Part shown: piece after piece, positions 1 through 64,000 of the stretch | Numbering within the stretch: position 1 is the stretch's first letter | Layout of the letters: every line of letters begins with the position of its first letter | Origin: an uncultured Candidatus Binatia bacterium | GTDB lineage: Bacteria; Desulfobacterota; Binatia; UBA9968; CAXXLF01 | Reading direction: 5' to 3' | Length of the DNA stretch: 64,000 nucleotides | NCBI GenBank assembly: GCA_965218425.1 | Contig: OZ244621.1 | Coordinates: 4,320,001 to 4,384,000, forward strand | Position numbers and translations under genes: made by a program | Notes under the pieces: generated by a model | What the model was told of the DNA's origin: nothing | Seen by the model: the letters and a program-made list of their open reading frames with translations, nothing else | Databases searched by the model: none

Positions 1-471
1 GCTGTGGCAGCCATCTCTACGCGCCCATACGTCGTACCTCGGTATTACCGGAATCGGCGCCGGCCCCATGTATGCCCACAGCAGGCCCACGAATTTTTGC
101 ACGGGGTACGCCTTGTGCTTTATGGTGAGGCGAAACTTGCTATCCGCAGGCTCAGGCGGTGTTTCCAGACAATTTCCTTCGGTGTCGTAGAGCCAACCGT
201 GATAAGCGCAGGCGATGCCCCGTTCCTCAACCCGGCCGTACAGGAGCGAAGCCCCCCGGTGTGAGCAGCGGTCTGCAAGAAGGCCGAATCGGCCGCTCTT
301 GTCCTTGAACAGGACGAGGTCCTCTCCCAGGATCCTGACGAACCGTGTAGGGGAATTGTCCGTAAGCTCTTTCGCAACGGCGACGGGATACCAATAGCGG
401 CGTAACAACTCGCCTGCGGGTTTGCCCGGGCCAACCTCCGTGAGCATCCGATTCTCCTCTTTGGTAAGCAT
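1..471 (-). CDS. Rieske non-heme iron oxygenase alpha subunit (phthalate 4,5-dioxygenase/LigX-like), 5' part; runs off window edge
   Basis: Not in the ORF track. Manual translation from ATG at 471 (RBS AAGGAGG upstream) gives MLTKEENRMLTEVGPGKPAGELLRRYW...CSHRGASL...CAYHGWLYD, the Rieske CxH/CxxH motifs, open to position 1. Confidence 0.92.
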   Translation of the reverse strand, partial: MLTKEENRMLTEVGPGKPAGELLRRYWYPVAVAKELTDNSPTRFVRILGEDLVLFKDKSGRFGLLADRCSHRGASLLYGRVEERGIACAYHGWLYDTEGNCLETPPEPADSKFRLTIKHKAYPVQKFVGLLWAYMGPAPIPVIPRYDVWARRDGCHS

Positions 472-583
472 GACTATCTCCTCCTTGCCGTCTTCCCTCC
501 TGTTCTTTGGAGGGGCCGAAACCCTCGGAAGGTGCTTGTCAGCAGCTTGCACACAGAATGAGTGTGACGTCCGTCATCACCCA

Positions 584-1537
584 TTATTCCCAGTAGGCGA
601 AGGCGTTGCCGCAACCAGTGCCAGCAGGAGACCGGTAGCACGGAGAGTAGTTCACTAACTTCATCTGAAGATCGCCCTCGGCCATTGCGCCGGCCACCAC
701 CAGCCATACCTTAATCTCGGACGTGCCATCAACGAATAATTCCTCTGGGAAATCCGTGAGCTCATCTTCAGCCTTCCGCTGCATGGCGGTCAGAATGGCA
801 CGGTCCATTCGTTCGTCCACAATGTGATGAGTCAGTCCTCCTGTCCCAATTATTGCCACGCGTTTGTCACTTTCCCAACATTTCACAGCCCGACGCAACG
901 CTTTACCGAACTCGTAACACCGCTTGAGGGTGGGCCGATTGGGCGGATAATAGGTGTTGAGCAAGATGGGCACTTGCGGGATGACGTTGCCATTCATGAT
1001 GCGGCGGCATACAAAATCAAAAGCGTGTCCCAGGCCACGCTCCCCTGTAAGAGTCCTGGAGTAAGACACGTCGAATTGGTCGGCGGTGACCGAGAGCACC
1101 AGGTGTCGAGCCATCTCGGCATCCCCAGGATAGACATGACTCTCCCCATGGATGGCCTGGCCGTTGCGTTGTTGCGGGAACGGTGGGACGAACATCGAGT
1201 CAGCCCAATGAATATTCATCGAGGGCATGTGCTCTGACGAAAATACCTCTCGGTGGTCATCACCAACGACAAGCAACACATCTGGTCGCACACGGGTAAG
1301 CGTTTCTTGTAGCGTGAGGATAGCCTGCTGACAGGCAGTATAGCGTTCCCGGATCTTCTCCTCCTTGATTTCCTCGCCGATCCAGGATGCTCTTTGCCGG
1401 GCGAGATCGTCGTAGTCTGCAAGTCCATGGATTTTTAGATGGCGCTTGTCCGCCTCTGCTTTCGTGAACCACTGCTCCACCGGGTTGTTGAGGCCGGGCA
1501 TGTGCGAAGTTCCCATTCCTAACGTGAGGGTTGCCAT
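584..1537 (-). CDS. LigB-family (class III) extradiol ring-cleavage dioxygenase
   Basis: GTSHMP, VGDDH, GHAF, GGLTH and GTSEIKVW motifs match the LigB/LigZ Fe ligands and catalytic His. Confidence 0.88.
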   Translation of the reverse strand: MATLTLGMGTSHMPGLNNPVEQWFTKAEADKRHLKIHGLADYDDLARQRASWIGEEIKEEKIRERYTACQQAILTLQETLTRVRPDVLLVVGDDHREVFSSEHMPSMNIHWADSMFVPPFPQQRNGQAIHGESHVYPGDAEMARHLVLSVTADQFDVSYSRTLTGERGLGHAFDFVCRRIMNGNVIPQVPILLNTYYPPNRPTLKRCYEFGKALRRAVKCWESDKRVAIIGTGGLTHHIVDERMDRAILTAMQRKAEDELTDFPEELFVDGTSEIKVWLVVAGAMAEGDLQMKLVNYSPCYRSPAGTGCGNAFAYWE

Positions 1538-1676
1538 GGTGCTTCTCCTGTGGTTCTTTCCAGGCCTGCCGGCCTCGGGACAAAGGACTCCCAGAGTTTA
1601 GATGGGGAGGGTGAATGTCATACATACTGGGTATGTTCTCACTGCCACTCCCGTACATCAACGGCCTATACGCGAT

Positions 1677-2624
1677 CTACAAATATCCCTGCTCACGCCA
1701 GAATGCTGCAGCGGCGGGGTGGAGCGGGGCACAGAGCGGGGTATCCGGCCCATCCTTGCACATCCGGTGGAGTGGGAGCATGGGACCACCCTCCCAGGGA
1801 ATGCGGTCCTTGCGCGCTTCCAGCGCTTGGCAGAACTGGCGGACAAGGTCGTCAGGCGTGTCAACATGAGTGTAGATGGGCCAGCCGCTAAAGTCGGGGG
1901 AAAGTACGTCCTCGTCAAGCTGGTGGAACTGGGCCTTGGTGATGGGCGAGCAGCGCCAGCCAATCACTTCAAGTCGCTGGGCCAACGGCGGATCCACAGG
2001 CAGCAGGCGCATTCCCGCGTCCAGTGCCTTTCCTACCCAGATGTGGACGGCTTCCTCGAAGTACGCGTCAAACTCGCCACGTTGGAGCGCTTCGACATCG
2101 ATTGCCAAGCCCCGGCGAGGCAAGATCTTACCACCCCAAGAGACAAATTCATCTAAGGAAAACCCGAGGAGCTTGAACACTTCATTGGCGACCATGTAGT
2201 CGGCATGATCGGTTCGTTCGCGCATGGAGATGCGCAGGGGGTAGCGCTTGGCACCAATGTCGGCCAGGGAGGTGATGCCAGTGCTCTCGTGTACGGCCAT
2301 ACCGAACTGGTCCAGCGACGGAATCGTTGTGATCACCCGCAGTGGCATGGGTTCCTTATAGGGGCCCGTTCCTTGTACGGCCATCCCCAGTGGCTCGGCC
2401 GGATTGACCATAGCCAACTGTACCTCTTTGCGCAGCACATCATCGAAGGAATCCGGAGCATCACTGGCAAACAGGCAGTATTGCCAGGGATTGCTGGAGC
2501 CCTGCTTGCGCATCTGCAATAGGGTCTGCGTGGCCGGCCATTTCCGGTCCCACATCAACTCGGATGCCATCTCCAACAGTAGGATCGGACGGATCTGATC
2601 GGCGCGCACATGCCTAGTTTCCAT
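1677..2624 (-). CDS. TAXI-like periplasmic-binding-fold protein with no signal peptide
   Basis: GTGPY..P..LR, TGITSLAD, GEFDAYF and C-terminal PLHPAA..FW.E.GYL are typical of TAXI solute receptors. The N-terminus lacks a hydrophobic h-region. Confidence 0.7.
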   Translation of the reverse strand: METRHVRADQIRPILLLEMASELMWDRKWPATQTLLQMRKQGSSNPWQYCLFASDAPDSFDDVLRKEVQLAMVNPAEPLGMAVQGTGPYKEPMPLRVITTIPSLDQFGMAVHESTGITSLADIGAKRYPLRISMRERTDHADYMVANEVFKLLGFSLDEFVSWGGKILPRRGLAIDVEALQRGEFDAYFEEAVHIWVGKALDAGMRLLPVDPPLAQRLEVIGWRCSPITKAQFHQLDEDVLSPDFSGWPIYTHVDTPDDLVRQFCQALEARKDRIPWEGGPMLPLHRMCKDGPDTPLCAPLHPAAAAFWREQGYL

Positions 2625-2680
2625 TTTGGTTCCTCCTGGGATTTCCCTAGCCCTTTCAGTCCGTTTGCAATCCCAAAAAG

Positions 2681-3124
2681 TTATCCGGACACACGCGCAA
2701 CCACAACCGCCTCAACTCGTTCTCCACGCAGGCCCAAGGGAGCTACGTTAAGAAAATGGTAAGGGGGCTGGCGCATTGCGTCAGGAAAAAGTTGTCCCCA
2801 CTCTTTTAATACCGTGGCACGATAGACATCGTCCATAACATAAAACGTCACGTTGACCAGATCATTAGCGGTTCCCCCTGCAGCCTCCAAGAAGCCGCGA
2901 ATTCGTCGAAACAAAATTTTTAATTCTCGTTCGGGCTCAGCAGGAAGTTCATGGACGGGAGACTCATCATCATGCCCCGACAGCATCGATGAAAAGACGA
3001 ATGCATCTTTGCCGGACCGAAGCACTTTTATCCCGGGTGGTATCACCCCCTTTAGTATTTGCCCCCGGTCCGGAGCATTTGGATGCCGCGGTATGTAGTC
3101 GACCTTCTCCAGTCTATTTGCCAT
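2681..3124 (-). CDS. Rid/YjgF/UK114-family protein (single domain)
   Basis: Start re-set to MANRLEK (GGAGG RBS upstream). LEAAGGTANDLVNVTFYV...W..LFP...VEAVVVA is the Rid fold pattern. Confidence 0.8.
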   Translation of the reverse strand: MANRLEKVDYIPRHPNAPDRGQILKGVIPPGIKVLRSGKDAFVFSSMLSGHDDESPVHELPAEPERELKILFRRIRGFLEAAGGTANDLVNVTFYVMDDVYRATVLKEWGQLFPDAMRQPPYHFLNVAPLGLRGERVEAVVVARVSG

Positions 3125-3304
3125 AAAGCCTCCCTTGCAGTTGCTTGATCTAGAGTAAACCCCGTACCACGGAATTATTCCCGTGGCTTTGGGGCGTTTC
3201 CCTTTGGGGAAGTTCGGAACACTCATCTCCAGAATCACGTCCGCGGCGTTCTGTGGTTCGGGCTGAATCTTCGCGGGACAAGTCAATCAAATGCATGATA
3301 CGCC

Positions 3305-4771
3305 TTACCGGTGGGCTTGGACATGAGCAAAGAGTGTTTTCCATTTTTTTTCGATATCCCTGCGCAACTCTCGGCTATTCATATTAACTTCAGGGAACTT
3401 GTCTTTCCACTCGTAAGGTCGGCAGGCGTTAATTACGAGGTTGTGCGCGTTGTATTTTTCCCTACCTTTCATGGATGGATCCGATGCCTGGCCAGGTGGT
3501 ATCCTTGGGTCCAATTGCCACACTGCCGTACCCGGAACGATGGTAACCCCCGATTCTGGGATGCAGCGGCTGGCAATGGCCCAGAGCACCTCTTCTGTGT
3601 ACAGCAGATCAATGTCTTCATCCACCAGCACCCAAATATGATTTCCACTATGTTGATCTCCCCCAGGCTCTAATTGGCGGATCACGTCTTCAACGTGTCC
3701 TGCGTACATTTGCTTCACCTTTACCACCCGAAAACCTGGGGCAACCACGGTAACCACTTCTTGAACGCCCTGAATACCGGCTTGTTCAAGTCGTCTTCGC
3801 ACACGAAAATCAATGTTCGTGAGCTCTTTATAAGCTCGAATGTGCCGAATAGGAGGAGAGCCGAAGATTATACAGCCCTCCCGGTAGTGAATGGCTGCCA
3901 CTTCAATGACCGTTTCGAGTCTGCGACCATGTCCATAGTAGCCCGTCCACTCGCCGAAGGGACCTTCGGGTAATAATTTTTCCTCGGGCGAAGGAATAAA
4001 GCCCTCAATAGCTATCTCTGCTGTGGCAGGGATTGGGAGGCCGGTAATAGGTCCTTTGACCACTGGATACGGACTTTTGTGAAGGTAACCTGCCACTTCA
4101 AACTCGGAGACCCCATTGGGGCAGTGATAGACACTGCCTCCGGAGAGCAGTGTCAGGATGGGTTCCTGCCCTACGGAAACCACCACTGGGCATTTTTCCC
4201 CACGGCTCCAATGCTTGCGTCGGATAAAATCACCGTGCCGATTCGGTTCCATGAAGAGGCCGCAGGTATTTTTGTCGGCGATGCAAACCCGGTATGAGCC
4301 CGAGTTGACAAATCCAGTGTCAGGGTCCCGTTGAATAACGCATAGTCCCGTCCCTATGTATCGATCAATGTCTTTGTCATGCCATCTCGGGGTGGGAAAG
4401 TGAAAAAGGTCGACATCTCCACCCTTGAGAGTATTGTCGAACACAGGGCCAGAGTAAACTTCGCACATGGGTATGGGTTGAATTTCACCGATCACGCGGT
4501 TCCACTCTTCAGCCATCTCCACAAGAGGACGCTCATGATTGAGGCCTAGGGCAAGCGCCGTTCGCTCCGGTCTTGTACAGAGGTTGGCAGCCAACCCAAA
4601 ACTCTTGGGATAATCAGGGACCTCATCGAAGAGGAGTGCCGGCCCGCCTCTTTCCACCATCAATTCGGTAATAACCCCAATTTCCAGATCCCAATGAGCA
4701 CCTCGAACTCGTTCCAGCATTCCTAACTGATCGAGCTTTTTTAGGTAATCCCTTAAATCATTCCACAACAT
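3305..4771 (-). CDS. UbiD-family prFMN-dependent (de)carboxylase (#1)
   Basis: DLRDYL, PALLFD, SYR, EIAIEG, EGPFGEWTGYY, VDEDID. Confidence 0.93.
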   Translation of the reverse strand: MLWNDLRDYLKKLDQLGMLERVRGAHWDLEIGVITELMVERGGPALLFDEVPDYPKSFGLAANLCTRPERTALALGLNHERPLVEMAEEWNRVIGEIQPIPMCEVYSGPVFDNTLKGGDVDLFHFPTPRWHDKDIDRYIGTGLCVIQRDPDTGFVNSGSYRVCIADKNTCGLFMEPNRHGDFIRRKHWSRGEKCPVVVSVGQEPILTLLSGGSVYHCPNGVSEFEVAGYLHKSPYPVVKGPITGLPIPATAEIAIEGFIPSPEEKLLPEGPFGEWTGYYGHGRRLETVIEVAAIHYREGCIIFGSPPIRHIRAYKELTNIDFRVRRRLEQAGIQGVQEVVTVVAPGFRVVKVKQMYAGHVEDVIRQLEPGGDQHSGNHIWVLVDEDIDLLYTEEVLWAIASRCIPESGVTIVPGTAVWQLDPRIPPGQASDPSMKGREKYNAHNLVINACRPYEWKDKFPEVNMNSRELRRDIEKKWKTLFAHVQAHR

Positions 4772-4812
4772 TTATTCGACCTTTAAGACGACGCGAATTA
4801 ACTATCTCCTCA

Positions 4813-6012
4813 TCATTCAGGGCTCGGCACCTGGTGCGACATGAAGATTTCTTTCCTTTCCCTTGCTGACTGCATGATGGCGAGCACCACTTCCAGGGTC
4901 GCCTCTCCCCATCTCCCATCGTGGAACACTGGCCGGTCTTCAGTTACCGAACGGTACAACTCGTCGAGTTCTGCTTTACGGCTTCGGGCCGTTTTTGGCA
5001 CTGGGACTTCCCAGGTCTTCTCATCACCATAAATGATCAGACCGTCAAGGGACTGCCGAATATCACCGTGTTCACAGCTGACGATTGTGATCCCGAAATG
5101 GGAGTGGGGATAATCGTCGCTTCGGATCCGGGGATCTTCCTTTCCGCCTCCAAATCTCTTGCCTTCTTTAATGACCCATTCGTCTTCGGGGGATTTTAAA
5201 TTTCTGATAACGGCCCGTGCCGCTATATTCTGATCCGGCGTCCGTTTTGCCTCACCCATCCAGGAAGTGAACTCTGCCGTATCAAAATGGGCATAGCCAG
5301 TAAATACGACTGTGGCTGGCGTACCGTCCTCAAACTCGAGATAGCAGACCCAGGCACCTTCAGCCCTGCGCGATGCATCCCAGACACCTGTCATGGCTCT
5401 TACGCTCCGTATCATACCGCCCCCTAACAACCGAATTATATCGACGATATGGGGCCCTTGGTTATAAATGATATTGCCCCCTTTAGTGGCATCCAGCTCT
5501 TGGGGCATCCGGGGCCGATACATGAAATCCTGATAATGCCAATTGTTGATCATACACAGGCGACCAAGCTCCCCACCTTTGATGATCGTTCTCATCTTAC
5601 GGACAGGTGGATCAAAGCTATGCGTATGCCCGCACAGGAGTTTTACTCCGTTGCGTTCGCAGGCTGCGTTCATGGCTTCACATTCTTCGATTGTGAAAGC
5701 CATTGGCTTTTCTACAATCACATGCTTTTTTGCCTCTGCTGCCAGAATCACATGTTCTGCGTGGTATTGGTTTGGGGTACAAACGTAGATCGCATCGACG
5801 TTAGGGCTCTTGCACAGATCCTCCACCTTCTCATAAGCCTCACTGCTGAATTCACGTGTGAATTTTTCCCGGGCCTGAGCCCGAGGATCGGCTGCCCCAG
5901 TCAATTCCAAATGAGGGTGGGCAATGATTTGCGGCGATAGTTGCGCCGCCGCTACACCAAGGCCGGCTATGCCAAATCGAAGCGTTGGTTCCTTGCCTAA
6001 CATTCCCGCCAT
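4813..6012 (-). CDS. Gfo/Idh/MocA oxidoreductase, cis-dihydrodiol dehydrogenase-like (phthalate dihydrodiol dehydrogenase type)
   Basis: GIAGLG Rossmann motif, EKPMA, GHTHSFD, NQGPH.VD, HDGRWGEATLEV, and position next to a Rieske oxygenase. Confidence 0.85.
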   Translation of the reverse strand: MAGMLGKEPTLRFGIAGLGVAAAQLSPQIIAHPHLELTGAADPRAQAREKFTREFSSEAYEKVEDLCKSPNVDAIYVCTPNQYHAEHVILAAEAKKHVIVEKPMAFTIEECEAMNAACERNGVKLLCGHTHSFDPPVRKMRTIIKGGELGRLCMINNWHYQDFMYRPRMPQELDATKGGNIIYNQGPHIVDIIRLLGGGMIRSVRAMTGVWDASRRAEGAWVCYLEFEDGTPATVVFTGYAHFDTAEFTSWMGEAKRTPDQNIAARAVIRNLKSPEDEWVIKEGKRFGGGKEDPRIRSDDYPHSHFGITIVSCEHGDIRQSLDGLIIYGDEKTWEVPVPKTARSRKAELDELYRSVTEDRPVFHDGRWGEATLEVVLAIMQSARERKEIFMSHQVPSPE

Positions 6013-6085
6013 CTAAGCCACCTGTATCAAAATCACAAGATTAAAAACTCGATTGGTCTGCAAATTTATAGCAATCGCTTAATCC

Positions 6086-6814
6086 CTACATCAAAGCGGT
6101 GACGATTGCGCCGAACAAGCCCTCGTTCAGCCCAGCTGGAGCTACGTTCCAAGTTTGCCGTGCAGGAAGATTACTTCGGTCAGGGAATATTTTTTTCCAT
6201 GCCTCGTTCGTCACGCCACGGTAATCATCACTCATCAGATAGAGCATCACGTCGACGATATTGTCGACGCTCCCACCCGTGGACTCGGCCCATGTCTTGA
6301 CCTGCTGAAAAAGAGCATGGGCCTGCTCTTGCGGGTCCGCCGGAAGGGTTTTTGACCCAGGCAACCGTCCAACAAGTAATGGAGAATAAACCAGGTCTCC
6401 TCGATTTCCGGAGGGAGCGGATGGATCATCAAGGATAGCAGTGAAATGTGCCGCAAAACGCCAGTGGGTCCCGTGAGGGGAAACGTTTAGAATATGACGG
6501 GCAGGACGAACCGCGGGATCCGGAAACATCTTGAGCCATTCCTGATTGATGGCCTGACGGTCCTTGTCATCAAATACGTAGACAGCCATCGTAGCGATAT
6601 CGGCGGGAGTTCCCCCACCGGCTTCCACAAGACCTCGGATTCGTCCAAATAACAGAGCCGCGTCTTCAGAAGCATCGGCCCCTTGCTCCCTGTTGGGCCC
6701 CACTGGGCCTAGGAGCGATGAAAATATAAATTCCTCCGCCCTGATGCCTTCGGGTACCGGTGAGTGAACACGGTCTCGCCCTGGGACATGAATCGACTGT
6801 CTTTTTGGTATCAT
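6086..6814 (-). CDS. Tandem two-domain Rid-family protein
   Basis: Two repeats of GGT/S..DI/NI....Y...W..xFPD...PAR..xNV. Confidence 0.82.
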   Translation of the reverse strand: MIPKRQSIHVPGRDRVHSPVPEGIRAEEFIFSSLLGPVGPNREQGADASEDAALLFGRIRGLVEAGGGTPADIATMAVYVFDDKDRQAINQEWLKMFPDPAVRPARHILNVSPHGTHWRFAAHFTAILDDPSAPSGNRGDLVYSPLLVGRLPGSKTLPADPQEQAHALFQQVKTWAESTGGSVDNIVDVMLYLMSDDYRGVTNEAWKKIFPDRSNLPARQTWNVAPAGLNEGLFGAIVTALM

Positions 6815-6892
6815 GCGAAATCCTTCCTTTAATCCAAGAATTTGCTTTCAAATTTACCGAACCTTTACAATCCAAACTGATCCCAAGCAGGC

Positions 6893-8125
6893 CTACTGCG
6901 ATTGACCGCCATTTTCAGTACGATTTTTTTCTTTGGAGTATTTTCGCCAGTCTTCAGAGGCAGGGATACGCGCACGCCACACCGGGATTCGGAACCTGTC
7001 CGGATAGGGTACTACACGACTCTCAGCCATTTGCCGAATAATACGAAGCATTAGGTTCCGCGCTACAACGATGGCCCGGTCGGTGGAACCCAAGTGCTCT
7101 TTAGTCCGGTCCTGGATGGGGCCCTCACCTTCGGTGGCCCAAGCGTCATGGACCTGAAACGCGCTACCCATCCCAATAAATGTTCTGAGATTCATCTCGT
7201 CCGGCTCCTGTAGATACCGATTGGCCCGGTTCCGCACCAACCGGTAGTCGGGTGTTAGGTCAGAACGTTCCGACTGCACCTTTTTCTTCTCCATGGGTTT
7301 TTCTTGTGTGAACATTATTACGTATTTCCAATGGTGGGTGTCGTCAATCGGTACATGCCAATTCACCGTATAGCCATCATCTGTGCCCGAAGGAAATGCA
7401 CACAGGTTGGGGAGTATAAAGTTGGTAGTCCTAATATAAGTTGTGCTGCTACCCGCGGTCTCTGCCCTTATAACCCGCACACCAAAGGGGGCCTCTTCCA
7501 CCTCCATGTCTATAAACCAACGCTGGCTCGCAGGTGGAGGTGGGGGTGCGTTCAGTCTTCCACCATAGGTCCTGTGGAGAAACGGTACATGGATGGGGTC
7601 TATATTTCCTTCGTTGGCCTGTTGGTAGTTACATTCTTGGTAAATTTTGCTGTTAAAGCGATAGTCGTCTGATGCTTTCAGAAATTCGAACTCTGGAGTG
7701 GGAGGGGGGTCGCCCGGCCCCAGGTAGGCCAAAACAATTCCCCCCATCTCAATGCATGGATACCAAGGATGGCGTATGGTTTTGTGAAAGGTGCTAGCTT
7801 CCGGTTCGCCAGGCTGCTCAAGACACCTGCCGCGAATATCATAGACCCAACCATGATAGAGACAGCGCAGACCGCCGTTTTCGATACGGCCATAGCTCAA
7901 ATCCGCCCCACGATGGGAGCAGTGTAATTCCAGAAGCCCCACTCGGTTGAACTCATCACGAAAAAGTACCAGGTCTTCCCCCAAAAGACGGACGGGTCGA
8001 GGACGGCTGCCAGGTGGAAGCTCTTCTGCCAATGCTACCGGCTGCCAGTACCGACGTAGAAAATGACCGCAAGGAGTACCGGGGCCAATTCTTGTCAGCA
8101 AATCATTTTCGTCTTGCGATAACAT
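6893..8125 (-). CDS. Rieske non-heme iron oxygenase alpha subunit
   Basis: Start re-set to MLSQDENDLL. CSHRGAD, CLYHGW and the mononuclear Fe site EGNIDPIHVPFLH are present. Confidence 0.93.
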   Translation of the reverse strand: MLSQDENDLLTRIGPGTPCGHFLRRYWQPVALAEELPPGSRPRPVRLLGEDLVLFRDEFNRVGLLELHCSHRGADLSYGRIENGGLRCLYHGWVYDIRGRCLEQPGEPEASTFHKTIRHPWYPCIEMGGIVLAYLGPGDPPPTPEFEFLKASDDYRFNSKIYQECNYQQANEGNIDPIHVPFLHRTYGGRLNAPPPPPASQRWFIDMEVEEAPFGVRVIRAETAGSSTTYIRTTNFILPNLCAFPSGTDDGYTVNWHVPIDDTHHWKYVIMFTQEKPMEKKKVQSERSDLTPDYRLVRNRANRYLQEPDEMNLRTFIGMGSAFQVHDAWATEGEGPIQDRTKEHLGSTDRAIVVARNLMLRIIRQMAESRVVPYPDRFRIPVWRARIPASEDWRKYSKEKNRTENGGQSQ

Positions 8126-8144
8126 CGATCCAAGCCTCCGAGCA

Positions 8145-9106
8145 TCATTGCCAGTAGGCGAATGCGCACCCACAGCCTGTTCCAGCGGGCGAGCGGTAGC
8201 ACGGTTCGTAGGCCAAGAGGTTCATGGCCATGTCGGCCTCCTCCATGGCGCCAGCCACCACAGTCCAGTTACGAATCTCGCCGGTGCCCCAGTTGAACAA
8301 CTCTTCGGGGTGGCTAACCAGTTTTTTCTCATCCTTCGCCTGCATGGCCTCCAGAACGGAGCGGTCCAGGGCTTCATCGATCACCGTATGGGATAGACCG
8401 CCGCTGCCAATTAAAGCAACAGTCTTATCGCTATCCCAGGACACTACGGCACGTTTCAAAGCTCTTCCTAAACTGTAGCATCGTTTTAAGGTTGGTTGAT
8501 TGGGGGCATAGTATGTGTTCAGAATCACAGGCACTTGGGGAGGGACCGATCCTTTCATAATTCGTCCGTAAATAAAGTCAAAGGCATGGCCGATAGAACG
8601 CCCTTGCTGTACATTGCGGCAGCTGGCGATATCGAAGCCCTCGGCATTCAAATACCCTATCACATGCCGCCCGAGAGCGGGTTCGCCATATAATTGCAGG
8701 CAATCCTCCTTTTTTGGGGTGCGAATGCGACTGGAATGGGGAACATGGGGTATCCGTTCACCCCAAAAAACTCCGATAGCGGGAATTTCGTCTTCAGGCA
8801 TGAAAATTTCGTGAGTATCGTCGCCAACAATAATAACCACCTCCGGAGCTACCTGTTTAAGCAGCTCTCCAAGTTGGTCAATGCTCTTCTGGCAGGCCTC
8901 GTGCCGGCGCTGCCACACCTCCGGTGTTAGCTCTTTTCCGATCCAGCTATCCCTCTCCCGGATCATCTGCTCGATATCGAGCTTCATGGGTATACCGCCC
9001 CCTTTGGGATTCGCCATGTCCCTCTTCCCAGCCTCAGCCCACCTGTCTACTGTCCCATTTAGGCTGGGTGCATGACTCGCACATACTCCAGGACCATATG
9101 TGCCAT
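8145..9106 (-). pseudogene. LigB-family extradiol dioxygenase with a 1-nt deletion frameshift near the 5' end (possibly a sequencing error)
   Basis: AGGAGG RBS then ATG at 9106 gives MAHMVL. Adding one G at about 9088-9089 gives GVCASHAPSLN, in frame with ORF 8145..9017 and parallel to MATLTLGMGTSHMPGLN of the paralog at 584..1537. Confidence 0.85.
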
Positions 9107-9481
9107 AGGGACCTCCTGGTTTCTGTTCAAGGTTCGTCAGTTCGCGCTGCTTGGTCTGTCACAAGGCCAACATTACAAGGTTTAGAAATGACCCTGAGTG
9201 CCTTTGGCTCAGGCAGAAGAGCTTAACAAGGGAAGTAAGTCATGAGCCACGATAAAAAAATAAAATTTTTGCTGTGGCAATCAGAGCTTATCACTTGTAC
9301 TACCGGCACTTACACATCGATCTATATGCTAGTCAATGACAACCTGTCAAGAGACCGTAATGATGAGTAAATCTGAGACCGAGCGAAGGGATGATGCCCC
9401 TGGTTGAAGATATTGCACGGAGGTAAGGTAATTTCAGGGATTGACGACAAGGCAGCCAACGAAAACCAAGCTGCCGACACC

Positions 9482-10273
9482 TTAGAAGGGACGAGCCGCA
9501 CGCACGTCATCGACATACTTTTTAGCAAGCTCAAGAACCAACTTGGCAACCTCGTCCCCGCGACCTGGAATACGCCCGCCTTGAAGAAACGTAGCCCTAT
9601 AGGTGAACCCGGAAATGCGTCCGTCCGCCTCAGGGCCCGCAGTCGACGATCCGCCCAAGACGGGAATTCGACATTTCTCCGCCACTTCGGCATAGATACT
9701 GTGATCCCTGACATGGGTCAAATCCAACATGGTTGCACCTGCCTCCTCCAGAGCTTTCGCCTCGCTGAGGATCTTTTCTCGCATTCGTTTCGCCATATCC
9801 TCTGTGGACGTGTCCAATGACCCGGCGCTCAGGGTACTCTGTGGAGAAAACCCAAACTGAGTCCAAACAGGAATTCCACCTCCGGCAATTCGTCGAACGG
9901 CATCTAAGTTACTTGCAGCATTATCCAATTTTACCATCTCCGCGTGCCCTTCCTTCACCAAGCGAATTGCCGCCCTGACAGCTGACTCGGGTCCTTCTTG
10001 CACTGGGCCAAAAGGCATATCGCAACTCGCCACGGCCCGTTTCACCCCACGGGTCACGGCGAGGCATACAATAATCATTTGCTCCACGGTCACATCGTGA
10101 TGGGTCGCCTGCCCCCACATGTTCCGCCCCACACTGTCACCCACAGTGAGGATGTCCACCCCTGCAAGGTCCATGATTTGCGCCATTTGATAATCGTAGG
10201 TGATTGCGGCGGAGATTTTTTTCTTCTCACGTTTCATTTGTTGCAAATCTGCTACCGTTAATTTCTCTGCCAT
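9482..10273 (-). CDS. panB: PanB-like (ketopantoate hydroxymethyltransferase superfamily) protein with a divergent active site
   Basis: TYDY, VGDSVG, DMPFG and GxxPQS are retained, but KLDN, TQFG and DLTHV replace the usual KLEG, GHIG and VLECV. Confidence 0.75.
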   Translation of the reverse strand: MAEKLTVADLQQMKREKKKISAAITYDYQMAQIMDLAGVDILTVGDSVGRNMWGQATHHDVTVEQMIIVCLAVTRGVKRAVASCDMPFGPVQEGPESAVRAAIRLVKEGHAEMVKLDNAASNLDAVRRIAGGGIPVWTQFGFSPQSTLSAGSLDTSTEDMAKRMREKILSEAKALEEAGATMLDLTHVRDHSIYAEVAEKCRIPVLGGSSTAGPEADGRISGFTYRATFLQGGRIPGRGDEVAKLVLELAKKYVDDVRAARPF

Positions 10274-10344
10274 TGCCGTTCCTCCTTTTCAAAAACGGTT
10301 ATTGTCCGAGGACCCGTGTTCGCGCAGGCTAGGCACGCCTGTGA

Positions 10345-10635
10345 TCAGACCCAAACACGACTCCAACACTCCTCTTTTTCCACCTCGCTCTTATAATATC
10401 TCCATTCCAATGCGAAACTGTCTCGCAAAGTTCCTTCTACGACGTGACCCCGAAGTTTTTTTACACCCTCTCCCATCTGGTTCATGAATTCCGGTCCTTC
10501 ACTCTAAAACCCTAGAATATTTGCTATGGCCATCATCTTGGCAGTCCGCTCTAGGTAAGGCGCATACATGCATGCCTCTTTGATACTCTTCTCCGCAATT
10601 TCCACGCCTATCCCGTGTCGCCTTCCTATAAGAGG
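10345..10635 (-). pseudogene. Degraded C-terminal remnant resembling a class II aldolase/adducin protein
   Basis: Manual translation: RRHGIGVEIAEKSIKEACMYAPYLERTAKMMAIANILGF*...EWRYYKSEV. It has an internal stop and no 5' part. Confidence 0.4.
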
Positions 10636-10994
10636 ATGCAAATCGTCGCGACTCTTAACACCGACTCTGGATGGAAGTCAAGTCTGGTCTCATTAATCTC
10701 GTTGAAGGTGAAGACATGAAAAGGCTAGTCATCGTAGAGCCGGGCGGAATCGACCCACCGGTCTAACGGAACGAACCCACAATCGGCAAAGGACAACGAG
10801 CACCAAAGTCGGTGCCTTCGAAAACCAAGACCAATTACCACTCTCATATTATTAAGGGAGCCTTTCGCCGCGTGCCTGTCGTACGCATAACGCTGGGATC
10901 CGGTATAGACTTAAGCCTGCAAGCAAATGGCAAAGCGTGCGGCTACCGGAATAAAGAAGCCGTGTTTCCTGCGAAACACGGCTTCTTTCCGAGA

Positions 10995-11070
10995 TGGCTC
11001 CCCGGGAGGGACTCGAACCCCCGACACGGTGGTTAACAGCCACCCGCTCTACCGACTGAGCTACCGGGGA
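10995..11070 (-). tRNA. tRNA-Asn(GTT)
   Basis: 76 nt TCCCCGGTAGCTCAGTCGGTAGAGCGGGTGGCT-GTT-AACCACCGTGTCGGGGGTTCGAGTCCCTCCCGGGGAGCCA. Forms a cloverleaf with encoded CCA. Confidence 0.98.
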
Positions 11071-11217
11071 ATTGAATGATTGAACTCTATTTTTTCGGTT
11101 ATTTACGGCTTCAGTAAATGCTGATTGGCCTCTTACTAAAATGGGGATATCTACAGTTTATATCAAGGATCTGGAATTATTGCCAGCCTCGGCCTTAGGC
11201 CTACAAACGCCATCCCT

Positions 11218-11697
11218 CTAAGTTTTACTACCCGGGCTCTTCAACTCCTCCAGCATCTTGTGCAGGTGGGTGGCGGGCCAGTAGACCCGTTGGCAGTGCC
11301 GGCAGACACTGAACCTCTCTTGTGTTGAGAAAACGTAAGGGGGGACCTTCTTCTGAACCGCCTCTTTGGGGATCGGATCGAGGAGATCATTACACTCCAC
11401 GCACCGGGTGAAGGCGTTCTTTACAGGATCCAAACCATAGGCATGGATCACCTGCTTGAGCTGCTCACGGAACCGGGTACTCTCGATGAGCAGATAGTCG
11501 GGAGGGCCTTTCTTACGGATTCCACGGTCGCGGGTCAGGATCAAGCGGTCTTCTTTCCGTGCGGTGCGGATCAACCCATAGCCCGCCAGATGGGAACCGT
11601 AGGCCACATCGTGGCCTATGATGCGAAGCCACTTGGCCAGCCTCCCCAGCATTCTGTCCGCTGCGAATTTCACCGATTCGGCCCGATGATCAACCAT
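11218..11697 (-). CDS. Mut7-C RNase (PIN-like + Zn ribbon) domain protein
   Basis: FAADRMLGRLAKWLR, ILTRDR, TRCVECN, CRHCQRVYW..TH. Start re-set to MVDH. Confidence 0.9.
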   Translation of the reverse strand: MVDHRAESVKFAADRMLGRLAKWLRIIGHDVAYGSHLAGYGLIRTARKEDRLILTRDRGIRKKGPPDYLLIESTRFREQLKQVIHAYGLDPVKNAFTRCVECNDLLDPIPKEAVQKKVPPYVFSTQERFSVCRHCQRVYWPATHLHKMLEELKSPGSKT

Positions 11698-12026
11698 GGA
11701 CTCCCCGTGAGGTTTGAAAAAACCGCCCTCGACATATACCATTAACATAAGGAGCTTCTCCGTCGAACAATTCGGGACATTTATAGCGCATCAGAAACCA
11801 GAAGATAATTATTACTCCGACATGGATCCCTGGTATGTCATTTGCAGTCTTGCAACTTCAAGACATGTCAGGATGAAAGGAAGGCGAATGTTGGCACGAC
11901 CTCACGCAGCTTCCGATATCGTCTCCAAAACGCTTGCGCTCCTTGTCAACAGGATAGTTGACCGTAATCGATGAAGGATCGTTAGGGCGATAAATCAGAT
12001 CTCAGATGGCAGGCCCTTCGAGCGAT

Positions 12027-12056
12027 TTGACAATGGATTAACCTCGGAGTTATGAA
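12027..12056 (+). promoter_or_regulatory. Candidate sigma70 promoter
   Basis: TTGACA-N18-TATGAA upstream of the CDS at 12129. Confidence 0.4.
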
Positions 12057-12128
12057 AGCTTCGTCCTTCGGAGAATTTTTCTTAAAAAAATTTGATGGTC
12101 GGTCTCTAGAAGATAAAGGAAAATTAAA

Positions 12129-13106
12129 ATGGAAGCGGAAAAAGAACGAGCCTTTGCCATACCGGTAACCACACGATCCCTGGTGGTCCTAGAAGTCGCC
12201 TCAGAACTGGTGTCACGCAAACGAAAAGAGTGGGCCTACCCGCAGGCAAAGGTGAGCTTGCGCAATCAAGGCGATGAGGATTGGAAGGTCTGCTTTTTTG
12301 GCAGCGATACCCCTGGCGCCATTGATGCGGTTGCCAGCGGTGAAGTTCAAGTGGCCATCATTAACCCTGCCGAGCCACTGAACCTGGCGGTGCGGGGTAC
12401 TGGTCCATACAAAGAACCTATCCCGCTGAGGATCATTTCGGTTATTCCCTCCTTCGATCAATTGGGTTTCGCCGTTACTGAAAAAACCGGTTTGACTTCA
12501 CTGGCACAGATTCGAGAGCGGCGTTTTCCGCTCAAGGTTTCACTGCGCGGCCAAAAGGACCACTCCCTTCATTTTATGGTGCGACACGTGCTATCCGCCT
12601 ATGATTTCACACTGGAGGACATTGTCTCCTGGGGAGGAGAGGTGCGTTACGATCCTGGTTTGCCGGACGAAGGCTCCAATCGCCTAGGAGCAGTGGGGCG
12701 CGGAGAGGTCGATGCGATCTTCGACGAGGCCATCAACGTTTGGGTCAATCAGGGGCTGGACTTGGGAATGCGGTTTTTAGAGCTGGAGGAACCTTACCTG
12801 CAAAAGCTGGAAAAGATGGGCTACCACCGGGCGCCCATTACCAAGGCGGAGTTTCCCAGAATCGGCCGGGATATCATGACCATCGATTTCAGTGGTTGGC
12901 CCATCTTCACCCATGTCAACGTTTCCAGTGACATAATTACATCCTTCTGCTCGGCCCTGGAGGCGCGCAAGGACCGCATCCCGTGGCAAGGTGAGGGTCC
13001 CCTACCCCTAGAGCGGATGTGTAAAGATAGTCCCGATTCACCTTTGGACGTCCCGCTGCACCCGGCGGCTGAGCGATATTGGTGTGAGCGCGGCTACCTT
13101 CCCTAA
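12129..13106 (+). CDS. TAXI-like periplasmic-binding-fold protein with no signal peptide (paralog of 1677..2624)
   Basis: Shared blocks INPAEPL, GTGPYKEP, DFSGWPI, LEARKDRIPW, MCKD, PLHPAA. Confidence 0.7.
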   Translation: MEAEKERAFAIPVTTRSLVVLEVASELVSRKRKEWAYPQAKVSLRNQGDEDWKVCFFGSDTPGAIDAVASGEVQVAIINPAEPLNLAVRGTGPYKEPIPLRIISVIPSFDQLGFAVTEKTGLTSLAQIRERRFPLKVSLRGQKDHSLHFMVRHVLSAYDFTLEDIVSWGGEVRYDPGLPDEGSNRLGAVGRGEVDAIFDEAINVWVNQGLDLGMRFLELEEPYLQKLEKMGYHRAPITKAEFPRIGRDIMTIDFSGWPIFTHVNVSSDIITSFCSALEARKDRIPWQGEGPLPLERMCKDSPDSPLDVPLHPAAERYWCERGYLP

Positions 13107-13190
13107 CTGATGCTTAATTTAGTGGAACAAACAAACCAATGGGATGGTACGTAACTTTATTTTTCATTCATTCCCTCCAAGGAGGAAACC

Positions 13191-14867
13191 ATGCGGGTCA
13201 TTGATGCCATCTCAGAGGCGATGAAGCGTGAAGGAATTGAGTTCATAAGCTGCTATCCCACCAACCCCATCATCGAAGCTGCCGCGGTTGCCGGCATACG
13301 GCCCATCGTATGTCGCCAAGAGAGAGTCGGTGTGGGTTTTGCCGATGGCTTCAGTCGCGTCACAAATGGGCGGCGCATCGGCGCCTTTACGATGCAGGCG
13401 GGCCCCGGAGCCGAGAACGCCTATTCCGGCATTACTACAGCCTATTCCGATTCTGTACCGATCCTTGTTTTGGCAGCTGGATATCCCAGAGATACGGCGC
13501 AGGTCTTTCATTTTTTCAGATCCTCCAGTGCCTATTCGTCGGTTTGCAAATGGACAGAAGAAATCAACGTGGCGGATCAAGCCCTGGATGTCATGAGACG
13601 CGCATTTAGCCTTTTAAAAATGGGCCGGCCGGGTCCCGTCATCATTGAGATACCACGCGATGTGCAGACTGAGGATTTTGGTGGAGACCCTGCCAAATAT
13701 AAACCAGTGAAATCTACCCGGGCAGGTGCCAACGCCCATGACGTTGCTGAAGCGGCCCGTGTTCTTTTGGAGGCACGGTGTCCAGTGATTTACGCCGGGC
13801 AAGGCGTCCTGTATGCCGAGGCGACCGAGAAACTCATAGCGCTGGCAGAGCTTGTGCAAGCGCCGGTCCTGACGACCTTGGAAGGAAAGAGCGCGTTTCC
13901 TGAGGATCACCCCTTGGCACTAGGAACCGCCGCCTCGGGTGTCACCAGGGCGGCCTACCAATTCTTACAAAAGGCCGATGTCGTTCTTGCCGTGGGCACC
14001 AGCTTGACTCGCCATGGTATTACCGCAGCGCCCGTACCGCCAGGAAAAGTTTTAATTCACTGCACTAACGATGAGAGAGAGATCAACAAGCAGTATCAAG
14101 TGGACTATCCCATATTAGGAGATGCCGGCCTCGTATTGTCTCAGTTCATCGAGGCGGCAAAGGACCTGTTGGGCAACCGTCAACGGGAATCGAACGGTGC
14201 CATAGCAGGAGAGATTAAGAAAATAAAAGAGGAGTGGCTCGCCCAGTGGATGCCTAAACTAACCTCGAATGAAGTCCCCATTACCCCCTATCGCGTCATC
14301 TGGGAATTTATCCAAGCGGTAGATCCGAAACAAACCATTGTCACCCATGATTCAGGGAGCCCGCGCAACCAGCTGGTCCCCTTTTATCCGGCAACGACCC
14401 CCCGAGGCTATCTGGGTTGGGGAAAATCTCACGCCCTGGGCGCCGGCCTGGGGCTCATTATTGGTGCGAAGCTCGCGGCACCGGACAAGTTCTGCGTCAA
14501 CTTCATGGGCGACTCTGCCTTTGGCATGACTGGGCTAGACTTTGAAACCGCAGCGCGCTGCAACATACCCATTTTAACCATTGTACTTAACAACTTCTCA
14601 ATGGCTGTGGAGACCCAAAGTATGGCCAAGTCCCACCAGCTATTTAACACCCGTGATGTAACAGGAAACTACGCCGAAATTGGTCGTGCCTTGGGCGGTT
14701 ACGCCGAAAGAATCGAAAAGCCGGAAGAGATAGGGGCGGCCATCCGACGGGCAAAGAAAGCGAACGAGGAAGGCAAGGCAGCGTTATTGGAATTCATCAC
14801 CAGCCAGGAGATTTCCTACTCCAACCTGCCAGCGATGGAAACAGATGGAAAACAGCAAAGCGCATAG
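13191..14867 (+). CDS. ThDP-dependent enzyme, acetolactate synthase/decarboxylase superfamily
   Basis: RQER, ADGFSR, GRPGPV, FPEDHPL and the GDSAFGM...NN ThDP motif. Confidence 0.9.
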   Translation: MRVIDAISEAMKREGIEFISCYPTNPIIEAAAVAGIRPIVCRQERVGVGFADGFSRVTNGRRIGAFTMQAGPGAENAYSGITTAYSDSVPILVLAAGYPRDTAQVFHFFRSSSAYSSVCKWTEEINVADQALDVMRRAFSLLKMGRPGPVIIEIPRDVQTEDFGGDPAKYKPVKSTRAGANAHDVAEAARVLLEARCPVIYAGQGVLYAEATEKLIALAELVQAPVLTTLEGKSAFPEDHPLALGTAASGVTRAAYQFLQKADVVLAVGTSLTRHGITAAPVPPGKVLIHCTNDEREINKQYQVDYPILGDAGLVLSQFIEAAKDLLGNRQRESNGAIAGEIKKIKEEWLAQWMPKLTSNEVPITPYRVIWEFIQAVDPKQTIVTHDSGSPRNQLVPFYPATTPRGYLGWGKSHALGAGLGLIIGAKLAAPDKFCVNFMGDSAFGMTGLDFETAARCNIPILTIVLNNFSMAVETQSMAKSHQLFNTRDVTGNYAEIGRALGGYAERIEKPEEIGAAIRRAKKANEEGKAALLEFITSQEISYSNLPAMETDGKQQSA

Positions 14868-15076
14868 CGCAAGGCATGCTCAGTACTGAGTGCTGAGTGT
14901 TCGGAATAGGTCTTCGGTGTTGAGAGCAGGGTTTAACACCAAACACTGATAGCACTTTACACTGTTCTAACTGCTTACAGGTTGCTCGATCTTCTCTCCT
15001 CAATCCTCGATTTTCTTTGCTCAGCACTCGTCACTAGGTACTATGCCGAGTGCCTCTTCGCGTTGTTGTCACAGGC

Positions 15077-16207
15077 TCAATTGGCCCCGTTTCCCATGGC
15101 ATGGAGCTTTGGAAGGACTTCCTTGCTAAACATTCGGACGTTGTTAAGCACCAACTCCTGCGGCATGGCCCCCATGCGCACAATCGCCATAAAGGTGCCG
15201 AACCCACCAAGCTCCTCATACTGCGCCTTGAGGTCGCTCAGGACTCGATCCGGCGTCCCCACCAGCACGAACCCGTCGTCGCGCATCTTTTCCATTGGGG
15301 TCACATCAAAAGGATACGGCGTTTTTACCTGATCCCGTGTCAGGTCGGGGTTCTGCGCCAGCAATTTGTCGATGGCCGCGTTGTTGATCTCTCCCAACAG
15401 GTTCTGGAAGTAGTACTCGAAGTGTTTCTTGCAGAGCTTCTCCGCCTCCTTTTGACTTTCCGCCACGAAGACGTGGCGCGCTAGCAGGATGTCCCTTTCG
15501 GTAACCTTGCGGCCCGCCTCGGCACATGCCTCACGGAAAAAATCCAACTGCTTTTTGATGAATGCGGTGGGTGTAAAGGTCACACAAAGGGTCACTCCAG
15601 GTCTCCGGGCAACGTTCCTGGTTGGCTCAGGGCCAATGGCACCTACCCACACTGGCGGGTGGGGTTTCTGATACGGGCGTGGCCACATATCGACTTCCTG
15701 GTAATGGTAGTATTTTCCATGGTGGGTGAATATTTCACTGTTCCAAGCATTGATGATAACGTCCAGGGCCTCTTCGAACCGGGGACGACCTTCACTTACC
15801 GGAATACAATAGGGAAGGTACTCGCGGGGTATGCCGCGTACGAAGCCAGCGATCACTCGGCCCCGGGACAGGTTGTCCAGCATGGCCAGCTCCTCGGCGA
15901 CGCGCATCGGATGCCCATGGAGCGGAAGAAGATTCCCTGCCACAGCAAGTTTGAGGCGACTGGTCTTGGCGGCAATGTAGGAAAGGAACAAATTGGGTGA
16001 GTTATCCAGGCTGTAGGGACTCCCGTGGTGTTCGTTGAGGCAAACCCCGTCGAAGCCCAACTCTTCCATGAGCAGGAACTGTTCGACGTGGTTCTCGTAG
16101 GTCTTCGCCGCCATCTCTGGCTCATAGTTCTTTATACCTACCGGGTAGCCCAGGCGTCCCGTAAGATCTTTCATATAGGGAACAAAATCAAAGGTAAAAA
16201 CTTGCAT
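15077..16207 (-). CDS. LLM-class (luciferase-like) flavin-dependent oxidoreductase
   Basis: EELGFD..LNEHH, RVAEELAMLDNLSRGR, PRPYQKPHPPVW. Confidence 0.92.
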   Translation of the reverse strand: MQVFTFDFVPYMKDLTGRLGYPVGIKNYEPEMAAKTYENHVEQFLLMEELGFDGVCLNEHHGSPYSLDNSPNLFLSYIAAKTSRLKLAVAGNLLPLHGHPMRVAEELAMLDNLSRGRVIAGFVRGIPREYLPYCIPVSEGRPRFEEALDVIINAWNSEIFTHHGKYYHYQEVDMWPRPYQKPHPPVWVGAIGPEPTRNVARRPGVTLCVTFTPTAFIKKQLDFFREACAEAGRKVTERDILLARHVFVAESQKEAEKLCKKHFEYYFQNLLGEINNAAIDKLLAQNPDLTRDQVKTPYPFDVTPMEKMRDDGFVLVGTPDRVLSDLKAQYEELGGFGTFMAIVRMGAMPQELVLNNVRMFSKEVLPKLHAMGNGAN

Positions 16208-16267
16208 ATTCTTTCTTCCTTCCGTTTGAAGCTTTTATAAATTTTCTTCGTTCATTCCGACCTTCGT

Positions 16268-16936
16268 TTACTCAGAACCTTGATTCTTTGTCTTGGAGCG
16301 GCTCATCAACCCCGCAAGTGAAAATCGGGTAATATGATCCGCCAGCTTTTCAATATCCTCCACAGAAAATTTCTGAATGGAGTACAACCGGCTGATCACC
16401 GCCCTGGAATGGTGATAGAAGCCGCATTGACTCACCACGCTCAACATGTTCAGGCGTACCAACTCATCATCAGCGTCAGGCCCAAGAAGCTCTCTGACAA
16501 TGGACTCCAGTTCTTGACTCAGAGGACGAATGGCCTCTTCTACAATTACATCCAGGGCGGGTGTCGGTTCGATCAACTCTCGTGCCGCCAACTTCATATG
16601 CCAGTTCGGACGTCCCTCACCCAGGAGGCGATTCAGCAACGAACGAATAAAGGCGCGAAGCCTATCCTCCGCGCCGGCCCCGCGTTTCAAACCGAAACTT
16701 GGCGGATACAAATCTGTGGCGGTGGAATGCAGGTAACGCATCACCGCAAGGTAGAGTCCATCCTTGTCCCTGAAGTAGTAATTGACAGCGGCCAGATTCG
16801 CCCTGGCCTTTTCGCAGATTTGCCGTACCGTGGCGCCGCGATAACCATACTCTGCAAAGATTTCACCCGCCGCCTCCAGAAGACGTTCCTCTGTTCCTAA
16901 ATTATTCGAAGATTCTCTCCGTGCTTCCCTAACCAT
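16268..16936 (-). CDS. TetR-family regulator (CecR/YbiH-like C-terminal domain)
   Basis: LLEAAGEIFAEYGY..ATVRQIC..A.ANLAAVNYYF.DKDGLY HTH, and HITRFSLAG at the end. Confidence 0.9.
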   Translation of the reverse strand: MVREARRESSNNLGTEERLLEAAGEIFAEYGYRGATVRQICEKARANLAAVNYYFRDKDGLYLAVMRYLHSTATDLYPPSFGLKRGAGAEDRLRAFIRSLLNRLLGEGRPNWHMKLAARELIEPTPALDVIVEEAIRPLSQELESIVRELLGPDADDELVRLNMLSVVSQCGFYHHSRAVISRLYSIQKFSVEDIEKLADHITRFSLAGLMSRSKTKNQGSE

Positions 16937-16945
16937 GATGATAAA

Positions 16946-16966
16946 ACGCTTGTATTAAACAAACGT
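16946..16966. promoter_or_regulatory. Candidate TetR operator
   Basis: Imperfect palindrome ACGCTTGTAT-T-AAACAAACGT (8/10 pairs) between the TetR start codon and a minus-strand TTGACA. Confidence 0.55.
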
Positions 16967-17133
16967 ATGGTTGTCAACTACTGTCTTGTTAGTGGCAAGC
17001 ACAACCTACTTAAGCATCTAATTCTACAGAGTTAATTATGTTGGGGACTGGCAGGGGATGGGCAAGACCACAGTGATGTAAAGCCCCCCGGTCATTTGAA
17101 TAAAATTATCTGCCGCGTCTTTGCTGCCCACAC

Positions 17134-18273
17134 TCAAGGAATGACAGTTTTCTTCTGTGCGGTGGCCCGGCGATATTTAATCGGAGGCATTCCAATGGGA
17201 ATTCCTTCCTTTGCCAATTCCGCCTCGTATATGGATCGGACCTCCCGAGGCTCATCCTCATGCTCCATAATATGACCGCCTTCCAGCTCGCTGGTGGTGG
17301 GCAGCCAGATGGTTCCCACGCCACGGAGTCCGCTACGAAGCGCGAGGTGTCGGGCCGGTTCCTTGCTGGTGGTGAAATGGGAATGGTACCACCCCTCGGG
17401 TGGGACCAGGAGACTACCCCTGCGCCAATCAACTTTAACGAACTCTCCGCCTGGCGGCCACATGAGACTGTACCCCTTTCCGCCAAGAACGACGACTTGC
17501 GCCCCTGGGCCATGCCGGTGAGGTTTTCTGTACGTCCCGCTTTCGATCTGCATGATGTGGCCGATCATCGCAGTGTTATTGGAACCGCTGATTCCAAGAC
17601 GACTGAATCCTGCACCGCGGGTGGGATACTTGGTTAGTTGGACCGCCTCCGCATCGGGAATAAAGTTGACGGATGTATCTTCCAGTATCCCCGGTTTCAT
17701 TTCGGCACTGAAATAATCGCTCTCACCTGAAAAACGATCGGCAAATTCATAGGGGGCATTAAAGATAAAATCCGTCGAGCCGAAGATATTGAAGATCAAG
17801 GGCGCGTTGTTAGCCGCCACAAACCGCACGGCCTCCGATGCCGAGCCATTGAAGTGCTGGAATTTGGTGTTCAAGGGCGGGGAAAAGATGCTGCCGGGTT
17901 GCCACTCCACGGTGGTTGCTTGATTGGTCCTGTCACACCAGATCTGGGTGGCCCCGTGGCCTTCCAGAATGAGAATCAATTCCTCATACATATGACGCAT
18001 GGGCTGAAGGCTCTGGCCAGGGGGTATCTCCGCCACCAGGGAACCCACATACCCCTGGGACCCCGCCAGATGACAGTAAGCGGCAGGACCTCCAAGCCGG
18101 TCCCACGGTTTCAATGGCGCAGTTCGCAGATCCTCTACGCCGTAACCGGCGATTACGGAAAGTCCCTCGTCCTCGCAAAACTTCAAAAATTGAGATTTTA
18201 CCAGGAATCTGCTTTTCGCCTCTGCCTCCAGATCAGTTAATGATCGGTTACTCGTCTTTGCCTCAACTGCCAT
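17134..18273 (-). CDS. Bicupin protein, gentisate 1,2-dioxygenase-like
   Basis: Two cupin repeats: RHMYEE..G.G...PPLN...HFN and HRHGPG...GYS...PP..WYHSHF. Start re-set to MAVEAK. Confidence 0.75.
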   Translation of the reverse strand: MAVEAKTSNRSLTDLEAEAKSRFLVKSQFLKFCEDEGLSVIAGYGVEDLRTAPLKPWDRLGGPAAYCHLAGSQGYVGSLVAEIPPGQSLQPMRHMYEELILILEGHGATQIWCDRTNQATTVEWQPGSIFSPPLNTKFQHFNGSASEAVRFVAANNAPLIFNIFGSTDFIFNAPYEFADRFSGESDYFSAEMKPGILEDTSVNFIPDAEAVQLTKYPTRGAGFSRLGISGSNNTAMIGHIMQIESGTYRKPHRHGPGAQVVVLGGKGYSLMWPPGGEFVKVDWRRGSLLVPPEGWYHSHFTTSKEPARHLALRSGLRGVGTIWLPTTSELEGGHIMEHEDEPREVRSIYEAELAKEGIPIGMPPIKYRRATAQKKTVIP

Positions 18274-18283
18274 TGATTCCTCC

Positions 18284-18868
18284 TTACTTTTTACCCCAGT
18301 AATCGGGATGCTGGAGCACCGCATTTACAAAGGCCTCTTTCATGGGCCGGCCAGAGGTAACCCGCGGATCCCTTTTGATTCGCACCGTCTCCGCCTCAAC
18401 CTTGACCACGAAGAAATGCGGCCCTGGTTCTTTTACCGCCGGCTGTACGATCTTGATGAACTCGTCCAAGGTGCGGATGATTGCGGTCTTTTGGATACCC
18501 GCGCCCTGAGCCATCTTTTCCAGGTCCGTCCTCCGGGAGGTGAACGTGGGCCCCATCCTCGCATAGGATTCATTATCGAAAACGAAGACCATCAGGTTGG
18601 TCGGGTTGGCATCCGCCATGGTAATCACCGAGCTTGTATCGATCATGAAGCTTCCATCGGAGTCCAGGGCAATCACTTTCCGCTTGGGAAAAGCAAAACT
18701 GAGCCCTACTGAAAAACCGACGGTGAGTCCCATGTTCCAGGCATAGAAGTTTGCCCCCTTATCCCGCAGGGCAGGCCAGATGGCCGAGTTGGAAGACAGG
18801 CTCGTCACTACAGGGTCATTCACATCCACCCATTTAACAAGCTCCGCAAGACATTCAGCGCGATTCAC
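18284..18868 (-). CDS. ThDP decarboxylase beta subunit (sulfopyruvate/phosphonopyruvate decarboxylase ComE-like)
   Basis: MGL..G.S, DSDGSF...DNESY, TDLEKMAQGAGI. Its start overlaps the stop of the alpha subunit. Confidence 0.75.
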   Translation of the reverse strand: MNRAECLAELVKWVDVNDPVVTSLSSNSAIWPALRDKGANFYAWNMGLTVGFSVGLSFAFPKRKVIALDSDGSFMIDTSSVITMADANPTNLMVFVFDNESYARMGPTFTSRRTDLEKMAQGAGIQKTAIIRTLDEFIKIVQPAVKEPGPHFFVVKVEAETVRIKRDPRVTSGRPMKEAFVNAVLQHPDYWGKK

Positions 18869-19380
18869 CAGAGCACCTCCCCCGTTAAAAGCACCACCAC
18901 CGGCGAGTTATAATCATGGGCGGCAAAATTGGCATCCCGAAGGGCGCGCTGCAGATCGTTTTTCTTGCTCACCACGCGATACGGAACCTGGAGAGCGTTC
19001 AAGAGAGGCTCAGCCACTTGCCTGAAAAGTAAAAGCTGGGAGCCGGGAATGCCGCTGTGATCTCCAATATCCCCTCGATAGGATGCCAAAATCAAAAACG
19101 GGATTCCGTAACTGATGGCCGTTGACTGAGCTAGAGCCCAGGTACCCACCATGAGACCAGCGATGCCGGTAACGAATACGACTTTTCGTCCCCCCAGTGC
19201 AGCCCCCGCGCAGAGGGCGATGCCGTTTCCTTCCGCCGCCACCGTAAGGGAAGTAAAACTAGAGTCCTTGCGTATGGCCTCAGTTAGGGAGGAAGTGGGC
19301 TCCTCCGGCAGGGTCACCACCATATCGATCCCTTCTTCCTTGAAGGTCTCGATGATCAACCGACCTGATTCATTATCCAT
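18865..19380 (-). CDS. ThDP decarboxylase alpha subunit (ComD-like)
   Basis: EGNGIALCAGAALGG, SYRGDIG, EPLLNAL. 171 aa, paired with the beta subunit. Confidence 0.75.
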   Translation of the reverse strand: MDNESGRLIIETFKEEGIDMVVTLPEEPTSSLTEAIRKDSSFTSLTVAAEGNGIALCAGAALGGRKVVFVTGIAGLMVGTWALAQSTAISYGIPFLILASYRGDIGDHSGIPGSQLLLFRQVAEPLLNALQVPYRVVSKKNDLQRALRDANFAAHDYNSPVVVLLTGEVLW

Positions 19381-19449
19381 GATTCTCTTCCATCCTCGCT
19401 TTGGTAAATAAAATCAGTAAATTCTTTGAGTTATATCTGAGGTTAGAAT

Positions 19450-20859
19450 CTAAGGTCCTTTCCCTGGGGAGGGTGCCAGGGAAATCCCATAACGATCCCA
19501 TTCACGGCTAACCTTTTCCATGGCCTCCGGAGTCGGCTGACACACGGCAGGAAAATCCTTGGCGTTATAGCGGGTCGCATCGATGATCATCTTTGAACAA
19601 CGCGCGGGGCCAGCCTGTTCTTCTGGCGGTAAGGATGGGTCCAGAAAGATACCGGTGACCTCGCGCAGGATCTCCACATCCCGATGGGCCTGTACCCGCG
19701 TGGAAACCGCCCACTCCACCGCCACTGGGTCGGCGGGGTCCACGTCATGGTCCACCACCGTCACGTGTTTAATGTGGCGGCCGCTGGGAGAACCGAGCAC
19801 GGCCATGCCAACCATCTTGCCGTATCCCTCGAACAGTTTTTCCACGGAGAGTACAGCATGGAAAACACCGCATCCCCCTTCAGGGAGATGGATTGCTTTG
19901 ACTCCAGGCAATTTGATGGCGCGCAGGATCTCCGATTCCTTACCTACAGCCGTTAGCACGTCCGTCTCATGGGGCGGCGCCCCCTGGTAGGCCAGATGCT
20001 GAATGAAACCTTTGCGGTGCGTGATTGCGGTGACGTGAATGGTGGACCGGGGTAGTCTCGGTCCCCCGTAATGGCCGGTAAACTCGCCGAAGGGACCCTC
20101 TTCTCGCTTTTCAGCAGGCCTCACCTCTCCTTCGATCACCACTTCTGCATCGGCTGGCACCTCAAGGGGGACTGTCTTGCAAGGTACCGTTTCAATGGGT
20201 TTGCCGCGAAGCGCACCTGCCATGGCCAACTCGTCCGCCCCAAAGGGAAATGGGGAGCAAGCCGCCATGATCACCCGTGGGTCGGGCCCCATGACGATGG
20301 CCACGGGGAACGGTTCATTGGGCGATGTACGGTGCTGCAACATAATATGGGTGTAAGGACCGGAAAGGAGGCCCAGGGTGTGCTTGTCATGAACCATGTT
20401 GCGATAGACCCCTACGTTGCGCACCCCGGTGGTCAGGTCCCTGGTGATGTGGCAGGAAAGGGTGAGGTAGGGGCCGCCGTCACGGGCATTCAAGATGGGC
20501 GCGATAAGCCGGTTCAGGTCTGCCTCCTCTCCCAGCCAAACCTCTTCCTGACATTTCCCACTCTCAACCATAATAGGAGGCAACGGGTTACTTGCCCGCC
20601 GGTTCCATTCCGCGTGCATCTCCTCTTGCTTGCACTGCATGGCCAGCGCGTAGCGACGGCGCGTTGCTAACAGGTTGATCACCACCGGGATATCCCTTCC
20701 TCCCGGTTTTTCGAATAGCAATGCCGGACCGTAATTCTTGAGGCTTTTGACGCAAACAGCGCCAAACTCCTGGTTCAGATCCACGGGTACCTTCACCCGT
20801 GCAAGCTCTCCTTCTTTTTCCAGCAGTTCTATGAACTCACGCAAACCATTAAAGGACAT
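19450..20859 (-). CDS. UbiD-family (de)carboxylase (#2)
   Basis: LREFI, DGGPY, VYRNM, EGPFGEFTGHY, VDHDVD, IDAT. Confidence 0.93.
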   Translation of the reverse strand: MSFNGLREFIELLEKEGELARVKVPVDLNQEFGAVCVKSLKNYGPALLFEKPGGRDIPVVINLLATRRRYALAMQCKQEEMHAEWNRRASNPLPPIMVESGKCQEEVWLGEEADLNRLIAPILNARDGGPYLTLSCHITRDLTTGVRNVGVYRNMVHDKHTLGLLSGPYTHIMLQHRTSPNEPFPVAIVMGPDPRVIMAACSPFPFGADELAMAGALRGKPIETVPCKTVPLEVPADAEVVIEGEVRPAEKREEGPFGEFTGHYGGPRLPRSTIHVTAITHRKGFIQHLAYQGAPPHETDVLTAVGKESEILRAIKLPGVKAIHLPEGGCGVFHAVLSVEKLFEGYGKMVGMAVLGSPSGRHIKHVTVVDHDVDPADPVAVEWAVSTRVQAHRDVEILREVTGIFLDPSLPPEEQAGPARCSKMIIDATRYNAKDFPAVCQPTPEAMEKVSREWDRYGISLAPSPGKGP

Positions 20860-20897
20860 GGATTCCTCTCCTCTAATCCCCGTTAACCACGCCGAGT

Positions 20898-22013
20898 CTA
20901 ACGAGGCATAACCTTTTTTATCAGTCCAACCACTTCTTTGCGCCGTTTTACAAAGGACTCATCCGAGGTCACCGGGAACTGATTGTTTTCCTTGGGCACC
21001 AGGATATTCAACACATGTTTCGTCGATACATCCTTTCGCATGGATGGCACGCCAGCCCCCTTACTCCAGCTCAGTTGACCCTCACGGGAAAGAACATAGT
21101 CGAGGTAAACCCTGGTGGCGTTGGGATGGGGGGCATTCCTTACCACCGAAATGTTACCGGCCCCCGCGGTAATGTAAGTACCTTCTTTCATGGTATTTGG
21201 ATCCGCCTGCTGGAGTGGCAATCCCTTGCCAACCATTTCAGTAGTCAAGACATCACTGGGGCCAATGGCAATGGGATATTTTCCCTTTGCCACAAAGTCC
21301 AAAATCTGGCGGTCGTTTCTCGCAACGATCAGGTTCTTGGCCAGCTTTCGAATAAAATTCGCCCCCAGTACATCATTGAAATACCAGAAGGTGGCCGTGC
21401 CGAGGCCGCCACCCGGTCTCGTGGGATCGCGAATGACGATTTTCCCCTTCCACTTGGGATCAAGCAATTCCTTCCAGGAGGTTATTTCTCCTGCGGACAC
21501 CATCTTTGGATTGAACACGAAAGGCGCCTTTACATAAGCGCTCATCACCAACGTGTATTTCCCGGCGGTGTCAGAGAATTTCAACTTTCCTCCACGCTAT
21601 TTCGATGGGTCCTTCGTACTGGGTCCACTAAGGTAAGGTGTGATGGGCACAATAGCGCCCGCCGGCAATAACCCCGTGAGTGCTGTGGTGGAGCCTCCGA
21701 TAAAAATGTCCGTTAGAAATTTCCTCGCCCCGTGTTCGTTCAGCATCTTTGGCAGGACTCGTGAGCCCCTCATGCCGCTGAATTCCACCTGGATCTCAGG
21801 ATGCTTTTTATTAAATTCCAGGGTCAGGGCGTCCTTGGTCCACGTCCCCTGGGGCCCGATGATCACCACCCTCCCCTCTTTTTCCGCCGCTGCCACAACC
21901 TGCTCCCAGTCAGATGCAGCGTATGCCGTGTCGGCAACAAACGAAACAACAGTTGTTACAAACAATACCGCCGCCATCAGAATGCCTGGAAAAATATTTC
22001 TCTTCATGGTCAT
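20898..22013 (-). pseudogene. ABC-type (iron/thiamine-binding class) solute-binding protein with an in-frame TAG
   Basis: Signal peptide and WEQVVAAAEKEGRV. ORFs 21597..22025 and 20898..21584 are one frame: DPSK-TAG(21597-21599)-RGGKLKFSD. APHPNA is near the C-terminus. Confidence 0.85.
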
Positions 22014-22088
22014 GCCTCCTGCCAAAATCTAATCACCAACGGAATTCGAACTCAGGTTTTCCAAAATCATGGAATTAGTATTTCGGCC

Positions 22089-23735
22089 TTAACGGCCAAT
22101 GACGATATCTTTCTTTTCAGTGTCAGATGTGACTTTCTTCTGACGCTTCGCCGTTTTCTCCCCAACCTCCCGATATTTTCCTTCCACGATGAGCTTGGCA
22201 AATTCATCGTTATCCTTGGTCCAGTTTCCCAGGCTGTACCCATGCCACGGCTCCCGCAGCCTGGGTTGCGGCAGTTCGCTATGTTCGGCCCACATGGCCA
22301 TGGCTCGTTCCATGTACTTCCGGTCCGGCAATCCAACAGGGGGGTAGGCCCATTTTCGCGTTGCATTAAATAACAGCCGGCTGTGGTGGTAGTTCTGCAG
22401 CAACGATGCCCCGTAAACCATCTCCCCATGTCCTGATCCCGGCGGTGTCCCCGACGGATCCAGAGCGGGATTACGACCATGAACCACCTCGACATCGAGC
22501 TCAGGACGACACCGGTAGGCCATGGCCCAAAGCACGGCATCCCGGTCCCGAACGTCGATATCATGGTCCACGAGGACAATGTATTTTGATCCCCCCATCA
22601 ACCCTGCCGCCGCATGGAGCACGGTCCAGGGGTCCACTCCCCTCTGGCTCCGCAAGCGTATGAGGCACCACTCGCGCCCGCCGGCGCTATCGGGAAAGTG
22701 AATGTCCTCGATGGGATAGCCTGCTCCGTAGCAGAGGTGATCGTACAGCATGGTTGCATAGGTATAGCTCAAGATCGTGTTGGAGTCGCTGGGATACATT
22801 CCCACGGTTATGGGAGTAAATATTGCGTTCTTGCGGTGGGTGATGGCGGTCACCTGGATCACCGGAAAGTACGTAGATTCAGTTGACATATAACCCGGAT
22901 ACTCGCCAAAAGGCGTTAACTCTTCTGTGGTCTCAGTGGACATGAGCCCTTCGATAACAATCTCAGCCGATGCCGGCACCTCGAGGGGGATCGTCTTGCA
23001 CTTTACCAACTCCACTGGCTCACCCATGATTCCACCGGCCACCGCCAGTTCGTCGTATCTCCCATAGGGGATCGGAGCCGAAGCTACGATCATGACAACG
23101 GGGGTGGACCCTACGACGATGGCCACGGGCAATGGCTCTTTACGCTGTCTCGCCTTTGGCCAGTGATGGGCCATGGCATCGTGGAAAACGGCAGAGCCTG
23201 AGACGATCCGATCCCGGTCCCGGAAAAATCCGTTATAGGCCCCGAGATTACGCATTCCCGTCTCGGGATCCTTCGTAAGCATCGCGGTGCCTGTACGAAT
23301 CATGCAGCTAAAACCGGGTTCTTCCACCGGAGCCGGCAATTCATCCAGTCCCAACTCCTTTAGCTCTTTGCCAGTATGCACTTCCTCATGTACGGGACCG
23401 TTCTTGACAACCACCGGATCGATGGGATGCGCCATGCCATCATGCCACCGGTCCATAGCCTCCCGAACGGACTCGCAGCCCAAACCCCAGGCTACAAAAT
23501 CCGGCGCGGCCCCGTAAACCCCGGCCGCAACCCTCATGGGAAAGCGTTTTCCGTTGGCTCCTCGCACGTCGTCGAACTGCAGGATCTTCCGCTCTTCCTC
23601 AGGGAGCCCGCGCATCTCAACCCGAAAGAGCGGCATCAACTCCGTTTCTTTATTGACTGGTTCCGTGAACCTGTGAAGCCGACCTCGGCGCTGTACTTCG
23701 GCCATGAACTCCCGAAGATCCTTGAAGTACGCCAT
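22089..23735 (-). CDS. UbiD-family protein, long and divergent (#3)
   Basis: DLREF, VPASAEIVIEG, PFGEYPGY, VDHDID. The catalytic motif is altered. Confidence 0.88.
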   Translation of the reverse strand: MAYFKDLREFMAEVQRRGRLHRFTEPVNKETELMPLFRVEMRGLPEEERKILQFDDVRGANGKRFPMRVAAGVYGAAPDFVAWGLGCESVREAMDRWHDGMAHPIDPVVVKNGPVHEEVHTGKELKELGLDELPAPVEEPGFSCMIRTGTAMLTKDPETGMRNLGAYNGFFRDRDRIVSGSAVFHDAMAHHWPKARQRKEPLPVAIVVGSTPVVMIVASAPIPYGRYDELAVAGGIMGEPVELVKCKTIPLEVPASAEIVIEGLMSTETTEELTPFGEYPGYMSTESTYFPVIQVTAITHRKNAIFTPITVGMYPSDSNTILSYTYATMLYDHLCYGAGYPIEDIHFPDSAGGREWCLIRLRSQRGVDPWTVLHAAAGLMGGSKYIVLVDHDIDVRDRDAVLWAMAYRCRPELDVEVVHGRNPALDPSGTPPGSGHGEMVYGASLLQNYHHSRLLFNATRKWAYPPVGLPDRKYMERAMAMWAEHSELPQPRLREPWHGYSLGNWTKDNDEFAKLIVEGKYREVGEKTAKRQKKVTSDTEKKDIVIGR

Positions 23736-23948
23736 GCTTTCCGTCTCCTTATTATTTGAGAGATACTTTCCTCTAACCCGCGTGAACTACCTGCGACGCA
23801 AAAATCACGGGAAGGATCTCCCTGAACGGGCTCTAAACTAGGTATGTTCAGAGGGTCATAGTATAGTTGCCCCAGCATGTCAAATTGACTCACGGCATGG
23901 GTGGTGTTCGAACCGTGTTACACCAAATCCAGTGAAAACCACTTCCTC

Positions 23949-23978
23949 TTGACAAACAGAGCCCGGTCCCCGTAGTTT
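23949..23978 (+). promoter_or_regulatory. Candidate sigma70 promoter
   Basis: TTGACA-N18-TAGTTT, about 35 nt before the ATG at 24013. Confidence 0.4.
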
Positions 23979-24012
23979 CTGCAGTGACGAAACCACAAAA
24001 GGGCGCACAACC

Positions 24013-25314
24013 ATGGACGACTACAATGTATTGACCCGGACCGGACCAGGGACTCCTTGTGGCGACTTGATGCGTCGCTATTGGCAGCCAGTATCCCTCT
24101 CCGAGGAACTGCCAACAGGAGGTTCATCTTTGTCCATCAGGTTACTCGGGGAGGACTTGGTTCTCTTCCGGGATGACAAGGACCGTCCGGGTCTTTTGGC
24201 CCTCCACTGCTCTCACAGGGGAGCCGACTTGAGCTACGGGCGCGTGGAGGACGGCGGATTGAGGTGCATCTATCATGGCTGGCTTTACGACATTCATGGA
24301 AACTGTCTGGAACAACCCGGCGAGCCCCTGGGAAGCAAGACATGTGAAAAAATTCGCCACAGGGCGTACCCCTGCCAAGAACGCAATGGTCTTATCTTCG
24401 CCTACCTCGGCCCTGGGGAACCTCCAGAACTGCCGAATTATGAGTTTTTGACCAACCCCGAGGAACATGTGTTCGTCACCAAGATCTTCAGCGAGTGCAA
24501 CTACCTCCAGGGCAACGAAGGGAACATTGACCTCCTCCACGTTTCGTTCCTCCATTACAGTGATAGGGATTTGCGCGAGGAGGGAGGTGCAAACAAACCT
24601 GGTGTGGCTGGAACCTCGGAGGCGTTATGCACCAGGGGTTCCGCGCCCCAGTTGGAGAGGTGTGAAGCGGAGATCGTCGACGTTGGACTCCGGGTCTGCA
24701 AGCTTCGCACCATCGGACCCGACAGGGAATACATCCGAGTCGGGACGTTGGTCCTCCCGAACCTCTACGCCTTCCCGGCAGGAGGTCTCAACTGGCATGT
24801 ACCCATTGACGATACCCACCACTGGAAATACATCGTCGCATTCGACCGGAACAAGCCCTACGATAAGCAAGCGCTTCGTCGCAGCCGAGACCGGTTTACC
24901 CCACCACCCCACTACATACCGGTCCTGAACAAGGCCAACCGTTACCAGCAGCATCGTGATTCCATGAGGTCGGGGAGTTACAGCGGAATCGATAAATGGA
25001 ATTTTCCTGCCCAGGACCTTTGTGTGACGGAAGGGGCCGGCCAGATCCAAGACCGCACACGTGAGCATCTCATGCCCTCCGACCAACCCCTCGTGATCGG
25101 CCGCAAGCTGCTGCAAGGCGCCATCCACGACGTACTAGACGGACGTGACCCTCCCGCCCTGGTGCGTGACCCGAAACGGAACCGTTTTCCAACCATTGTG
25201 GCAACCAATGGTATAATCCCGAGCTCGCTGGATTGGAGGGAGCATTGTCGCAAACTGGTTGACGAAGGCCGAGGTTGGGTTGGTAGACCGGCCACTGCGA
25301 ATACCGCAAGCTGA
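24013..25314 (+). CDS. Rieske non-heme iron oxygenase alpha subunit
   Basis: CSHRGAD, CIYHGW, EGNIDLLHVSFLH, QD. Confidence 0.93.
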   Translation: MDDYNVLTRTGPGTPCGDLMRRYWQPVSLSEELPTGGSSLSIRLLGEDLVLFRDDKDRPGLLALHCSHRGADLSYGRVEDGGLRCIYHGWLYDIHGNCLEQPGEPLGSKTCEKIRHRAYPCQERNGLIFAYLGPGEPPELPNYEFLTNPEEHVFVTKIFSECNYLQGNEGNIDLLHVSFLHYSDRDLREEGGANKPGVAGTSEALCTRGSAPQLERCEAEIVDVGLRVCKLRTIGPDREYIRVGTLVLPNLYAFPAGGLNWHVPIDDTHHWKYIVAFDRNKPYDKQALRRSRDRFTPPPHYIPVLNKANRYQQHRDSMRSGSYSGIDKWNFPAQDLCVTEGAGQIQDRTREHLMPSDQPLVIGRKLLQGAIHDVLDGRDPPALVRDPKRNRFPTIVATNGIIPSSLDWREHCRKLVDEGRGWVGRPATANTAS

Positions 25315-25357
25315 ATCATGAAGTAACATAGGTGAACCCTACGGAAGGAGTTTTAGC

Positions 25358-26584
25358 ATGGCAGATGTTTTAAGGTTGGGCATCGTGGGCCTGGGAATGG
25401 GAGCTGGCCGGGTCATACCGGAGATCGCTCACCTTCCTTTTATCAAGCTGACGGCCGGGGCAGACGTTCGCCCACATGCGCTTAACCAGTTCCGAGAAGA
25501 GTTTGGAGCAGAGACGTATCAGAGCGTGGAAGAGATGTGCCAGAGCCCGAATGTGGACGCCGTTTATGTTTGCACGCCACATAATTACCACTGTGAGCAC
25601 ACCATCACGGCACTGACAAATAAGAAGCATGTCATTGTTGAAAAGCCCATGGCCCTTTCCATCGAAGAATGTGAGGCCATGAACCAGGCAGCGGAAGCCA
25701 ATGGAGTCAAACTCCTGTGCGGTCATACCCACAGTTTCGACCCGCCTATTCAAAAGATGGCCGAAGTGGTTCGCAGCGGACAATTGGGCCGAACACTGAT
25801 GATCAACAGTTCCTATTACAAAAACTTTATCTACCGACCGTTCTCAGATCAAGATGTGGGCATGAGCCGAGGCGTCGTCTTGAATCAAGGGCCCCACCAG
25901 GTAGACATTGTACGTCTCCTGGGCGGCGGCAAGGTTCGAAGCGTTCGGGCCATGGCCGGAGTCGGTGATCCTACGCGAGGAGAACCCAGACCGGCAGAAG
26001 GGCATTACGTTTGTTATCTCGAGTTTGAAAACGGCGTCCCAGCCAGTTTAGTTTTTAGCGGGTATGCCTACCTGGACACTGCCGAACTCGTCTGGGGCAT
26101 CGGTGAGGGAGGACAGCCGATTGATCCCCAGTCCTTCGTCAATGCCCATCGGTTTTTCAAGGAGGTCGGCACCGGACTGGACCGCAAAAAGAAAATGGAG
26201 CAGCTCCTGGAATCATGGCGGTATGGGGGAACCAACGTGGGCGAGTGGTTCCACAGCGGTAGTTCCGGTCAACTACCAGGGAAGCGACATCAACCCTTCT
26301 TTGGGCTTAACATCGTGACCTGCGAGAAAGGCGATATCCGTCAATCACCGGATGGAATTTACCTTTACACCGACCAGGGACGCAATGAGGTCCCCATACC
26401 TGCGGGGGCCCATGGCCGGGAGGCTGAAATACGTGAACTCTACGAAGGCGTCGTGAACGGCCACCCGGTGTTCCATGATGGCCGGTGGGGTGAGGCCACA
26501 CTGGAGGTTAGCCTGGCCATTCTCCAGTCAGCGGAGGAAAGACGAGAGATTCCGATGTCCCATCAAGTGGCGGTACCGAACTAA
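25358..26584 (+). CDS. Gfo/Idh/MocA oxidoreductase, dihydrodiol dehydrogenase-like
   Basis: Close paralog of 4813..6012 (EKPMA, GHTHSFDPP, NQGPH, HDGRWGEATLEV). Confidence 0.87.
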   Translation: MADVLRLGIVGLGMGAGRVIPEIAHLPFIKLTAGADVRPHALNQFREEFGAETYQSVEEMCQSPNVDAVYVCTPHNYHCEHTITALTNKKHVIVEKPMALSIEECEAMNQAAEANGVKLLCGHTHSFDPPIQKMAEVVRSGQLGRTLMINSSYYKNFIYRPFSDQDVGMSRGVVLNQGPHQVDIVRLLGGGKVRSVRAMAGVGDPTRGEPRPAEGHYVCYLEFENGVPASLVFSGYAYLDTAELVWGIGEGGQPIDPQSFVNAHRFFKEVGTGLDRKKKMEQLLESWRYGGTNVGEWFHSGSSGQLPGKRHQPFFGLNIVTCEKGDIRQSPDGIYLYTDQGRNEVPIPAGAHGREAEIRELYEGVVNGHPVFHDGRWGEATLEVSLAILQSAEERREIPMSHQVAVPN

Positions 26585-26630
26585 GCAAGAACCGAAAAGA
26601 AGGCTAGCCGAACACAAGAGGAGAACTCGT

Positions 26631-28073
26631 ATGATTCCTGACCTGAGGAAGTTCCTTGAGAAACTTGAAGCCATGGGCGACCTGAAGCGAATCAGTGACG
26701 CAGACTTGAAATTTGAAATCGGTGCCATTTCCGAACTCGCCTTTCAGAACCACGGGCCGGCCCTCCTGTTCGACCGAATCCATCAGTATCCACCCAACTA
26801 CCGAATCGCATCGAACGTTTGCAGCACAAAGAAGAGATCCCTGCTGGCCGTAGGCATGGACCCTGAGCTAACCGAGAACGAGGCAATGGCGCTGTTCAAG
26901 CAGAGATGGGATGACTACAAGCCCATTCCTCCGGTAAAAGTCCATAGCGGCCCGGTGATGGAAAATATTCAAAATGGCGAAGAAGTGGACCTCATGAAGA
27001 TCCCCGTACCTGTGTGGCATGAACTGGACAGTGGGCCTTACATCGGAACCGGCCTAGCCGTTATCGTCAAGGACCCCGAAATCGGCTGGGTCAATTTGGG
27101 AAGCTATCGACTTCAGCGTCATGACCGCTACACAACGGGCGTATTCAGTGAGCCGGCCAACGATGGAACCAAAATAATGCAGAAGTACTGGGCTCAGGGT
27201 GAAGCCTGTCCTGTGGCTGTTTCCCTGGGTCCGGAGCCGATTATTTTTCTCACGGCTTCCGGCTGCACCGGATGTCCCAAGGGAGTCCCCGAGTATGATT
27301 ATGCAGGCTTTCTCTTAAGAGAACCCATCTCCATCGTAGAAGGACCTTTGACAGGGCTACCCATTTCCGCGAATTCTGAAATCGCAATTGAGGGAGAGAT
27401 ACCGCCGCCTCAATCCGAGTCGAGGCCCGAAGGGCCTTTTGGTGAATGGACCGGTTACTACATGGGTGGTTCCGTACCTGAACCGGTCATTCGGGTGAAA
27501 GCACTGTACCATCGAACTGATCCCATTCTTTTCGGGGCCTCACCACTGAAACCCAATGAAGAAGCCTACTCCTTCTCTCTTCCGATGATCTTGGTCACCG
27601 GGATTTTGAGCCGTTTACAGAAACAGGGGATACCCGTCCGCCGCGTGGCCAATCCGGTGAAGATGGGGGTGACCGTAATTACCATCCAGCAGCAAAAAGA
27701 AGACGACGTGGAGCGGGCCATGAAGGCCATCGACAAAGTTCCGGGGCCCCAGCGGCTTTTTATTCTCGTGGACGACGACGTTGACCTTGAGGATCCTCGG
27801 GACGTCCTGTGGGCCGTCAGCACACGCTATGATCCCACAACGGGGGCTCGGGTCAGCACCATCGAAAGTGAGTGGCTATTGGATCCATTGCGTAAGGTGG
27901 AGGAAAGAGCGCAGCGACCCTCTCTGCCTTACGAGCGACTCATACTCAATGGTTGTCGTCCGTTCGATCGCATAAAAGATTTCTCTGCGGTAAACCTGCT
28001 AAGCGACACGCGGCGCAATGAGACATGGAACAAGTGGCAGATGGAAAAGTGGGCCTCTCGTCCAGTGAGGTAA
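26631..28073 (+). CDS. UbiD-family (de)carboxylase (#4)
   Basis: Start re-set to MIPDLRKFL (GAGGAG RBS). SYRLQ, EGPFGEWTGYY. Confidence 0.92.
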   Translation: MIPDLRKFLEKLEAMGDLKRISDADLKFEIGAISELAFQNHGPALLFDRIHQYPPNYRIASNVCSTKKRSLLAVGMDPELTENEAMALFKQRWDDYKPIPPVKVHSGPVMENIQNGEEVDLMKIPVPVWHELDSGPYIGTGLAVIVKDPEIGWVNLGSYRLQRHDRYTTGVFSEPANDGTKIMQKYWAQGEACPVAVSLGPEPIIFLTASGCTGCPKGVPEYDYAGFLLREPISIVEGPLTGLPISANSEIAIEGEIPPPQSESRPEGPFGEWTGYYMGGSVPEPVIRVKALYHRTDPILFGASPLKPNEEAYSFSLPMILVTGILSRLQKQGIPVRRVANPVKMGVTVITIQQQKEDDVERAMKAIDKVPGPQRLFILVDDDVDLEDPRDVLWAVSTRYDPTTGARVSTIESEWLLDPLRKVEERAQRPSLPYERLILNGCRPFDRIKDFSAVNLLSDTRRNETWNKWQMEKWASRPVR

Positions 28074-28090
28074 TTTGAAGGGAGTTGATC

Positions 28091-29539
28091 ATGGGGCACA
28101 AGTCTTTAGGCGAGTTTATTGAAGCGGCTCGGGCCATTGGTGAGGTGAAAAATGTGCACGGCGCCGATCTTGACATGGAGGTTGGCTGTTTGACTGAACT
28201 GTCAGCCGAACAGAATGGGCCCATGCTGCTTTTCGACCGGTTTAAGGGTTTTCCCGACGACTTCCGTGTGGCCAGCAACGTCGTTCGAAACAGCCGACGC
28301 CGATATGCGTTGGCCATGGGTCTCCCCGTAGATGCCCATGCCATCGAAATGGTCAAGCAGCTAAGAGAGCGGCGGAAAAGGAAAGAGCCAACACCCCCGG
28401 TTCAGGTGAGTGATGGACCCGTCCTGGAAAATATACTTTCGGGTCAAGATGCGGACGTGGGGAAATTTCCGGCACCAAAGTGGCACTCGGCGGACGGCGG
28501 ACACTACATTGGCACAGGGGACATTGTTCTCATGCGTGACCCGGACACCGGGTGGATTAATTTCGGCACCTATCGCGCATGCGTGCAGGGGCATAATTTA
28601 ATAAGCATCTGGATCATCAAGCACAAGCGCGGCCGCATCATAGCTGAAAAGTACTGGGCTCAAGGCAAGGCATGTCCCGTGGCTGTGGTCCTCGGATGCG
28701 ACCCATTGACCTTCATGGCTGGAACAAGCCGGTTAAAATACGAAGAGGCGGGCGCCCTTCACGGTGCCCCGGTTGAAGTCGTCAAGGGGCCCTTCACGAG
28801 TCTTCCCATCCCTGCCCATGCCGAGATCGTCCTCGAAGGCGAAATTCCATCGCCCAATGAGGAGACTGCGGTGGAAGGACCCTTTGGTGAATGGCCGGGG
28901 TACTACTCCCACACCGGCCCCGAATGCGTGGTCCGAATAAAGCAGATCCTGCACCGAAGTTCTCCGATTATTAATGGCAACCCACCATTGAGACCTTTGC
29001 TAGGGTTACGTGATGACCTGCCGGGAACGGCTGTAAACATGTGGGATCACCTGGAAAGCTCGGGGATCTCTGACGTCGTTGGAGTCTGGGGGTATTGTAA
29101 CTCGCTTATGATAGTCATCTCGTTGAAACAGCGCTACCCGGGCCATGCCCAACAGGCGCTTTTGGCCGCGGCCGGTTTGCGCAGCTCGGCCAGTATGAAT
29201 ACCTACTTCGTGGCAGTGGACGAGGATATTGATCCCTCCGAGTTGAACGATGTGGTCTGGGCGCTATGCACACGGGTGAATCCCACCACGGCCCTGGACG
29301 TACTTCATAACGCATGGACAAGCGACCTGGACCCCAGACTAACACCGGAACAAAAGTCTTCGGGTGACTACACCATGGGGCGTTTACTGATCAATGCCTG
29401 CAAGCCTTTTTCGTGGAAGGATTCCTTCCCCAAGACAAACATTTTTTCCACTGAAGAGCGGCGGCAGGTTGCAGAGCGGTGGAGCAGTTTGCTAAGTGAA
29501 ATCACAAGTTTAGCAAAACGTCCCGCGCCCCTGGGATAG
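28091..29539 (+). CDS. UbiD-family (de)carboxylase (#5)
   Basis: DGGHYIGT, TYRAC, EGPFGEWPGYY, VDEDIDP, INACKP. Confidence 0.93.
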   Translation: MGHKSLGEFIEAARAIGEVKNVHGADLDMEVGCLTELSAEQNGPMLLFDRFKGFPDDFRVASNVVRNSRRRYALAMGLPVDAHAIEMVKQLRERRKRKEPTPPVQVSDGPVLENILSGQDADVGKFPAPKWHSADGGHYIGTGDIVLMRDPDTGWINFGTYRACVQGHNLISIWIIKHKRGRIIAEKYWAQGKACPVAVVLGCDPLTFMAGTSRLKYEEAGALHGAPVEVVKGPFTSLPIPAHAEIVLEGEIPSPNEETAVEGPFGEWPGYYSHTGPECVVRIKQILHRSSPIINGNPPLRPLLGLRDDLPGTAVNMWDHLESSGISDVVGVWGYCNSLMIVISLKQRYPGHAQQALLAAAGLRSSASMNTYFVAVDEDIDPSELNDVVWALCTRVNPTTALDVLHNAWTSDLDPRLTPEQKSSGDYTMGRLLINACKPFSWKDSFPKTNIFSTEERRQVAERWSSLLSEITSLAKRPAPLG

Positions 29540-29573
29540 GGAACCCTACCCCAGATGAAATGCTCAAAACCTC

Positions 29574-29602
29574 TTGACTAGACTCCAAAAGCCACATAGG
29601 AT
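29574..29602 (+). promoter_or_regulatory. Candidate sigma70 promoter
   Basis: TTGACT-N17-TAGGAT upstream of tctC. Confidence 0.5.
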
Positions 29603-29659
29603 GCCTCCTTTCTCGGCGGAGACTGAATGTGGAGGGAAACTTCACCAAAGGGGAGTCCT

Positions 29660-30711
29660 ATGAGAACATTATATAGATCAAGCACGGTTAGCGCCTTTGT
29701 GATTCTTCTTGCAACGGCGTTCGCAATTTTATCGCAGCCTGCGGTATCCAATGCCTTCACCGAAGGCAAAACCATTCGGCTTTTGGTCTTTGCAACTCCA
29801 GGTGGTGGCTATGACTACTACTCCAGGATAGTCATGCGTCACATACCAAAGTATCTTCCCGGCAATCCGAAAATCCTCGTTCAGAACATGCCCATCGGAT
29901 ATCTGGCCGCCAACACCCTTTGGCGATCCAAGCCAGATGGCATTACCTGGGGTGTATTGGGCCGGGAAGGCTATCTAAACAACATGCAGGTGAGAAAGCA
30001 CAACAGTTCGATTTCAGCAAAGGCATTCCCATTGGCAGCACCGCAGATGAAAATACGTTGATCTATATTCGTACCGACAGCGGGATTTCTTCTTTGAAAG
30101 ATTTGTCCGCTGCCATTAAGGCGGGAAAAAGGCCTCCCATTATGGCTAGCACCACCCGGTCTGGCTCGAGTTACGTTATGGGCGAGGTCCTGGAGTATTT
30201 GTCGCCCAATATGAGGTTTAAACAGGTCCTGGGTTATCCTGGCGGTTCTGAGGTGGACCTGGCGATCCGAAGGGGGGAAGCCCAAGCGGCCGGGCGTAGC
30301 AAAAATTCATTCTTTGCGCGCACGAAGGATCTTCTTGACAAGGGAGAGATCGCAGTCATCTTGCAAACCGGCACCGTCGATGGAAAACGTGACCCGGACT
30401 TCGAGAATGTGCCCACCCTTGGCGAGTTCGCCGACAGCCGTGAGGATAGGCAACTCCTAAACCTAGTGCTCCTCAATCAGATTGTTGCGAGACCCTTCTG
30501 GCTGCCTCCGGGAGTACCCCAGGATAGAGTTAAATTAATCCGGGAGGCATTCCGAAAAACGGTCAATGACCCCAAGCTAATCGCCCGAGCCAAGAAGGCG
30601 CGACGTCATATCGGACCCGTATACGGTGACCGCATGGCCAAGTTGTACGCTGATGCCTTCGCTGCGCCTGAGGGTATGAAAGACCGAATAAGAAAAATCC
30701 TTGGAAAATAG
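29660..30711 (+). pseudogene. tctC: TctC/Bug-family solute-binding protein with a frameshift at about 29985
   Basis: Signal peptide, PGGGYD..R, VQNMP and KPDG.T are in one frame. GYPGG.E..LA..RGE, VPTL.E, RPF..PPGVP..R are in the other. Confidence 0.85.
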
Positions 30712-30741
30712 CCTAGTGACGAGGCAACTAGAGTTGTTTCC

Positions 30742-32778
30742 ATGCCTCCACTTGACGCTTTTATCGCGGGTCTAACCGGCGTCTTCCAGATTCCCGCGTT
30801 TCCCCTGATGCTCCTGGGGATCGTAATTGGGTTCGTCGTGGGACTATTGCCGGGATTGGGAGGAGCCACGACCCTCGCCTTGATGCTCCCCTTTGTCTTC
30901 GACATGCCGCCCATCGCGGCGTTTTCTTTTCTGTTGGGCATGCACGCGGTGGTGTCTACGACCGGAGACATCACCTCGGTCCTCTTCGGCGTTCCTGGAG
31001 AGGGAACGGCGGCAGCTACAATTGTAGACGGCCACCCCATGGCCAAAAGGGGAGAGGCAGGTAGGGCCCTTGGCGCCGCCCTATTCAGTTCCTTGATTGG
31101 AGCGGTTGTCGGTGCCTTTGTTCTTGCAGCGTCCATTCCCATAGTAACCCCACTAGTGCTTTCCCTGGGTTCGCCTGAATTTTTCATGTTGGCGCTTCTC
31201 GGTATAAGCTTCATTGCCGCCCTAAGCGGTGGTTCGTTAACCCGCGGGCTGATCGCCGGCTGCGCGGGCTTGCTGTTGGCCACCATCGGTCTGGACCCGC
31301 GAACGGGTGCCATGCGGTTCGGCTTCGACATGCCTTACCTGATGAATGGCATCAGCCTGGTTCCCGTAGGTATCGGGTTATTTGCTATTCCCGAGATTAT
31401 CGACCTTGCGGTGCGAGGGACCAGCATCGCCGAGAACAACGTGGGCAAATTGGGTGGAGTATGGGAGGGGGTTAAGGATACCTTCCGGCATTGGGGAGTG
31501 ACCGTTAGAAGCAGCCTCCTTGGCACATTCATCGGTATTATCCCCGGGTTGGGAGGCGGAGTAGCGCAGTGGATCGCCTACGGGCATGCGGTGCAGAGTG
31601 CGGACGACAAGAGTCAGTTCGGCAAAGGCGATGTGCGCGGCGTTCTGGGACCAGGGGCGGCCAATAACTCTAAAGAGGGCGGGAGTCTGATTCCCGCCGT
31701 AGCCTTTGCGGTCCCGGGTAGCTTGAGCATGGCCATCCTCCTCGGTGCATTCTTGATCCTGGGTCTAAATCCCGGTCCGGAAATGCTGACGAAGGATCTG
31801 CACATCACCTTCTCTATGGTTTGGGTGATCGTCATCTCCAACATCATCACGGTTCTCATCAGCCTGGCCTTCCTGAATCAGCTGGCAAAAATCACCACCG
31901 TACGGGGAGCACTGTTAATCCCGTTTCTCCTGATGCTGATTTATCTCGGCGCGTTTGCCACCAACAACCACATCGGCGATATGCTCGTGATGGTTCTGTT
32001 CGGCATCCTGGGATACATCATGGTGTTGTTTCACTGGCCACGCCCACCGTTGGTCTTGGGATTGGTATTGGGCCACCTGGCGGAAAACTATCTCTTCATA
32101 TCTGCCAACATTTACGGTGCCAGGATGATGGTGCAGCCAGGGGTTATTATCATTTCGATTTTGATCATAGCTGCAATTTTTTATCCGCTCTATCAGAACA
32201 TGCGCGCTAAACGTGCGGAGAATGCCAGCCAAGCCCTTACTCCGGAATCCGAGCAGACCTCCCCTGCCCATCCCAAAAGCAGTGTGAAATTTCAGTTCCA
32301 ACCGAAACTGATGGTCAGCCTTGCGTTTACTACATTTACAGTTTTTTTCTTGTGGGCAGGAAAGGATTGGCCCTTCGAGGCGCGACTCTTTCCGTGGGTC
32401 GTTGCCATTCCAGCACTTGCGTTGTCATTGTTGGAGTTCGGCCGTGACTTAACAACCGCCTCAGGAAAGGCAAGGGGTCAAATCTTGGACTTTCAGTTTG
32501 CTGAAGGCATCGACCCCGCTGTGGCTCGTCCAAGAATGCTCAACATCATGTCCTGGACTCTGGGCATCCTTGCCGGGGTGTGGCTGGTGGGAGTTGAGAT
32601 TACTATGACCGCCGTTACGTTTGCCTATTTAAAATTTCAGGGCGGCGAGCGCTGGGGCATTACTCTCGTTCTGACCCTTATCGCCTGGTTGTTCGTACGC
32701 CTCGTCTTTATCGAATTTATGCATCTGCCATTCCCCAACGGAATCATCATCGAAGGGATCCGCAGCCTATTTCAATAA
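30742..32778 (+). CDS. tctA: Tripartite tricarboxylate transporter, TctA-TctB fusion
   Basis: GLLPGLG, GVPG..AAAT..DGHPM, ANNSKEGG, AVPGS, followed by a linker and a TctB-like 4-TM domain (ARLFPW...LPFP). Confidence 0.9.
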   Translation: MPPLDAFIAGLTGVFQIPAFPLMLLGIVIGFVVGLLPGLGGATTLALMLPFVFDMPPIAAFSFLLGMHAVVSTTGDITSVLFGVPGEGTAAATIVDGHPMAKRGEAGRALGAALFSSLIGAVVGAFVLAASIPIVTPLVLSLGSPEFFMLALLGISFIAALSGGSLTRGLIAGCAGLLLATIGLDPRTGAMRFGFDMPYLMNGISLVPVGIGLFAIPEIIDLAVRGTSIAENNVGKLGGVWEGVKDTFRHWGVTVRSSLLGTFIGIIPGLGGGVAQWIAYGHAVQSADDKSQFGKGDVRGVLGPGAANNSKEGGSLIPAVAFAVPGSLSMAILLGAFLILGLNPGPEMLTKDLHITFSMVWVIVISNIITVLISLAFLNQLAKITTVRGALLIPFLLMLIYLGAFATNNHIGDMLVMVLFGILGYIMVLFHWPRPPLVLGLVLGHLAENYLFISANIYGARMMVQPGVIIISILIIAAIFYPLYQNMRAKRAENASQALTPESEQTSPAHPKSSVKFQFQPKLMVSLAFTTFTVFFLWAGKDWPFEARLFPWVVAIPALALSLLEFGRDLTTASGKARGQILDFQFAEGIDPAVARPRMLNIMSWTLGILAGVWLVGVEITMTAVTFAYLKFQGGERWGITLVLTLIAWLFVRLVFIEFMHLPFPNGIIIEGIRSLFQ

Positions 32779-33010
32779 GCCTTCCGCCTGCCTGCTGCTC
32801 GGATCGTTATAGCTAACCTGGATACACTACGGGCCGGTATCCGGAGATGCCGCGAAATTCGCAAGATATCCCCATAGAACCGCACTTTACAATTAAGTAG
32901 TAAATACCAGACCATAAAGATGATTGTTTGTGATGCATGGTCTGGGAGCAGAGTGGATACACTGCGTCTTGGTATGCAGGTTATTATAGTTAGCTAGATA
33001 GAATCGGCGA

Positions 33011-33328
33011 ATGGCGGACCGAAAGAAAACGGCAGAGGAGACCCAAGGGGGAATCCAACGGATTCTTGTTCAGGAGTGGGACCCTATCGATGTCCGAGGT
33101 ATTCCCGAGGCCAAGGACGAATATGACGACTATGTCGGTGGAGTGTGCCGCCTCCTTGCAACCGGCGCATCACCCCAAGAGGTCGCGGAACATTTAGCCG
33201 AGATTGAAGTGACCACAATGGGATTGCCGCGACGGCCTATCGAGTCGGTCCTTCCCATAGCCGAAAAACTCTGCCGACTCGATGTCAGGTTGGAGAGGAA
33301 AACAATAGGAGCCAGGAGGCGATTCTAA
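33011..33328 (+). CDS. Small hypothetical protein (YugE/DUF1871-like WDP..DEY motif)
   Basis: EWDPI.V...DEYDDY, 105 aa. Confidence 0.6.
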   Translation: MADRKKTAEETQGGIQRILVQEWDPIDVRGIPEAKDEYDDYVGGVCRLLATGASPQEVAEHLAEIEVTTMGLPRRPIESVLPIAEKLCRLDVRLERKTIGARRRF

Positions 33329-33336
33329 CGAGTAAA

Positions 33337-33738
33337 ATGTCTTATCCAAACGAGTCCGCCGCCTATCGGAACGCGCGCAGCCGACTTTTCCAGGCCGAGC
33401 TCAAGTTGAGAGATCACTTGGAGAAGATCGCGCGGCAGCGACGGGCCTTGCCTTCAGGCGGTAGTCTGAAGGAAGATTACGTTTTCGACGAGCTGGTGGG
33501 GGGCCGCGAGGTCACCACACCGTTCTCCGATCTCTTCTCCAAGGGCAAGGATACCCTATTTTTGTACAGCTTCATATATGCGCCGAACATGGAGGCTGCG
33601 TGCCCCATGTGTACTTCGTTTCTCGGTGGTCCTGAAGGTGGGAACATGCGTCATCTTGATCTAGTCTGACCCCTCTGGAACGTTCTCGACATGACGCCTG
33701 CTGGGCGTGGCAACTGGTATCCCAAGCTCGACTACTGA
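33337..33738 (+). pseudogene. DUF899 thioredoxin-like protein, internally shortened, with an in-frame TGA
   Basis: AR..L...E......A.QRRALP, DYVF, CPMCT then jumps to RHLDLV-TGA-PLWNVLDMTPAGRG. The family is normally about 240 aa. Confidence 0.75.
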
Positions 33739-33854
33739 TCGAAAGAATAGTATTACCATCCTCCACAATTTTTTTGATCGCGACGCAAGCTAACGTATCG
33801 ATGGAGGCGAAGCCGCCTTCCGCCAGCTGTTAAGCGACAACGGTAAGCCTGTTG

Positions 33855-35300
33855 TTACTCCAGTTCCTTCTTCCACTTTTCGGTAATACGATCCCGTAAC
33901 TCAGGGGTCATGGAGCTGACCGGGGGAAACTTATCCTTCCAACTATAAGGACGGCAAGCGTTGATAATCGCGCGGCTGTTCACCCAATCACTAGCCTCCC
34001 TCTTGTCAGGAGGTAAAACCGTATCCAGGGGCGTGCTCCAGCAACCATCGATAACCGTCATGGCGGTTTTGGGATCGCAGCGGGTGGAAATTGCCCAAAT
34101 GACCTCTCCCATATCCGACGGGTCAATATCCTCATCCACTACCACCACGAATCGTCCGTGGTAATTACCCGCACGGCAAGCTAGGGCTGCTAAGGCTGCC
34201 TGCTGCGCATGGCCGTGATAACGCTGCTTGATGGAGACCACGATGAACGGCGCCCCACCACCCGGAGCGGACCCTCCGACAAAGCACCATGCACCTTGCA
34301 CGTCCGGCACATCGGCCTTGTCGAGGTAATTCCAAATAGCGGCTGCCGCGATGGGGACACCGAAGGTCAATGCTGGCGGTTTTAAGGGGGGCGCACCTGC
34401 AATGATCGGGTTGTTTCTGAAATAAAGGGCTTTCACGCGGATGATGGGTTCGTTCTTTGCACCGTGTGCATAGTAGCCAGGCCATTCCCCAAAGGGCCCT
34501 TCCACACGGCTGTCCTCGCTAGGGGGCGGCACCTCCCCTTCAATGGCGATCTCTGCGTGTGCCGGGATCGGGAGTCCGGTGACTTTTCCTCGCACCACCT
34601 CCACGGGCTCTTGACGCAACCCGCCGGCATAGTCGAACTCCGATACTCCATAAGGAACCGATAGACCCGCGGAAAGCCACATGGTTGGATCCTGACCAAA
34701 GGTCACCGCGATGGGACAGGCCTTGCCCCGGGCCCAGTATTTTTCCCGGATGATTCTCGCATGGTGACCGGGAGAAATGTAGGTTCCGAGAGTCCGTTTG
34801 TCGTGTACCTGTATGCGGTAGATGCCCACATTGGTGAAGTCGGTGTCCGGATCACGGGTAATCACGCAGCACCCTGTTCCCAGGTATCTTCCACCGTCCC
34901 GCTCGTGCCACCGTGGTGTAGGAAAGGACATCATGTCAATATCCCCACCCGTGCGTTCGTTCTCGAACACCGACCCTTCGAACACAAACTTTGGTGGTAG
35001 GGGTTTCAGATCCGTAAGTATCTCCCTCCAGCGCCACACCACGTCTCGTTTGGAACTTTTCGGAGACACCCCCACCATCAATGCCGCACGACGGGGATGA
35101 AGAACCAGGTTGGACGCCACTCGGTAAGTTGGAGGATAATCCGGAATCTGATCGAAGAGGAGAAGAGGCGAGGGCTCACGATAGGCAAGGATTTCAGTCA
35201 AGGCGCCAATCTCCAGATCCCAGTGGGCACCGTGGATCTCTTTGACCTCCCCCATCTCTTTGGCCGCATCAATGAATTCACGCAAATCCCGAAACACCAT
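33855..35300 (-). CDS. UbiD-family (de)carboxylase (#6)
   Basis: DLREFI, DGGRYLGT, IYRIQ, EGPFGEWPGYY, INACRP. Confidence 0.93.
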   Translation of the reverse strand: MVFRDLREFIDAAKEMGEVKEIHGAHWDLEIGALTEILAYREPSPLLLFDQIPDYPPTYRVASNLVLHPRRAALMVGVSPKSSKRDVVWRWREILTDLKPLPPKFVFEGSVFENERTGGDIDMMSFPTPRWHERDGGRYLGTGCCVITRDPDTDFTNVGIYRIQVHDKRTLGTYISPGHHARIIREKYWARGKACPIAVTFGQDPTMWLSAGLSVPYGVSEFDYAGGLRQEPVEVVRGKVTGLPIPAHAEIAIEGEVPPPSEDSRVEGPFGEWPGYYAHGAKNEPIIRVKALYFRNNPIIAGAPPLKPPALTFGVPIAAAAIWNYLDKADVPDVQGAWCFVGGSAPGGGAPFIVVSIKQRYHGHAQQAALAALACRAGNYHGRFVVVVDEDIDPSDMGEVIWAISTRCDPKTAMTVIDGCWSTPLDTVLPPDKREASDWVNSRAIINACRPYSWKDKFPPVSSMTPELRDRITEKWKKELE

Positions 35301-35352
35301 TATTCCTCCTTATGCCTTTCTCTCCGGAGGTAGCCGCCGGGATGAAAGTGTT

Positions 35353-36585
35353 TCAAGCATCTCCGAACAGAGTCCGCCATGAGCGATCTCTGGGCAATTC
35401 TGCAATGGCACATTGGAGATAAGAAAAATCATACACATTGGGATCATAAAGGAGCCCGGGTGGCTCCTTCCGTTCTTGCACGGCCTTGATCGCTTTGAGC
35501 AAGTATTTACGGACTGCGATAAGGTATGCATCGCCGGCCCCTAGATGCTCTTTGCTCCGATCCACTAACGCTCCCATACTCTCCGTAGCGCAGGCGTCCT
35601 GGTTAAGGAACTCTTCTATGCCGGTAAAATTTACTGTCTTTTGCGCCCCTCTGTCCTGGAGGTAGTGGTTCCGCTTATTACGGATTTTCTTGTAATCAGG
35701 TCCAATAAAGGTCCGCTTTGACGAGTCGTCTTTACCGAAAGGTCTCACAAATTTGAAAAAGAAATCGTATCTCCAGGTATTTACATTATCCGCTGGAACC
35801 TGATAGACGGCTTTAAACCCGTCAATTTTTCCATTCACCACACCACCCACGGGGACACAACCAATAAAGGGAAGGACAAAATAAGAAGTGCGTATGTAGT
35901 TGGTGTCGCCCTCTGCCTTCCTGATGGCTGCAACTCTGAGCCCCAAGGTCGTTTCTTCAATTTCGAATCTAGGCGATTGATCTAAATTAATGGGAACACC
36001 TCTCTCCCCGCCCGGTTTAAACTCCCTGTGCAGGAAGTTAAGATGAGAAGAATCGCAGTCCCCTTCAAGCCCTTGAAAGTAATTACATTCTAAAAGACTC
36101 TTGGCTATGTAGGCATTTTCCCTGGGAACCTTGAGCCACGGGTATTCTGGAAAAGCAGGAACCTTCCCCTTGGGTCCCATGTAGGTGAAAATGACACCGT
36201 TTGCCTCTCTGCAAGGATAGGCTGGATGGTGGACCTTGTCTTTGAGACGGCTCCCTTCCGGTTCCGCCGGTGTTTCGAGGACGTTTCCTTCCACATCATA
36301 CTTCCAACCATGGTAAACGCACCTCAACCCGCACTCCTCATTACGACCGTAGAACAAGGATGTGCCGCGGTGGGAACAGTGTTCGTCCAACAAACCTATC
36401 CTTCCTTTAGTGTCGCGAAATGCCACCAGATCTTCACCCAGCAATCTGACCTTTACCGGCGGGCAATCGGGCTCCGGGATCTCCTCAGATAACAGCGCGG
36501 GAATCCAGTATCGCCGCATCAACTTTCCCATGGGACTCCCCGGATCTACCCGAGTAAGAAGTTCGTTTTCTTCCCTTGAAAGCAT
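35353..36585 (-). CDS. Rieske non-heme iron oxygenase alpha subunit
   Basis: CSHRGTSL, CVYHGW, EGDCDSSHLNFLH, QDACATESMG. Confidence 0.93.
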   Translation of the reverse strand: MLSREENELLTRVDPGSPMGKLMRRYWIPALLSEEIPEPDCPPVKVRLLGEDLVAFRDTKGRIGLLDEHCSHRGTSLFYGRNEECGLRCVYHGWKYDVEGNVLETPAEPEGSRLKDKVHHPAYPCREANGVIFTYMGPKGKVPAFPEYPWLKVPRENAYIAKSLLECNYFQGLEGDCDSSHLNFLHREFKPGGERGVPINLDQSPRFEIEETTLGLRVAAIRKAEGDTNYIRTSYFVLPFIGCVPVGGVVNGKIDGFKAVYQVPADNVNTWRYDFFFKFVRPFGKDDSSKRTFIGPDYKKIRNKRNHYLQDRGAQKTVNFTGIEEFLNQDACATESMGALVDRSKEHLGAGDAYLIAVRKYLLKAIKAVQERKEPPGLLYDPNVYDFSYLQCAIAELPRDRSWRTLFGDA

Positions 36586-36632
36586 GGCTCAACCTCCTTT
36601 CTGACAGGACAGTAAGCTAGGCTTGCATCTGA

Positions 36633-37622
36633 CTAACCATCTTTAAATTTGGGCATCACTTCCCTGGCAAACAACTCCATGGAATTGAGCGCATTCTGTT
36701 GTCCCATGGTGGCGAAGTTCATCATGAAGATAATATAGTTGGTGCCCGTGTCGGCAATCTCTTCAATCTGTTCAATGCAGTGTTTCGGATCCCCTACCAT
36801 GATCATCCGGTCCTGGAACATCTCGTCGTAATTCCGTGGCCTGATGTGACGTCTATGCCGATAAAAAGTGTCCATGGGTTCTTTAGCCGTTCGATGGGCC
36901 TCTGCATCGGTTTCAGCCACGTGCGCGTGAAAGCATTGCACAATCTCGAATTTCTCAGGATTGTGATTTGAGGTCCCAAGGGTTTCCTTATAGAGCTCGA
37001 TGTTTCGCGTCATGTCTTTGATGTTCTTGCAGGTGGCATAGGGAATACCAAGGATCGAATACCCCCTCTCCCCGGCAAATTTGTAAGACGCTTGACTGAG
37101 GGCAGCAACGAATATCGGAGGCCTGGGCTTCTGAACCGGAAGGACGTTTATAGCAAACTCCTCTATCTTGTGATGCCTGCCCCGGTAGGACACCTTTCCT
37201 TCTCTCCAGGCCATTTCCATCACCTCGAGACATTCGATGAAGAGGCCCCTGTTATCTTCCTTCACCTTGAATCCAACGAACTCGTCCGGGGTCCCCCGCC
37301 CCACCCCGAAATCGAGTCGACCATCGCTCATCACATCAACCATGGCATACTCTTCCGCGGTGAACAGAGGATTCCGATACGGGAGAAGGCTAACAGCAAT
37401 ACCAATTCTGATCTTCCGCGTACTTCTGGCTGCAACCGACATGAGGACAGGAGGTGACGGGATGACTCCATAGAAATCAAAGTGATGCTCTCCGAACCAG
37501 AAGCACACATAGCCAAGGCGTTCGGCCCATTGCACCTGCTCGATCATCTCATCGTAATAATCCTTCAGCGGTTTATTGAGCGCTGGATCACTGTCCCCGA
37601 TTAAAAACATTCCGAATTTCAC
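36633..37622 (-). CDS. LLM-class flavin-dependent oxidoreductase
   Basis: MKFG, GEHHF, AEEYAMVDVMSDGRLDFGVGRG, PVQKPRPP. Confidence 0.92.
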   Translation of the reverse strand: MKFGMFLIGDSDPALNKPLKDYYDEMIEQVQWAERLGYVCFWFGEHHFDFYGVIPSPPVLMSVAARSTRKIRIGIAVSLLPYRNPLFTAEEYAMVDVMSDGRLDFGVGRGTPDEFVGFKVKEDNRGLFIECLEVMEMAWREGKVSYRGRHHKIEEFAINVLPVQKPRPPIFVAALSQASYKFAGERGYSILGIPYATCKNIKDMTRNIELYKETLGTSNHNPEKFEIVQCFHAHVAETDAEAHRTAKEPMDTFYRHRRHIRPRNYDEMFQDRMIMVGDPKHCIEQIEEIADTGTNYIIFMMNFATMGQQNALNSMELFAREVMPKFKDG

Positions 37623-37898
37623 CTCAACTATCCCCTTTTATTTTCAAATGATGTTACTAACGATCGAGGGTCGGTACTAAAACCACGTGTCAAGCAACTG
37701 GAAAGCACAACTGGGCATCCGCACCTGGGCGTGCGGCAGTGACTATCCAATAAATGCCCCATGATGTCAAACCGACCTGGAAGGGATCAGGTGAAATGAT
37801 AAGAGAACCGATTTATTATTGGTTTCGCCGGTGACTACCGACGATGGCCGTATTCTTTGCAGAAACGAAATGGTTGTAGGACTAGGTACAGGAAAGAC

Positions 37899-38048
37899 CT
37901 ATTCAACGATTTTCGGACTTTCCTCGTCTAAAAACCGACGCCCGCAATAGGGGCAGAGCAACTGCTCCTTCGTATGGCGAAACTCTTGCCAGTGACAATA
38001 AAATTCACCTTTACATTGAGGACAGGTTACCCAAAAGATTCTTGCCAC
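37899..38048 (-). CDS. 49-aa Zn-ribbon protein (CPQC...CPYC)
   Basis: GTG start at 38048 with GGAG/GAGG RBS, 13 nt after the UbiD stop. Translation: MARIFWVTCPQCKGEFYCHWQEFRHTKEQLLCPYCGRRFLDEESPKIVE. Confidence 0.75.
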   Translation of the reverse strand: MARIFWVTCPQCKGEFYCHWQEFRHTKEQLLCPYCGRRFLDEESPKIVE

Positions 38049-38061
38049 GGCCCTCGCTCCT

Positions 38062-39495
38062 CTAGACTTTCTGCAAACGGTCAATAATATCGCGTGGAAC
38101 GAAATCTTCCAGCTGGGTGTTGTCCAGCGCCTTCTTGGGAACCTCCACCCGGGCCGCGAAGGGACGCTGGACCGGCCGCGTAGCATCAATAATCATTTTA
38201 GTTCCCATGATGTTATCGGTCTGCGATGGATCGAGTGTGTTCCCCTTGACGTTTTTGACAACGTCCACGTCCTGGTCCGCCTGTACTCTTGTGGCCACGG
38301 CCCACATAACTTCTTCTTCGTTGTAAATATTGACATCTGCATCCACCACCACCACATGCTTGACAAAATCGCACCCTCCCAGGGCAGCAAGGGCGGCCTG
38401 CTTGGTTTCACCATTCACTTTTTTGTCAATGGAGATATAACAATTGAAGCGGCAACAGCCGGACATGGGAAAATGAACGGCCTTGGCGGTGGGCACGATT
38501 CCGCGAATGAGGTTGAAGAGGCTTCCCTCCTTTGGGATTCCTCCCACCACCCATGTGTCCCGGTGCCCGGTAAAAACATGTTGAAAGATCGCATCCCGCC
38601 GGTGGGTGATGGCCGTAACTTCGATTACGTTTCGGAGCCGTTGGGGGCCATAATAACCCGTGAATTCCCCAAAGGGCCCTTCCGCTTCCGTGACGTTGGG
38701 AAGCACATGACCCTCGATGACCATCTCCGCGTCCGCCGGAACCATAAAATCTTTTCCCAGAGTCTCCGAGGGCGTGAGACGAAGGGGTTCCCCCATGATG
38801 GCACCGATGCGGGTGTAATCGTCCACACCGAAGGGAGAGACATTCAAGGCACCCAGATAAAAGGCCGGATGATGGCTAATCACAATGGTGACCGGTGTTG
38901 GCTGTTTTTTTGCCTCGTACTTGCGGTGGATTTGCCAGTTGTGCCTGGGGGACATGTGGAGACCGAGCTGTCTTGGCCCTTTCAACATGTTCCGCATGAA
39001 GGCGGCATTATAAAAGCCCCCATCGGGATCTTTCATAACCGGCGTCATGTCTATATAGGGAGCCGGGTCCATTGCATGATGACGTACCACGGGTAATTGA
39101 TAAACGCTGGCCTTTTCCCCGCGCTTGATGACTTGCTTTACGGGAGCCTTCTGACTAGCAATCACAACCGGCTCTAGCAGCCTCTCTTCACGTCGGGCGT
39201 ACTCTAAGCTCAGGGATAAACCTTCGTCCTCAGGGTTCATCCCCAAGGCCAGAGCGCAGCGACGCCGTGATGCAAAGATATTGCTCAGGAGCGGAAAGGG
39301 AGAGGGCTTCCCTTCAAAGTCCATGGGTTTCTCGAAAAGCAGGGCAGGGAATTTCCTCTCGTTCTCCAGGTGTTGGAGAAGTGCAGTGACTTCGAATTGG
39401 GCCGGAGAAACCGGCTTGTGGACGCGCACCAGATCTTCTGGCAGCCGGTCATGGAGTTCGGTGAGAAAGTCGCGAACGCCTCTACTCTTACCCAT
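38062..39495 (-). CDS. UbiD-family (de)carboxylase (#7)
   Basis: PALLFE, FMRNM, EGPFGEFTGYY, LDPS, IIDAT. Confidence 0.93.
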   Translation of the reverse strand: MGKSRGVRDFLTELHDRLPEDLVRVHKPVSPAQFEVTALLQHLENERKFPALLFEKPMDFEGKPSPFPLLSNIFASRRRCALALGMNPEDEGLSLSLEYARREERLLEPVVIASQKAPVKQVIKRGEKASVYQLPVVRHHAMDPAPYIDMTPVMKDPDGGFYNAAFMRNMLKGPRQLGLHMSPRHNWQIHRKYEAKKQPTPVTIVISHHPAFYLGALNVSPFGVDDYTRIGAIMGEPLRLTPSETLGKDFMVPADAEMVIEGHVLPNVTEAEGPFGEFTGYYGPQRLRNVIEVTAITHRRDAIFQHVFTGHRDTWVVGGIPKEGSLFNLIRGIVPTAKAVHFPMSGCCRFNCYISIDKKVNGETKQAALAALGGCDFVKHVVVVDADVNIYNEEEVMWAVATRVQADQDVDVVKNVKGNTLDPSQTDNIMGTKMIIDATRPVQRPFAARVEVPKKALDNTQLEDFVPRDIIDRLQKV

Positions 39496-39508
39496 GAGCC
39501 ATTGCTCC

Positions 39509-40522
39509 CTAAGAGTTGCTTTCCGCTTCGAGCTTCACACCCGCCAATTGGGCCAGCGCCCTTTTCACGTAGACCCTGGTCATGCGCTTACGATACCAGT
39601 AGTCTAGATCCGCATTGTCCACTGGGTGGGAAACCCGCATGGAGAGCTCCGCCGCCGCTTCGATGATGCCCCGGTCCATCTTTTTCCCTTCTAACAGCCG
39701 TTGGGCCTCTTCCACCACCTGAGGCGAGGAAGCCACCGCCGTAAGAACAATCCGGGCGGAAACGCACACCCCCTCGGGGTCGAGTTTCATCGCCGCCGCA
39801 ACTCCCAACACGGGAAAGTCAAAGGAACCTCTACGGCGGAGTTTGAGATATACGTTGCGGGTTCCGAACGCTGCACGGGGTATCAGGATTCCCTTCAACA
39901 ACTCATCCCCACCCTTGATCAAAAAACTGATCCCGTCATTTTGATAGAGACCCGAAAGGGGAACTCTTCTCTCCCCATTGGGACTCACCAGGGTAACTTG
40001 AGCACCCAGGCAGCACAAAACCGGCGCAGTGTCCGAGGAAAAAACCGCCAGACAGAGTTTACTCTTGGGTGCCACCAGACAAATGTCTCCATCCTTTTTG
40101 AGACAAAAACCGGCTGCCTGGCGCCAAAAAAATGTTTGATCGTAATAATTACACCGGGTGTCTACAAAAATGTTGCCGCCAATGGTGCCCACGTTGCGAA
40201 GCGGTGGCGTGGACACAGAGTCAGCAGCGTGGGCGAGGGATGGAAAGGTCTTCTGAACCGCCGAGTTCTGCCCCACCGCGGTCAACGTTTCCCCTGCTCC
40301 GATCCACATTCCTTCTTTGGTCCTGGGACGGATCCCCCCCAGTCCAGGAATATCTTTGAGAGAGACCAGATACCTGGGGGTGAACTGTCCACGTTTCATC
40401 TTTGGGTAAACGTCTGTTCCACCCGCCACAGCCATGGCGTCGGTTCCAAGATCCGCAAGAAGGCTTACCGCCTCTTTGACGGACTTTGGCTTTAAATAAC
40501 TGAATTCAGGTAATCGCAGCAT
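39509..40522 (-). CDS. hcrB: 4-hydroxybenzoyl-CoA reductase-like beta subunit (FAD, [4Fe-4S] insertion)
   Basis: AGGTD, RN..TIGGN, and a four-Cys insert DTRCNYY...CLK...C........C typical of HcrB. Confidence 0.82.
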   Translation of the reverse strand: MLRLPEFSYLKPKSVKEAVSLLADLGTDAMAVAGGTDVYPKMKRGQFTPRYLVSLKDIPGLGGIRPRTKEGMWIGAGETLTAVGQNSAVQKTFPSLAHAADSVSTPPLRNVGTIGGNIFVDTRCNYYDQTFFWRQAAGFCLKKDGDICLVAPKSKLCLAVFSSDTAPVLCCLGAQVTLVSPNGERRVPLSGLYQNDGISFLIKGGDELLKGILIPRAAFGTRNVYLKLRRRGSFDFPVLGVAAAMKLDPEGVCVSARIVLTAVASSPQVVEEAQRLLEGKKMDRGIIEAAAELSMRVSHPVDNADLDYWYRKRMTRVYVKRALAQLAGVKLEAESNS

Positions 40523-40528
40523 AGTTCT

Positions 40529-42898
40529 CTAGGCCTTTTGGGGGACCTGAATTCCCCCTTGGGGCGTCCACTTGGTTGGAGCGGGATATTCAAATGACGG
40601 AACCGAGACGGGTTTCAATCTACCTTCGAGGGCCCTTAGCACCTTGTCCGGGGTAATCGGTACTTCATCAATTCTCACTCCAATGGCGTCATAGAGTGCA
40701 TTGGCCACCGCAGGAACCGTCGGTAGTAGCGGACCTTGCCCCGCCTCCTTGGCACCGAAGGGTCCTTCCGGGTCATTGGTCTCCACCAGGATCGTCTCAA
40801 TCTCCGGTGTCTCCAGTGTGGTGGGGCTCTTGTACTCCAGGATGGACGGGATCTTGTGAAGTCCACTTTTGCGAAACACTTGCTCTTCCATCAAAGTTTC
40901 TCCCAATGCCATGTAGACGCTTCCCTCCACCTGCCCTTCCACCAACAACGGATTGAAGGCCCTCCCACAGTCATGGGTGATCCAGACCTTATCAATTTTG
41001 ATCTCCCCCGTCTCGGGATCGCAGTGAAGCTCCACGATGGCTGCCGAAAAACTATAGGCGGGCGTGGGACCAACTCCGGATCCTTTAAAATCGGCCGGAT
41101 GTTTCGGCGGACGGTAGCTTCCCGTTTCTCCGAGAGTACCGAACTTCGCCTCCGCCCTTTGGATACACTCCACGAACTTTATTCCGCGGTCAGGGAAGCT
41201 AACGCTCCTAACCTGCCCTTGCGCCATCTCGAGATCGTCCACGGGTACCTCAAGGACTTCGCCGCCAACCTCAAAAAGTTTTTCCTTCAGCTTCTGACAG
41301 GCTTGAATCGTTGCGTTTCCAGTCATGACCGTAACGCGACTGGAGTAACTGCCCAGGTCCACGGGTGTGAGGTCCGTATCCGCGGTCACCACTCGAATCT
41401 CCGCCGGGTCGACGCCGAACTCTTCAGCCACGGCAAGGGCCAGGATAGAATCGGATCCCTGGCCAATGTCACTGGAACCGCAAAAGATAGTAATCCCGCC
41501 ACCCCGATCCAGTTTGATTTGAACGCCCGAGTGGGGCATGTCGTTCCAGTAAATGGGCAGCCCGGCTCCACTGATGTATGAACTCGCTGCAAAACCGATT
41601 CCATGACCAAAGGGGAGCTTGCCGTATCTCGACTTCCAGCCCGCACGCTCGGCTACTTTTTCTATACACTCCTTGAGCCCGGTGGTGCTTACCCTTAGAC
41701 CGTTTATGGTCACCGTGTTTGGCTGCACTAGTTGTTTCAACCTGAGATCGATTGGATCCATACCCAGTTTCTCCGCGATCTTATCCAGTTGCACTTCCAC
41801 GGCGAAACGCGGTTGAGGCGTGCCATGTCCTCTCTTTGGCCCGCAAGGCGGCTTGTTGGTAAAAACACGGACACCCTCAAACTTGTAGGCTGGGAGTTCG
41901 TAAGTTACCGTCTGAAGGGCCCCCGTATAGTACACGGTTGCAAGGCCGTAGCTGCTGTATCCACCGCCGTCAAGAAATGACTTGAAGTGCATGGCCTGCA
42001 GGGTTCCATCGTTCTTGACCCCCGTTCGAATCCACATCTTGACCGGGTGCCGACCCCTGTGAACATAAAAAGACTCCTCACGGGTCAGGGTGTTTTTCAC
42101 CGGCCTCCCGGTAACCATAGAAAGCTTCGCTGCGCATATCTCATGGGAGAAGGGGTCACTCTTGCCGCCGAATCCTCCCCCCACCGGTGTGGCAATGACC
42201 CGTATGTGGCTCATGGAAAGGCCCAGGACCTTGGATAGCGCCCGGTGAAGATAATGGGGGGTCTGGGTTGAAGACCAGAGGGTCAATTTACCGTCGGAAG
42301 TGTAACGGGCAATGGCACAGTACTGCTCCATGGGAAGGTGCGTGTTGCCTTGATAGAAAAAAGTGTCTTCAAATATTTGATCCGCTTTTTCAAATCCTTT
42401 GCCAACTTCCCCAAATTCGAAGGATACCGCTTTCTGGATATTGGCCCGCCGGACCCAAGTGTGGATCCGGTTGTCCCCCTGTGCCAGCGCTTCCCCTATG
42501 GTGAGAATGGGAGGAAGCACCTCATAGTCCACCTCGATGAGGCCAAGGGCCTGTTCGGCTATTGCCTCGCTGGAAGCTGCAACGGCGGCCACGGGATCGC
42601 CCACGTAGCGGACCTTTTCCGTGACCATGGCCTCTTCGTCCTGGGTGGAAGGCAATATGCCGAACTTCTCCGGCAGATCAACTCCGGTAATGATTCCATA
42701 CACTCCATCCAAGGCCTCCGCCTTGTTGATGTAGATACCGCGTATATTCGCATGGGGATGGGGACTTCGCAGCAGTTTGGCAAACAGCATCCGAGGCAGT
42801 TCAATGTCATCAGCGTACCGGGTTTCACCCGCGCACTTGGCCACGGCATCCACTTTGCGCAGGGGTTTTCCGATGACTGAAAAACCTTTCTGGTTCAC
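40529..42898 (-). CDS. hcrA: 4-hydroxybenzoyl-CoA reductase-like alpha subunit (xanthine oxidase-family Mo subunit)
   Basis: Start re-set to the GTG overlapping the hcrC stop. RSPHPHA, GGGFGGK, RGHG, GQG, SSR, GQVEG, GPFGAKE. Confidence 0.82.
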   Translation of the reverse strand: MNQKGFSVIGKPLRKVDAVAKCAGETRYADDIELPRMLFAKLLRSPHPHANIRGIYINKAEALDGVYGIITGVDLPEKFGILPSTQDEEAMVTEKVRYVGDPVAAVAASSEAIAEQALGLIEVDYEVLPPILTIGEALAQGDNRIHTWVRRANIQKAVSFEFGEVGKGFEKADQIFEDTFFYQGNTHLPMEQYCAIARYTSDGKLTLWSSTQTPHYLHRALSKVLGLSMSHIRVIATPVGGGFGGKSDPFSHEICAAKLSMVTGRPVKNTLTREESFYVHRGRHPVKMWIRTGVKNDGTLQAMHFKSFLDGGGYSSYGLATVYYTGALQTVTYELPAYKFEGVRVFTNKPPCGPKRGHGTPQPRFAVEVQLDKIAEKLGMDPIDLRLKQLVQPNTVTINGLRVSTTGLKECIEKVAERAGWKSRYGKLPFGHGIGFAASSYISGAGLPIYWNDMPHSGVQIKLDRGGGITIFCGSSDIGQGSDSILALAVAEEFGVDPAEIRVVTADTDLTPVDLGSYSSRVTVMTGNATIQACQKLKEKLFEVGGEVLEVPVDDLEMAQGQVRSVSFPDRGIKFVECIQRAEAKFGTLGETGSYRPPKHPADFKGSGVGPTPAYSFSAAIVELHCDPETGEIKIDKVWITHDCGRAFNPLLVEGQVEGSVYMALGETLMEEQVFRKSGLHKIPSILEYKSPTTLETPEIETILVETNDPEGPFGAKEAGQGPLLPTVPAVANALYDAIGVRIDEVPITPDKVLRALEGRLKPVSVPSFEYPAPTKWTPQGGIQVPQKA

Positions 42899-43431
42899 GG
42901 TGCCACTTCCTTGCCCGACGCCATCTCCACCGCATCGAGGATCTTCGTGTAGCCGGTGCAACGACATAGGTTTCCCGAGAGCGCCTCGCGGATCTCGTCG
43001 CGGGTGGGCAGCGGATTCTTGTCTAACAAAGCCTTAGCCACTAGCAGGATCCCCGGGATACAGTAACCACACTGGGTGGCGCCACAATCCGCAAAGGACC
43101 TTTGCAGCGGGTGGGGTTGATCCCGATCCATCATCCCCTCCACGGTGACAATTTCAGCGCCTTCCGACTCTACGCCCAGCACCAGGCAGGAAAGAACGGC
43201 TTGACCGTTCATGAGGACGGTACAGGTGCCGCATTCTCCAAGCTCGCAACCGTGCTTCGTCCCCGTGAGGCCCATATCTTCGCGCAGCACCTCCAAAAGG
43301 GTCTTGTTGGTTTCGCTGGCAATTTCTTTGACCTCACCGTTTACCCTGAGCCGGAGAAGTTGTTTTCTTGAGCCGTCTCCCACAAAAGCACGATGCTTTT
43401 GCAATAATTTTTCCGGCCCCACGGCACTCAT
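42895..43431 (-). CDS. hcrC: 2x[2Fe-2S] subunit (HcrC/CoxS-like)
   Basis: GTKHGCELGECGTCTV, QCGYC, GNLCRCTGY. Confidence 0.88.
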   Translation of the reverse strand: MSAVGPEKLLQKHRAFVGDGSRKQLLRLRVNGEVKEIASETNKTLLEVLREDMGLTGTKHGCELGECGTCTVLMNGQAVLSCLVLGVESEGAEIVTVEGMMDRDQPHPLQRSFADCGATQCGYCIPGILLVAKALLDKNPLPTRDEIREALSGNLCRCTGYTKILDAVEMASGKEVAP

Positions 43432-44702
43432 GGTTTAAAAAACCTCCTGGCCTTGAGTTCAAACCGGGGCAACGTATTGGGCGACACACATTCTACCCTT
43501 ACCCGTAGGCTGAGGCCATTTCTCAACCCATCCTCTGCTTTCGTTACCAAATCGGTTGTGGAACTAACACCCGCCTTTGGCTCAAGGGTGATCTTGATCT
43601 CGGAGAGACCCCCCGACTCCAACACATCCACCCGATATTCTTCGATCTCTGAAAATCCCCTCAGAATCCCCTCCACCGCAGAAGAATAGACGTTGATCCC
43701 GCGGACCACAACCATATCATCCACCCGCCCTAAAACTCCACCCTCCAAGAACATAAATGGTCGACCACATACACAGGGGTGGTAGTTGGGCTGTACCAGG
43801 TCCCCAGTCCTGTAGCGTATCACCGGGCTGCCAAGCCGACCCAGGTTCGTGAGGATCAACTCGCCTCTCTCCCCTTCCGTCACGGCTTCCCCTGTCTCAG
43901 TATTGACTACCTCAGCAATAAACTCATTTTCGTTAACATGGACACCGCCCGGCTGGGGCTCACACTCAAATCCCCAGGCCCCCACCTCCGTGGCACCTGT
44001 GTGGTCGTAACATTTTGCCCCCCAGGCCTCTTCGATTCTCTTCTTTGTGCTTGGAATATTGGCTCCCGGCTCCCCCGCCACCACGACCTTTCTCATTTCC
44101 GAGTCATTTGTCAGGTCCATGCCCGTCTTCTCCGCTTCGGCTGCCATGTGAAGGGCATAGGTGGGGGTACAAACCACAACCGTGGCTTGATAGTCCACGA
44201 TGGCCTGCAACCGCTGCAGGGTTGATTGCCCTCCTCCCGAAATAGCCAGCGCACCCACCTTGCGAGCTCCGTCCCACCCGCTCCAAAACCCGACAAATGG
44301 ACCAAAGGAGAAAGCAAAATAGACTCGATCACCGGCGTGCACACCAGCAGCCAGGAAAACGTCTGCCCAACACCCGGCAAACCAGTTCCACGACTCCTCC
44401 GTGTCGAGCCAATACATGGGGGCCCCGGTGGTTCCGGAGGTGCGGTGCACCTTGATGTAGCGTTCCAAAGGGAAGGTAAGGTCGCTGCCGTAAGGTGGGC
44501 GATGGGCCTGGTCCTGAACCAGTTCCGACTTTGTGGTAAATGGAAACCCCTTAAACACCGCCATCGAATCCGCGTCGGAAAGACCCTGTTCGCCAAGTTT
44601 TTCCTGATAAAAGCGGTTCTTGGGAAGCACCACCTGTAGCATCTGGCGGAGCTTTTGAAGCTGATGTTTCTGAATAAGACTTCGATCCTCGGAGATGTCC
44701 AT
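43428..44702 (-). CDS. paaK: Phenylacetate-CoA ligase family aryl-CoA ligase
   Basis: PFTTK, TSGTTG, CTPTYALH, GEPG, IRYRTGD, GRVDDM, GINVY. Confidence 0.85.
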   Translation of the reverse strand: MDISEDRSLIQKHQLQKLRQMLQVVLPKNRFYQEKLGEQGLSDADSMAVFKGFPFTTKSELVQDQAHRPPYGSDLTFPLERYIKVHRTSGTTGAPMYWLDTEESWNWFAGCWADVFLAAGVHAGDRVYFAFSFGPFVGFWSGWDGARKVGALAISGGGQSTLQRLQAIVDYQATVVVCTPTYALHMAAEAEKTGMDLTNDSEMRKVVVAGEPGANIPSTKKRIEEAWGAKCYDHTGATEVGAWGFECEPQPGGVHVNENEFIAEVVNTETGEAVTEGERGELILTNLGRLGSPVIRYRTGDLVQPNYHPCVCGRPFMFLEGGVLGRVDDMVVVRGINVYSSAVEGILRGFSEIEEYRVDVLESGGLSEIKITLEPKAGVSSTTDLVTKAEDGLRNGLSLRVRVECVSPNTLPRFELKARRFFKP

Positions 44703-44896
44703 TGATCTACCAGGGAACTAAATTGCTTAGATCCTCATCGGCCCCTGCCTACGGCCCTGTTTGGTTCGAGCTACCCGCAAGGATCGTGGGAACAGCACCC
44801 ACCCGCGCGGAAAGGACCCGGCTGCGACCTGTCCTATTCCGATAGACCAACAATTTGGCGCAAAGCTGTGGCAATCGAGGCGCAAGGATAGAAGCA

Positions 44897-45341
44897 GTTA
44901 TTTTTTTGCGGCAACCCCTGAGATAATCAATGCCCACATGAAACTCATCAAAGAGCTGTTTGAGACCGCCATCCACCACTTTGACTGCTTCATCTCCAAC
45001 TAAGGCATCCGCAGGTTGGCCTTAACTTTTTGATAGTCTCTTTCTATACGCCTGATTCTGTGCCAGATTTGTAAAGGCCTTACTCAAAATCCGAATTCGT
45101 TCCGCAGGAACTCCCGGTGGTAGTCCCACTGCGGCCTGAAACGCCTGTGGTGCTACGGCTGCCTTCCACGCTTCCCAAGCGGGACCCCTCTTTTTTTCGC
45201 TGCGCAGCAACTCATCCAACGTCGGCACATTGGGTATAAGGGGCGACCTATGAAATGTACCGTCGGTTTTCAGAATGCCGGTTTGCCAGAGAATCAGCGC
45301 GTTACCCTCTTTTTCCCTAGGCTTAATAATATTTCCATAGT
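44897..45341 (-). pseudogene. 3' remnant of a TctC/Bug solute-binding gene
   Basis: Directly after the tctB stop: LWQTG...PNVPTL.E...LPPGVPAERIRILSKAF, then a stop and indels. The 5' part is absent. Confidence 0.7.
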
Positions 45342-45860
45342 CTAATCGCCCAACAACCCCAGGATAAAGTCCTGAGGAGCGGCAATCACGCCGGCCGGCC
45401 ATGGAATATGCAGTACGTAATGGAACAACCCTAGCAGAAAGACCACGATACCAGCAGTGTAGGCAATAGAGATGGTAAGATCCTCGCGTGCCTGAATCGT
45501 GAGATACAAGAAGACAAAGAGTGGAACCGTAATGATAAACCCCACGAGCCAAATCACGAAAAAGAAGCCGAAGATCCAACCAAATATATTCGTAGCCCGG
45601 GTCACAACAACTGAGATGGGTACTCCCCGGTCCACGGGCAAGTCCATAAAACCTGTGAGGTCATCAGAATCCGTAGTATCGCCGACGCTAAATAGATCCA
45701 TGCCCAGTTGAATGACGCATAGAAGCACTGTTGGGATGCCAACCACCCAGGGGAATAGCCGTGCCTGGTATTGCCATTGGCCGGCGGTATATACGGCAAT
45801 GAAAAAGACCACCAAGAGGACCAAGGTAAGTAAGGCTCCAGGATTTGGTCTAAACCTCAT
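45342..45860 (-). CDS. tctB: Tripartite tricarboxylate transporter small TM subunit
   Basis: Four hydrophobic segments, ARLFPW, LHIPWP. ATGA overlap with tctA. Confidence 0.85.
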   Translation of the reverse strand: MRFRPNPGALLTLVLLVVFFIAVYTAGQWQYQARLFPWVVGIPTVLLCVIQLGMDLFSVGDTTDSDDLTGFMDLPVDRGVPISVVVTRATNIFGWIFGFFFVIWLVGFIITVPLFVFLYLTIQAREDLTISIAYTAGIVVFLLGLFHYVLHIPWPAGVIAAPQDFILGLLGD

Positions 45861-47341
45861 TCGTTCGCCTCCCCTGCCTGCTTCCCCTTCTGCTTGAAAC
45901 CGTAGATGAGGCTAAAGACAATCAACGCGCCAATGACAAGCACGATGGGACGAAGGAGCCACCCGGCGCCATAGCGTGCAATGGATATAAACAGATAGTT
46001 CTCTATGATGCTGCTCAACACCAATCCGAGGATGAGCGGTGGCCTGGGCCAACTGAACCGCTTCATAAACCAACCTAACAATGAAAAGAAAAGAAGCGAC
46101 CAGATATCCCCATAGTGACGAGTGGCTTGAAAGGCGGCAAGAAAGACCATCACAATCACGAGGGGGGTCAACAGATGAATTCTCATTAGAGCAACCTTGG
46201 CAAGCTGGTTGGTTAACAAAAGACAGAGACCCGTGCCAAAGACGTTGGCAATGGCAAGGCTCCATATCATGGTATAGGTCACGTCCAGGTGTTTGGTCAG
46301 CATTGCCGTGCCGGGGGTAAGTCCCTGGATCGTCATGGCCCCCAATAAAAGGGCCATTGAAGCGCTTCCCGGGACCCCGAAAGCGATGGTGGGAATAAGC
46401 GCCCCACCTTCCTTGGCGTTGTTAGCGCTTTCTGGTGCTATGACACCCCTTACGTCACCCTTGCCGAACGACTGTGCCGCTCCTTTTTCCGACTGAATTG
46501 CATGTCCATAGGCGAACCAGTCAACCACCGATGCTCCCAAGCCTGGAGTCGCTCCCACCCAAACCCCAACCACACCGCACCGGAGGGTCAAAAACCAGTT
46601 ACGAAAGACGTCCTTGATGCCCATCATGACGCCCTTGATGCTATCACTGGGGACGTCAGCGATCCGTGTACCTCTTATGGTCAAATCCACAATTTCAGGT
46701 ATGGCAAAGACCCCCAGCGCCACAGGCACAAGAGGCAAACCATCCCACAGGTAGAGCTGGCCAAAGACCCATCGCAAAACACCCGTTTGGGGGTCCATGC
46801 CCACCATGCCGATTGCCAGACCCACGGCCCCTGCAATGAGACCTTTAAAAGGTGCGTTGCCGCTCAAGACCGCCACCATGGAGATCCCCAACATTCCCAT
46901 CATGAAAAATTCAGGCGAACCGAATGCCAAGACAATGGGACGAAGGACAGGGATCGACACCGCCAGAATAATAGCTCCAAAAAGCCCACCTAACATGGAA
47001 GCCATGTAAGCGGCCCCAAAGGCCCTGCCGGCCTCGCCCTTCCTCGCCATGGGATGGCCATCGAGGATGGTGGACTGGGACGCCGCGGTGCCTGGCACCC
47101 CAAACAACACCGAGGGGATAGTATCCGAGGTACTGGTGATTGATATGAGCCCAATCATGAGTGCAAAGGCCATAAACGGATCCATTTCAAAGGTGAAGGG
47201 AAGCATAATGGCTAGACCCACCAGCCCACCCAGGCCGGGGATGGCACCCAAGCCCAAACCCATGAGTACTCCCAGGAAAAGAAACAGCAGACGCATGGGA
47301 ACCATCAGGTTTTCAAAAGCAGTTATGGCTGCCTCTAGCAT
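45857..47341 (-). CDS. tctA: Tripartite tricarboxylate transporter large TM subunit
   Basis: GAIPGLG, GVPG, DGHPM, APESANNA, FGVPGS. Confidence 0.92.
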   Translation of the reverse strand: MLEAAITAFENLMVPMRLLFLFLGVLMGLGLGAIPGLGGLVGLAIMLPFTFEMDPFMAFALMIGLISITSTSDTIPSVLFGVPGTAASQSTILDGHPMARKGEAGRAFGAAYMASMLGGLFGAIILAVSIPVLRPIVLAFGSPEFFMMGMLGISMVAVLSGNAPFKGLIAGAVGLAIGMVGMDPQTGVLRWVFGQLYLWDGLPLVPVALGVFAIPEIVDLTIRGTRIADVPSDSIKGVMMGIKDVFRNWFLTLRCGVVGVWVGATPGLGASVVDWFAYGHAIQSEKGAAQSFGKGDVRGVIAPESANNAKEGGALIPTIAFGVPGSASMALLLGAMTIQGLTPGTAMLTKHLDVTYTMIWSLAIANVFGTGLCLLLTNQLAKVALMRIHLLTPLVIVMVFLAAFQATRHYGDIWSLLFFSLLGWFMKRFSWPRPPLILGLVLSSIIENYLFISIARYGAGWLLRPIVLVIGALIVFSLIYGFKQKGKQAGEANE

Positions 47342-47615
47342 TTTACCCCCTAGTTATATCAGGACGTTTTCACCTGCTACTTTATAAACTCTCGTGGGTC
47401 GGTAACGACTCCCCCGATTACAGGGGTCCCTGACAGATTAATGTTCGAAAGAACGAGCCGAAATCTCCTCACCCATATTCATGTGACATACCGTTATAAC
47501 GGCTACTCAATGGTGTCAACCCTCACTCCACGGGAAATTCTGCTCTAAAAAAGAAAACGAAAAAACTATGCCTGCTTGACAGGTTTGGCGGAAGCCTGTA
47601 ATCCAAAACGTTATC

Positions 47616-48971
47616 ATGACGCAGGATTTAAGAAGTTTCCTCGACCTCATTAAAAAGAACAACTCCCAGGATCTGCTCACCGTCTCGAAGGAAGTGGATC
47701 CAGCCTACGAGATCACGGCCATCGTCACCAAACTGGAGCGTGAGGCAAAGCGTCGTCCAATCCTGATCTTCGATAAAGTAAAAGGTAGCCGTTTTCCTGT
47801 AGTAACCAACCTCTACGCCAGCCGATCCAGACTGGCCTTGGCCATGAAGACGGCTCCGGAGGAGACACAAAAAGCCTATCTACACGCGCTGGATAAACCC
47901 ATACCGCCCCAGGTGGTCTCAAATGCGCCTGTAAAGGACGTCATCCTGAAGGGCAAGCAGTTGAACCTTCAACAGTTACCTCAAATCATCCATCACGATG
48001 GAGACGCGGGGGCATACATGACCGCGGCGATTTCCTTCGCTACGGATCCCACCGGCAACACAGCCAACTGTGCATACAACCGCCTTATGATCAAAGGTAA
48101 GGATACGACTTCCATCCACCTCACCTCAGCCAAACACCTTTGGGAATTTCATCGCGCCGCTGAAGAAAAAGGCCGACCCCTGCCCGTAGCCTTCGCCATT
48201 GGAGTGCACCCTGCCATCGCACTGGGAGCCCTCGCCAACGGTTCCATTGACGAGGACGAGCGGGGCGTCATGGGGGCGCTGTTGGGAGAGCCCCTCCAAC
48301 TTGTAAAGTGCGAGACCTCGGACCTAATGGTCCCCGCCCATGCAGAAATGGTCATTGAGGCAGAAATTCTGCCAAAGGAACGCACAGCGGAAGGGCCCTT
48401 CGGGGAGTTCACGGGCTACAGTTTGGGCCAGCGTCAGCGGGAGGTGGTAAAGGTTAAGACCGTCACGCACCGAACAAACGCCTTGTTCCACGACATCACC
48501 GTTGCCCATATGGATCACCTGCTTCTTTCCACAATACCCATTGAAGCGAGCCTCTATCGTTCTGTGCGGGCCATTGTCCCAACGGTTAAGGCGGTAAGGG
48601 TACCGGCTCCCTTCACGTGTTACGTCTCCATCGAGCAGCGCGTCTCAGGCCAGGCAAAAAACGCCATCCTTGCGGTGCTTGGCAGCGACATCTATATGAA
48701 GCGTGTGGTGGTGGTGGACCACGACGTGAATCTTTTTAACGATAGAGAGGTGGCCTGGGCCATGGGGACTCGATGCCAACCTGACCGAGATATTAGCATC
48801 ATATCCCGCACTCGAGGTTCGGACCTGGACCCGTCCACCCAGGAAGATGGTTTCACAGCGAAATGGGGGGTGGATGCCACGGCGAAACCCTCTCTTGACA
48901 ACTATACCCCACGCCACCGAATTCCCCCCGATGTGTGGAAGCGCATCAATCTTAAAGATCTAGTAAGCTAA
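47616..48971 (+). CDS. UbiD-family (de)carboxylase (#8)
   Basis: DLRSFL, YNRLM, EGPFGEFTGY, LDPS, GVDAT. Confidence 0.93.
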   Translation: MTQDLRSFLDLIKKNNSQDLLTVSKEVDPAYEITAIVTKLEREAKRRPILIFDKVKGSRFPVVTNLYASRSRLALAMKTAPEETQKAYLHALDKPIPPQVVSNAPVKDVILKGKQLNLQQLPQIIHHDGDAGAYMTAAISFATDPTGNTANCAYNRLMIKGKDTTSIHLTSAKHLWEFHRAAEEKGRPLPVAFAIGVHPAIALGALANGSIDEDERGVMGALLGEPLQLVKCETSDLMVPAHAEMVIEAEILPKERTAEGPFGEFTGYSLGQRQREVVKVKTVTHRTNALFHDITVAHMDHLLLSTIPIEASLYRSVRAIVPTVKAVRVPAPFTCYVSIEQRVSGQAKNAILAVLGSDIYMKRVVVVDHDVNLFNDREVAWAMGTRCQPDRDISIISRTRGSDLDPSTQEDGFTAKWGVDATAKPSLDNYTPRHRIPPDVWKRINLKDLVS

Positions 48972-48975
48972 CACC

Positions 48976-50373
48976 GTGGCGGATAATTTTGTTTGCCTCC
49001 TGGAGAAAACGGCTCGCCTCCACCCTGACAAAACAGCGTTGATTTGGCAGGGCGGCTCCCTCACCTACGGTGAGCTCCACGGTCGAGCATCGGGCCTCGC
49101 GGCGGAGCTCGCAAAGCGTGGCACCAAGCCTGGCGACAAAATTTGCATTCTACTTCCTAACCAGTGGACCTTTGTGGTGGCCCTGTTGGGCAGCCTCAAG
49201 CTGGGTGCCACCGTGACCCCCATAAGCGTTCTCCTCAAAGAGAAAGAACAAGCGGATATCCTCGCCGCACTCAAGCCAAAGGAAGTCGTAAGTGAGATCC
49301 AGTCAGGAGTGGCGCAATGGGAAACACCCAAGACCATAAAATTTCCTGCGCTGGTGACCTATAGCTCCGGCAGCAGCGGCCATCCAAAGGGTGCGGTCTT
49401 CACCCATGATGCGCTGACCTTTGCGGAACATTCTTGGGCCGGCCCCGTAATGAGTTTGATTCCCGACGACGTCGTTCTCGCAGTACTCCCTTTTCCTCAT
49501 TCTTTCGGTTTACATGGAGGGCTCTTGGCTCCACTCCTGATGGGCTCCACTGTTGCCATTGTGGAGAGATTTTCACCGGAAACGGTTCTGGAAACCATCG
49601 CCGCCCACCACGTAACTGTCTTCCCAGGAGTCGCTACCATGTTTCGGCGCACCCTGAGCTCTCCAAGCTTTGGTGTCACGGACTTATCCAGCCTCCGCCT
49701 TGCCGTCTCCGGCGCCGCGCCCTGTCCCTGGGAGTTGGCGGAAGAATGGCGGACTCGAACCGGCACGAGAATCCTGCGTGGCTATGGAATGACGGAGCTC
49801 TTTCGCCCCATCTCTCATCTCGCCGAGGACCCCACCGAGGCACCCGACGCCATCGGTCGGCCCGTTCCCGGGGTGGATGTGCGTTTGGTGGACGACGACG
49901 GGACACCGGTCCCCGCAGGCCAGATCGGTGAACTCTTGATCAAGAGTCCTGCCGCCATGGATGAATATCTCGGCGATCCTAAAGAGACGAAAGCGATGCT
50001 ACAGGAGGGTTGGTTCAAAACCGGCGACCTCGCCGTTCTCTTACCAAATGGTTTCATTCAAATTGCCGGAAGAAAAGAGGAACGGATACTCAGAGGCGGG
50101 TACTCAATTTTTCCTCAGGAGGTTGAGGCGGCGCTCCTCTCCCACCCGGCCGTTGCCGAAGCCGGCGTGATTGGGGTTCCCAGCTCCGACCTGGGAGAAG
50201 AAATTGCCGCTTTCGTGACCATCCGCAGCGGAGCCAAGACCACCGTGGAGGAGCTTGATACGCACTGCAGGGGTCGCCTCGCCGCCTACAAGTACCCACG
50301 CCAGATCACCATCCTCGAGAGCCTACCCAAGGGACCAACTGGAAAAATTATCAAATCGCGCCTGGGGAAATAA
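48976..50373 (+). CDS. ANL-superfamily acyl/aryl-CoA ligase
   Basis: YSSGSSGHPKG, GYGMTE, FKTGD, PQEVE, YKYP, TGKI. Confidence 0.9.
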   Translation: MADNFVCLLEKTARLHPDKTALIWQGGSLTYGELHGRASGLAAELAKRGTKPGDKICILLPNQWTFVVALLGSLKLGATVTPISVLLKEKEQADILAALKPKEVVSEIQSGVAQWETPKTIKFPALVTYSSGSSGHPKGAVFTHDALTFAEHSWAGPVMSLIPDDVVLAVLPFPHSFGLHGGLLAPLLMGSTVAIVERFSPETVLETIAAHHVTVFPGVATMFRRTLSSPSFGVTDLSSLRLAVSGAAPCPWELAEEWRTRTGTRILRGYGMTELFRPISHLAEDPTEAPDAIGRPVPGVDVRLVDDDGTPVPAGQIGELLIKSPAAMDEYLGDPKETKAMLQEGWFKTGDLAVLLPNGFIQIAGRKEERILRGGYSIFPQEVEAALLSHPAVAEAGVIGVPSSDLGEEIAAFVTIRSGAKTTVEELDTHCRGRLAAYKYPRQITILESLPKGPTGKIIKSRLGK

Positions 50374-50621
50374 TACTCAGACGGAAAGTCCACAAAGAGC
50401 ACGGATCTTCTTGCTAGCCCAAAGTCCAATTTCTTTCTTGACCCGTGAATCGTAAATAGTTTATGATTAACGCGCCTTGTTTTTAGCCTAATCAATTTTG
50501 CATGCGTCCCACGATCTCCTCCTAGTGTGTCCAGTTTTCCATCCGCATGAATCGACTCCAGCAAATGGTAGCACGCCGCCAGCCGTAGAGAACACAAAAA
50601 TCTTAAGTAAGGAGAACTGCA

Positions 50622-51200
50622 ATGCGTCAAGACAAGAGAATCAATCAATCGGAAACGTTTTTATTCGCGCTGCTGGTTCTTATTGCCATGGGCCTTTTCG
50701 CCCCGGGCTCGGCACCAGCGGATGGTGCAGGCGAGATCGATCGCAAGGTCAAAGAGTCTCTGAAAACGCTTTACGACACTACACCGGGAGCAAAGTTGTT
50801 GGGCAAAAATGCCAAAGGCGTACTGGTTTTCCCCAAGATTGTGAAGCTTGGTTTCTTGGCCGGCGGACAAATGGGCGATGGCGCCCTGCTTAAGGAAGGT
50901 AAACCAACCGATTACTATCGGTCCATTAGCGCCTCCTTTGGCCTTCAAGCAGGCCTTCAGGTATTCGATTACGTTTTGATGTTCATGGATGATGAGTCCC
51001 TCGACTATCTTAACAGGAGCTCGGGTTGGGATCTCGGCACGGGGCCTAGCGTGGTGGTTTTGAACAAGGGTTTTGCAGGGTCAGCAACCACCACTACTCT
51101 GCGAAAGGGCGTCTACGCTTTCATCTTCGACCAGCAAGGTGTCATGGCCGGGGTCGGGTTGCAGGGGACAAAGATCACCAAGATCAAGCCAAAACCATAG
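50622..51200 (+). CDS. Exported SYLF/YSC84-domain (lipid-binding) protein
   Basis: Signal peptide, AKGVLVFP, S.GLQAG.Q, G.MAG..L.G.KI. Confidence 0.85.
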   Translation: MRQDKRINQSETFLFALLVLIAMGLFAPGSAPADGAGEIDRKVKESLKTLYDTTPGAKLLGKNAKGVLVFPKIVKLGFLAGGQMGDGALLKEGKPTDYYRSISASFGLQAGLQVFDYVLMFMDDESLDYLNRSSGWDLGTGPSVVVLNKGFAGSATTTTLRKGVYAFIFDQQGVMAGVGLQGTKITKIKPKP

Positions 51201-51432
51201 TCCTACCACGACGTCTACCTATTCAAACCCAACAAGCCGTCAGGCTTGCATTGAAAATCCACGGGGTCCCATTGCCATCCGCAGGGCAATGGAATCTGTT
51301 CTCATAATCCGCCTGCCCTTTCGGACAAACAATTTGACATCCACTCCCTCTATGGATACTCTTTGCCGAAACGAACCTTGAGCGGGAAAAGTGTTTCCAC
51401 CGTGACTCAAACGTAGCCTGGATTCACCTCTC

Positions 51433-52623
51433 ATGGGTAGGGGTCGAAAAATGGGAACTAAAGAGCTTCGTGACATAGAACACACCGGCCCGGGAACCCC
51501 CGCAGGGCGGTATATGCGCGCCTACTGGCACCCCGTCCATCGCGCAGAGGACCTGCTCCCGGGTCGAGCCGTCCCCCTTCGAGTCATGAGCGAAGACTTC
51601 ACCCTCTACCGAGGCCAGAGCGGCACACCTCACCTCACGGCCCCACGCTGTGCCCATAGGGGCACACAGCTTTCCACGGGTTGGGTTGAGGAGGACAGCA
51701 TCCGCTGTCGCTACCACGGGTGGAAGTATAACGGCTCGGGTCAATGCGTGGAGCAACCGGGAGAAGAAGGCGCATTCGCCGAAAAGGTCAAGATTCCCAC
51801 TTTTCCAGTGCAGGAGTATCTCGGCCTCATCTTTGCCTACCTGGGAGAAGGAGCACCGCCCGCTTTCAGGCGCTACCCTCAATTCGAAGGTGCGGGTCTC
51901 CTCTTTACCCTGCCCCCTGAAAGCTGGCCCTGTAACTTCTTTAATCGCCTGGACAACGACCCTGACGCCTATCACGTGGTCTATACCCATACCGAATCCA
52001 TCCGTCGAGCAAAGCGGCAAAGCCGCTATACGAAACGCGAGACCACCGCAGAGCTAACCCCATACGGCCTCAGGACGGTGGTGCGCTTACCCGACTCTGA
52101 GATCGACTACCTTCATCAATACATGCCCAACGTGAACCAAATCCGAGTCCGCACCGGCATGGCCAGCGCTCCAGGACAAAAAGTGCTGGCGGTGTGGGAA
52201 GACCGGCTTACCTGGGCGGTTCCTCTGGACGACGAAAACAGTTACAGGTTCGAAATTAATCTGGTGGAAGTAAGCGGCGCCGCCGCCGAGGCTCTGGAAA
52301 AGACCCGGCGTGAGCAAACCGAAGGCGTCGGCGACCGCCTCAATCGGTTGGGTGACCGGATCTTGGCCGGCGAGCTGAGCATTGAGGACCTAGATCAAGA
52401 GCTGAGCACCTATGAGATTTTCCGGGTGGAGGACTATGTCACCCAAGTTGGGCAGGGGCGCATCGCTAATCGCTCAACGGAAACGCTCGCACGGCTTGAT
52501 ATGGGCGTGGTCCTTCGAAGAAAACTCTGGGAGCGGGAAATGAAGGCTCTGGCCGAGGGTAAACCGCTCACGGAGTGGATCATTCCCCCCCAACGGGACG
52601 ATTCTCCACCGGCTCAGATTTAA
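51433..52623 (+). CDS. Rieske non-heme iron oxygenase alpha subunit (LigX-like)
   Basis: CAHRGTQL, CRYHGW, DNDPDAYHVVYTH, EDYVTQVGQG. Confidence 0.92.
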   Translation: MGRGRKMGTKELRDIEHTGPGTPAGRYMRAYWHPVHRAEDLLPGRAVPLRVMSEDFTLYRGQSGTPHLTAPRCAHRGTQLSTGWVEEDSIRCRYHGWKYNGSGQCVEQPGEEGAFAEKVKIPTFPVQEYLGLIFAYLGEGAPPAFRRYPQFEGAGLLFTLPPESWPCNFFNRLDNDPDAYHVVYTHTESIRRAKRQSRYTKRETTAELTPYGLRTVVRLPDSEIDYLHQYMPNVNQIRVRTGMASAPGQKVLAVWEDRLTWAVPLDDENSYRFEINLVEVSGAAAEALEKTRREQTEGVGDRLNRLGDRILAGELSIEDLDQELSTYEIFRVEDYVTQVGQGRIANRSTETLARLDMGVVLRRKLWEREMKALAEGKPLTEWIIPPQRDDSPPAQI

Positions 52624-53023
52624 GCTGCCTGAGATAGAGACAGGCGGTAAAAGTAAAGAGCAAAGCGTCCTTGCGGATTCGGGATCACCGACCACAGGAC
52701 TACGGACTACAGAATTGAGAAAGTCAGTGAGCGGTTAGCAGCAAGAGAGCTCAGAGCTGACTGAACCCGTTCTTTCCTACCGCCTACACCCAACCCCCTC
52801 CACACTCAGAACTTAGCGCTTGTTACCCAGTACTACTCAAAGGCGCATTGCGCTTTGCCGATCCGTAGTCTGCGAAAATCTGCGGCTAATTGTTTCCCTT
52901 GCACCCGTTTCCCCACCTCCAGATCTCGTTACATCACGCTAGCTTATCCTGCCTCCGGTTGACATCATCCCCCCTAATCGATACCCTTTGCCCCATGAAG
53001 TTACAAAGGGAAAGATACTAACC

Positions 53024-54310
53024 ATGGCGCAGGCATCTCGTGAATTTCAAGTTTTTGCGAAACCGGTGGGTGCCATCTGCAACCTGGATTGTCACTACTG
53101 CTATTATTTAAAAAACGAGAAGCACTATCCAAAGGGTTCCTTTCGCATGAACGAGGAAACCCTGGAAAATTACATTATCCAGCATATTGAAGCTTGTCCC
53201 ACCCCGGAAATTCGATTCTCGTGGCATGGGGGGGAACCAACTCTGCTGGGCCTCGACTACTTTCGCGCCATCGTCCAACTACAGCGCAAGCATCAGCCTT
53301 CGGACCGTCAGATCGCTAACGGAATCCAGACCAACGGCACTTTTTTAAACGATGAGTGGTGCCGATTTTTCGCCGAGGAACAATTCAACGTCGGCATCAG
53401 CGTGGATGGTCCCCGGGAACTGCATGACAACTATCGAGTCACCAAGGGTCAGAAACCGACACACAATCAAGTGATGCGGGCCTATAGGCTGCTGAGGAAG
53501 CACAAGGTCTCAACGGATCTCCTTTGCGTGATCCACGACCAGAACGTTAGGCACCCCTCGACGGTTTATCGTTTTTTTAAGGGTATTGGGGCAGAGTATC
53601 TAACCTTTTTGCCCCTTGTGAACCGAGAAAAGAGATCTGATGGAAGCGTCACCTCCCACTCGGTTCCCGCCGAAGAATACGGCACTTTCCTATGTAGTGT
53701 TTTCAACGAATGGATCCGAAACGATGTAGGACGAATCATGGTGCAAATCTTCGATGAGGCGGCACGGCCAGCCTTTGGGATAGAGCACTCCCTGTGCATT
53801 TTTCGAGAGACCTGTGGCGATATTCCCATCCTCGAACACAACGGGGACGTGTATGCCTGCGACCACTACGTGGAGCCTGAGTACTACATCGGCAACGTCA
53901 ACGAAACACCACTGGCCGCGATGTTAGAGAGTGAGGCCCAGCAAAAGTTTGGTGAGGACAAGCGTGACTCGCTACCCCGTTATTGTCGCGAGTGCGAAGT
54001 GCGCGACATGTGTAACGGTGGCTGTCCAAAGGACCGCATTATCAAGACTCCAGACGGCGAGGACGGCTTGAACTACCTGTGCGTGGGTTTCAAAAAGTTC
54101 TTCAACTACAGTCGACCCTACTTGCAACAGATGGCCTCCCTCACCCGGAGCGGGCAACCCATAGAGCGGATGATGGCCATCATGCGCGCTCGGGACTTGG
54201 AAAACGCGCCTCCGAAAGTAGGCCGCAACGACCTCTGCCCCTGTGGCAGCGGCCGGAAGTATAAAAAGTGCTGCTTCGGGAAGTCCAGTCACCTTTCCGA
54301 AAGCGTGTAG
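53024..54310 (+). CDS. Anaerobic sulfatase maturase-like radical SAM/SPASM protein with C-terminal SEC-C motif
   Basis: [26 protein letters not shown], Cxx[25 protein letters not shown]. Confidence 0.92.
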
Positions 54311-54559
54311 TAATTTTTCACCCCTGTTCATTTTCCGCTCCTATCACTGCCTGCTGGATCAATAGTTCTTTTTTCACCCATTGCGCTAACTCTCGGCTTG
54401 GGCCTGAGGGCGCTAAGTCGTATGTTTTAGGAAGGATTACCGGCCCAAATGGCACTCTTATCAGGCTGGAACTGTCCAAGATCAAGTGGTTACAACCTGG
54501 CATTCCTTTTGCCCAAAACATTCCCCGAGTGTGCAAGGTAAGCTCGAACCCCCATGGCA

Positions 54560-55018
54560 ACAAAGATTCTCATCGTAGAAGACAATCTGGATTTGATCGA
54601 TTTCCTGCAGGATCTGCTCCACAATCTGCAATACAATACAGGTGGAGAATCTCCCAATTTTCATTGCAGGAGAAATTAACGGAGACCGACCCATTTTGCA
54701 TGAAACAGCCGATGAGGGTCGGATTGCCGGCTATAACAGCGTCCAGAAAACCCTTGCCCCGTTCAGTCGAAGAACGGGCCTAAAGATAACTTTTTGTCAT
54801 CCCAACATCGCCGCAGCGGGCCGCTCTCCTTCGCCGACCTTACAAAGGGAGGATATCGCCATTGGTGATGCAAGAGAACCCGGGTCTTCTCAGGGTCTAC
54901 GGGGAGCGGGAGTCGGGTCTACTACTGGGAGCGGAGATGGTGGCGCCGGCCGGGGAGCACCTGGCGCATCTCCTCTCGTGGGTCATTCAAAAGGAAATGA
55001 CGGTATTTGAGGTCCATA
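54560..55018 (+). pseudogene. Fragmented dihydrolipoamide dehydrogenase-like (pyridine nucleotide-disulfide oxidoreductase) remnant, truncated at the IS
   Basis: IFIAGEI...PILHETADEGRIAGYN, ITF..PNIA..G and LLLGAEM..P.GEHLAHLL.W occur in different frames. Confidence 0.7.
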
Positions 55019-56642
55019 CGGTCTGTTGCCCAAACGTCGGTTCAATAGCGCAATAGATCCAATCGAGCTATAACGTGTTTGTTTGCTCAAGCTATGACGG
55101 CTTGCTGCAAGACCATTGGATGGGGGGCCGCAAAGCGAATGGCCGCCCTCGTTGCTGCAGCCAATACGGCTCTGGGTTTTGGCCGTGTATGAACAATCAT
55201 CAGCTGGATGTTGTGCACAACGGCAATCAAGTAATCCTGAATCTGAACCCGCCAACGACCACGCCACCGCGCTCGTTTCAGTCCGTATCGTTTCCCTTGA
55301 GCAAACGATCGTTCCATGAAATGCTGACGAACCTTGATATCTCTTCTTGCTGCTTGACTCCATGCCCGGCTACGCACGCTATCCAATATCTCCTGGCGCT
55401 CATGGCGTTTGATGGTTCGCCCCGCACTTTGACAGTGAGTGCATTGGAGCCGCAAGGCACACTGCTGACACACCCCGCGGCTCGTCACGTACTCAAACGC
55501 TTTGCGCTCCACCCAGTGCTTACGCCGCCTAAGCGGTTGCCCTGCCGGACATGTATAAGTGTCGGTTTCTGGGTCATAAACAAACATACTTTCAGGAAAT
55601 ATCTTGCTCCGACGCTCCTGCTTATCCTGAGTCTGTTTCAATACCGCAATGTGAGCCATTACCCCACGGTCATAGCACTCCAGAAAATTAGCTGTAGTCC
55701 CGTACTTGCTGTCGGCTACCACCACCTGGGCACTGCGTTGGGTATGGGCCTGATGATCCTTAAGGAGATCTGTCATGCGATGTGCTTCATTCTCATCCCC
55801 AGGGCCAACCATCGTCGCGGTAATCACCCCATACGCACCGTCAATCCCTCGGTGGGTCTGATAACGCAAATTAGAGTTCCCTTTCTTTCCCTTGCGTAGC
55901 ACCGAGGCATCTGGATCGGTCGCCGACACGTAGCGCTGGTTGACAACGTTTTGCCGGGCAGGGTTCTGCGGTGGATCCTCATGCTTGTCCTCTCTTGCCT
56001 GTTCCCGCTCCTCCAATCGCCCCTCCAACTCCTTGTATGCTGGCCTCAGGTAACGTTTAAGCCCCTGGGTGTCTATGATCGAGTGGCTCGATGCATCCGC
56101 AGCAATCAAACTGGAGTCGCAAAATAGCTTACTCCCGTCTACTAACCCGCTCTCCACACACTGCCACACTACTGGTTCGAAAAAGGAGCGAAACCACTCT
56201 ACCCCCCAACGCCTCCTCGCCTTGCTCAGAACGCTGTGGTCGGGTATCTCCGAATCCAACTCCAATCCCAGAAACCACAACCAGTCCAGCCGCTCCGGTA
56301 ATGTCGCCATCAACTCCCGCTCGCTACCAACGTTGTACAGCACCAAAAGCATCATCAGCTTTAATATCATTGGCGGTGCAATCGATACGTTGCCGTTGTA
56401 TCCATATCGATCCTTGACTTCTTGGTACACAAAATCAAAATCCACCATCCGTGCTACTTTGCGTAACACGTGGTCCGCTCGTATTCGTTTCTCCAGATTG
56501 ATCCCTGTGTAGAACAGTGAAGGCTGAGGGGGGGGTTGATGACCCATCATAGCTTTGCTCCCTAAGTACCGAAATAACTGAGAGCATTATAACCAGAGGG
56601 CTCTCTTAACGCATTAAAAATATCGATTTGGGCAACAGACCG
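55019..56642 (-). mobile_element. IS1182-family insertion sequence
   Basis: Perfect 16-bp terminal inverted repeat CGGTCTGTTGCCCAAA (55019-55034 / 56627-56642) around a transposase. Confidence 0.88.
55087..56550 (-). CDS. IS1182-family DDE transposase
   Basis: DHVLR, PDHSVLS, DSSLI, ADSKY, CPAG, ERSF..K. Confidence 0.9.
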   Translation of the reverse strand: MMGHQPPPQPSLFYTGINLEKRIRADHVLRKVARMVDFDFVYQEVKDRYGYNGNVSIAPPMILKLMMLLVLYNVGSERELMATLPERLDWLWFLGLELDSEIPDHSVLSKARRRWGVEWFRSFFEPVVWQCVESGLVDGSKLFCDSSLIAADASSHSIIDTQGLKRYLRPAYKELEGRLEEREQAREDKHEDPPQNPARQNVVNQRYVSATDPDASVLRKGKKGNSNLRYQTHRGIDGAYGVITATMVGPGDENEAHRMTDLLKDHQAHTQRSAQVVVADSKYGTTANFLECYDRGVMAHIAVLKQTQDKQERRSKIFPESMFVYDPETDTYTCPAGQPLRRRKHWVERKAFEYVTSRGVCQQCALRLQCTHCQSAGRTIKRHERQEILDSVRSRAWSQAARRDIKVRQHFMERSFAQGKRYGLKRARWRGRWRVQIQDYLIAVVHNIQLMIVHTRPKPRAVLAAATRAAIRFAAPHPMVLQQAVIA

Positions 56643-56869
56643 AATTAACCTGATATTACCTAGGCCCGTAATATACTGGTCAGTGTATAACTAGTCAGCC
56701 AGTCAGACGCCAATCGAAAAGCGAGAGCAATTAAGGGGTAACCATCTGGCAACATCACGCCGCGTAAACAGGAGAGGCATATGGTAACGGAAGAGAATTC
56801 CCGAAGGTGGAGCTGGTGGTACCACGGCACCCAGGAGAGAGACAAAGGTATGCTCGGAAAAGAGGAATT

Positions 56870-58130
56870 ATGATTACTAGGGAAGAGAATGAGCTTTTGT
56901 GCAGGGTTGGGCCAGGCACGCCTATGGGAGAGCTGCTGCGGCAGTACTGGAGCCCGGTGATTTTCTCATCGGAGTTGCAGACGGATGGCCCGCCAAAGCG
57001 GGTGCTGCTCCTCGGGGAGAATCTGATCGCTTTTCGGGAAACCCTGGGGCGGGTTGGGCTCCTGGCCGACAATTGCTCCCATCGGAGGGCTTCCCTTTTT
57101 TTGGGGCGCAATGAAGACGGAGGGTTGCGCTGTGTCTACCACGGGGGGAAGTATGACGTGGAAGGGCGGTGTGTAGATATGCCCAACGAGCCCCCGCAGA
57201 GCGACTTCAAGGAGAAGATCCATCATGTGGCCTATCCCTGTCAGGAGCATGGCGGGGTGATCTGGACCTAGATGGGACCGCGGCGGGAACCGTCGCCCTT
57301 CCCTGATTTGGAGTGGACGAAGCTGCCGCTGGAGAATCGCAACGTATCCCAGACCCTCCGCCAGTGTAATTGGATGCAGGGCTTGGAAGGGGACATCGAC
57401 ACAAGTCATCTCTATTTTCTGCACAGTCGGCTCGAGACTGACGACCACCGGCAGGTGGGGGCGTACCACCCGGACAAGTCACCGCGCTTGGAGGTGGTGC
57501 CCACCGACTATGGGGTGAAATACGGGGCACGGCGGATTCAGGACGAAAACAATTACTACTGGCGCATCACCCAGTTCATGATGCCCTTCCATACCCTGTT
57601 CCCGCCGGGCGGTGCCGCCGGAGTCCCAGGGCATATATGGGTACCCCTGGATGACTACAACCACATGGTGTGGAGCCTCATCTGGAAGCCGGACGGCCCA
57701 CTCCCGCCGGGGGCTACTTCGACCCTGGGTATATGGAACAGACCACCGATTGGCTGGGCCGGTGGCGGCATAGGCGAACGCAACCAACGATTTCATGATC
57801 GATCGGGAGAAGCAACGGACGGTTAGTTTCACTGGGATCCCCACAGTTCCTCTGCAAGACACGGCGGTGACCGAGAGCATGGGACCGATCTATGATCGAA
57901 GCAAGGAGCACCTGGGGACCAGCGATGCCATGATCATCGAGGTGCGACGAATTTTGATTAATGCGGCCAAGGCGCTGCGGGAGCAGGGGGTGACACCGCC
58001 CGGTGTTGATCATCCGGAGCTATACCGAGTCCGCTCCGCTTCCGTGGTTTTACCGAAAGAGGTGAGATGGCTAGAGGCCACGGAGGAGACGCTCAAGGCC
58101 TTCACCGGGCTGCCAGTAGCCTCCCTCTAA
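56870..58130 (+). pseudogene. Rieske oxygenase alpha subunit pseudogene
   Basis: In-frame TAG at 57269-57271 (IWT*MGP versus IFTYMGP in the paralog), frameshifts at about 57735-57775, and YHGW changed to YHGG. Confidence 0.88.
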
Positions 58131-58156
58131 AGAGCCAGGTACAGTAAGTATAGGGG

Positions 58157-59907
58157 ACATCCTATAGTCTCCTTGTCAAGTAATAATTTCTTGGCATTAG
58201 TTTTTCAATAGAATCAGCACATTGCAAATCCTGCCGGATTGATCACACACTTCTACACTAAGCCTGCACACAGGCTTTGATATTTTCTGGCGAGTCTCTC
58301 ACTACCTTCGAACTTAGCACCTCATCGTTACAAGTATTCGGTGTACCTGCTTTTAGTCACCCATCATCCCTTATCCAGGTTGCAAAGTTCAGTGAGAGGC
58401 CCCTGTATTGTCCCTCCCGAGGTCCTTGTTTGGCCTCTACGTTGCGTCTCGGGGTCCTCCCTCGCCAAGGTCAAATAGACTCTAGTCTATCTTCAAATAC
58501 GTCGGATCAAAAAACTCCTTTTTCTTCATCAACGTCCAGGCAATGATTAACATCTTAGCTGTCAACTTCACCCTCATCTTGGTCTTAATCCCTTTCTCCT
58601 TTTGCCGCCCTGTGAGTTTGTGGGTAAAATAGGCAGTAAAGTGCTTATCCTTGTTTGAGGCCACCAACGCTGCCTGGTACAACCCATAGCGCACCTCGAC
58701 CTTACCCTTCTTGGAAATACGCGGCGTGCTATCGGATGAATACTTTCCACTACGAGAAGCCGAAAGATCCAGACCCACCATCTTCAGCACTTGGCTGCCA
58801 CTACTAAAACGAAAAGGGTCTGCTATAGCGGCCAGCACCATGGCACAAACCAATGGGCCAAAACCAGGTATACTCAAAAGGTAAGGATAGGATTCAAACT
58901 GAAGGCAAATCTGCTTAATCTGCTCATCGGTTTCGCCAATCGTTTGGCGTACCTGCTTTAACAGACTGACCACCCTATCGGCTTCAAATTGAACCGACGG
59001 ACCGAACCGAGAGCCAATCGAAACCGCTGCCTTTTGCCATACGGCGGACAACCGACGTTGTTGGGCATAGGTTTGACCTCGGGTGTGAATCCTGCTTAGA
59101 AACTGTTCATAGTCTAAGCCCGATACCTCCACTGGGTCCAAACACCATTGGACAATCGCTAATCCCTCCTTTGCTGCCCAATGACAACACTGGTCTAACT
59201 CCGGGAAATACTGGGCCACCAGGTGATTGCGAATGCGTATCCTTAGCCCATGTTCGAGCTTCTTTAGCTTTCTTCTCATTGACAGAAGATTCCTTAACTC
59301 CCGAAGCTCCACACCGGGAAATTCGTAATACACGCACTTTCCCTGAGAAATCAGATCCGCAATGTTATCTGCGTCCTTGGTGTCGTGTTTGTCCCATCTA
59401 CCATCCAACAATGAGCGGTTCTTCTTCACGGCATCTGAAGCTACCAGGACCACCATATGCTGTTTCCTGATTAAGAACTCTCCCAGAGGTTTGTGATAGT
59501 TCGCTGTCGGTTCCAGCCCAAAAACTTCCTTCGTTAATCCGTGCCTAACTCTAACGGCCTCTACCTGCAATAAAAGCTTTTCAAATCCCTCTCTGTGGTT
59601 ATCGAAGACCAGTTGCTTATACAGCACCTTGCCTGTAGCCGTGCCCATAAAGGCATAGTGCCTGTCCTTGGCCACATCGATTCCCACGATCAGATACTCT
59701 GTTGAGCCACGAATCTCCTTTTTCAATTGACGAAATGCTTCGAGCCTGTTAGCTTCAAACCGTTCCATATTTAAACCTCCTGTGTATTAAGAATTTTATG
59801 GGTCGTACCTAAGTTCTTAGCAGGAGGTTTTTTTTATACAGCTATAAAATAACTTCCAATTATAATACCGTGCGGATCTATAACCCTGGTAAGCTATAAT
59901 ATATAAC
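58157..59907 (-). mobile_element. IS110-family element (ends approximate), with a long 3' non-coding end
   Basis: Transposase with AT-rich non-coding flanks. An outward-facing TTGACA lies near the 3' end (58174-58179). Confidence 0.65.
58482..59768 (-). CDS. IS110-family DEDD transposase/recombinase
   Basis: VGIDVAK, LEPT..Y, KHDTKDA, SIPGFG, SRSG, ISKKG. Confidence 0.93.
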   Translation of the reverse strand: MERFEANRLEAFRQLKKEIRGSTEYLIVGIDVAKDRHYAFMGTATGKVLYKQLVFDNHREGFEKLLLQVEAVRVRHGLTKEVFGLEPTANYHKPLGEFLIRKQHMVVLVASDAVKKNRSLLDGRWDKHDTKDADNIADLISQGKCVYYEFPGVELRELRNLLSMRRKLKKLEHGLRIRIRNHLVAQYFPELDQCCHWAAKEGLAIVQWCLDPVEVSGLDYEQFLSRIHTRGQTYAQQRRLSAVWQKAAVSIGSRFGPSVQFEADRVVSLLKQVRQTIGETDEQIKQICLQFESYPYLLSIPGFGPLVCAMVLAAIADPFRFSSGSQVLKMVGLDLSASRSGKYSSDSTPRISKKGKVEVRYGLYQAALVASNKDKHFTAYFTHKLTGRQKEKGIKTKMRVKLTAKMLIIAWTLMKKKEFFDPTYLKID

Positions 59908-59932
59908 GTTGCGACTTTCGTGGCTTTCCCGA

Positions 59933-60247
59933 CTATTCCGATTCCAGCAGCCTGCGCCAACGTTTGTCGTCGCGAGTTCCTCGTCGTACAGCCCGGCACG
60001 TGGATTTTGCCTGATCCTGACCGAATATGGATTTAAACAGAAGCCCTTTCATCTCCGCCCTGGAGGCATGTCGGGCAAGATGGAACGGATCCTGTTGGCC
60101 CTCATGGGCATGGCAGTGGATATCGATGGCGTCTCTGACCTTGATATGCGGCGGATGGATGGCCCCTGGCTTATATTGCGTGGGCACGGCGCAGGAAGTG
60201 ACGCACCGTTTTTGGGTAGGGGGTTGAAACTTCATTTGCCATGGCAT
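59933..60247 (-). pseudogene. 5' fragment of an amidohydrolase-like (DUF6282-type) gene, ending next to the IS110
   Basis: GGAGG RBS. AIDIHCHAH...LARHAS...MKGLLFKS, then the sequence degenerates. Confidence 0.5.
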
Positions 60248-60348
60248 ACCTCCCGTTTAGGACTTCTGACTTCGCTTATATAATAGCCCTCGAACACGGT
60301 CTCTCCTAGGCGATGATCTCCCGCAAGAAATCTCAAGCTTGCCATTCT

Positions 60349-61104
60349 TCACTCACGAGCGAACGCATCCAATGCCGCCTGAAGTATCTGTCCCTGCAGG
60401 TCTATGGCGGTCAACGCGCAGTATTCCAGGCTGTATCCAGGTCTCACATCGGCCATGCCGTCTTCCAGAAGACGCTGCAAGACCTGACGCCTGAATGTCC
60501 CGTGTCCCATGCCCCCTTCGTGCTCCTTAAGGTCGGCCTCTTCGTGGAGCGAGAAATAAATCGCCTCCTCTCGACTGAGACCATAATGGACGGTAAGGTA
60601 CCCGAATAGCTCTCCAGCCCAATAGCCAAATTGCTCTTCCGTCGCCCCGGCGGCATAAAATTCCGCCATGGTGCCCTCCCATACTACGGACCGAAAATAA
60701 TCGAGCTTGGCACGAAACCCCGCAAGCATGGGAGCCAAAAAGATCTCATCCTCCGAGATGTCCAACGCCTTTGCCGTCTGCAGCACCACGTGAATATGCC
60801 CCGGCGGTTTCGGATGGACCAGTTCGTCGGCCAGCTTCTCTGCCATGGCTGACATGAGATCGCGGTGCTTGCGGAAAAATGAAATATGCTTATGGTAGGT
60901 AACTGCTTCCAGGGTATTGATTTCAATCGTATAGGAACCCCAGTTTTTAAAGAACGTACGAAAGGCAGCTTTCGGTAGAGTCCCAACCCTAAGCTGTTCC
61001 ATAAACGGCGAACTGGTAACCCTCTCTTGCCATCTCTGAGCCACCTGGTTGTAAAGGTGGTCCACATAGGCCTTTGCCTCTGCGCTTTGCATGCCTTGGG
61101 TCAT
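60349..61104 (-). CDS. Heme-oxygenase-like helical protein (PqqC/CADD/TenA; putative diiron)
   Basis: PFM..L..G.L, DE......PGH, TEE, YFSLHEEAD..H...H. Confidence 0.75.
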   Translation of the reverse strand: MTQGMQSAEAKAYVDHLYNQVAQRWQERVTSSPFMEQLRVGTLPKAAFRTFFKNWGSYTIEINTLEAVTYHKHISFFRKHRDLMSAMAEKLADELVHPKPPGHIHVVLQTAKALDISEDEIFLAPMLAGFRAKLDYFRSVVWEGTMAEFYAAGATEEQFGYWAGELFGYLTVHYGLSREEAIYFSLHEEADLKEHEGGMGHGTFRRQVLQRLLEDGMADVRPGYSLEYCALTAIDLQGQILQAALDAFARE

Positions 61105-61134
61105 TGTTTTCCCCCTATATCAATTCGGGCATAA

Positions 61135-62190
61135 TTAGAACTTCAACGTCACTTCAACTCCTCGCCTCTGACACTCCCGGACAAAGGTTTCATGGATCTC
61201 CGGATCTTGTTCCTTATAATCCACCTGAGTCCCTCCCGCGGATTCAAGTTCCAGGGTTTTGGGTAACTCCTCCACTTTATAGGTAAATCCCCAGGGTTTA
61301 AGTGCAATGTACCGGGCCGGCTCCCCACCAATGTTAAAATGCTGGTGGAACCAGTCGCCTGGTGGCACAACCAGGGAACCCGGTTGCCAGTCAACTTTTG
61401 TTCTAGGTTTGCCCCCTTCCCACATGAGGGTGTATCCCTCGCCTGATAGTATGAGAATGTGCGCCCCCGGGCCATGGCGATGCGCCCTTGGATAGGCACC
61501 TACAGGGTACTCTTCAATGTGTGCGCTGATGGTGTTGGCAGATAAATGTAGCAATATTCCCCGGGCACCCGGGCCACGAGCCGAGTGGTCCTTCAGGCGA
61601 AAGCCCGCAATATCAGGAACAAAATTGGACTCCCATGTTCGATGGCCCGCAATATCTTTTCCCTGCCCATCGAAGTAACCTTCTGCGCCATTGAACCGAT
61701 CCGTAAAGCAAAACGGGTTGTTAAAAATGAAGTCAAGGTTGCGAAAGCGACTGATCATTTGTGGTGCGTCCGTCAGCGCGACGTAACGTGCCGGTTCATC
61801 CCCCTGCACATTGAAATGTTCGTGAAAACTATTGAGGGGCGGTGAAAATAGACTTCCCTCCTGCCACTCAAAGGTCTGCTTGGGGCCGCCCTCGTTCCAG
61901 ACCGATGTCGCCCCTCGACCCTTGAGGATGTATATCAGCTCTTCATACATGTGGCGTTGGGGTTTTGTCTGACCCTTGGGCGGAATCTCACAGACATAGG
62001 CATCGCATCTGGAGCCAGCCCCTAATAGATTGATGTATGCGCCCCACGCCCCTTTACGCTTCCACAATCCTAGAGGAAGCGTCTTCAAATTCTGTACGCT
62101 TAGACCTGTGACTACCGGAATCCCCTCTCCCTCCTGCCATATTTCGTAGGGAGTCTTTCCCGCATAGGCCGCCTCTTTGACAAGATCCAT
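61135..62190 (-). CDS. Bicupin protein, gentisate 1,2-dioxygenase-like (paralog of 17134..18273)
   Basis: RHMYEE, PPLN..H.HFN, AHRHGPGAH, WFHQHFN. Confidence 0.78.
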   Translation of the reverse strand: MDLVKEAAYAGKTPYEIWQEGEGIPVVTGLSVQNLKTLPLGLWKRKGAWGAYINLLGAGSRCDAYVCEIPPKGQTKPQRHMYEELIYILKGRGATSVWNEGGPKQTFEWQEGSLFSPPLNSFHEHFNVQGDEPARYVALTDAPQMISRFRNLDFIFNNPFCFTDRFNGAEGYFDGQGKDIAGHRTWESNFVPDIAGFRLKDHSARGPGARGILLHLSANTISAHIEEYPVGAYPRAHRHGPGAHILILSGEGYTLMWEGGKPRTKVDWQPGSLVVPPGDWFHQHFNIGGEPARYIALKPWGFTYKVEELPKTLELESAGGTQVDYKEQDPEIHETFVRECQRRGVEVTLKF

Positions 62191-62402
62191 TTAGAGCTCC
62201 TGATGTCGATGTTAACCGCAAAACTATCTAAAAAGGTCAAGCCCTGTCAATGCAGACCCTGGCGGCAATTATATTTACCCGGTGCCTTTCCTTGCGTCTG
62301 GACAACACCGACGAAATAGCATAAAAGTTCCACAGGTGAATGACAAAGGGAGAGGCGTGAAAGTATGATGATGATCGCCATATTCAATGGAGGGACTAAA
62401 AA

Positions 62403-63467
62403 ATGAGCACAGCAGCACCCGCACGCGCGGCGGAATCCGTTATCGCCAAGGAGATCCTCGTTTCTGCGGACTCGCACATCACAGAGCCAAACGATTTGTG
62501 GGAAAAGGGATTACCCGCCTCCGTTAGGGACAAGGCGCCCAAATTCCCTCCCCGTAGTCAGTCCGTGGGGCAAAAGCCAGGGGGCTATGACTCCAAGGCA
62601 CGCCTCGAGGAGATGGCCGTGGATGGTGTCACCGCTGAGGTTCTTTATCCCACCCTGGGGCTTCGCCTTTACGCCATGGAGGATGCCGAGGCCCAAGAGG
62701 CGTGCTTTCGTGTTGGCAACGACTGGCTCATGGAATATTGCCAGGTGGCCCCGGAGCGTCTGGTAGGCATTCCCATGATCTCCATGTTTAACCTCGACAA
62801 CGCCATCAAAGAGCTGGAGCGTTGCAAACAAGGCGGGATGAAGGGCTGCCTCATCTGGCAGGTCCCGCCGGAGAATCTCTCGTTCGCCGGTGATTATTAC
62901 GAGCGTTTTTGGGAAGCAGCCCAAGACATGGATATGCCGGTGAACCTCCATATTCTCACGGGCTTTAATTACAGCCGTTTCCTGGGGACCCGAAAGGGTA
63001 TCGAGGCCTTCCGTGGCAGCGTCAACCTTAAACTAACAGACGCGGCCAATGCGCTGTTTGAAATTGTCTTTTCCGGCGTGCTGGAACGTTTTCCTCGTTT
63101 GAAGATCGTCCTGGTAGAAAATGAAATGGGCTGGATCCCCTTTTACCTCCATGAATGGGACAAGTACTACAAGCGTCACAGCCCTCGAAACCCGATATCT
63201 CTCACCAAGTTGCCTAGTGAGTACGTGAACAAACAGGTTTACGCGACCTTCTTTAGCGACCCCACCGGGGGACACTTGCTGGACTGGTGGGGCGCCGATA
63301 CCTGTATGTGGTCAAACGATTATCCCCACCCGGCTTCCACCTGGCCCAATTCGCGACAGGTCATTGCAGAAGAGCTAGGTCATTTGCCTCACAGTGTCCT
63401 GCGAAAGGTACTGCGGGAGAACGTGATACGCCTGTACAACCTCAAGATCCCTGGAGTCAATGCTTAA
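62403..63467 (+). CDS. Amidohydrolase-2 family protein (decarboxylase/hydratase/hydrolase type)
   Basis: SADSH..EP, VLYPT, NLH, RFPRLKIV..E...GW, WSNDYPH. Confidence 0.9.
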   Translation: MSTAAPARAAESVIAKEILVSADSHITEPNDLWEKGLPASVRDKAPKFPPRSQSVGQKPGGYDSKARLEEMAVDGVTAEVLYPTLGLRLYAMEDAEAQEACFRVGNDWLMEYCQVAPERLVGIPMISMFNLDNAIKELERCKQGGMKGCLIWQVPPENLSFAGDYYERFWEAAQDMDMPVNLHILTGFNYSRFLGTRKGIEAFRGSVNLKLTDAANALFEIVFSGVLERFPRLKIVLVENEMGWIPFYLHEWDKYYKRHSPRNPISLTKLPSEYVNKQVYATFFSDPTGGHLLDWWGADTCMWSNDYPHPASTWPNSRQVIAEELGHLPHSVLRKVLRENVIRLYNLKIPGVNA

Positions 63468-63499
63468 GCAGATTAAATAGGACTTGAAAGGAGTGACGA

Positions 63500-63961
63500 A
63501 TGGCAAAGAAGATGCAGCCCGAAATCAAGCCCAAATCAGAAGTGTTCTCGCTCAAGACACCTTACCTTTCCTCCGGCCGTATCACGAAGCTGGTATCAAA
63601 AGCAGAAGGCCTTTGGATACATTCGAAGATTAACGCGGAGGGCGGAGAAAACGCCTTGCATTGCCACACCCAGGAAGACCACGCGTTCATCGTACTCGAA
63701 GGCGAGGGAACTTTTTTTGACGAAGACGGGAACGAGACAACCCTAAAGCCTTTCCAGGGAATCATGATACCCAGGGGAGCCTATTATCGATATTTGAATA
63801 CCGGTCAAGGAAATCTGATGGTGGTGCGCGTCGGCGGAGGGCCAAAGACCGATGCGGTGGCATCTCGTATCGACCCAAACGGAAAGCCCATTCTCACCGA
63901 ATCGGAAGAAAACAAGAAAATTGAAGGAGTTCCAATTCCGGGAAAATTCTTCGGCGAGTAA
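63500..63961 (+). CDS. Monocupin protein
   Basis: GGENALHCH..EDH.F.VLEG, IPRG..Y.Y.N.G. Confidence 0.85.
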   Translation: MAKKMQPEIKPKSEVFSLKTPYLSSGRITKLVSKAEGLWIHSKINAEGGENALHCHTQEDHAFIVLEGEGTFFDEDGNETTLKPFQGIMIPRGAYYRYLNTGQGNLMVVRVGGGPKTDAVASRIDPNGKPILTESEENKKIEGVPIPGKFFGE

Positions 63962-64000
63962 CTCGTTGAAAAGAACAACCCAAAGAAATTTTATCGCGCC

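Follow-up and report, generated by a model that had tools for sequence, protein, structure and literature searches.

In the proteobacterial phthalate 4,5-dioxygenase route, a Rieske oxygenase (PDO; PDO_KF1, 7FJL) and a dihydrodiol dehydrogenase (7WZD) are encoded, in pht/oph operons, beside a 4,5-dihydroxyphthalate decarboxylase (PhtD). The PDO substrate pocket comprises R207, R244, S179 and S182; Arg244 binds a carboxylate, and Arg207 together with Arg244 can also bind a single carboxylate (PMC8649396). In the excerpted part of a phthalate review, UbiD figures only in the anaerobic CoA route (PMC13040137). UbiD decarboxylases, whose catalytic network is E(D)-R-E (PMC8988006), nevertheless have a precedent in an aerobic route with dioxygenases: PhdA of Mycolicibacterium fortuitum (7PDA), encoded in an operon (phdABC) with its own UbiX (phdB) and maturase (phdC). 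PhdA acts first, on unactivated rings (PMC10850782); the oxygenases partnering it carry naphthalene/biphenyl or halobenzoate annotations rather than PDO-family ones (PMC4626857). AroY protocatechuate decarboxylase and VdcC use prFMN to decarboxylate aromatic acids that bear hydroxyls, which is also the reaction proposed here. The DDVA (LigXa/LigZ/LigY/LigW) and mhq routes likewise place a LigXa_C Rieske protein, an extradiol dioxygenase and a decarboxylase in an aerobic funnel; LigXa itself is a demethylase, the steps listed for its route include no dihydrodiol dehydrogenase, and the Paenibacillus UbiD step of the mhq route was proposed from expression data (PMC12673573).

We found no coupling of a prFMN decarboxylase to a PDO/PhtB-type pair in print. 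Here we describe an uncultured Binatia bacterium that, together with many relatives, repeatedly sets a phthalate-type oxygenase and dehydrogenase beside a prFMN decarboxylase. The initial annotation had read the genes as a recurring Rieske > Gfo/Idh/MocA > UbiD module and a candidate undescribed aerobic route using prFMN decarboxylases; aerobic catabolism with such an enzyme is in itself anticipated by PhdA. Its observation is partly confirmed and its interpretation partly supported.

Gene content of the two modules

The DNA analyzed is a stretch of 64,000 nucleotides (the window), in which a Pfam search finds eight UbiDs. Both triples are real (8125-3305 on the minus strand and 24013-29539 on the plus strand), but the reported order holds less well, as a RidA-like gene splits Rieske from dehydrogenase in module 1 and the order recurs in only 4 of 22 triples elsewhere. 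Module 1, on the minus strand, consists of Rsk1, a PDO-family Rieske alpha subunit (6893..8125; Pfam Rieske and LigXa_C, alignment and tree); the RidA-like protein, about twice the usual length (6086..6814; PF01042, with TIGR00004 under cut-off); Gfo1, a PhtB-type dehydrogenase of the Gfo/Idh/MocA fold (4813..6012; 7WZD at E 4.2e-93, against 3e-21 for the next family); and the UbiD U1 (3305..4771). Beyond U1, also on the minus strand, lie a further RidA-like gene (2681..3286; PF01042), whose start a codon model puts probably near 2986, a binding protein of the TAXI/NMT1_3 fold (1677..2624; PF16868) and an intact LigB-family class III extradiol dioxygenase (584..1537; PF02900, E 1.5e-22), which has the N-terminal SH motif and internal His/Glu motifs and whose nearest solved structures are gallate dioxygenase and protocatechuate 4,5-dioxygenase. 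A second LigB-family gene heads module 1 (8145..9106, minus strand). ORF analysis shows a frameshift near 9088. The RBS/ATG at 9106 does not share the reading frame of the gene body, the ORF starting at 9017 has no N-terminal His motif, and contigs from three runs cover the site with no letter differing. Beyond it, a PanB-like gene under the family cut-off (9482..10273, minus strand) is found again beside the cassette in relatives.

Module 2 runs on the plus strand through Rsk2 (24013..25314; PDO-family alpha subunit, alignment to 7FJL), Gfo2 (25358..26584; dihydrodiol dehydrogenase-like Gfo/Idh/MocA by Pfam, 52% identical to Gfo1) and two UbiDs, U4 (26631..28073, starting at 26631, not 26475) and U5 (28091..29539). 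It is followed by a stretch (29627..32778, plus strand) holding a TctA transporter gene (PF01970) preceded by a frameshifted gene, with a frame change near 30000, that is TctC-like by resemblance only, without a Pfam match. The divergent arm, on the minus strand, carries U3, a UbiD of 548 residues (22089..23735), a solute-binding protein gene with an in-frame stop (20898..22013; identical letters in contigs from three runs) and U2, placed outside the module UbiD clade by Pfam and tree (19450..20859), which is syntenic in the relative G101 (locus L121). Broken genes thus flank both modules.

By Pfam, all three window Rieske genes combine Rieske and LigXa_C domains. The window Rieske proteins carry the CxH...CxxH motif and the D/H/H iron motif, and their top match is 7FJL, which bears out their assignment to the PDO family. 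Neither Rsk1 nor Rsk2 has the full PDO pocket: Rsk2 keeps the R207 and R244 equivalents, with L/V standing for the S179/S182 pair, and Rsk1 clearly keeps only the R244 equivalent; an Arg207-like residue occurs in most of the Rieske subclade to which both belong. Arginine retention together with the loss of S179/S182 points to a substrate that probably carries a carboxylate yet is not phthalate. The cassette thus shares adjacent Rieske and dehydrogenase families and the carboxylate-binding Arg with the phthalate route, and differs from it in the missing serine pair, in having a prFMN UbiD as third partner, and in the reductase. Profiles for FNR-type (PF00175) and GR-type (PF14759) reductases, the former type being cognate to phthalate 4,5-dioxygenase, had no match in the cassette or elsewhere in the 97%-complete genome, the same profiles matching in 11/14 and 3/14 controls, respectively. 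The genome encodes cytochrome c oxidase subunit I.

The decarboxylase clade

The genome encodes 72 UbiDs, 31 of which form one clade that holds U1, U4, U5 and the further UbiD U6 (see below). These four are 37-44% identical among themselves and 26-33% identical to the window's other four, and each has all three UbiD domains (PF20695, PF01977, PF20696) above cut-off. PhdA is their top match, far above HudA, VdcC, AroY and Fdc1, and their closest characterized relative, by sequence for U1 (7PDA at E 7.8e-106; second-best match 1.6e-32), U5 (E 2.6e-156, the highest score of the three searched in this way) and U6 (E 3.7e-127), and by fold for U4 (AlphaFold model pLDDT 68; Foldseek top match 7pda_A, only 34% identical in structural alignment). 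The PhdA-clade label rests on these sequence and fold searches, the trees themselves not containing PhdA. AroY and VdcC lie far off in another clade: the U6 search scored them at about 150-170 bits, compared with 428 for PhdA, and the VdcC model fell far under cut-off. At E<=1e-100 the clade numbered 2846 proteins among 8000 candidates scored, of which PhdA is the only characterized member we found; clade members also turn up in records whose titles name anaerobes and, on an Aromatoleum plasmid, in a cluster with UbiX and CoA-transferase genes.

The R, E and E of the catalytic network are retained in all four proteins, and no PhdA-clade row of a 295-sequence alignment departs from them in these columns (five outgroup rows uncounted). 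At the positions that we presume, from Fdc1, to hold the Mn2+ ligands for the prFMN phosphate (N/H/E), U1 and U6 have N/H/E, U4 has N/D/E and U5 has N/R/K. In U3 the canonical catalytic Arg is replaced by Asn, as in 9/9 rows of its clade, where the first triad Glu is Leu or Arg and a new conserved Arg lies upstream; this clade travels with the cassette, its orthologs adjoining a linked-subclade Rieske gene and a Gfo gene at loci L121, L147, L190 and L240. No UbiX and maturase genes accompany the modules as they do phdA; the genome holds a single UbiX-sized flavoprotein gene, about 3 Mb away.

Four sequence motifs had been put forward as subfamily marks of the module UbiDs. YIGTG/YLGTG, GEW.GYY and xNxCxP are present in 4/4 of these and 0/4 of the others, and K.W..G..CP.A in 3/4, U1 ending in V. 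Genome-wide the four motifs occur in 22, 21, 18 and 10 of the 31 PhdA-clade members and in 0/41 other UbiDs, and they extend across a clade in which 20 of 31 members have no such Rieske neighbor. They are marks of the PhdA clade, not of the modules.

Conservation of the linkage

A PhdA-type UbiD lies within three co-oriented genes of 9/19 Rieske genes of one subclade, which includes Rsk1 and Rsk2 and which we call the linked subclade, versus 2/65 other Rieske genes of this genome, a comparison whose p-values are too strong since paralogs are non-independent; across the genome, a gene of any kind lies near a PDO-clade Rieske gene at a background rate of 2.7%. The link thus exceeds chance, for this one subclade. 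A Gfo gene is within three genes of only 5/11 linked UbiDs in the genome, the other 6/11 having none nearby. The linked subclade occurs in 37 of the 61 genomes searched within this uncultured order, and each of the three families sampled there keeps the same three genes within three positions.

Elsewhere, among 60 linked-subclade genes with at least 3 kb of DNA on each side, 22 have both Gfo and UbiD as neighbors, 5 Gfo only, 9 UbiD only and 24 neither. Hence 22 of the 27 loci that pair this Rieske type with the dehydrogenase carry a PhdA-type UbiD (7 of 11 Gfo-bearing clusters after clustering at 80%), and the conservation foreseen for the neighborhood is borne out. By its own terms for refutation, the initial annotation is in part contradicted, as the UbiDs fall in the clade of a characterized enzyme, PhdA. 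The linkage is narrower than first claimed. In the tree, Rieske linkage marks only 29/135 PhdA-clade UbiDs and changes state 10 times; the subclade of U1 and U4 is linked in 18/20 rows; and Rieske and UbiD co-diverge only partially (Mantel r=0.42 over 27 representative pairs).

What had been counted as a third copy (37622-33855) does not belong to this pattern. It comprises a luciferase-like monooxygenase (LLM; 36633..37622; PF00296), Rsk3 (35353..36585; 7FJL E 2.7e-91) and U6 (33855..35300), all on the minus strand, with no dehydrogenase; Rsk3 lies outside the linked subclade and is missing between LLM and the U6 ortholog in G101. LLM genes occur near U6 orthologs in 3/6 other loci (L121, L014 and L015), and 0/6 have such a Rieske neighbor. 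The proposed feed into LigB ring cleavage likewise has weak support: a frameshift breaks the LigB gene at the head of module 1, and triples elsewhere more often have a cupin for a neighbor, within four genes in 20/22, than LigB, within three genes in only 3/22.

A profile search found no PhtD-like gene, the pht/oph partner, beside either window module; the profile was built from two proteins of this genome that we take to be PhtD-like, a label without a library match. With it, PhtD-like genes adjoin 2/19 linked-subclade genes in the genome, neither UbiD-linked, and 3/60 elsewhere, where Gfo and UbiD are absent from all three. PhtD-like genes and UbiD thus stand beside different Rieske genes of the subclade, as would be expected if the two were alternatives for the third enzyme.

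Candidate reaction sequences

On the strength of gene families, retained catalytic residues and conserved neighborhoods, we tentatively prefer, as quite possibly correct, a modified phthalate 4,5-route where a PhdA-clade UbiD would replace PhtD. The Rieske oxygenase would cis-dihydroxylate, with O2, a (hetero)aromatic di-carboxylate other than o-phthalate; the dehydrogenase would re-aromatize the dihydrodiol with NAD+; and UbiD would strip a carboxylate by then activated by a ring hydroxyl. A protocatechuate-like product would pass to LigB-type or cupin ring cleavage, often encoded elsewhere, with prFMN supplied through the single UbiX-sized gene and electrons through a shared carrier.

The PhdA relationship, seen in structure and sequence, also suits a less probable order. 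As PhdA acts first on unactivated rings, such as anthracene-1-carboxylate (PMC10850782), it favors decarboxylation before oxygenation: UbiD may take one carboxylate off a (hetero)aromatic di- or tri-acid whose ring is unactivated, whereupon the Rieske enzyme would dihydroxylate the acid left over, much like 3-chlorobenzoate dioxygenase of the same clade, and the dehydrogenase would give a carboxylated catechol for cleavage. The M. fortuitum phenazine-degrading region has ring-hydroxylating and extradiol dioxygenases (PMC4626857), the ability of Arg207 and Arg244 to bind one carboxylate (PMC8649396) would accommodate such a substrate, and UbiD comes first in 18/22 triples, although gene order predicts reaction order poorly. 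Alone, this order leaves unexplained why PhtD-like genes and UbiD never co-occur beside the subclade, the numbers being small.

It is improbable that the genes are loosely co-located in scavenging islands, serving different related aromatic acids in no set order of three steps and staying together because regulation and transport are shared. The genome is rich in such genes (88 Rieske matches, 59 cupins and 77 binding proteins of one type, besides its 72 UbiDs), pairings are reshuffled between only partly congruent trees, and the Rsk3-U6 arrangement is a non-conserved juxtaposition of this kind; yet the link is specific to one subclade and its three genes stay together in all three families. 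There is little prospect that the Rieske protein is a LigXa-like monooxygenase or O-demethylase yielding a hydroxy-aromatic acid for UbiD, the dehydrogenase serving some copies only, a reading that fits the LigXa_C domain, a UbiD suggested to act on 5-carboxyvanillate when a lignin dimer is degraded aerobically (PMC12673573) and the lack of Gfo at the 9/60 UbiD-only loci and beside 6/11 linked UbiDs, but that runs against the PhtB-type dehydrogenase of both window modules, which implies a cis-dihydrodiol, and against PDO-family enzymes as the closest structures.

A wider picture built on the phthalate-route variant is doubtful. In it, Binatia would possess a duplicated family of funnels, each made of oxygenase, dehydrogenase and prFMN enzyme, that take in natural poly-carboxylated or N-heteroaromatic acids; PhtD would have given way to PhdA-clade UbiDs, including a metal-ligand-replaced variant and an Arg-relocated companion; and an undescribed electron donor would drive phthalate-type Rieske enzymes by the dozen, since many of these genomes lack canonical reductases. 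The missing reductase is a puzzle in itself and a practical obstacle to expressing the modules with a Rieske reductase. There is demand for UbiD enzymes that carboxylate aromatics reversibly, and having a Rieske partner leaves fewer substrates to screen. If the chemistry holds, the aerobic phthalate-type route would gain a new type of decarboxylase and there would be a way to assign substrates across a large uncharacterized UbiD clade; given the spread of the linked subclade in this order, the cassette may bear on natural aromatic-acid turnover.

Gene content of the modules

The ORF listing and Pfam/NCBIfam scans of the window confirmed that the module genes claimed in the initial annotation exist. 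On the reverse strand, module 1 runs from a PanB-like gene and a LigB gene through Rieske (8125-6893), RidA-like, Gfo (6012-4813) and UbiD (4771-3305; U1) genes to a second RidA-like gene, a binding-protein gene and a second LigB gene. Module 2, on the forward strand, comprises a Rieske gene at 24013, a Gfo gene at 25358 and UbiD genes at 26631 (U4) and 28091 (U5), followed by a Tct transporter; two further UbiDs lie on its divergent arm. The Rieske genes belong to the phthalate 4,5-dioxygenase (PDO) family, and the nearest structure to the Gfo protein searched is phthalate dihydrodiol dehydrogenase 7WZD. Modules 1 and 2 are old paralogues, with identities of 49% for Rieske, 52% for Gfo and 39% for UbiD. 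A third set (LLM, Rieske and UbiD genes, the last termed U6; 37622-33855, reverse strand) is without a dehydrogenase. It had been read as a third copy of the module; as a conserved module it is ruled out, since none of six U6 orthologues has a Rieske neighbor. In one relative, G101, an LLM gene directly precedes the U6 orthologue, and the Rieske protein of this set falls in the tree outside the subclade that includes both module Rieske proteins (hereafter module-type).

The window's genome is a single 4.46-Mb contig, 97% complete, with 3980 genes by codon-model calls. Genome-wide we counted 72 UbiDs, 88 Rieske matches (fragments included), 17 PhtB-like Gfo genes and, out of two matches, one UbiX-sized flavoprotein gene. 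Because the UbiD, Rieske and Gfo copy numbers are so high, a test for chance adjacency was needed.

Several other features of the window were recorded. A tRNA-Asn gene (10995-11070, reverse strand) separates module 1 from the block that follows; contigs have joints and loose ends at this point, resembling an integration site. In the reverse-strand block 38062-44702, a UbiD lies with a phenylacetate-CoA-ligase-like gene and with a trio of molybdoenzyme genes that resemble 4-hydroxybenzoyl-CoA reductase but score below cut-off. PanB-like genes, of which the window has one at 9482-10273, occur at least four times in this genome within aromatic-catabolic clusters near LigB; the PanB-like proteins are possibly a repurposed aldolase. 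Four genes of the window are broken: a binding protein with an in-frame stop (20898-22013), a frameshifted TctC-like gene (29627-30711), a split Rieske gene beside IS1182 and IS110 transposases (56924-58130) and the LigB gene that heads module 1 (8145-9106). A promoter scan returned 6 sites, fewer than in shuffled sequence (10.6).

Kinship of the module UbiDs to PhdA

The four module UbiDs fall within a clade of 31 of the genome's 72 UbiDs (SH-aLRT 100 in a quick tree; other trees were built with FastTree). The closest solved member of this clade, phenazine-1-carboxylate decarboxylase PhdA (7PDA), scores 428, 524 and 358 bits with U6, U5 and U1, the next enzymes scoring 196, 163 and 116, respectively; it is also the top Foldseek match of an AlphaFold model of U4 that is weak at the active-site loops. 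The kinship of the clade to PhdA is judged from these search scores. With PhdA as the clear top match, the proposal of an undescribed UbiD subfamily is ruled out. The motifs on which that proposal drew do distinguish the module UbiDs from the window's other four (one residue off in U1) but are not module-specific: genome-wide, each is present in 10-22 clade UbiDs out of 31 and in 0 of 41 others.

In the alignment, the R/E/E triad is kept in all PhdA-clade UbiDs (PMC8988006 treats the triad and metal binding of UbiD enzymes). Metal sites were compared at the presumed ligand positions of Fdc1. U5 (28091-29539, forward strand) carries Arg and Lys at PhdA's presumed metal ligands His and Glu, with a short deletion besides. 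Three other rows show the same, and Lys stands at the Glu position in four of five rows of another branch too. U5 may possibly bind prFMN metal-free. Two UbiD lineages of ~546 aa accompany the cassette (22089-23735, reverse strand; L009:15081-16721 and kin); in both, the catalytic Arg is replaced by Asn and a new conserved Arg lies ~20 residues upstream. UbiD expansion also reaches beyond this order: G181, G187 and G197, from other families of the phylum, hold 53-60 candidates each, versus 0-7 in the other listed genomes.

Linkage within and beyond the genome

Within this genome, a PDO-clade Rieske gene lies within three co-oriented genes of 11 of the 31 PhdA-clade UbiDs, versus 5 of 41 others. 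Conversely, 9 of the 19 module-type Rieske genes (those with the motif G(N/S)EGN.D) have a PhdA-clade UbiD at this distance, versus 2 of 65 other Rieske genes, and all seven members of the U1/U4 subclade are Rieske-linked; the significance of this linkage is overstated because the genes lie in about seven separate clusters.

Viewed from the UbiD side, the sample beyond this genome consisted of the 80 best loci out of 594 in the genome collection plus 15 regions from two relatives, excluding rows <380 aa and the duplicate locus L013. In it, 18 of 20 U1/U4-subclade rows are Rieske-linked, compared with 29 of 135 PhdA-clade rows (10 changes on the tree). Of the two unlinked subclade rows, one is at a contig end and the other has a Rieske gene two ORFs upstream.

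A module-type Rieske match is present in 37 of the 61 genomes searched in the order. We sampled 79 metagenome loci (from the best 80 of 605) and, out of 105 matches outside this genome, 40 hand-picked regions that are biased to high scores and include some clusters already known. This sample holds 121 module-type genes, of which 60 are flanked on each side by 3 kb or more. Of these 60, 22 have both Gfo and a PhdA-clade UbiD nearby (triples), 5 Gfo only, 9 UbiD only and 24 neither. Triples account for 5 of 22 genes in the unselected metagenome part and for 7 of 37 clusters at 80%. The order runs UbiD>Rieske>Gfo in 18 triples and Rieske>Gfo>UbiD in 4, which rules out the latter as the fixed order first described. 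Rieske and partner-UbiD distances correlate with visible reshuffling (r=0.42 across 27 representatives drawn from 61 pairs). Genes that we take to be PhtD-like (4,5-dihydroxyphthalate decarboxylase), which had no NCBIfam match, lie beside 3 of the 60, never together with Gfo or UbiD.

Nor is LigB ring cleavage well supported as the outlet that had been supposed: LigB is near 3 of the 22 triples, and a cupin, without NCBIfam or PDB match and falling in Atlas clusters of unnamed cupins, is near 20. The LigB heading module 1 (8145-9106) is frameshifted, its start lying out of frame and its N-terminal His motif, kept in an intact paralogue, being lost; contigs of three runs, some of which may be the source sample, carry identical letters there. 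The downstream LigB of module 1 is intact, and module 2 has no ring-cleavage gene.

Triples in L018 and L088 are titled as other phyla; we do not claim cross-phylum spread, because MAG titles are unreliable and cassettes with this layout also occur in same-order genomes. In the loci that bear a Dehalococcoidia title (L017, L034, L035), Rieske and UbiD stand without Gfo. Plasmids of cultured bacteria yielded no module-type Rieske gene (best about 41% identity); eight such records carry a PhdA-clade UbiD at 34-36% identity and, of three inspected, two have no annotated Rieske and one carries no annotation at all. One PhdA-clade UbiD (L275, NC_006824.1, 5908-7422) sits on a plasmid of Aromatoleum EbN1, inside a cluster of UbiD, UbiX and CoA-transferase genes.

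Reaction order, electron supply and novelty

In the cassette, the Rieske enzyme would dioxygenate the ring, the dehydrogenase would re-aromatize the product, and UbiD would then catalyze prFMN-dependent decarboxylation. We tentatively favor this order because UbiD takes PhtD's position and no co-occurrence of UbiD with PhtD was seen; the presence of a dehydrogenase implies a cis-dihydrodiol. The close rival, that decarboxylation comes first, we consider somewhat unlikely; in its favor, available passages describe PhdA as decarboxylating unactivated rings (PMC10850782) and its route as including dioxygenases (PMC4626857), and a title cited in PMC13040415 makes PhdA the first step. As for substrates, the arginines kept in the Rieske pocket point to carboxylated compounds and the loss of serines argues against o-phthalate, given the pocket residue roles described in PMC8649396. 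The RidA-like genes of module 1 and the kinship to PhdA may hint at N-containing rings.

PF00175 and PF14759 reductases had no match in this genome, against its 88 Rieske matches; in a control set of 14 genomes, PF00175 matched in 11 and PF14759 in 3. Candidate carriers are a 95-aa [2Fe-2S] ferredoxin, a 102-aa Rieske ferredoxin in an apparent Fe-S assembly operon, an FdxA-type ferredoxin and a 499-aa glutamate-synthase-small-subunit-like (GltD-like) flavoprotein. Of 41 genomes examined in the order, 25 lack PF00175 too, among them G128, G131, G133, G145 and G045, which carry the triple. The window's genome also encodes cytochrome c oxidase subunit I.

The cassette had been called a candidate undescribed aerobic prFMN route. 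Aerobic UbiD use is known from PhdA and is proposed in PMC12673573. Searches of titles and passages, covering few subscription journals and no supplements, found no published route joining a PDO-family Rieske enzyme, a dihydrodiol dehydrogenase and UbiD. In the available passages of a 2026 review (PMC13040137) and of PMC10434107, UbiD enters phthalate routes only anaerobically. Among phthalate-type funnels, the cassette is a real, conserved and uncharacterized variant, more restricted and less regular than the initial reading had it.

An operon UbiD>Rieske>Gfo>PanB-like>cupin>alpha/beta hydrolase>UbiD is conserved in L009, L020, L022, L025, L028, L215, L220 and L222. LigB comes next where the locus extends to it, and a second Rieske>Gfo>cupin block then follows in three of the eight. 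This operon is the best-conserved target for reconstitution.
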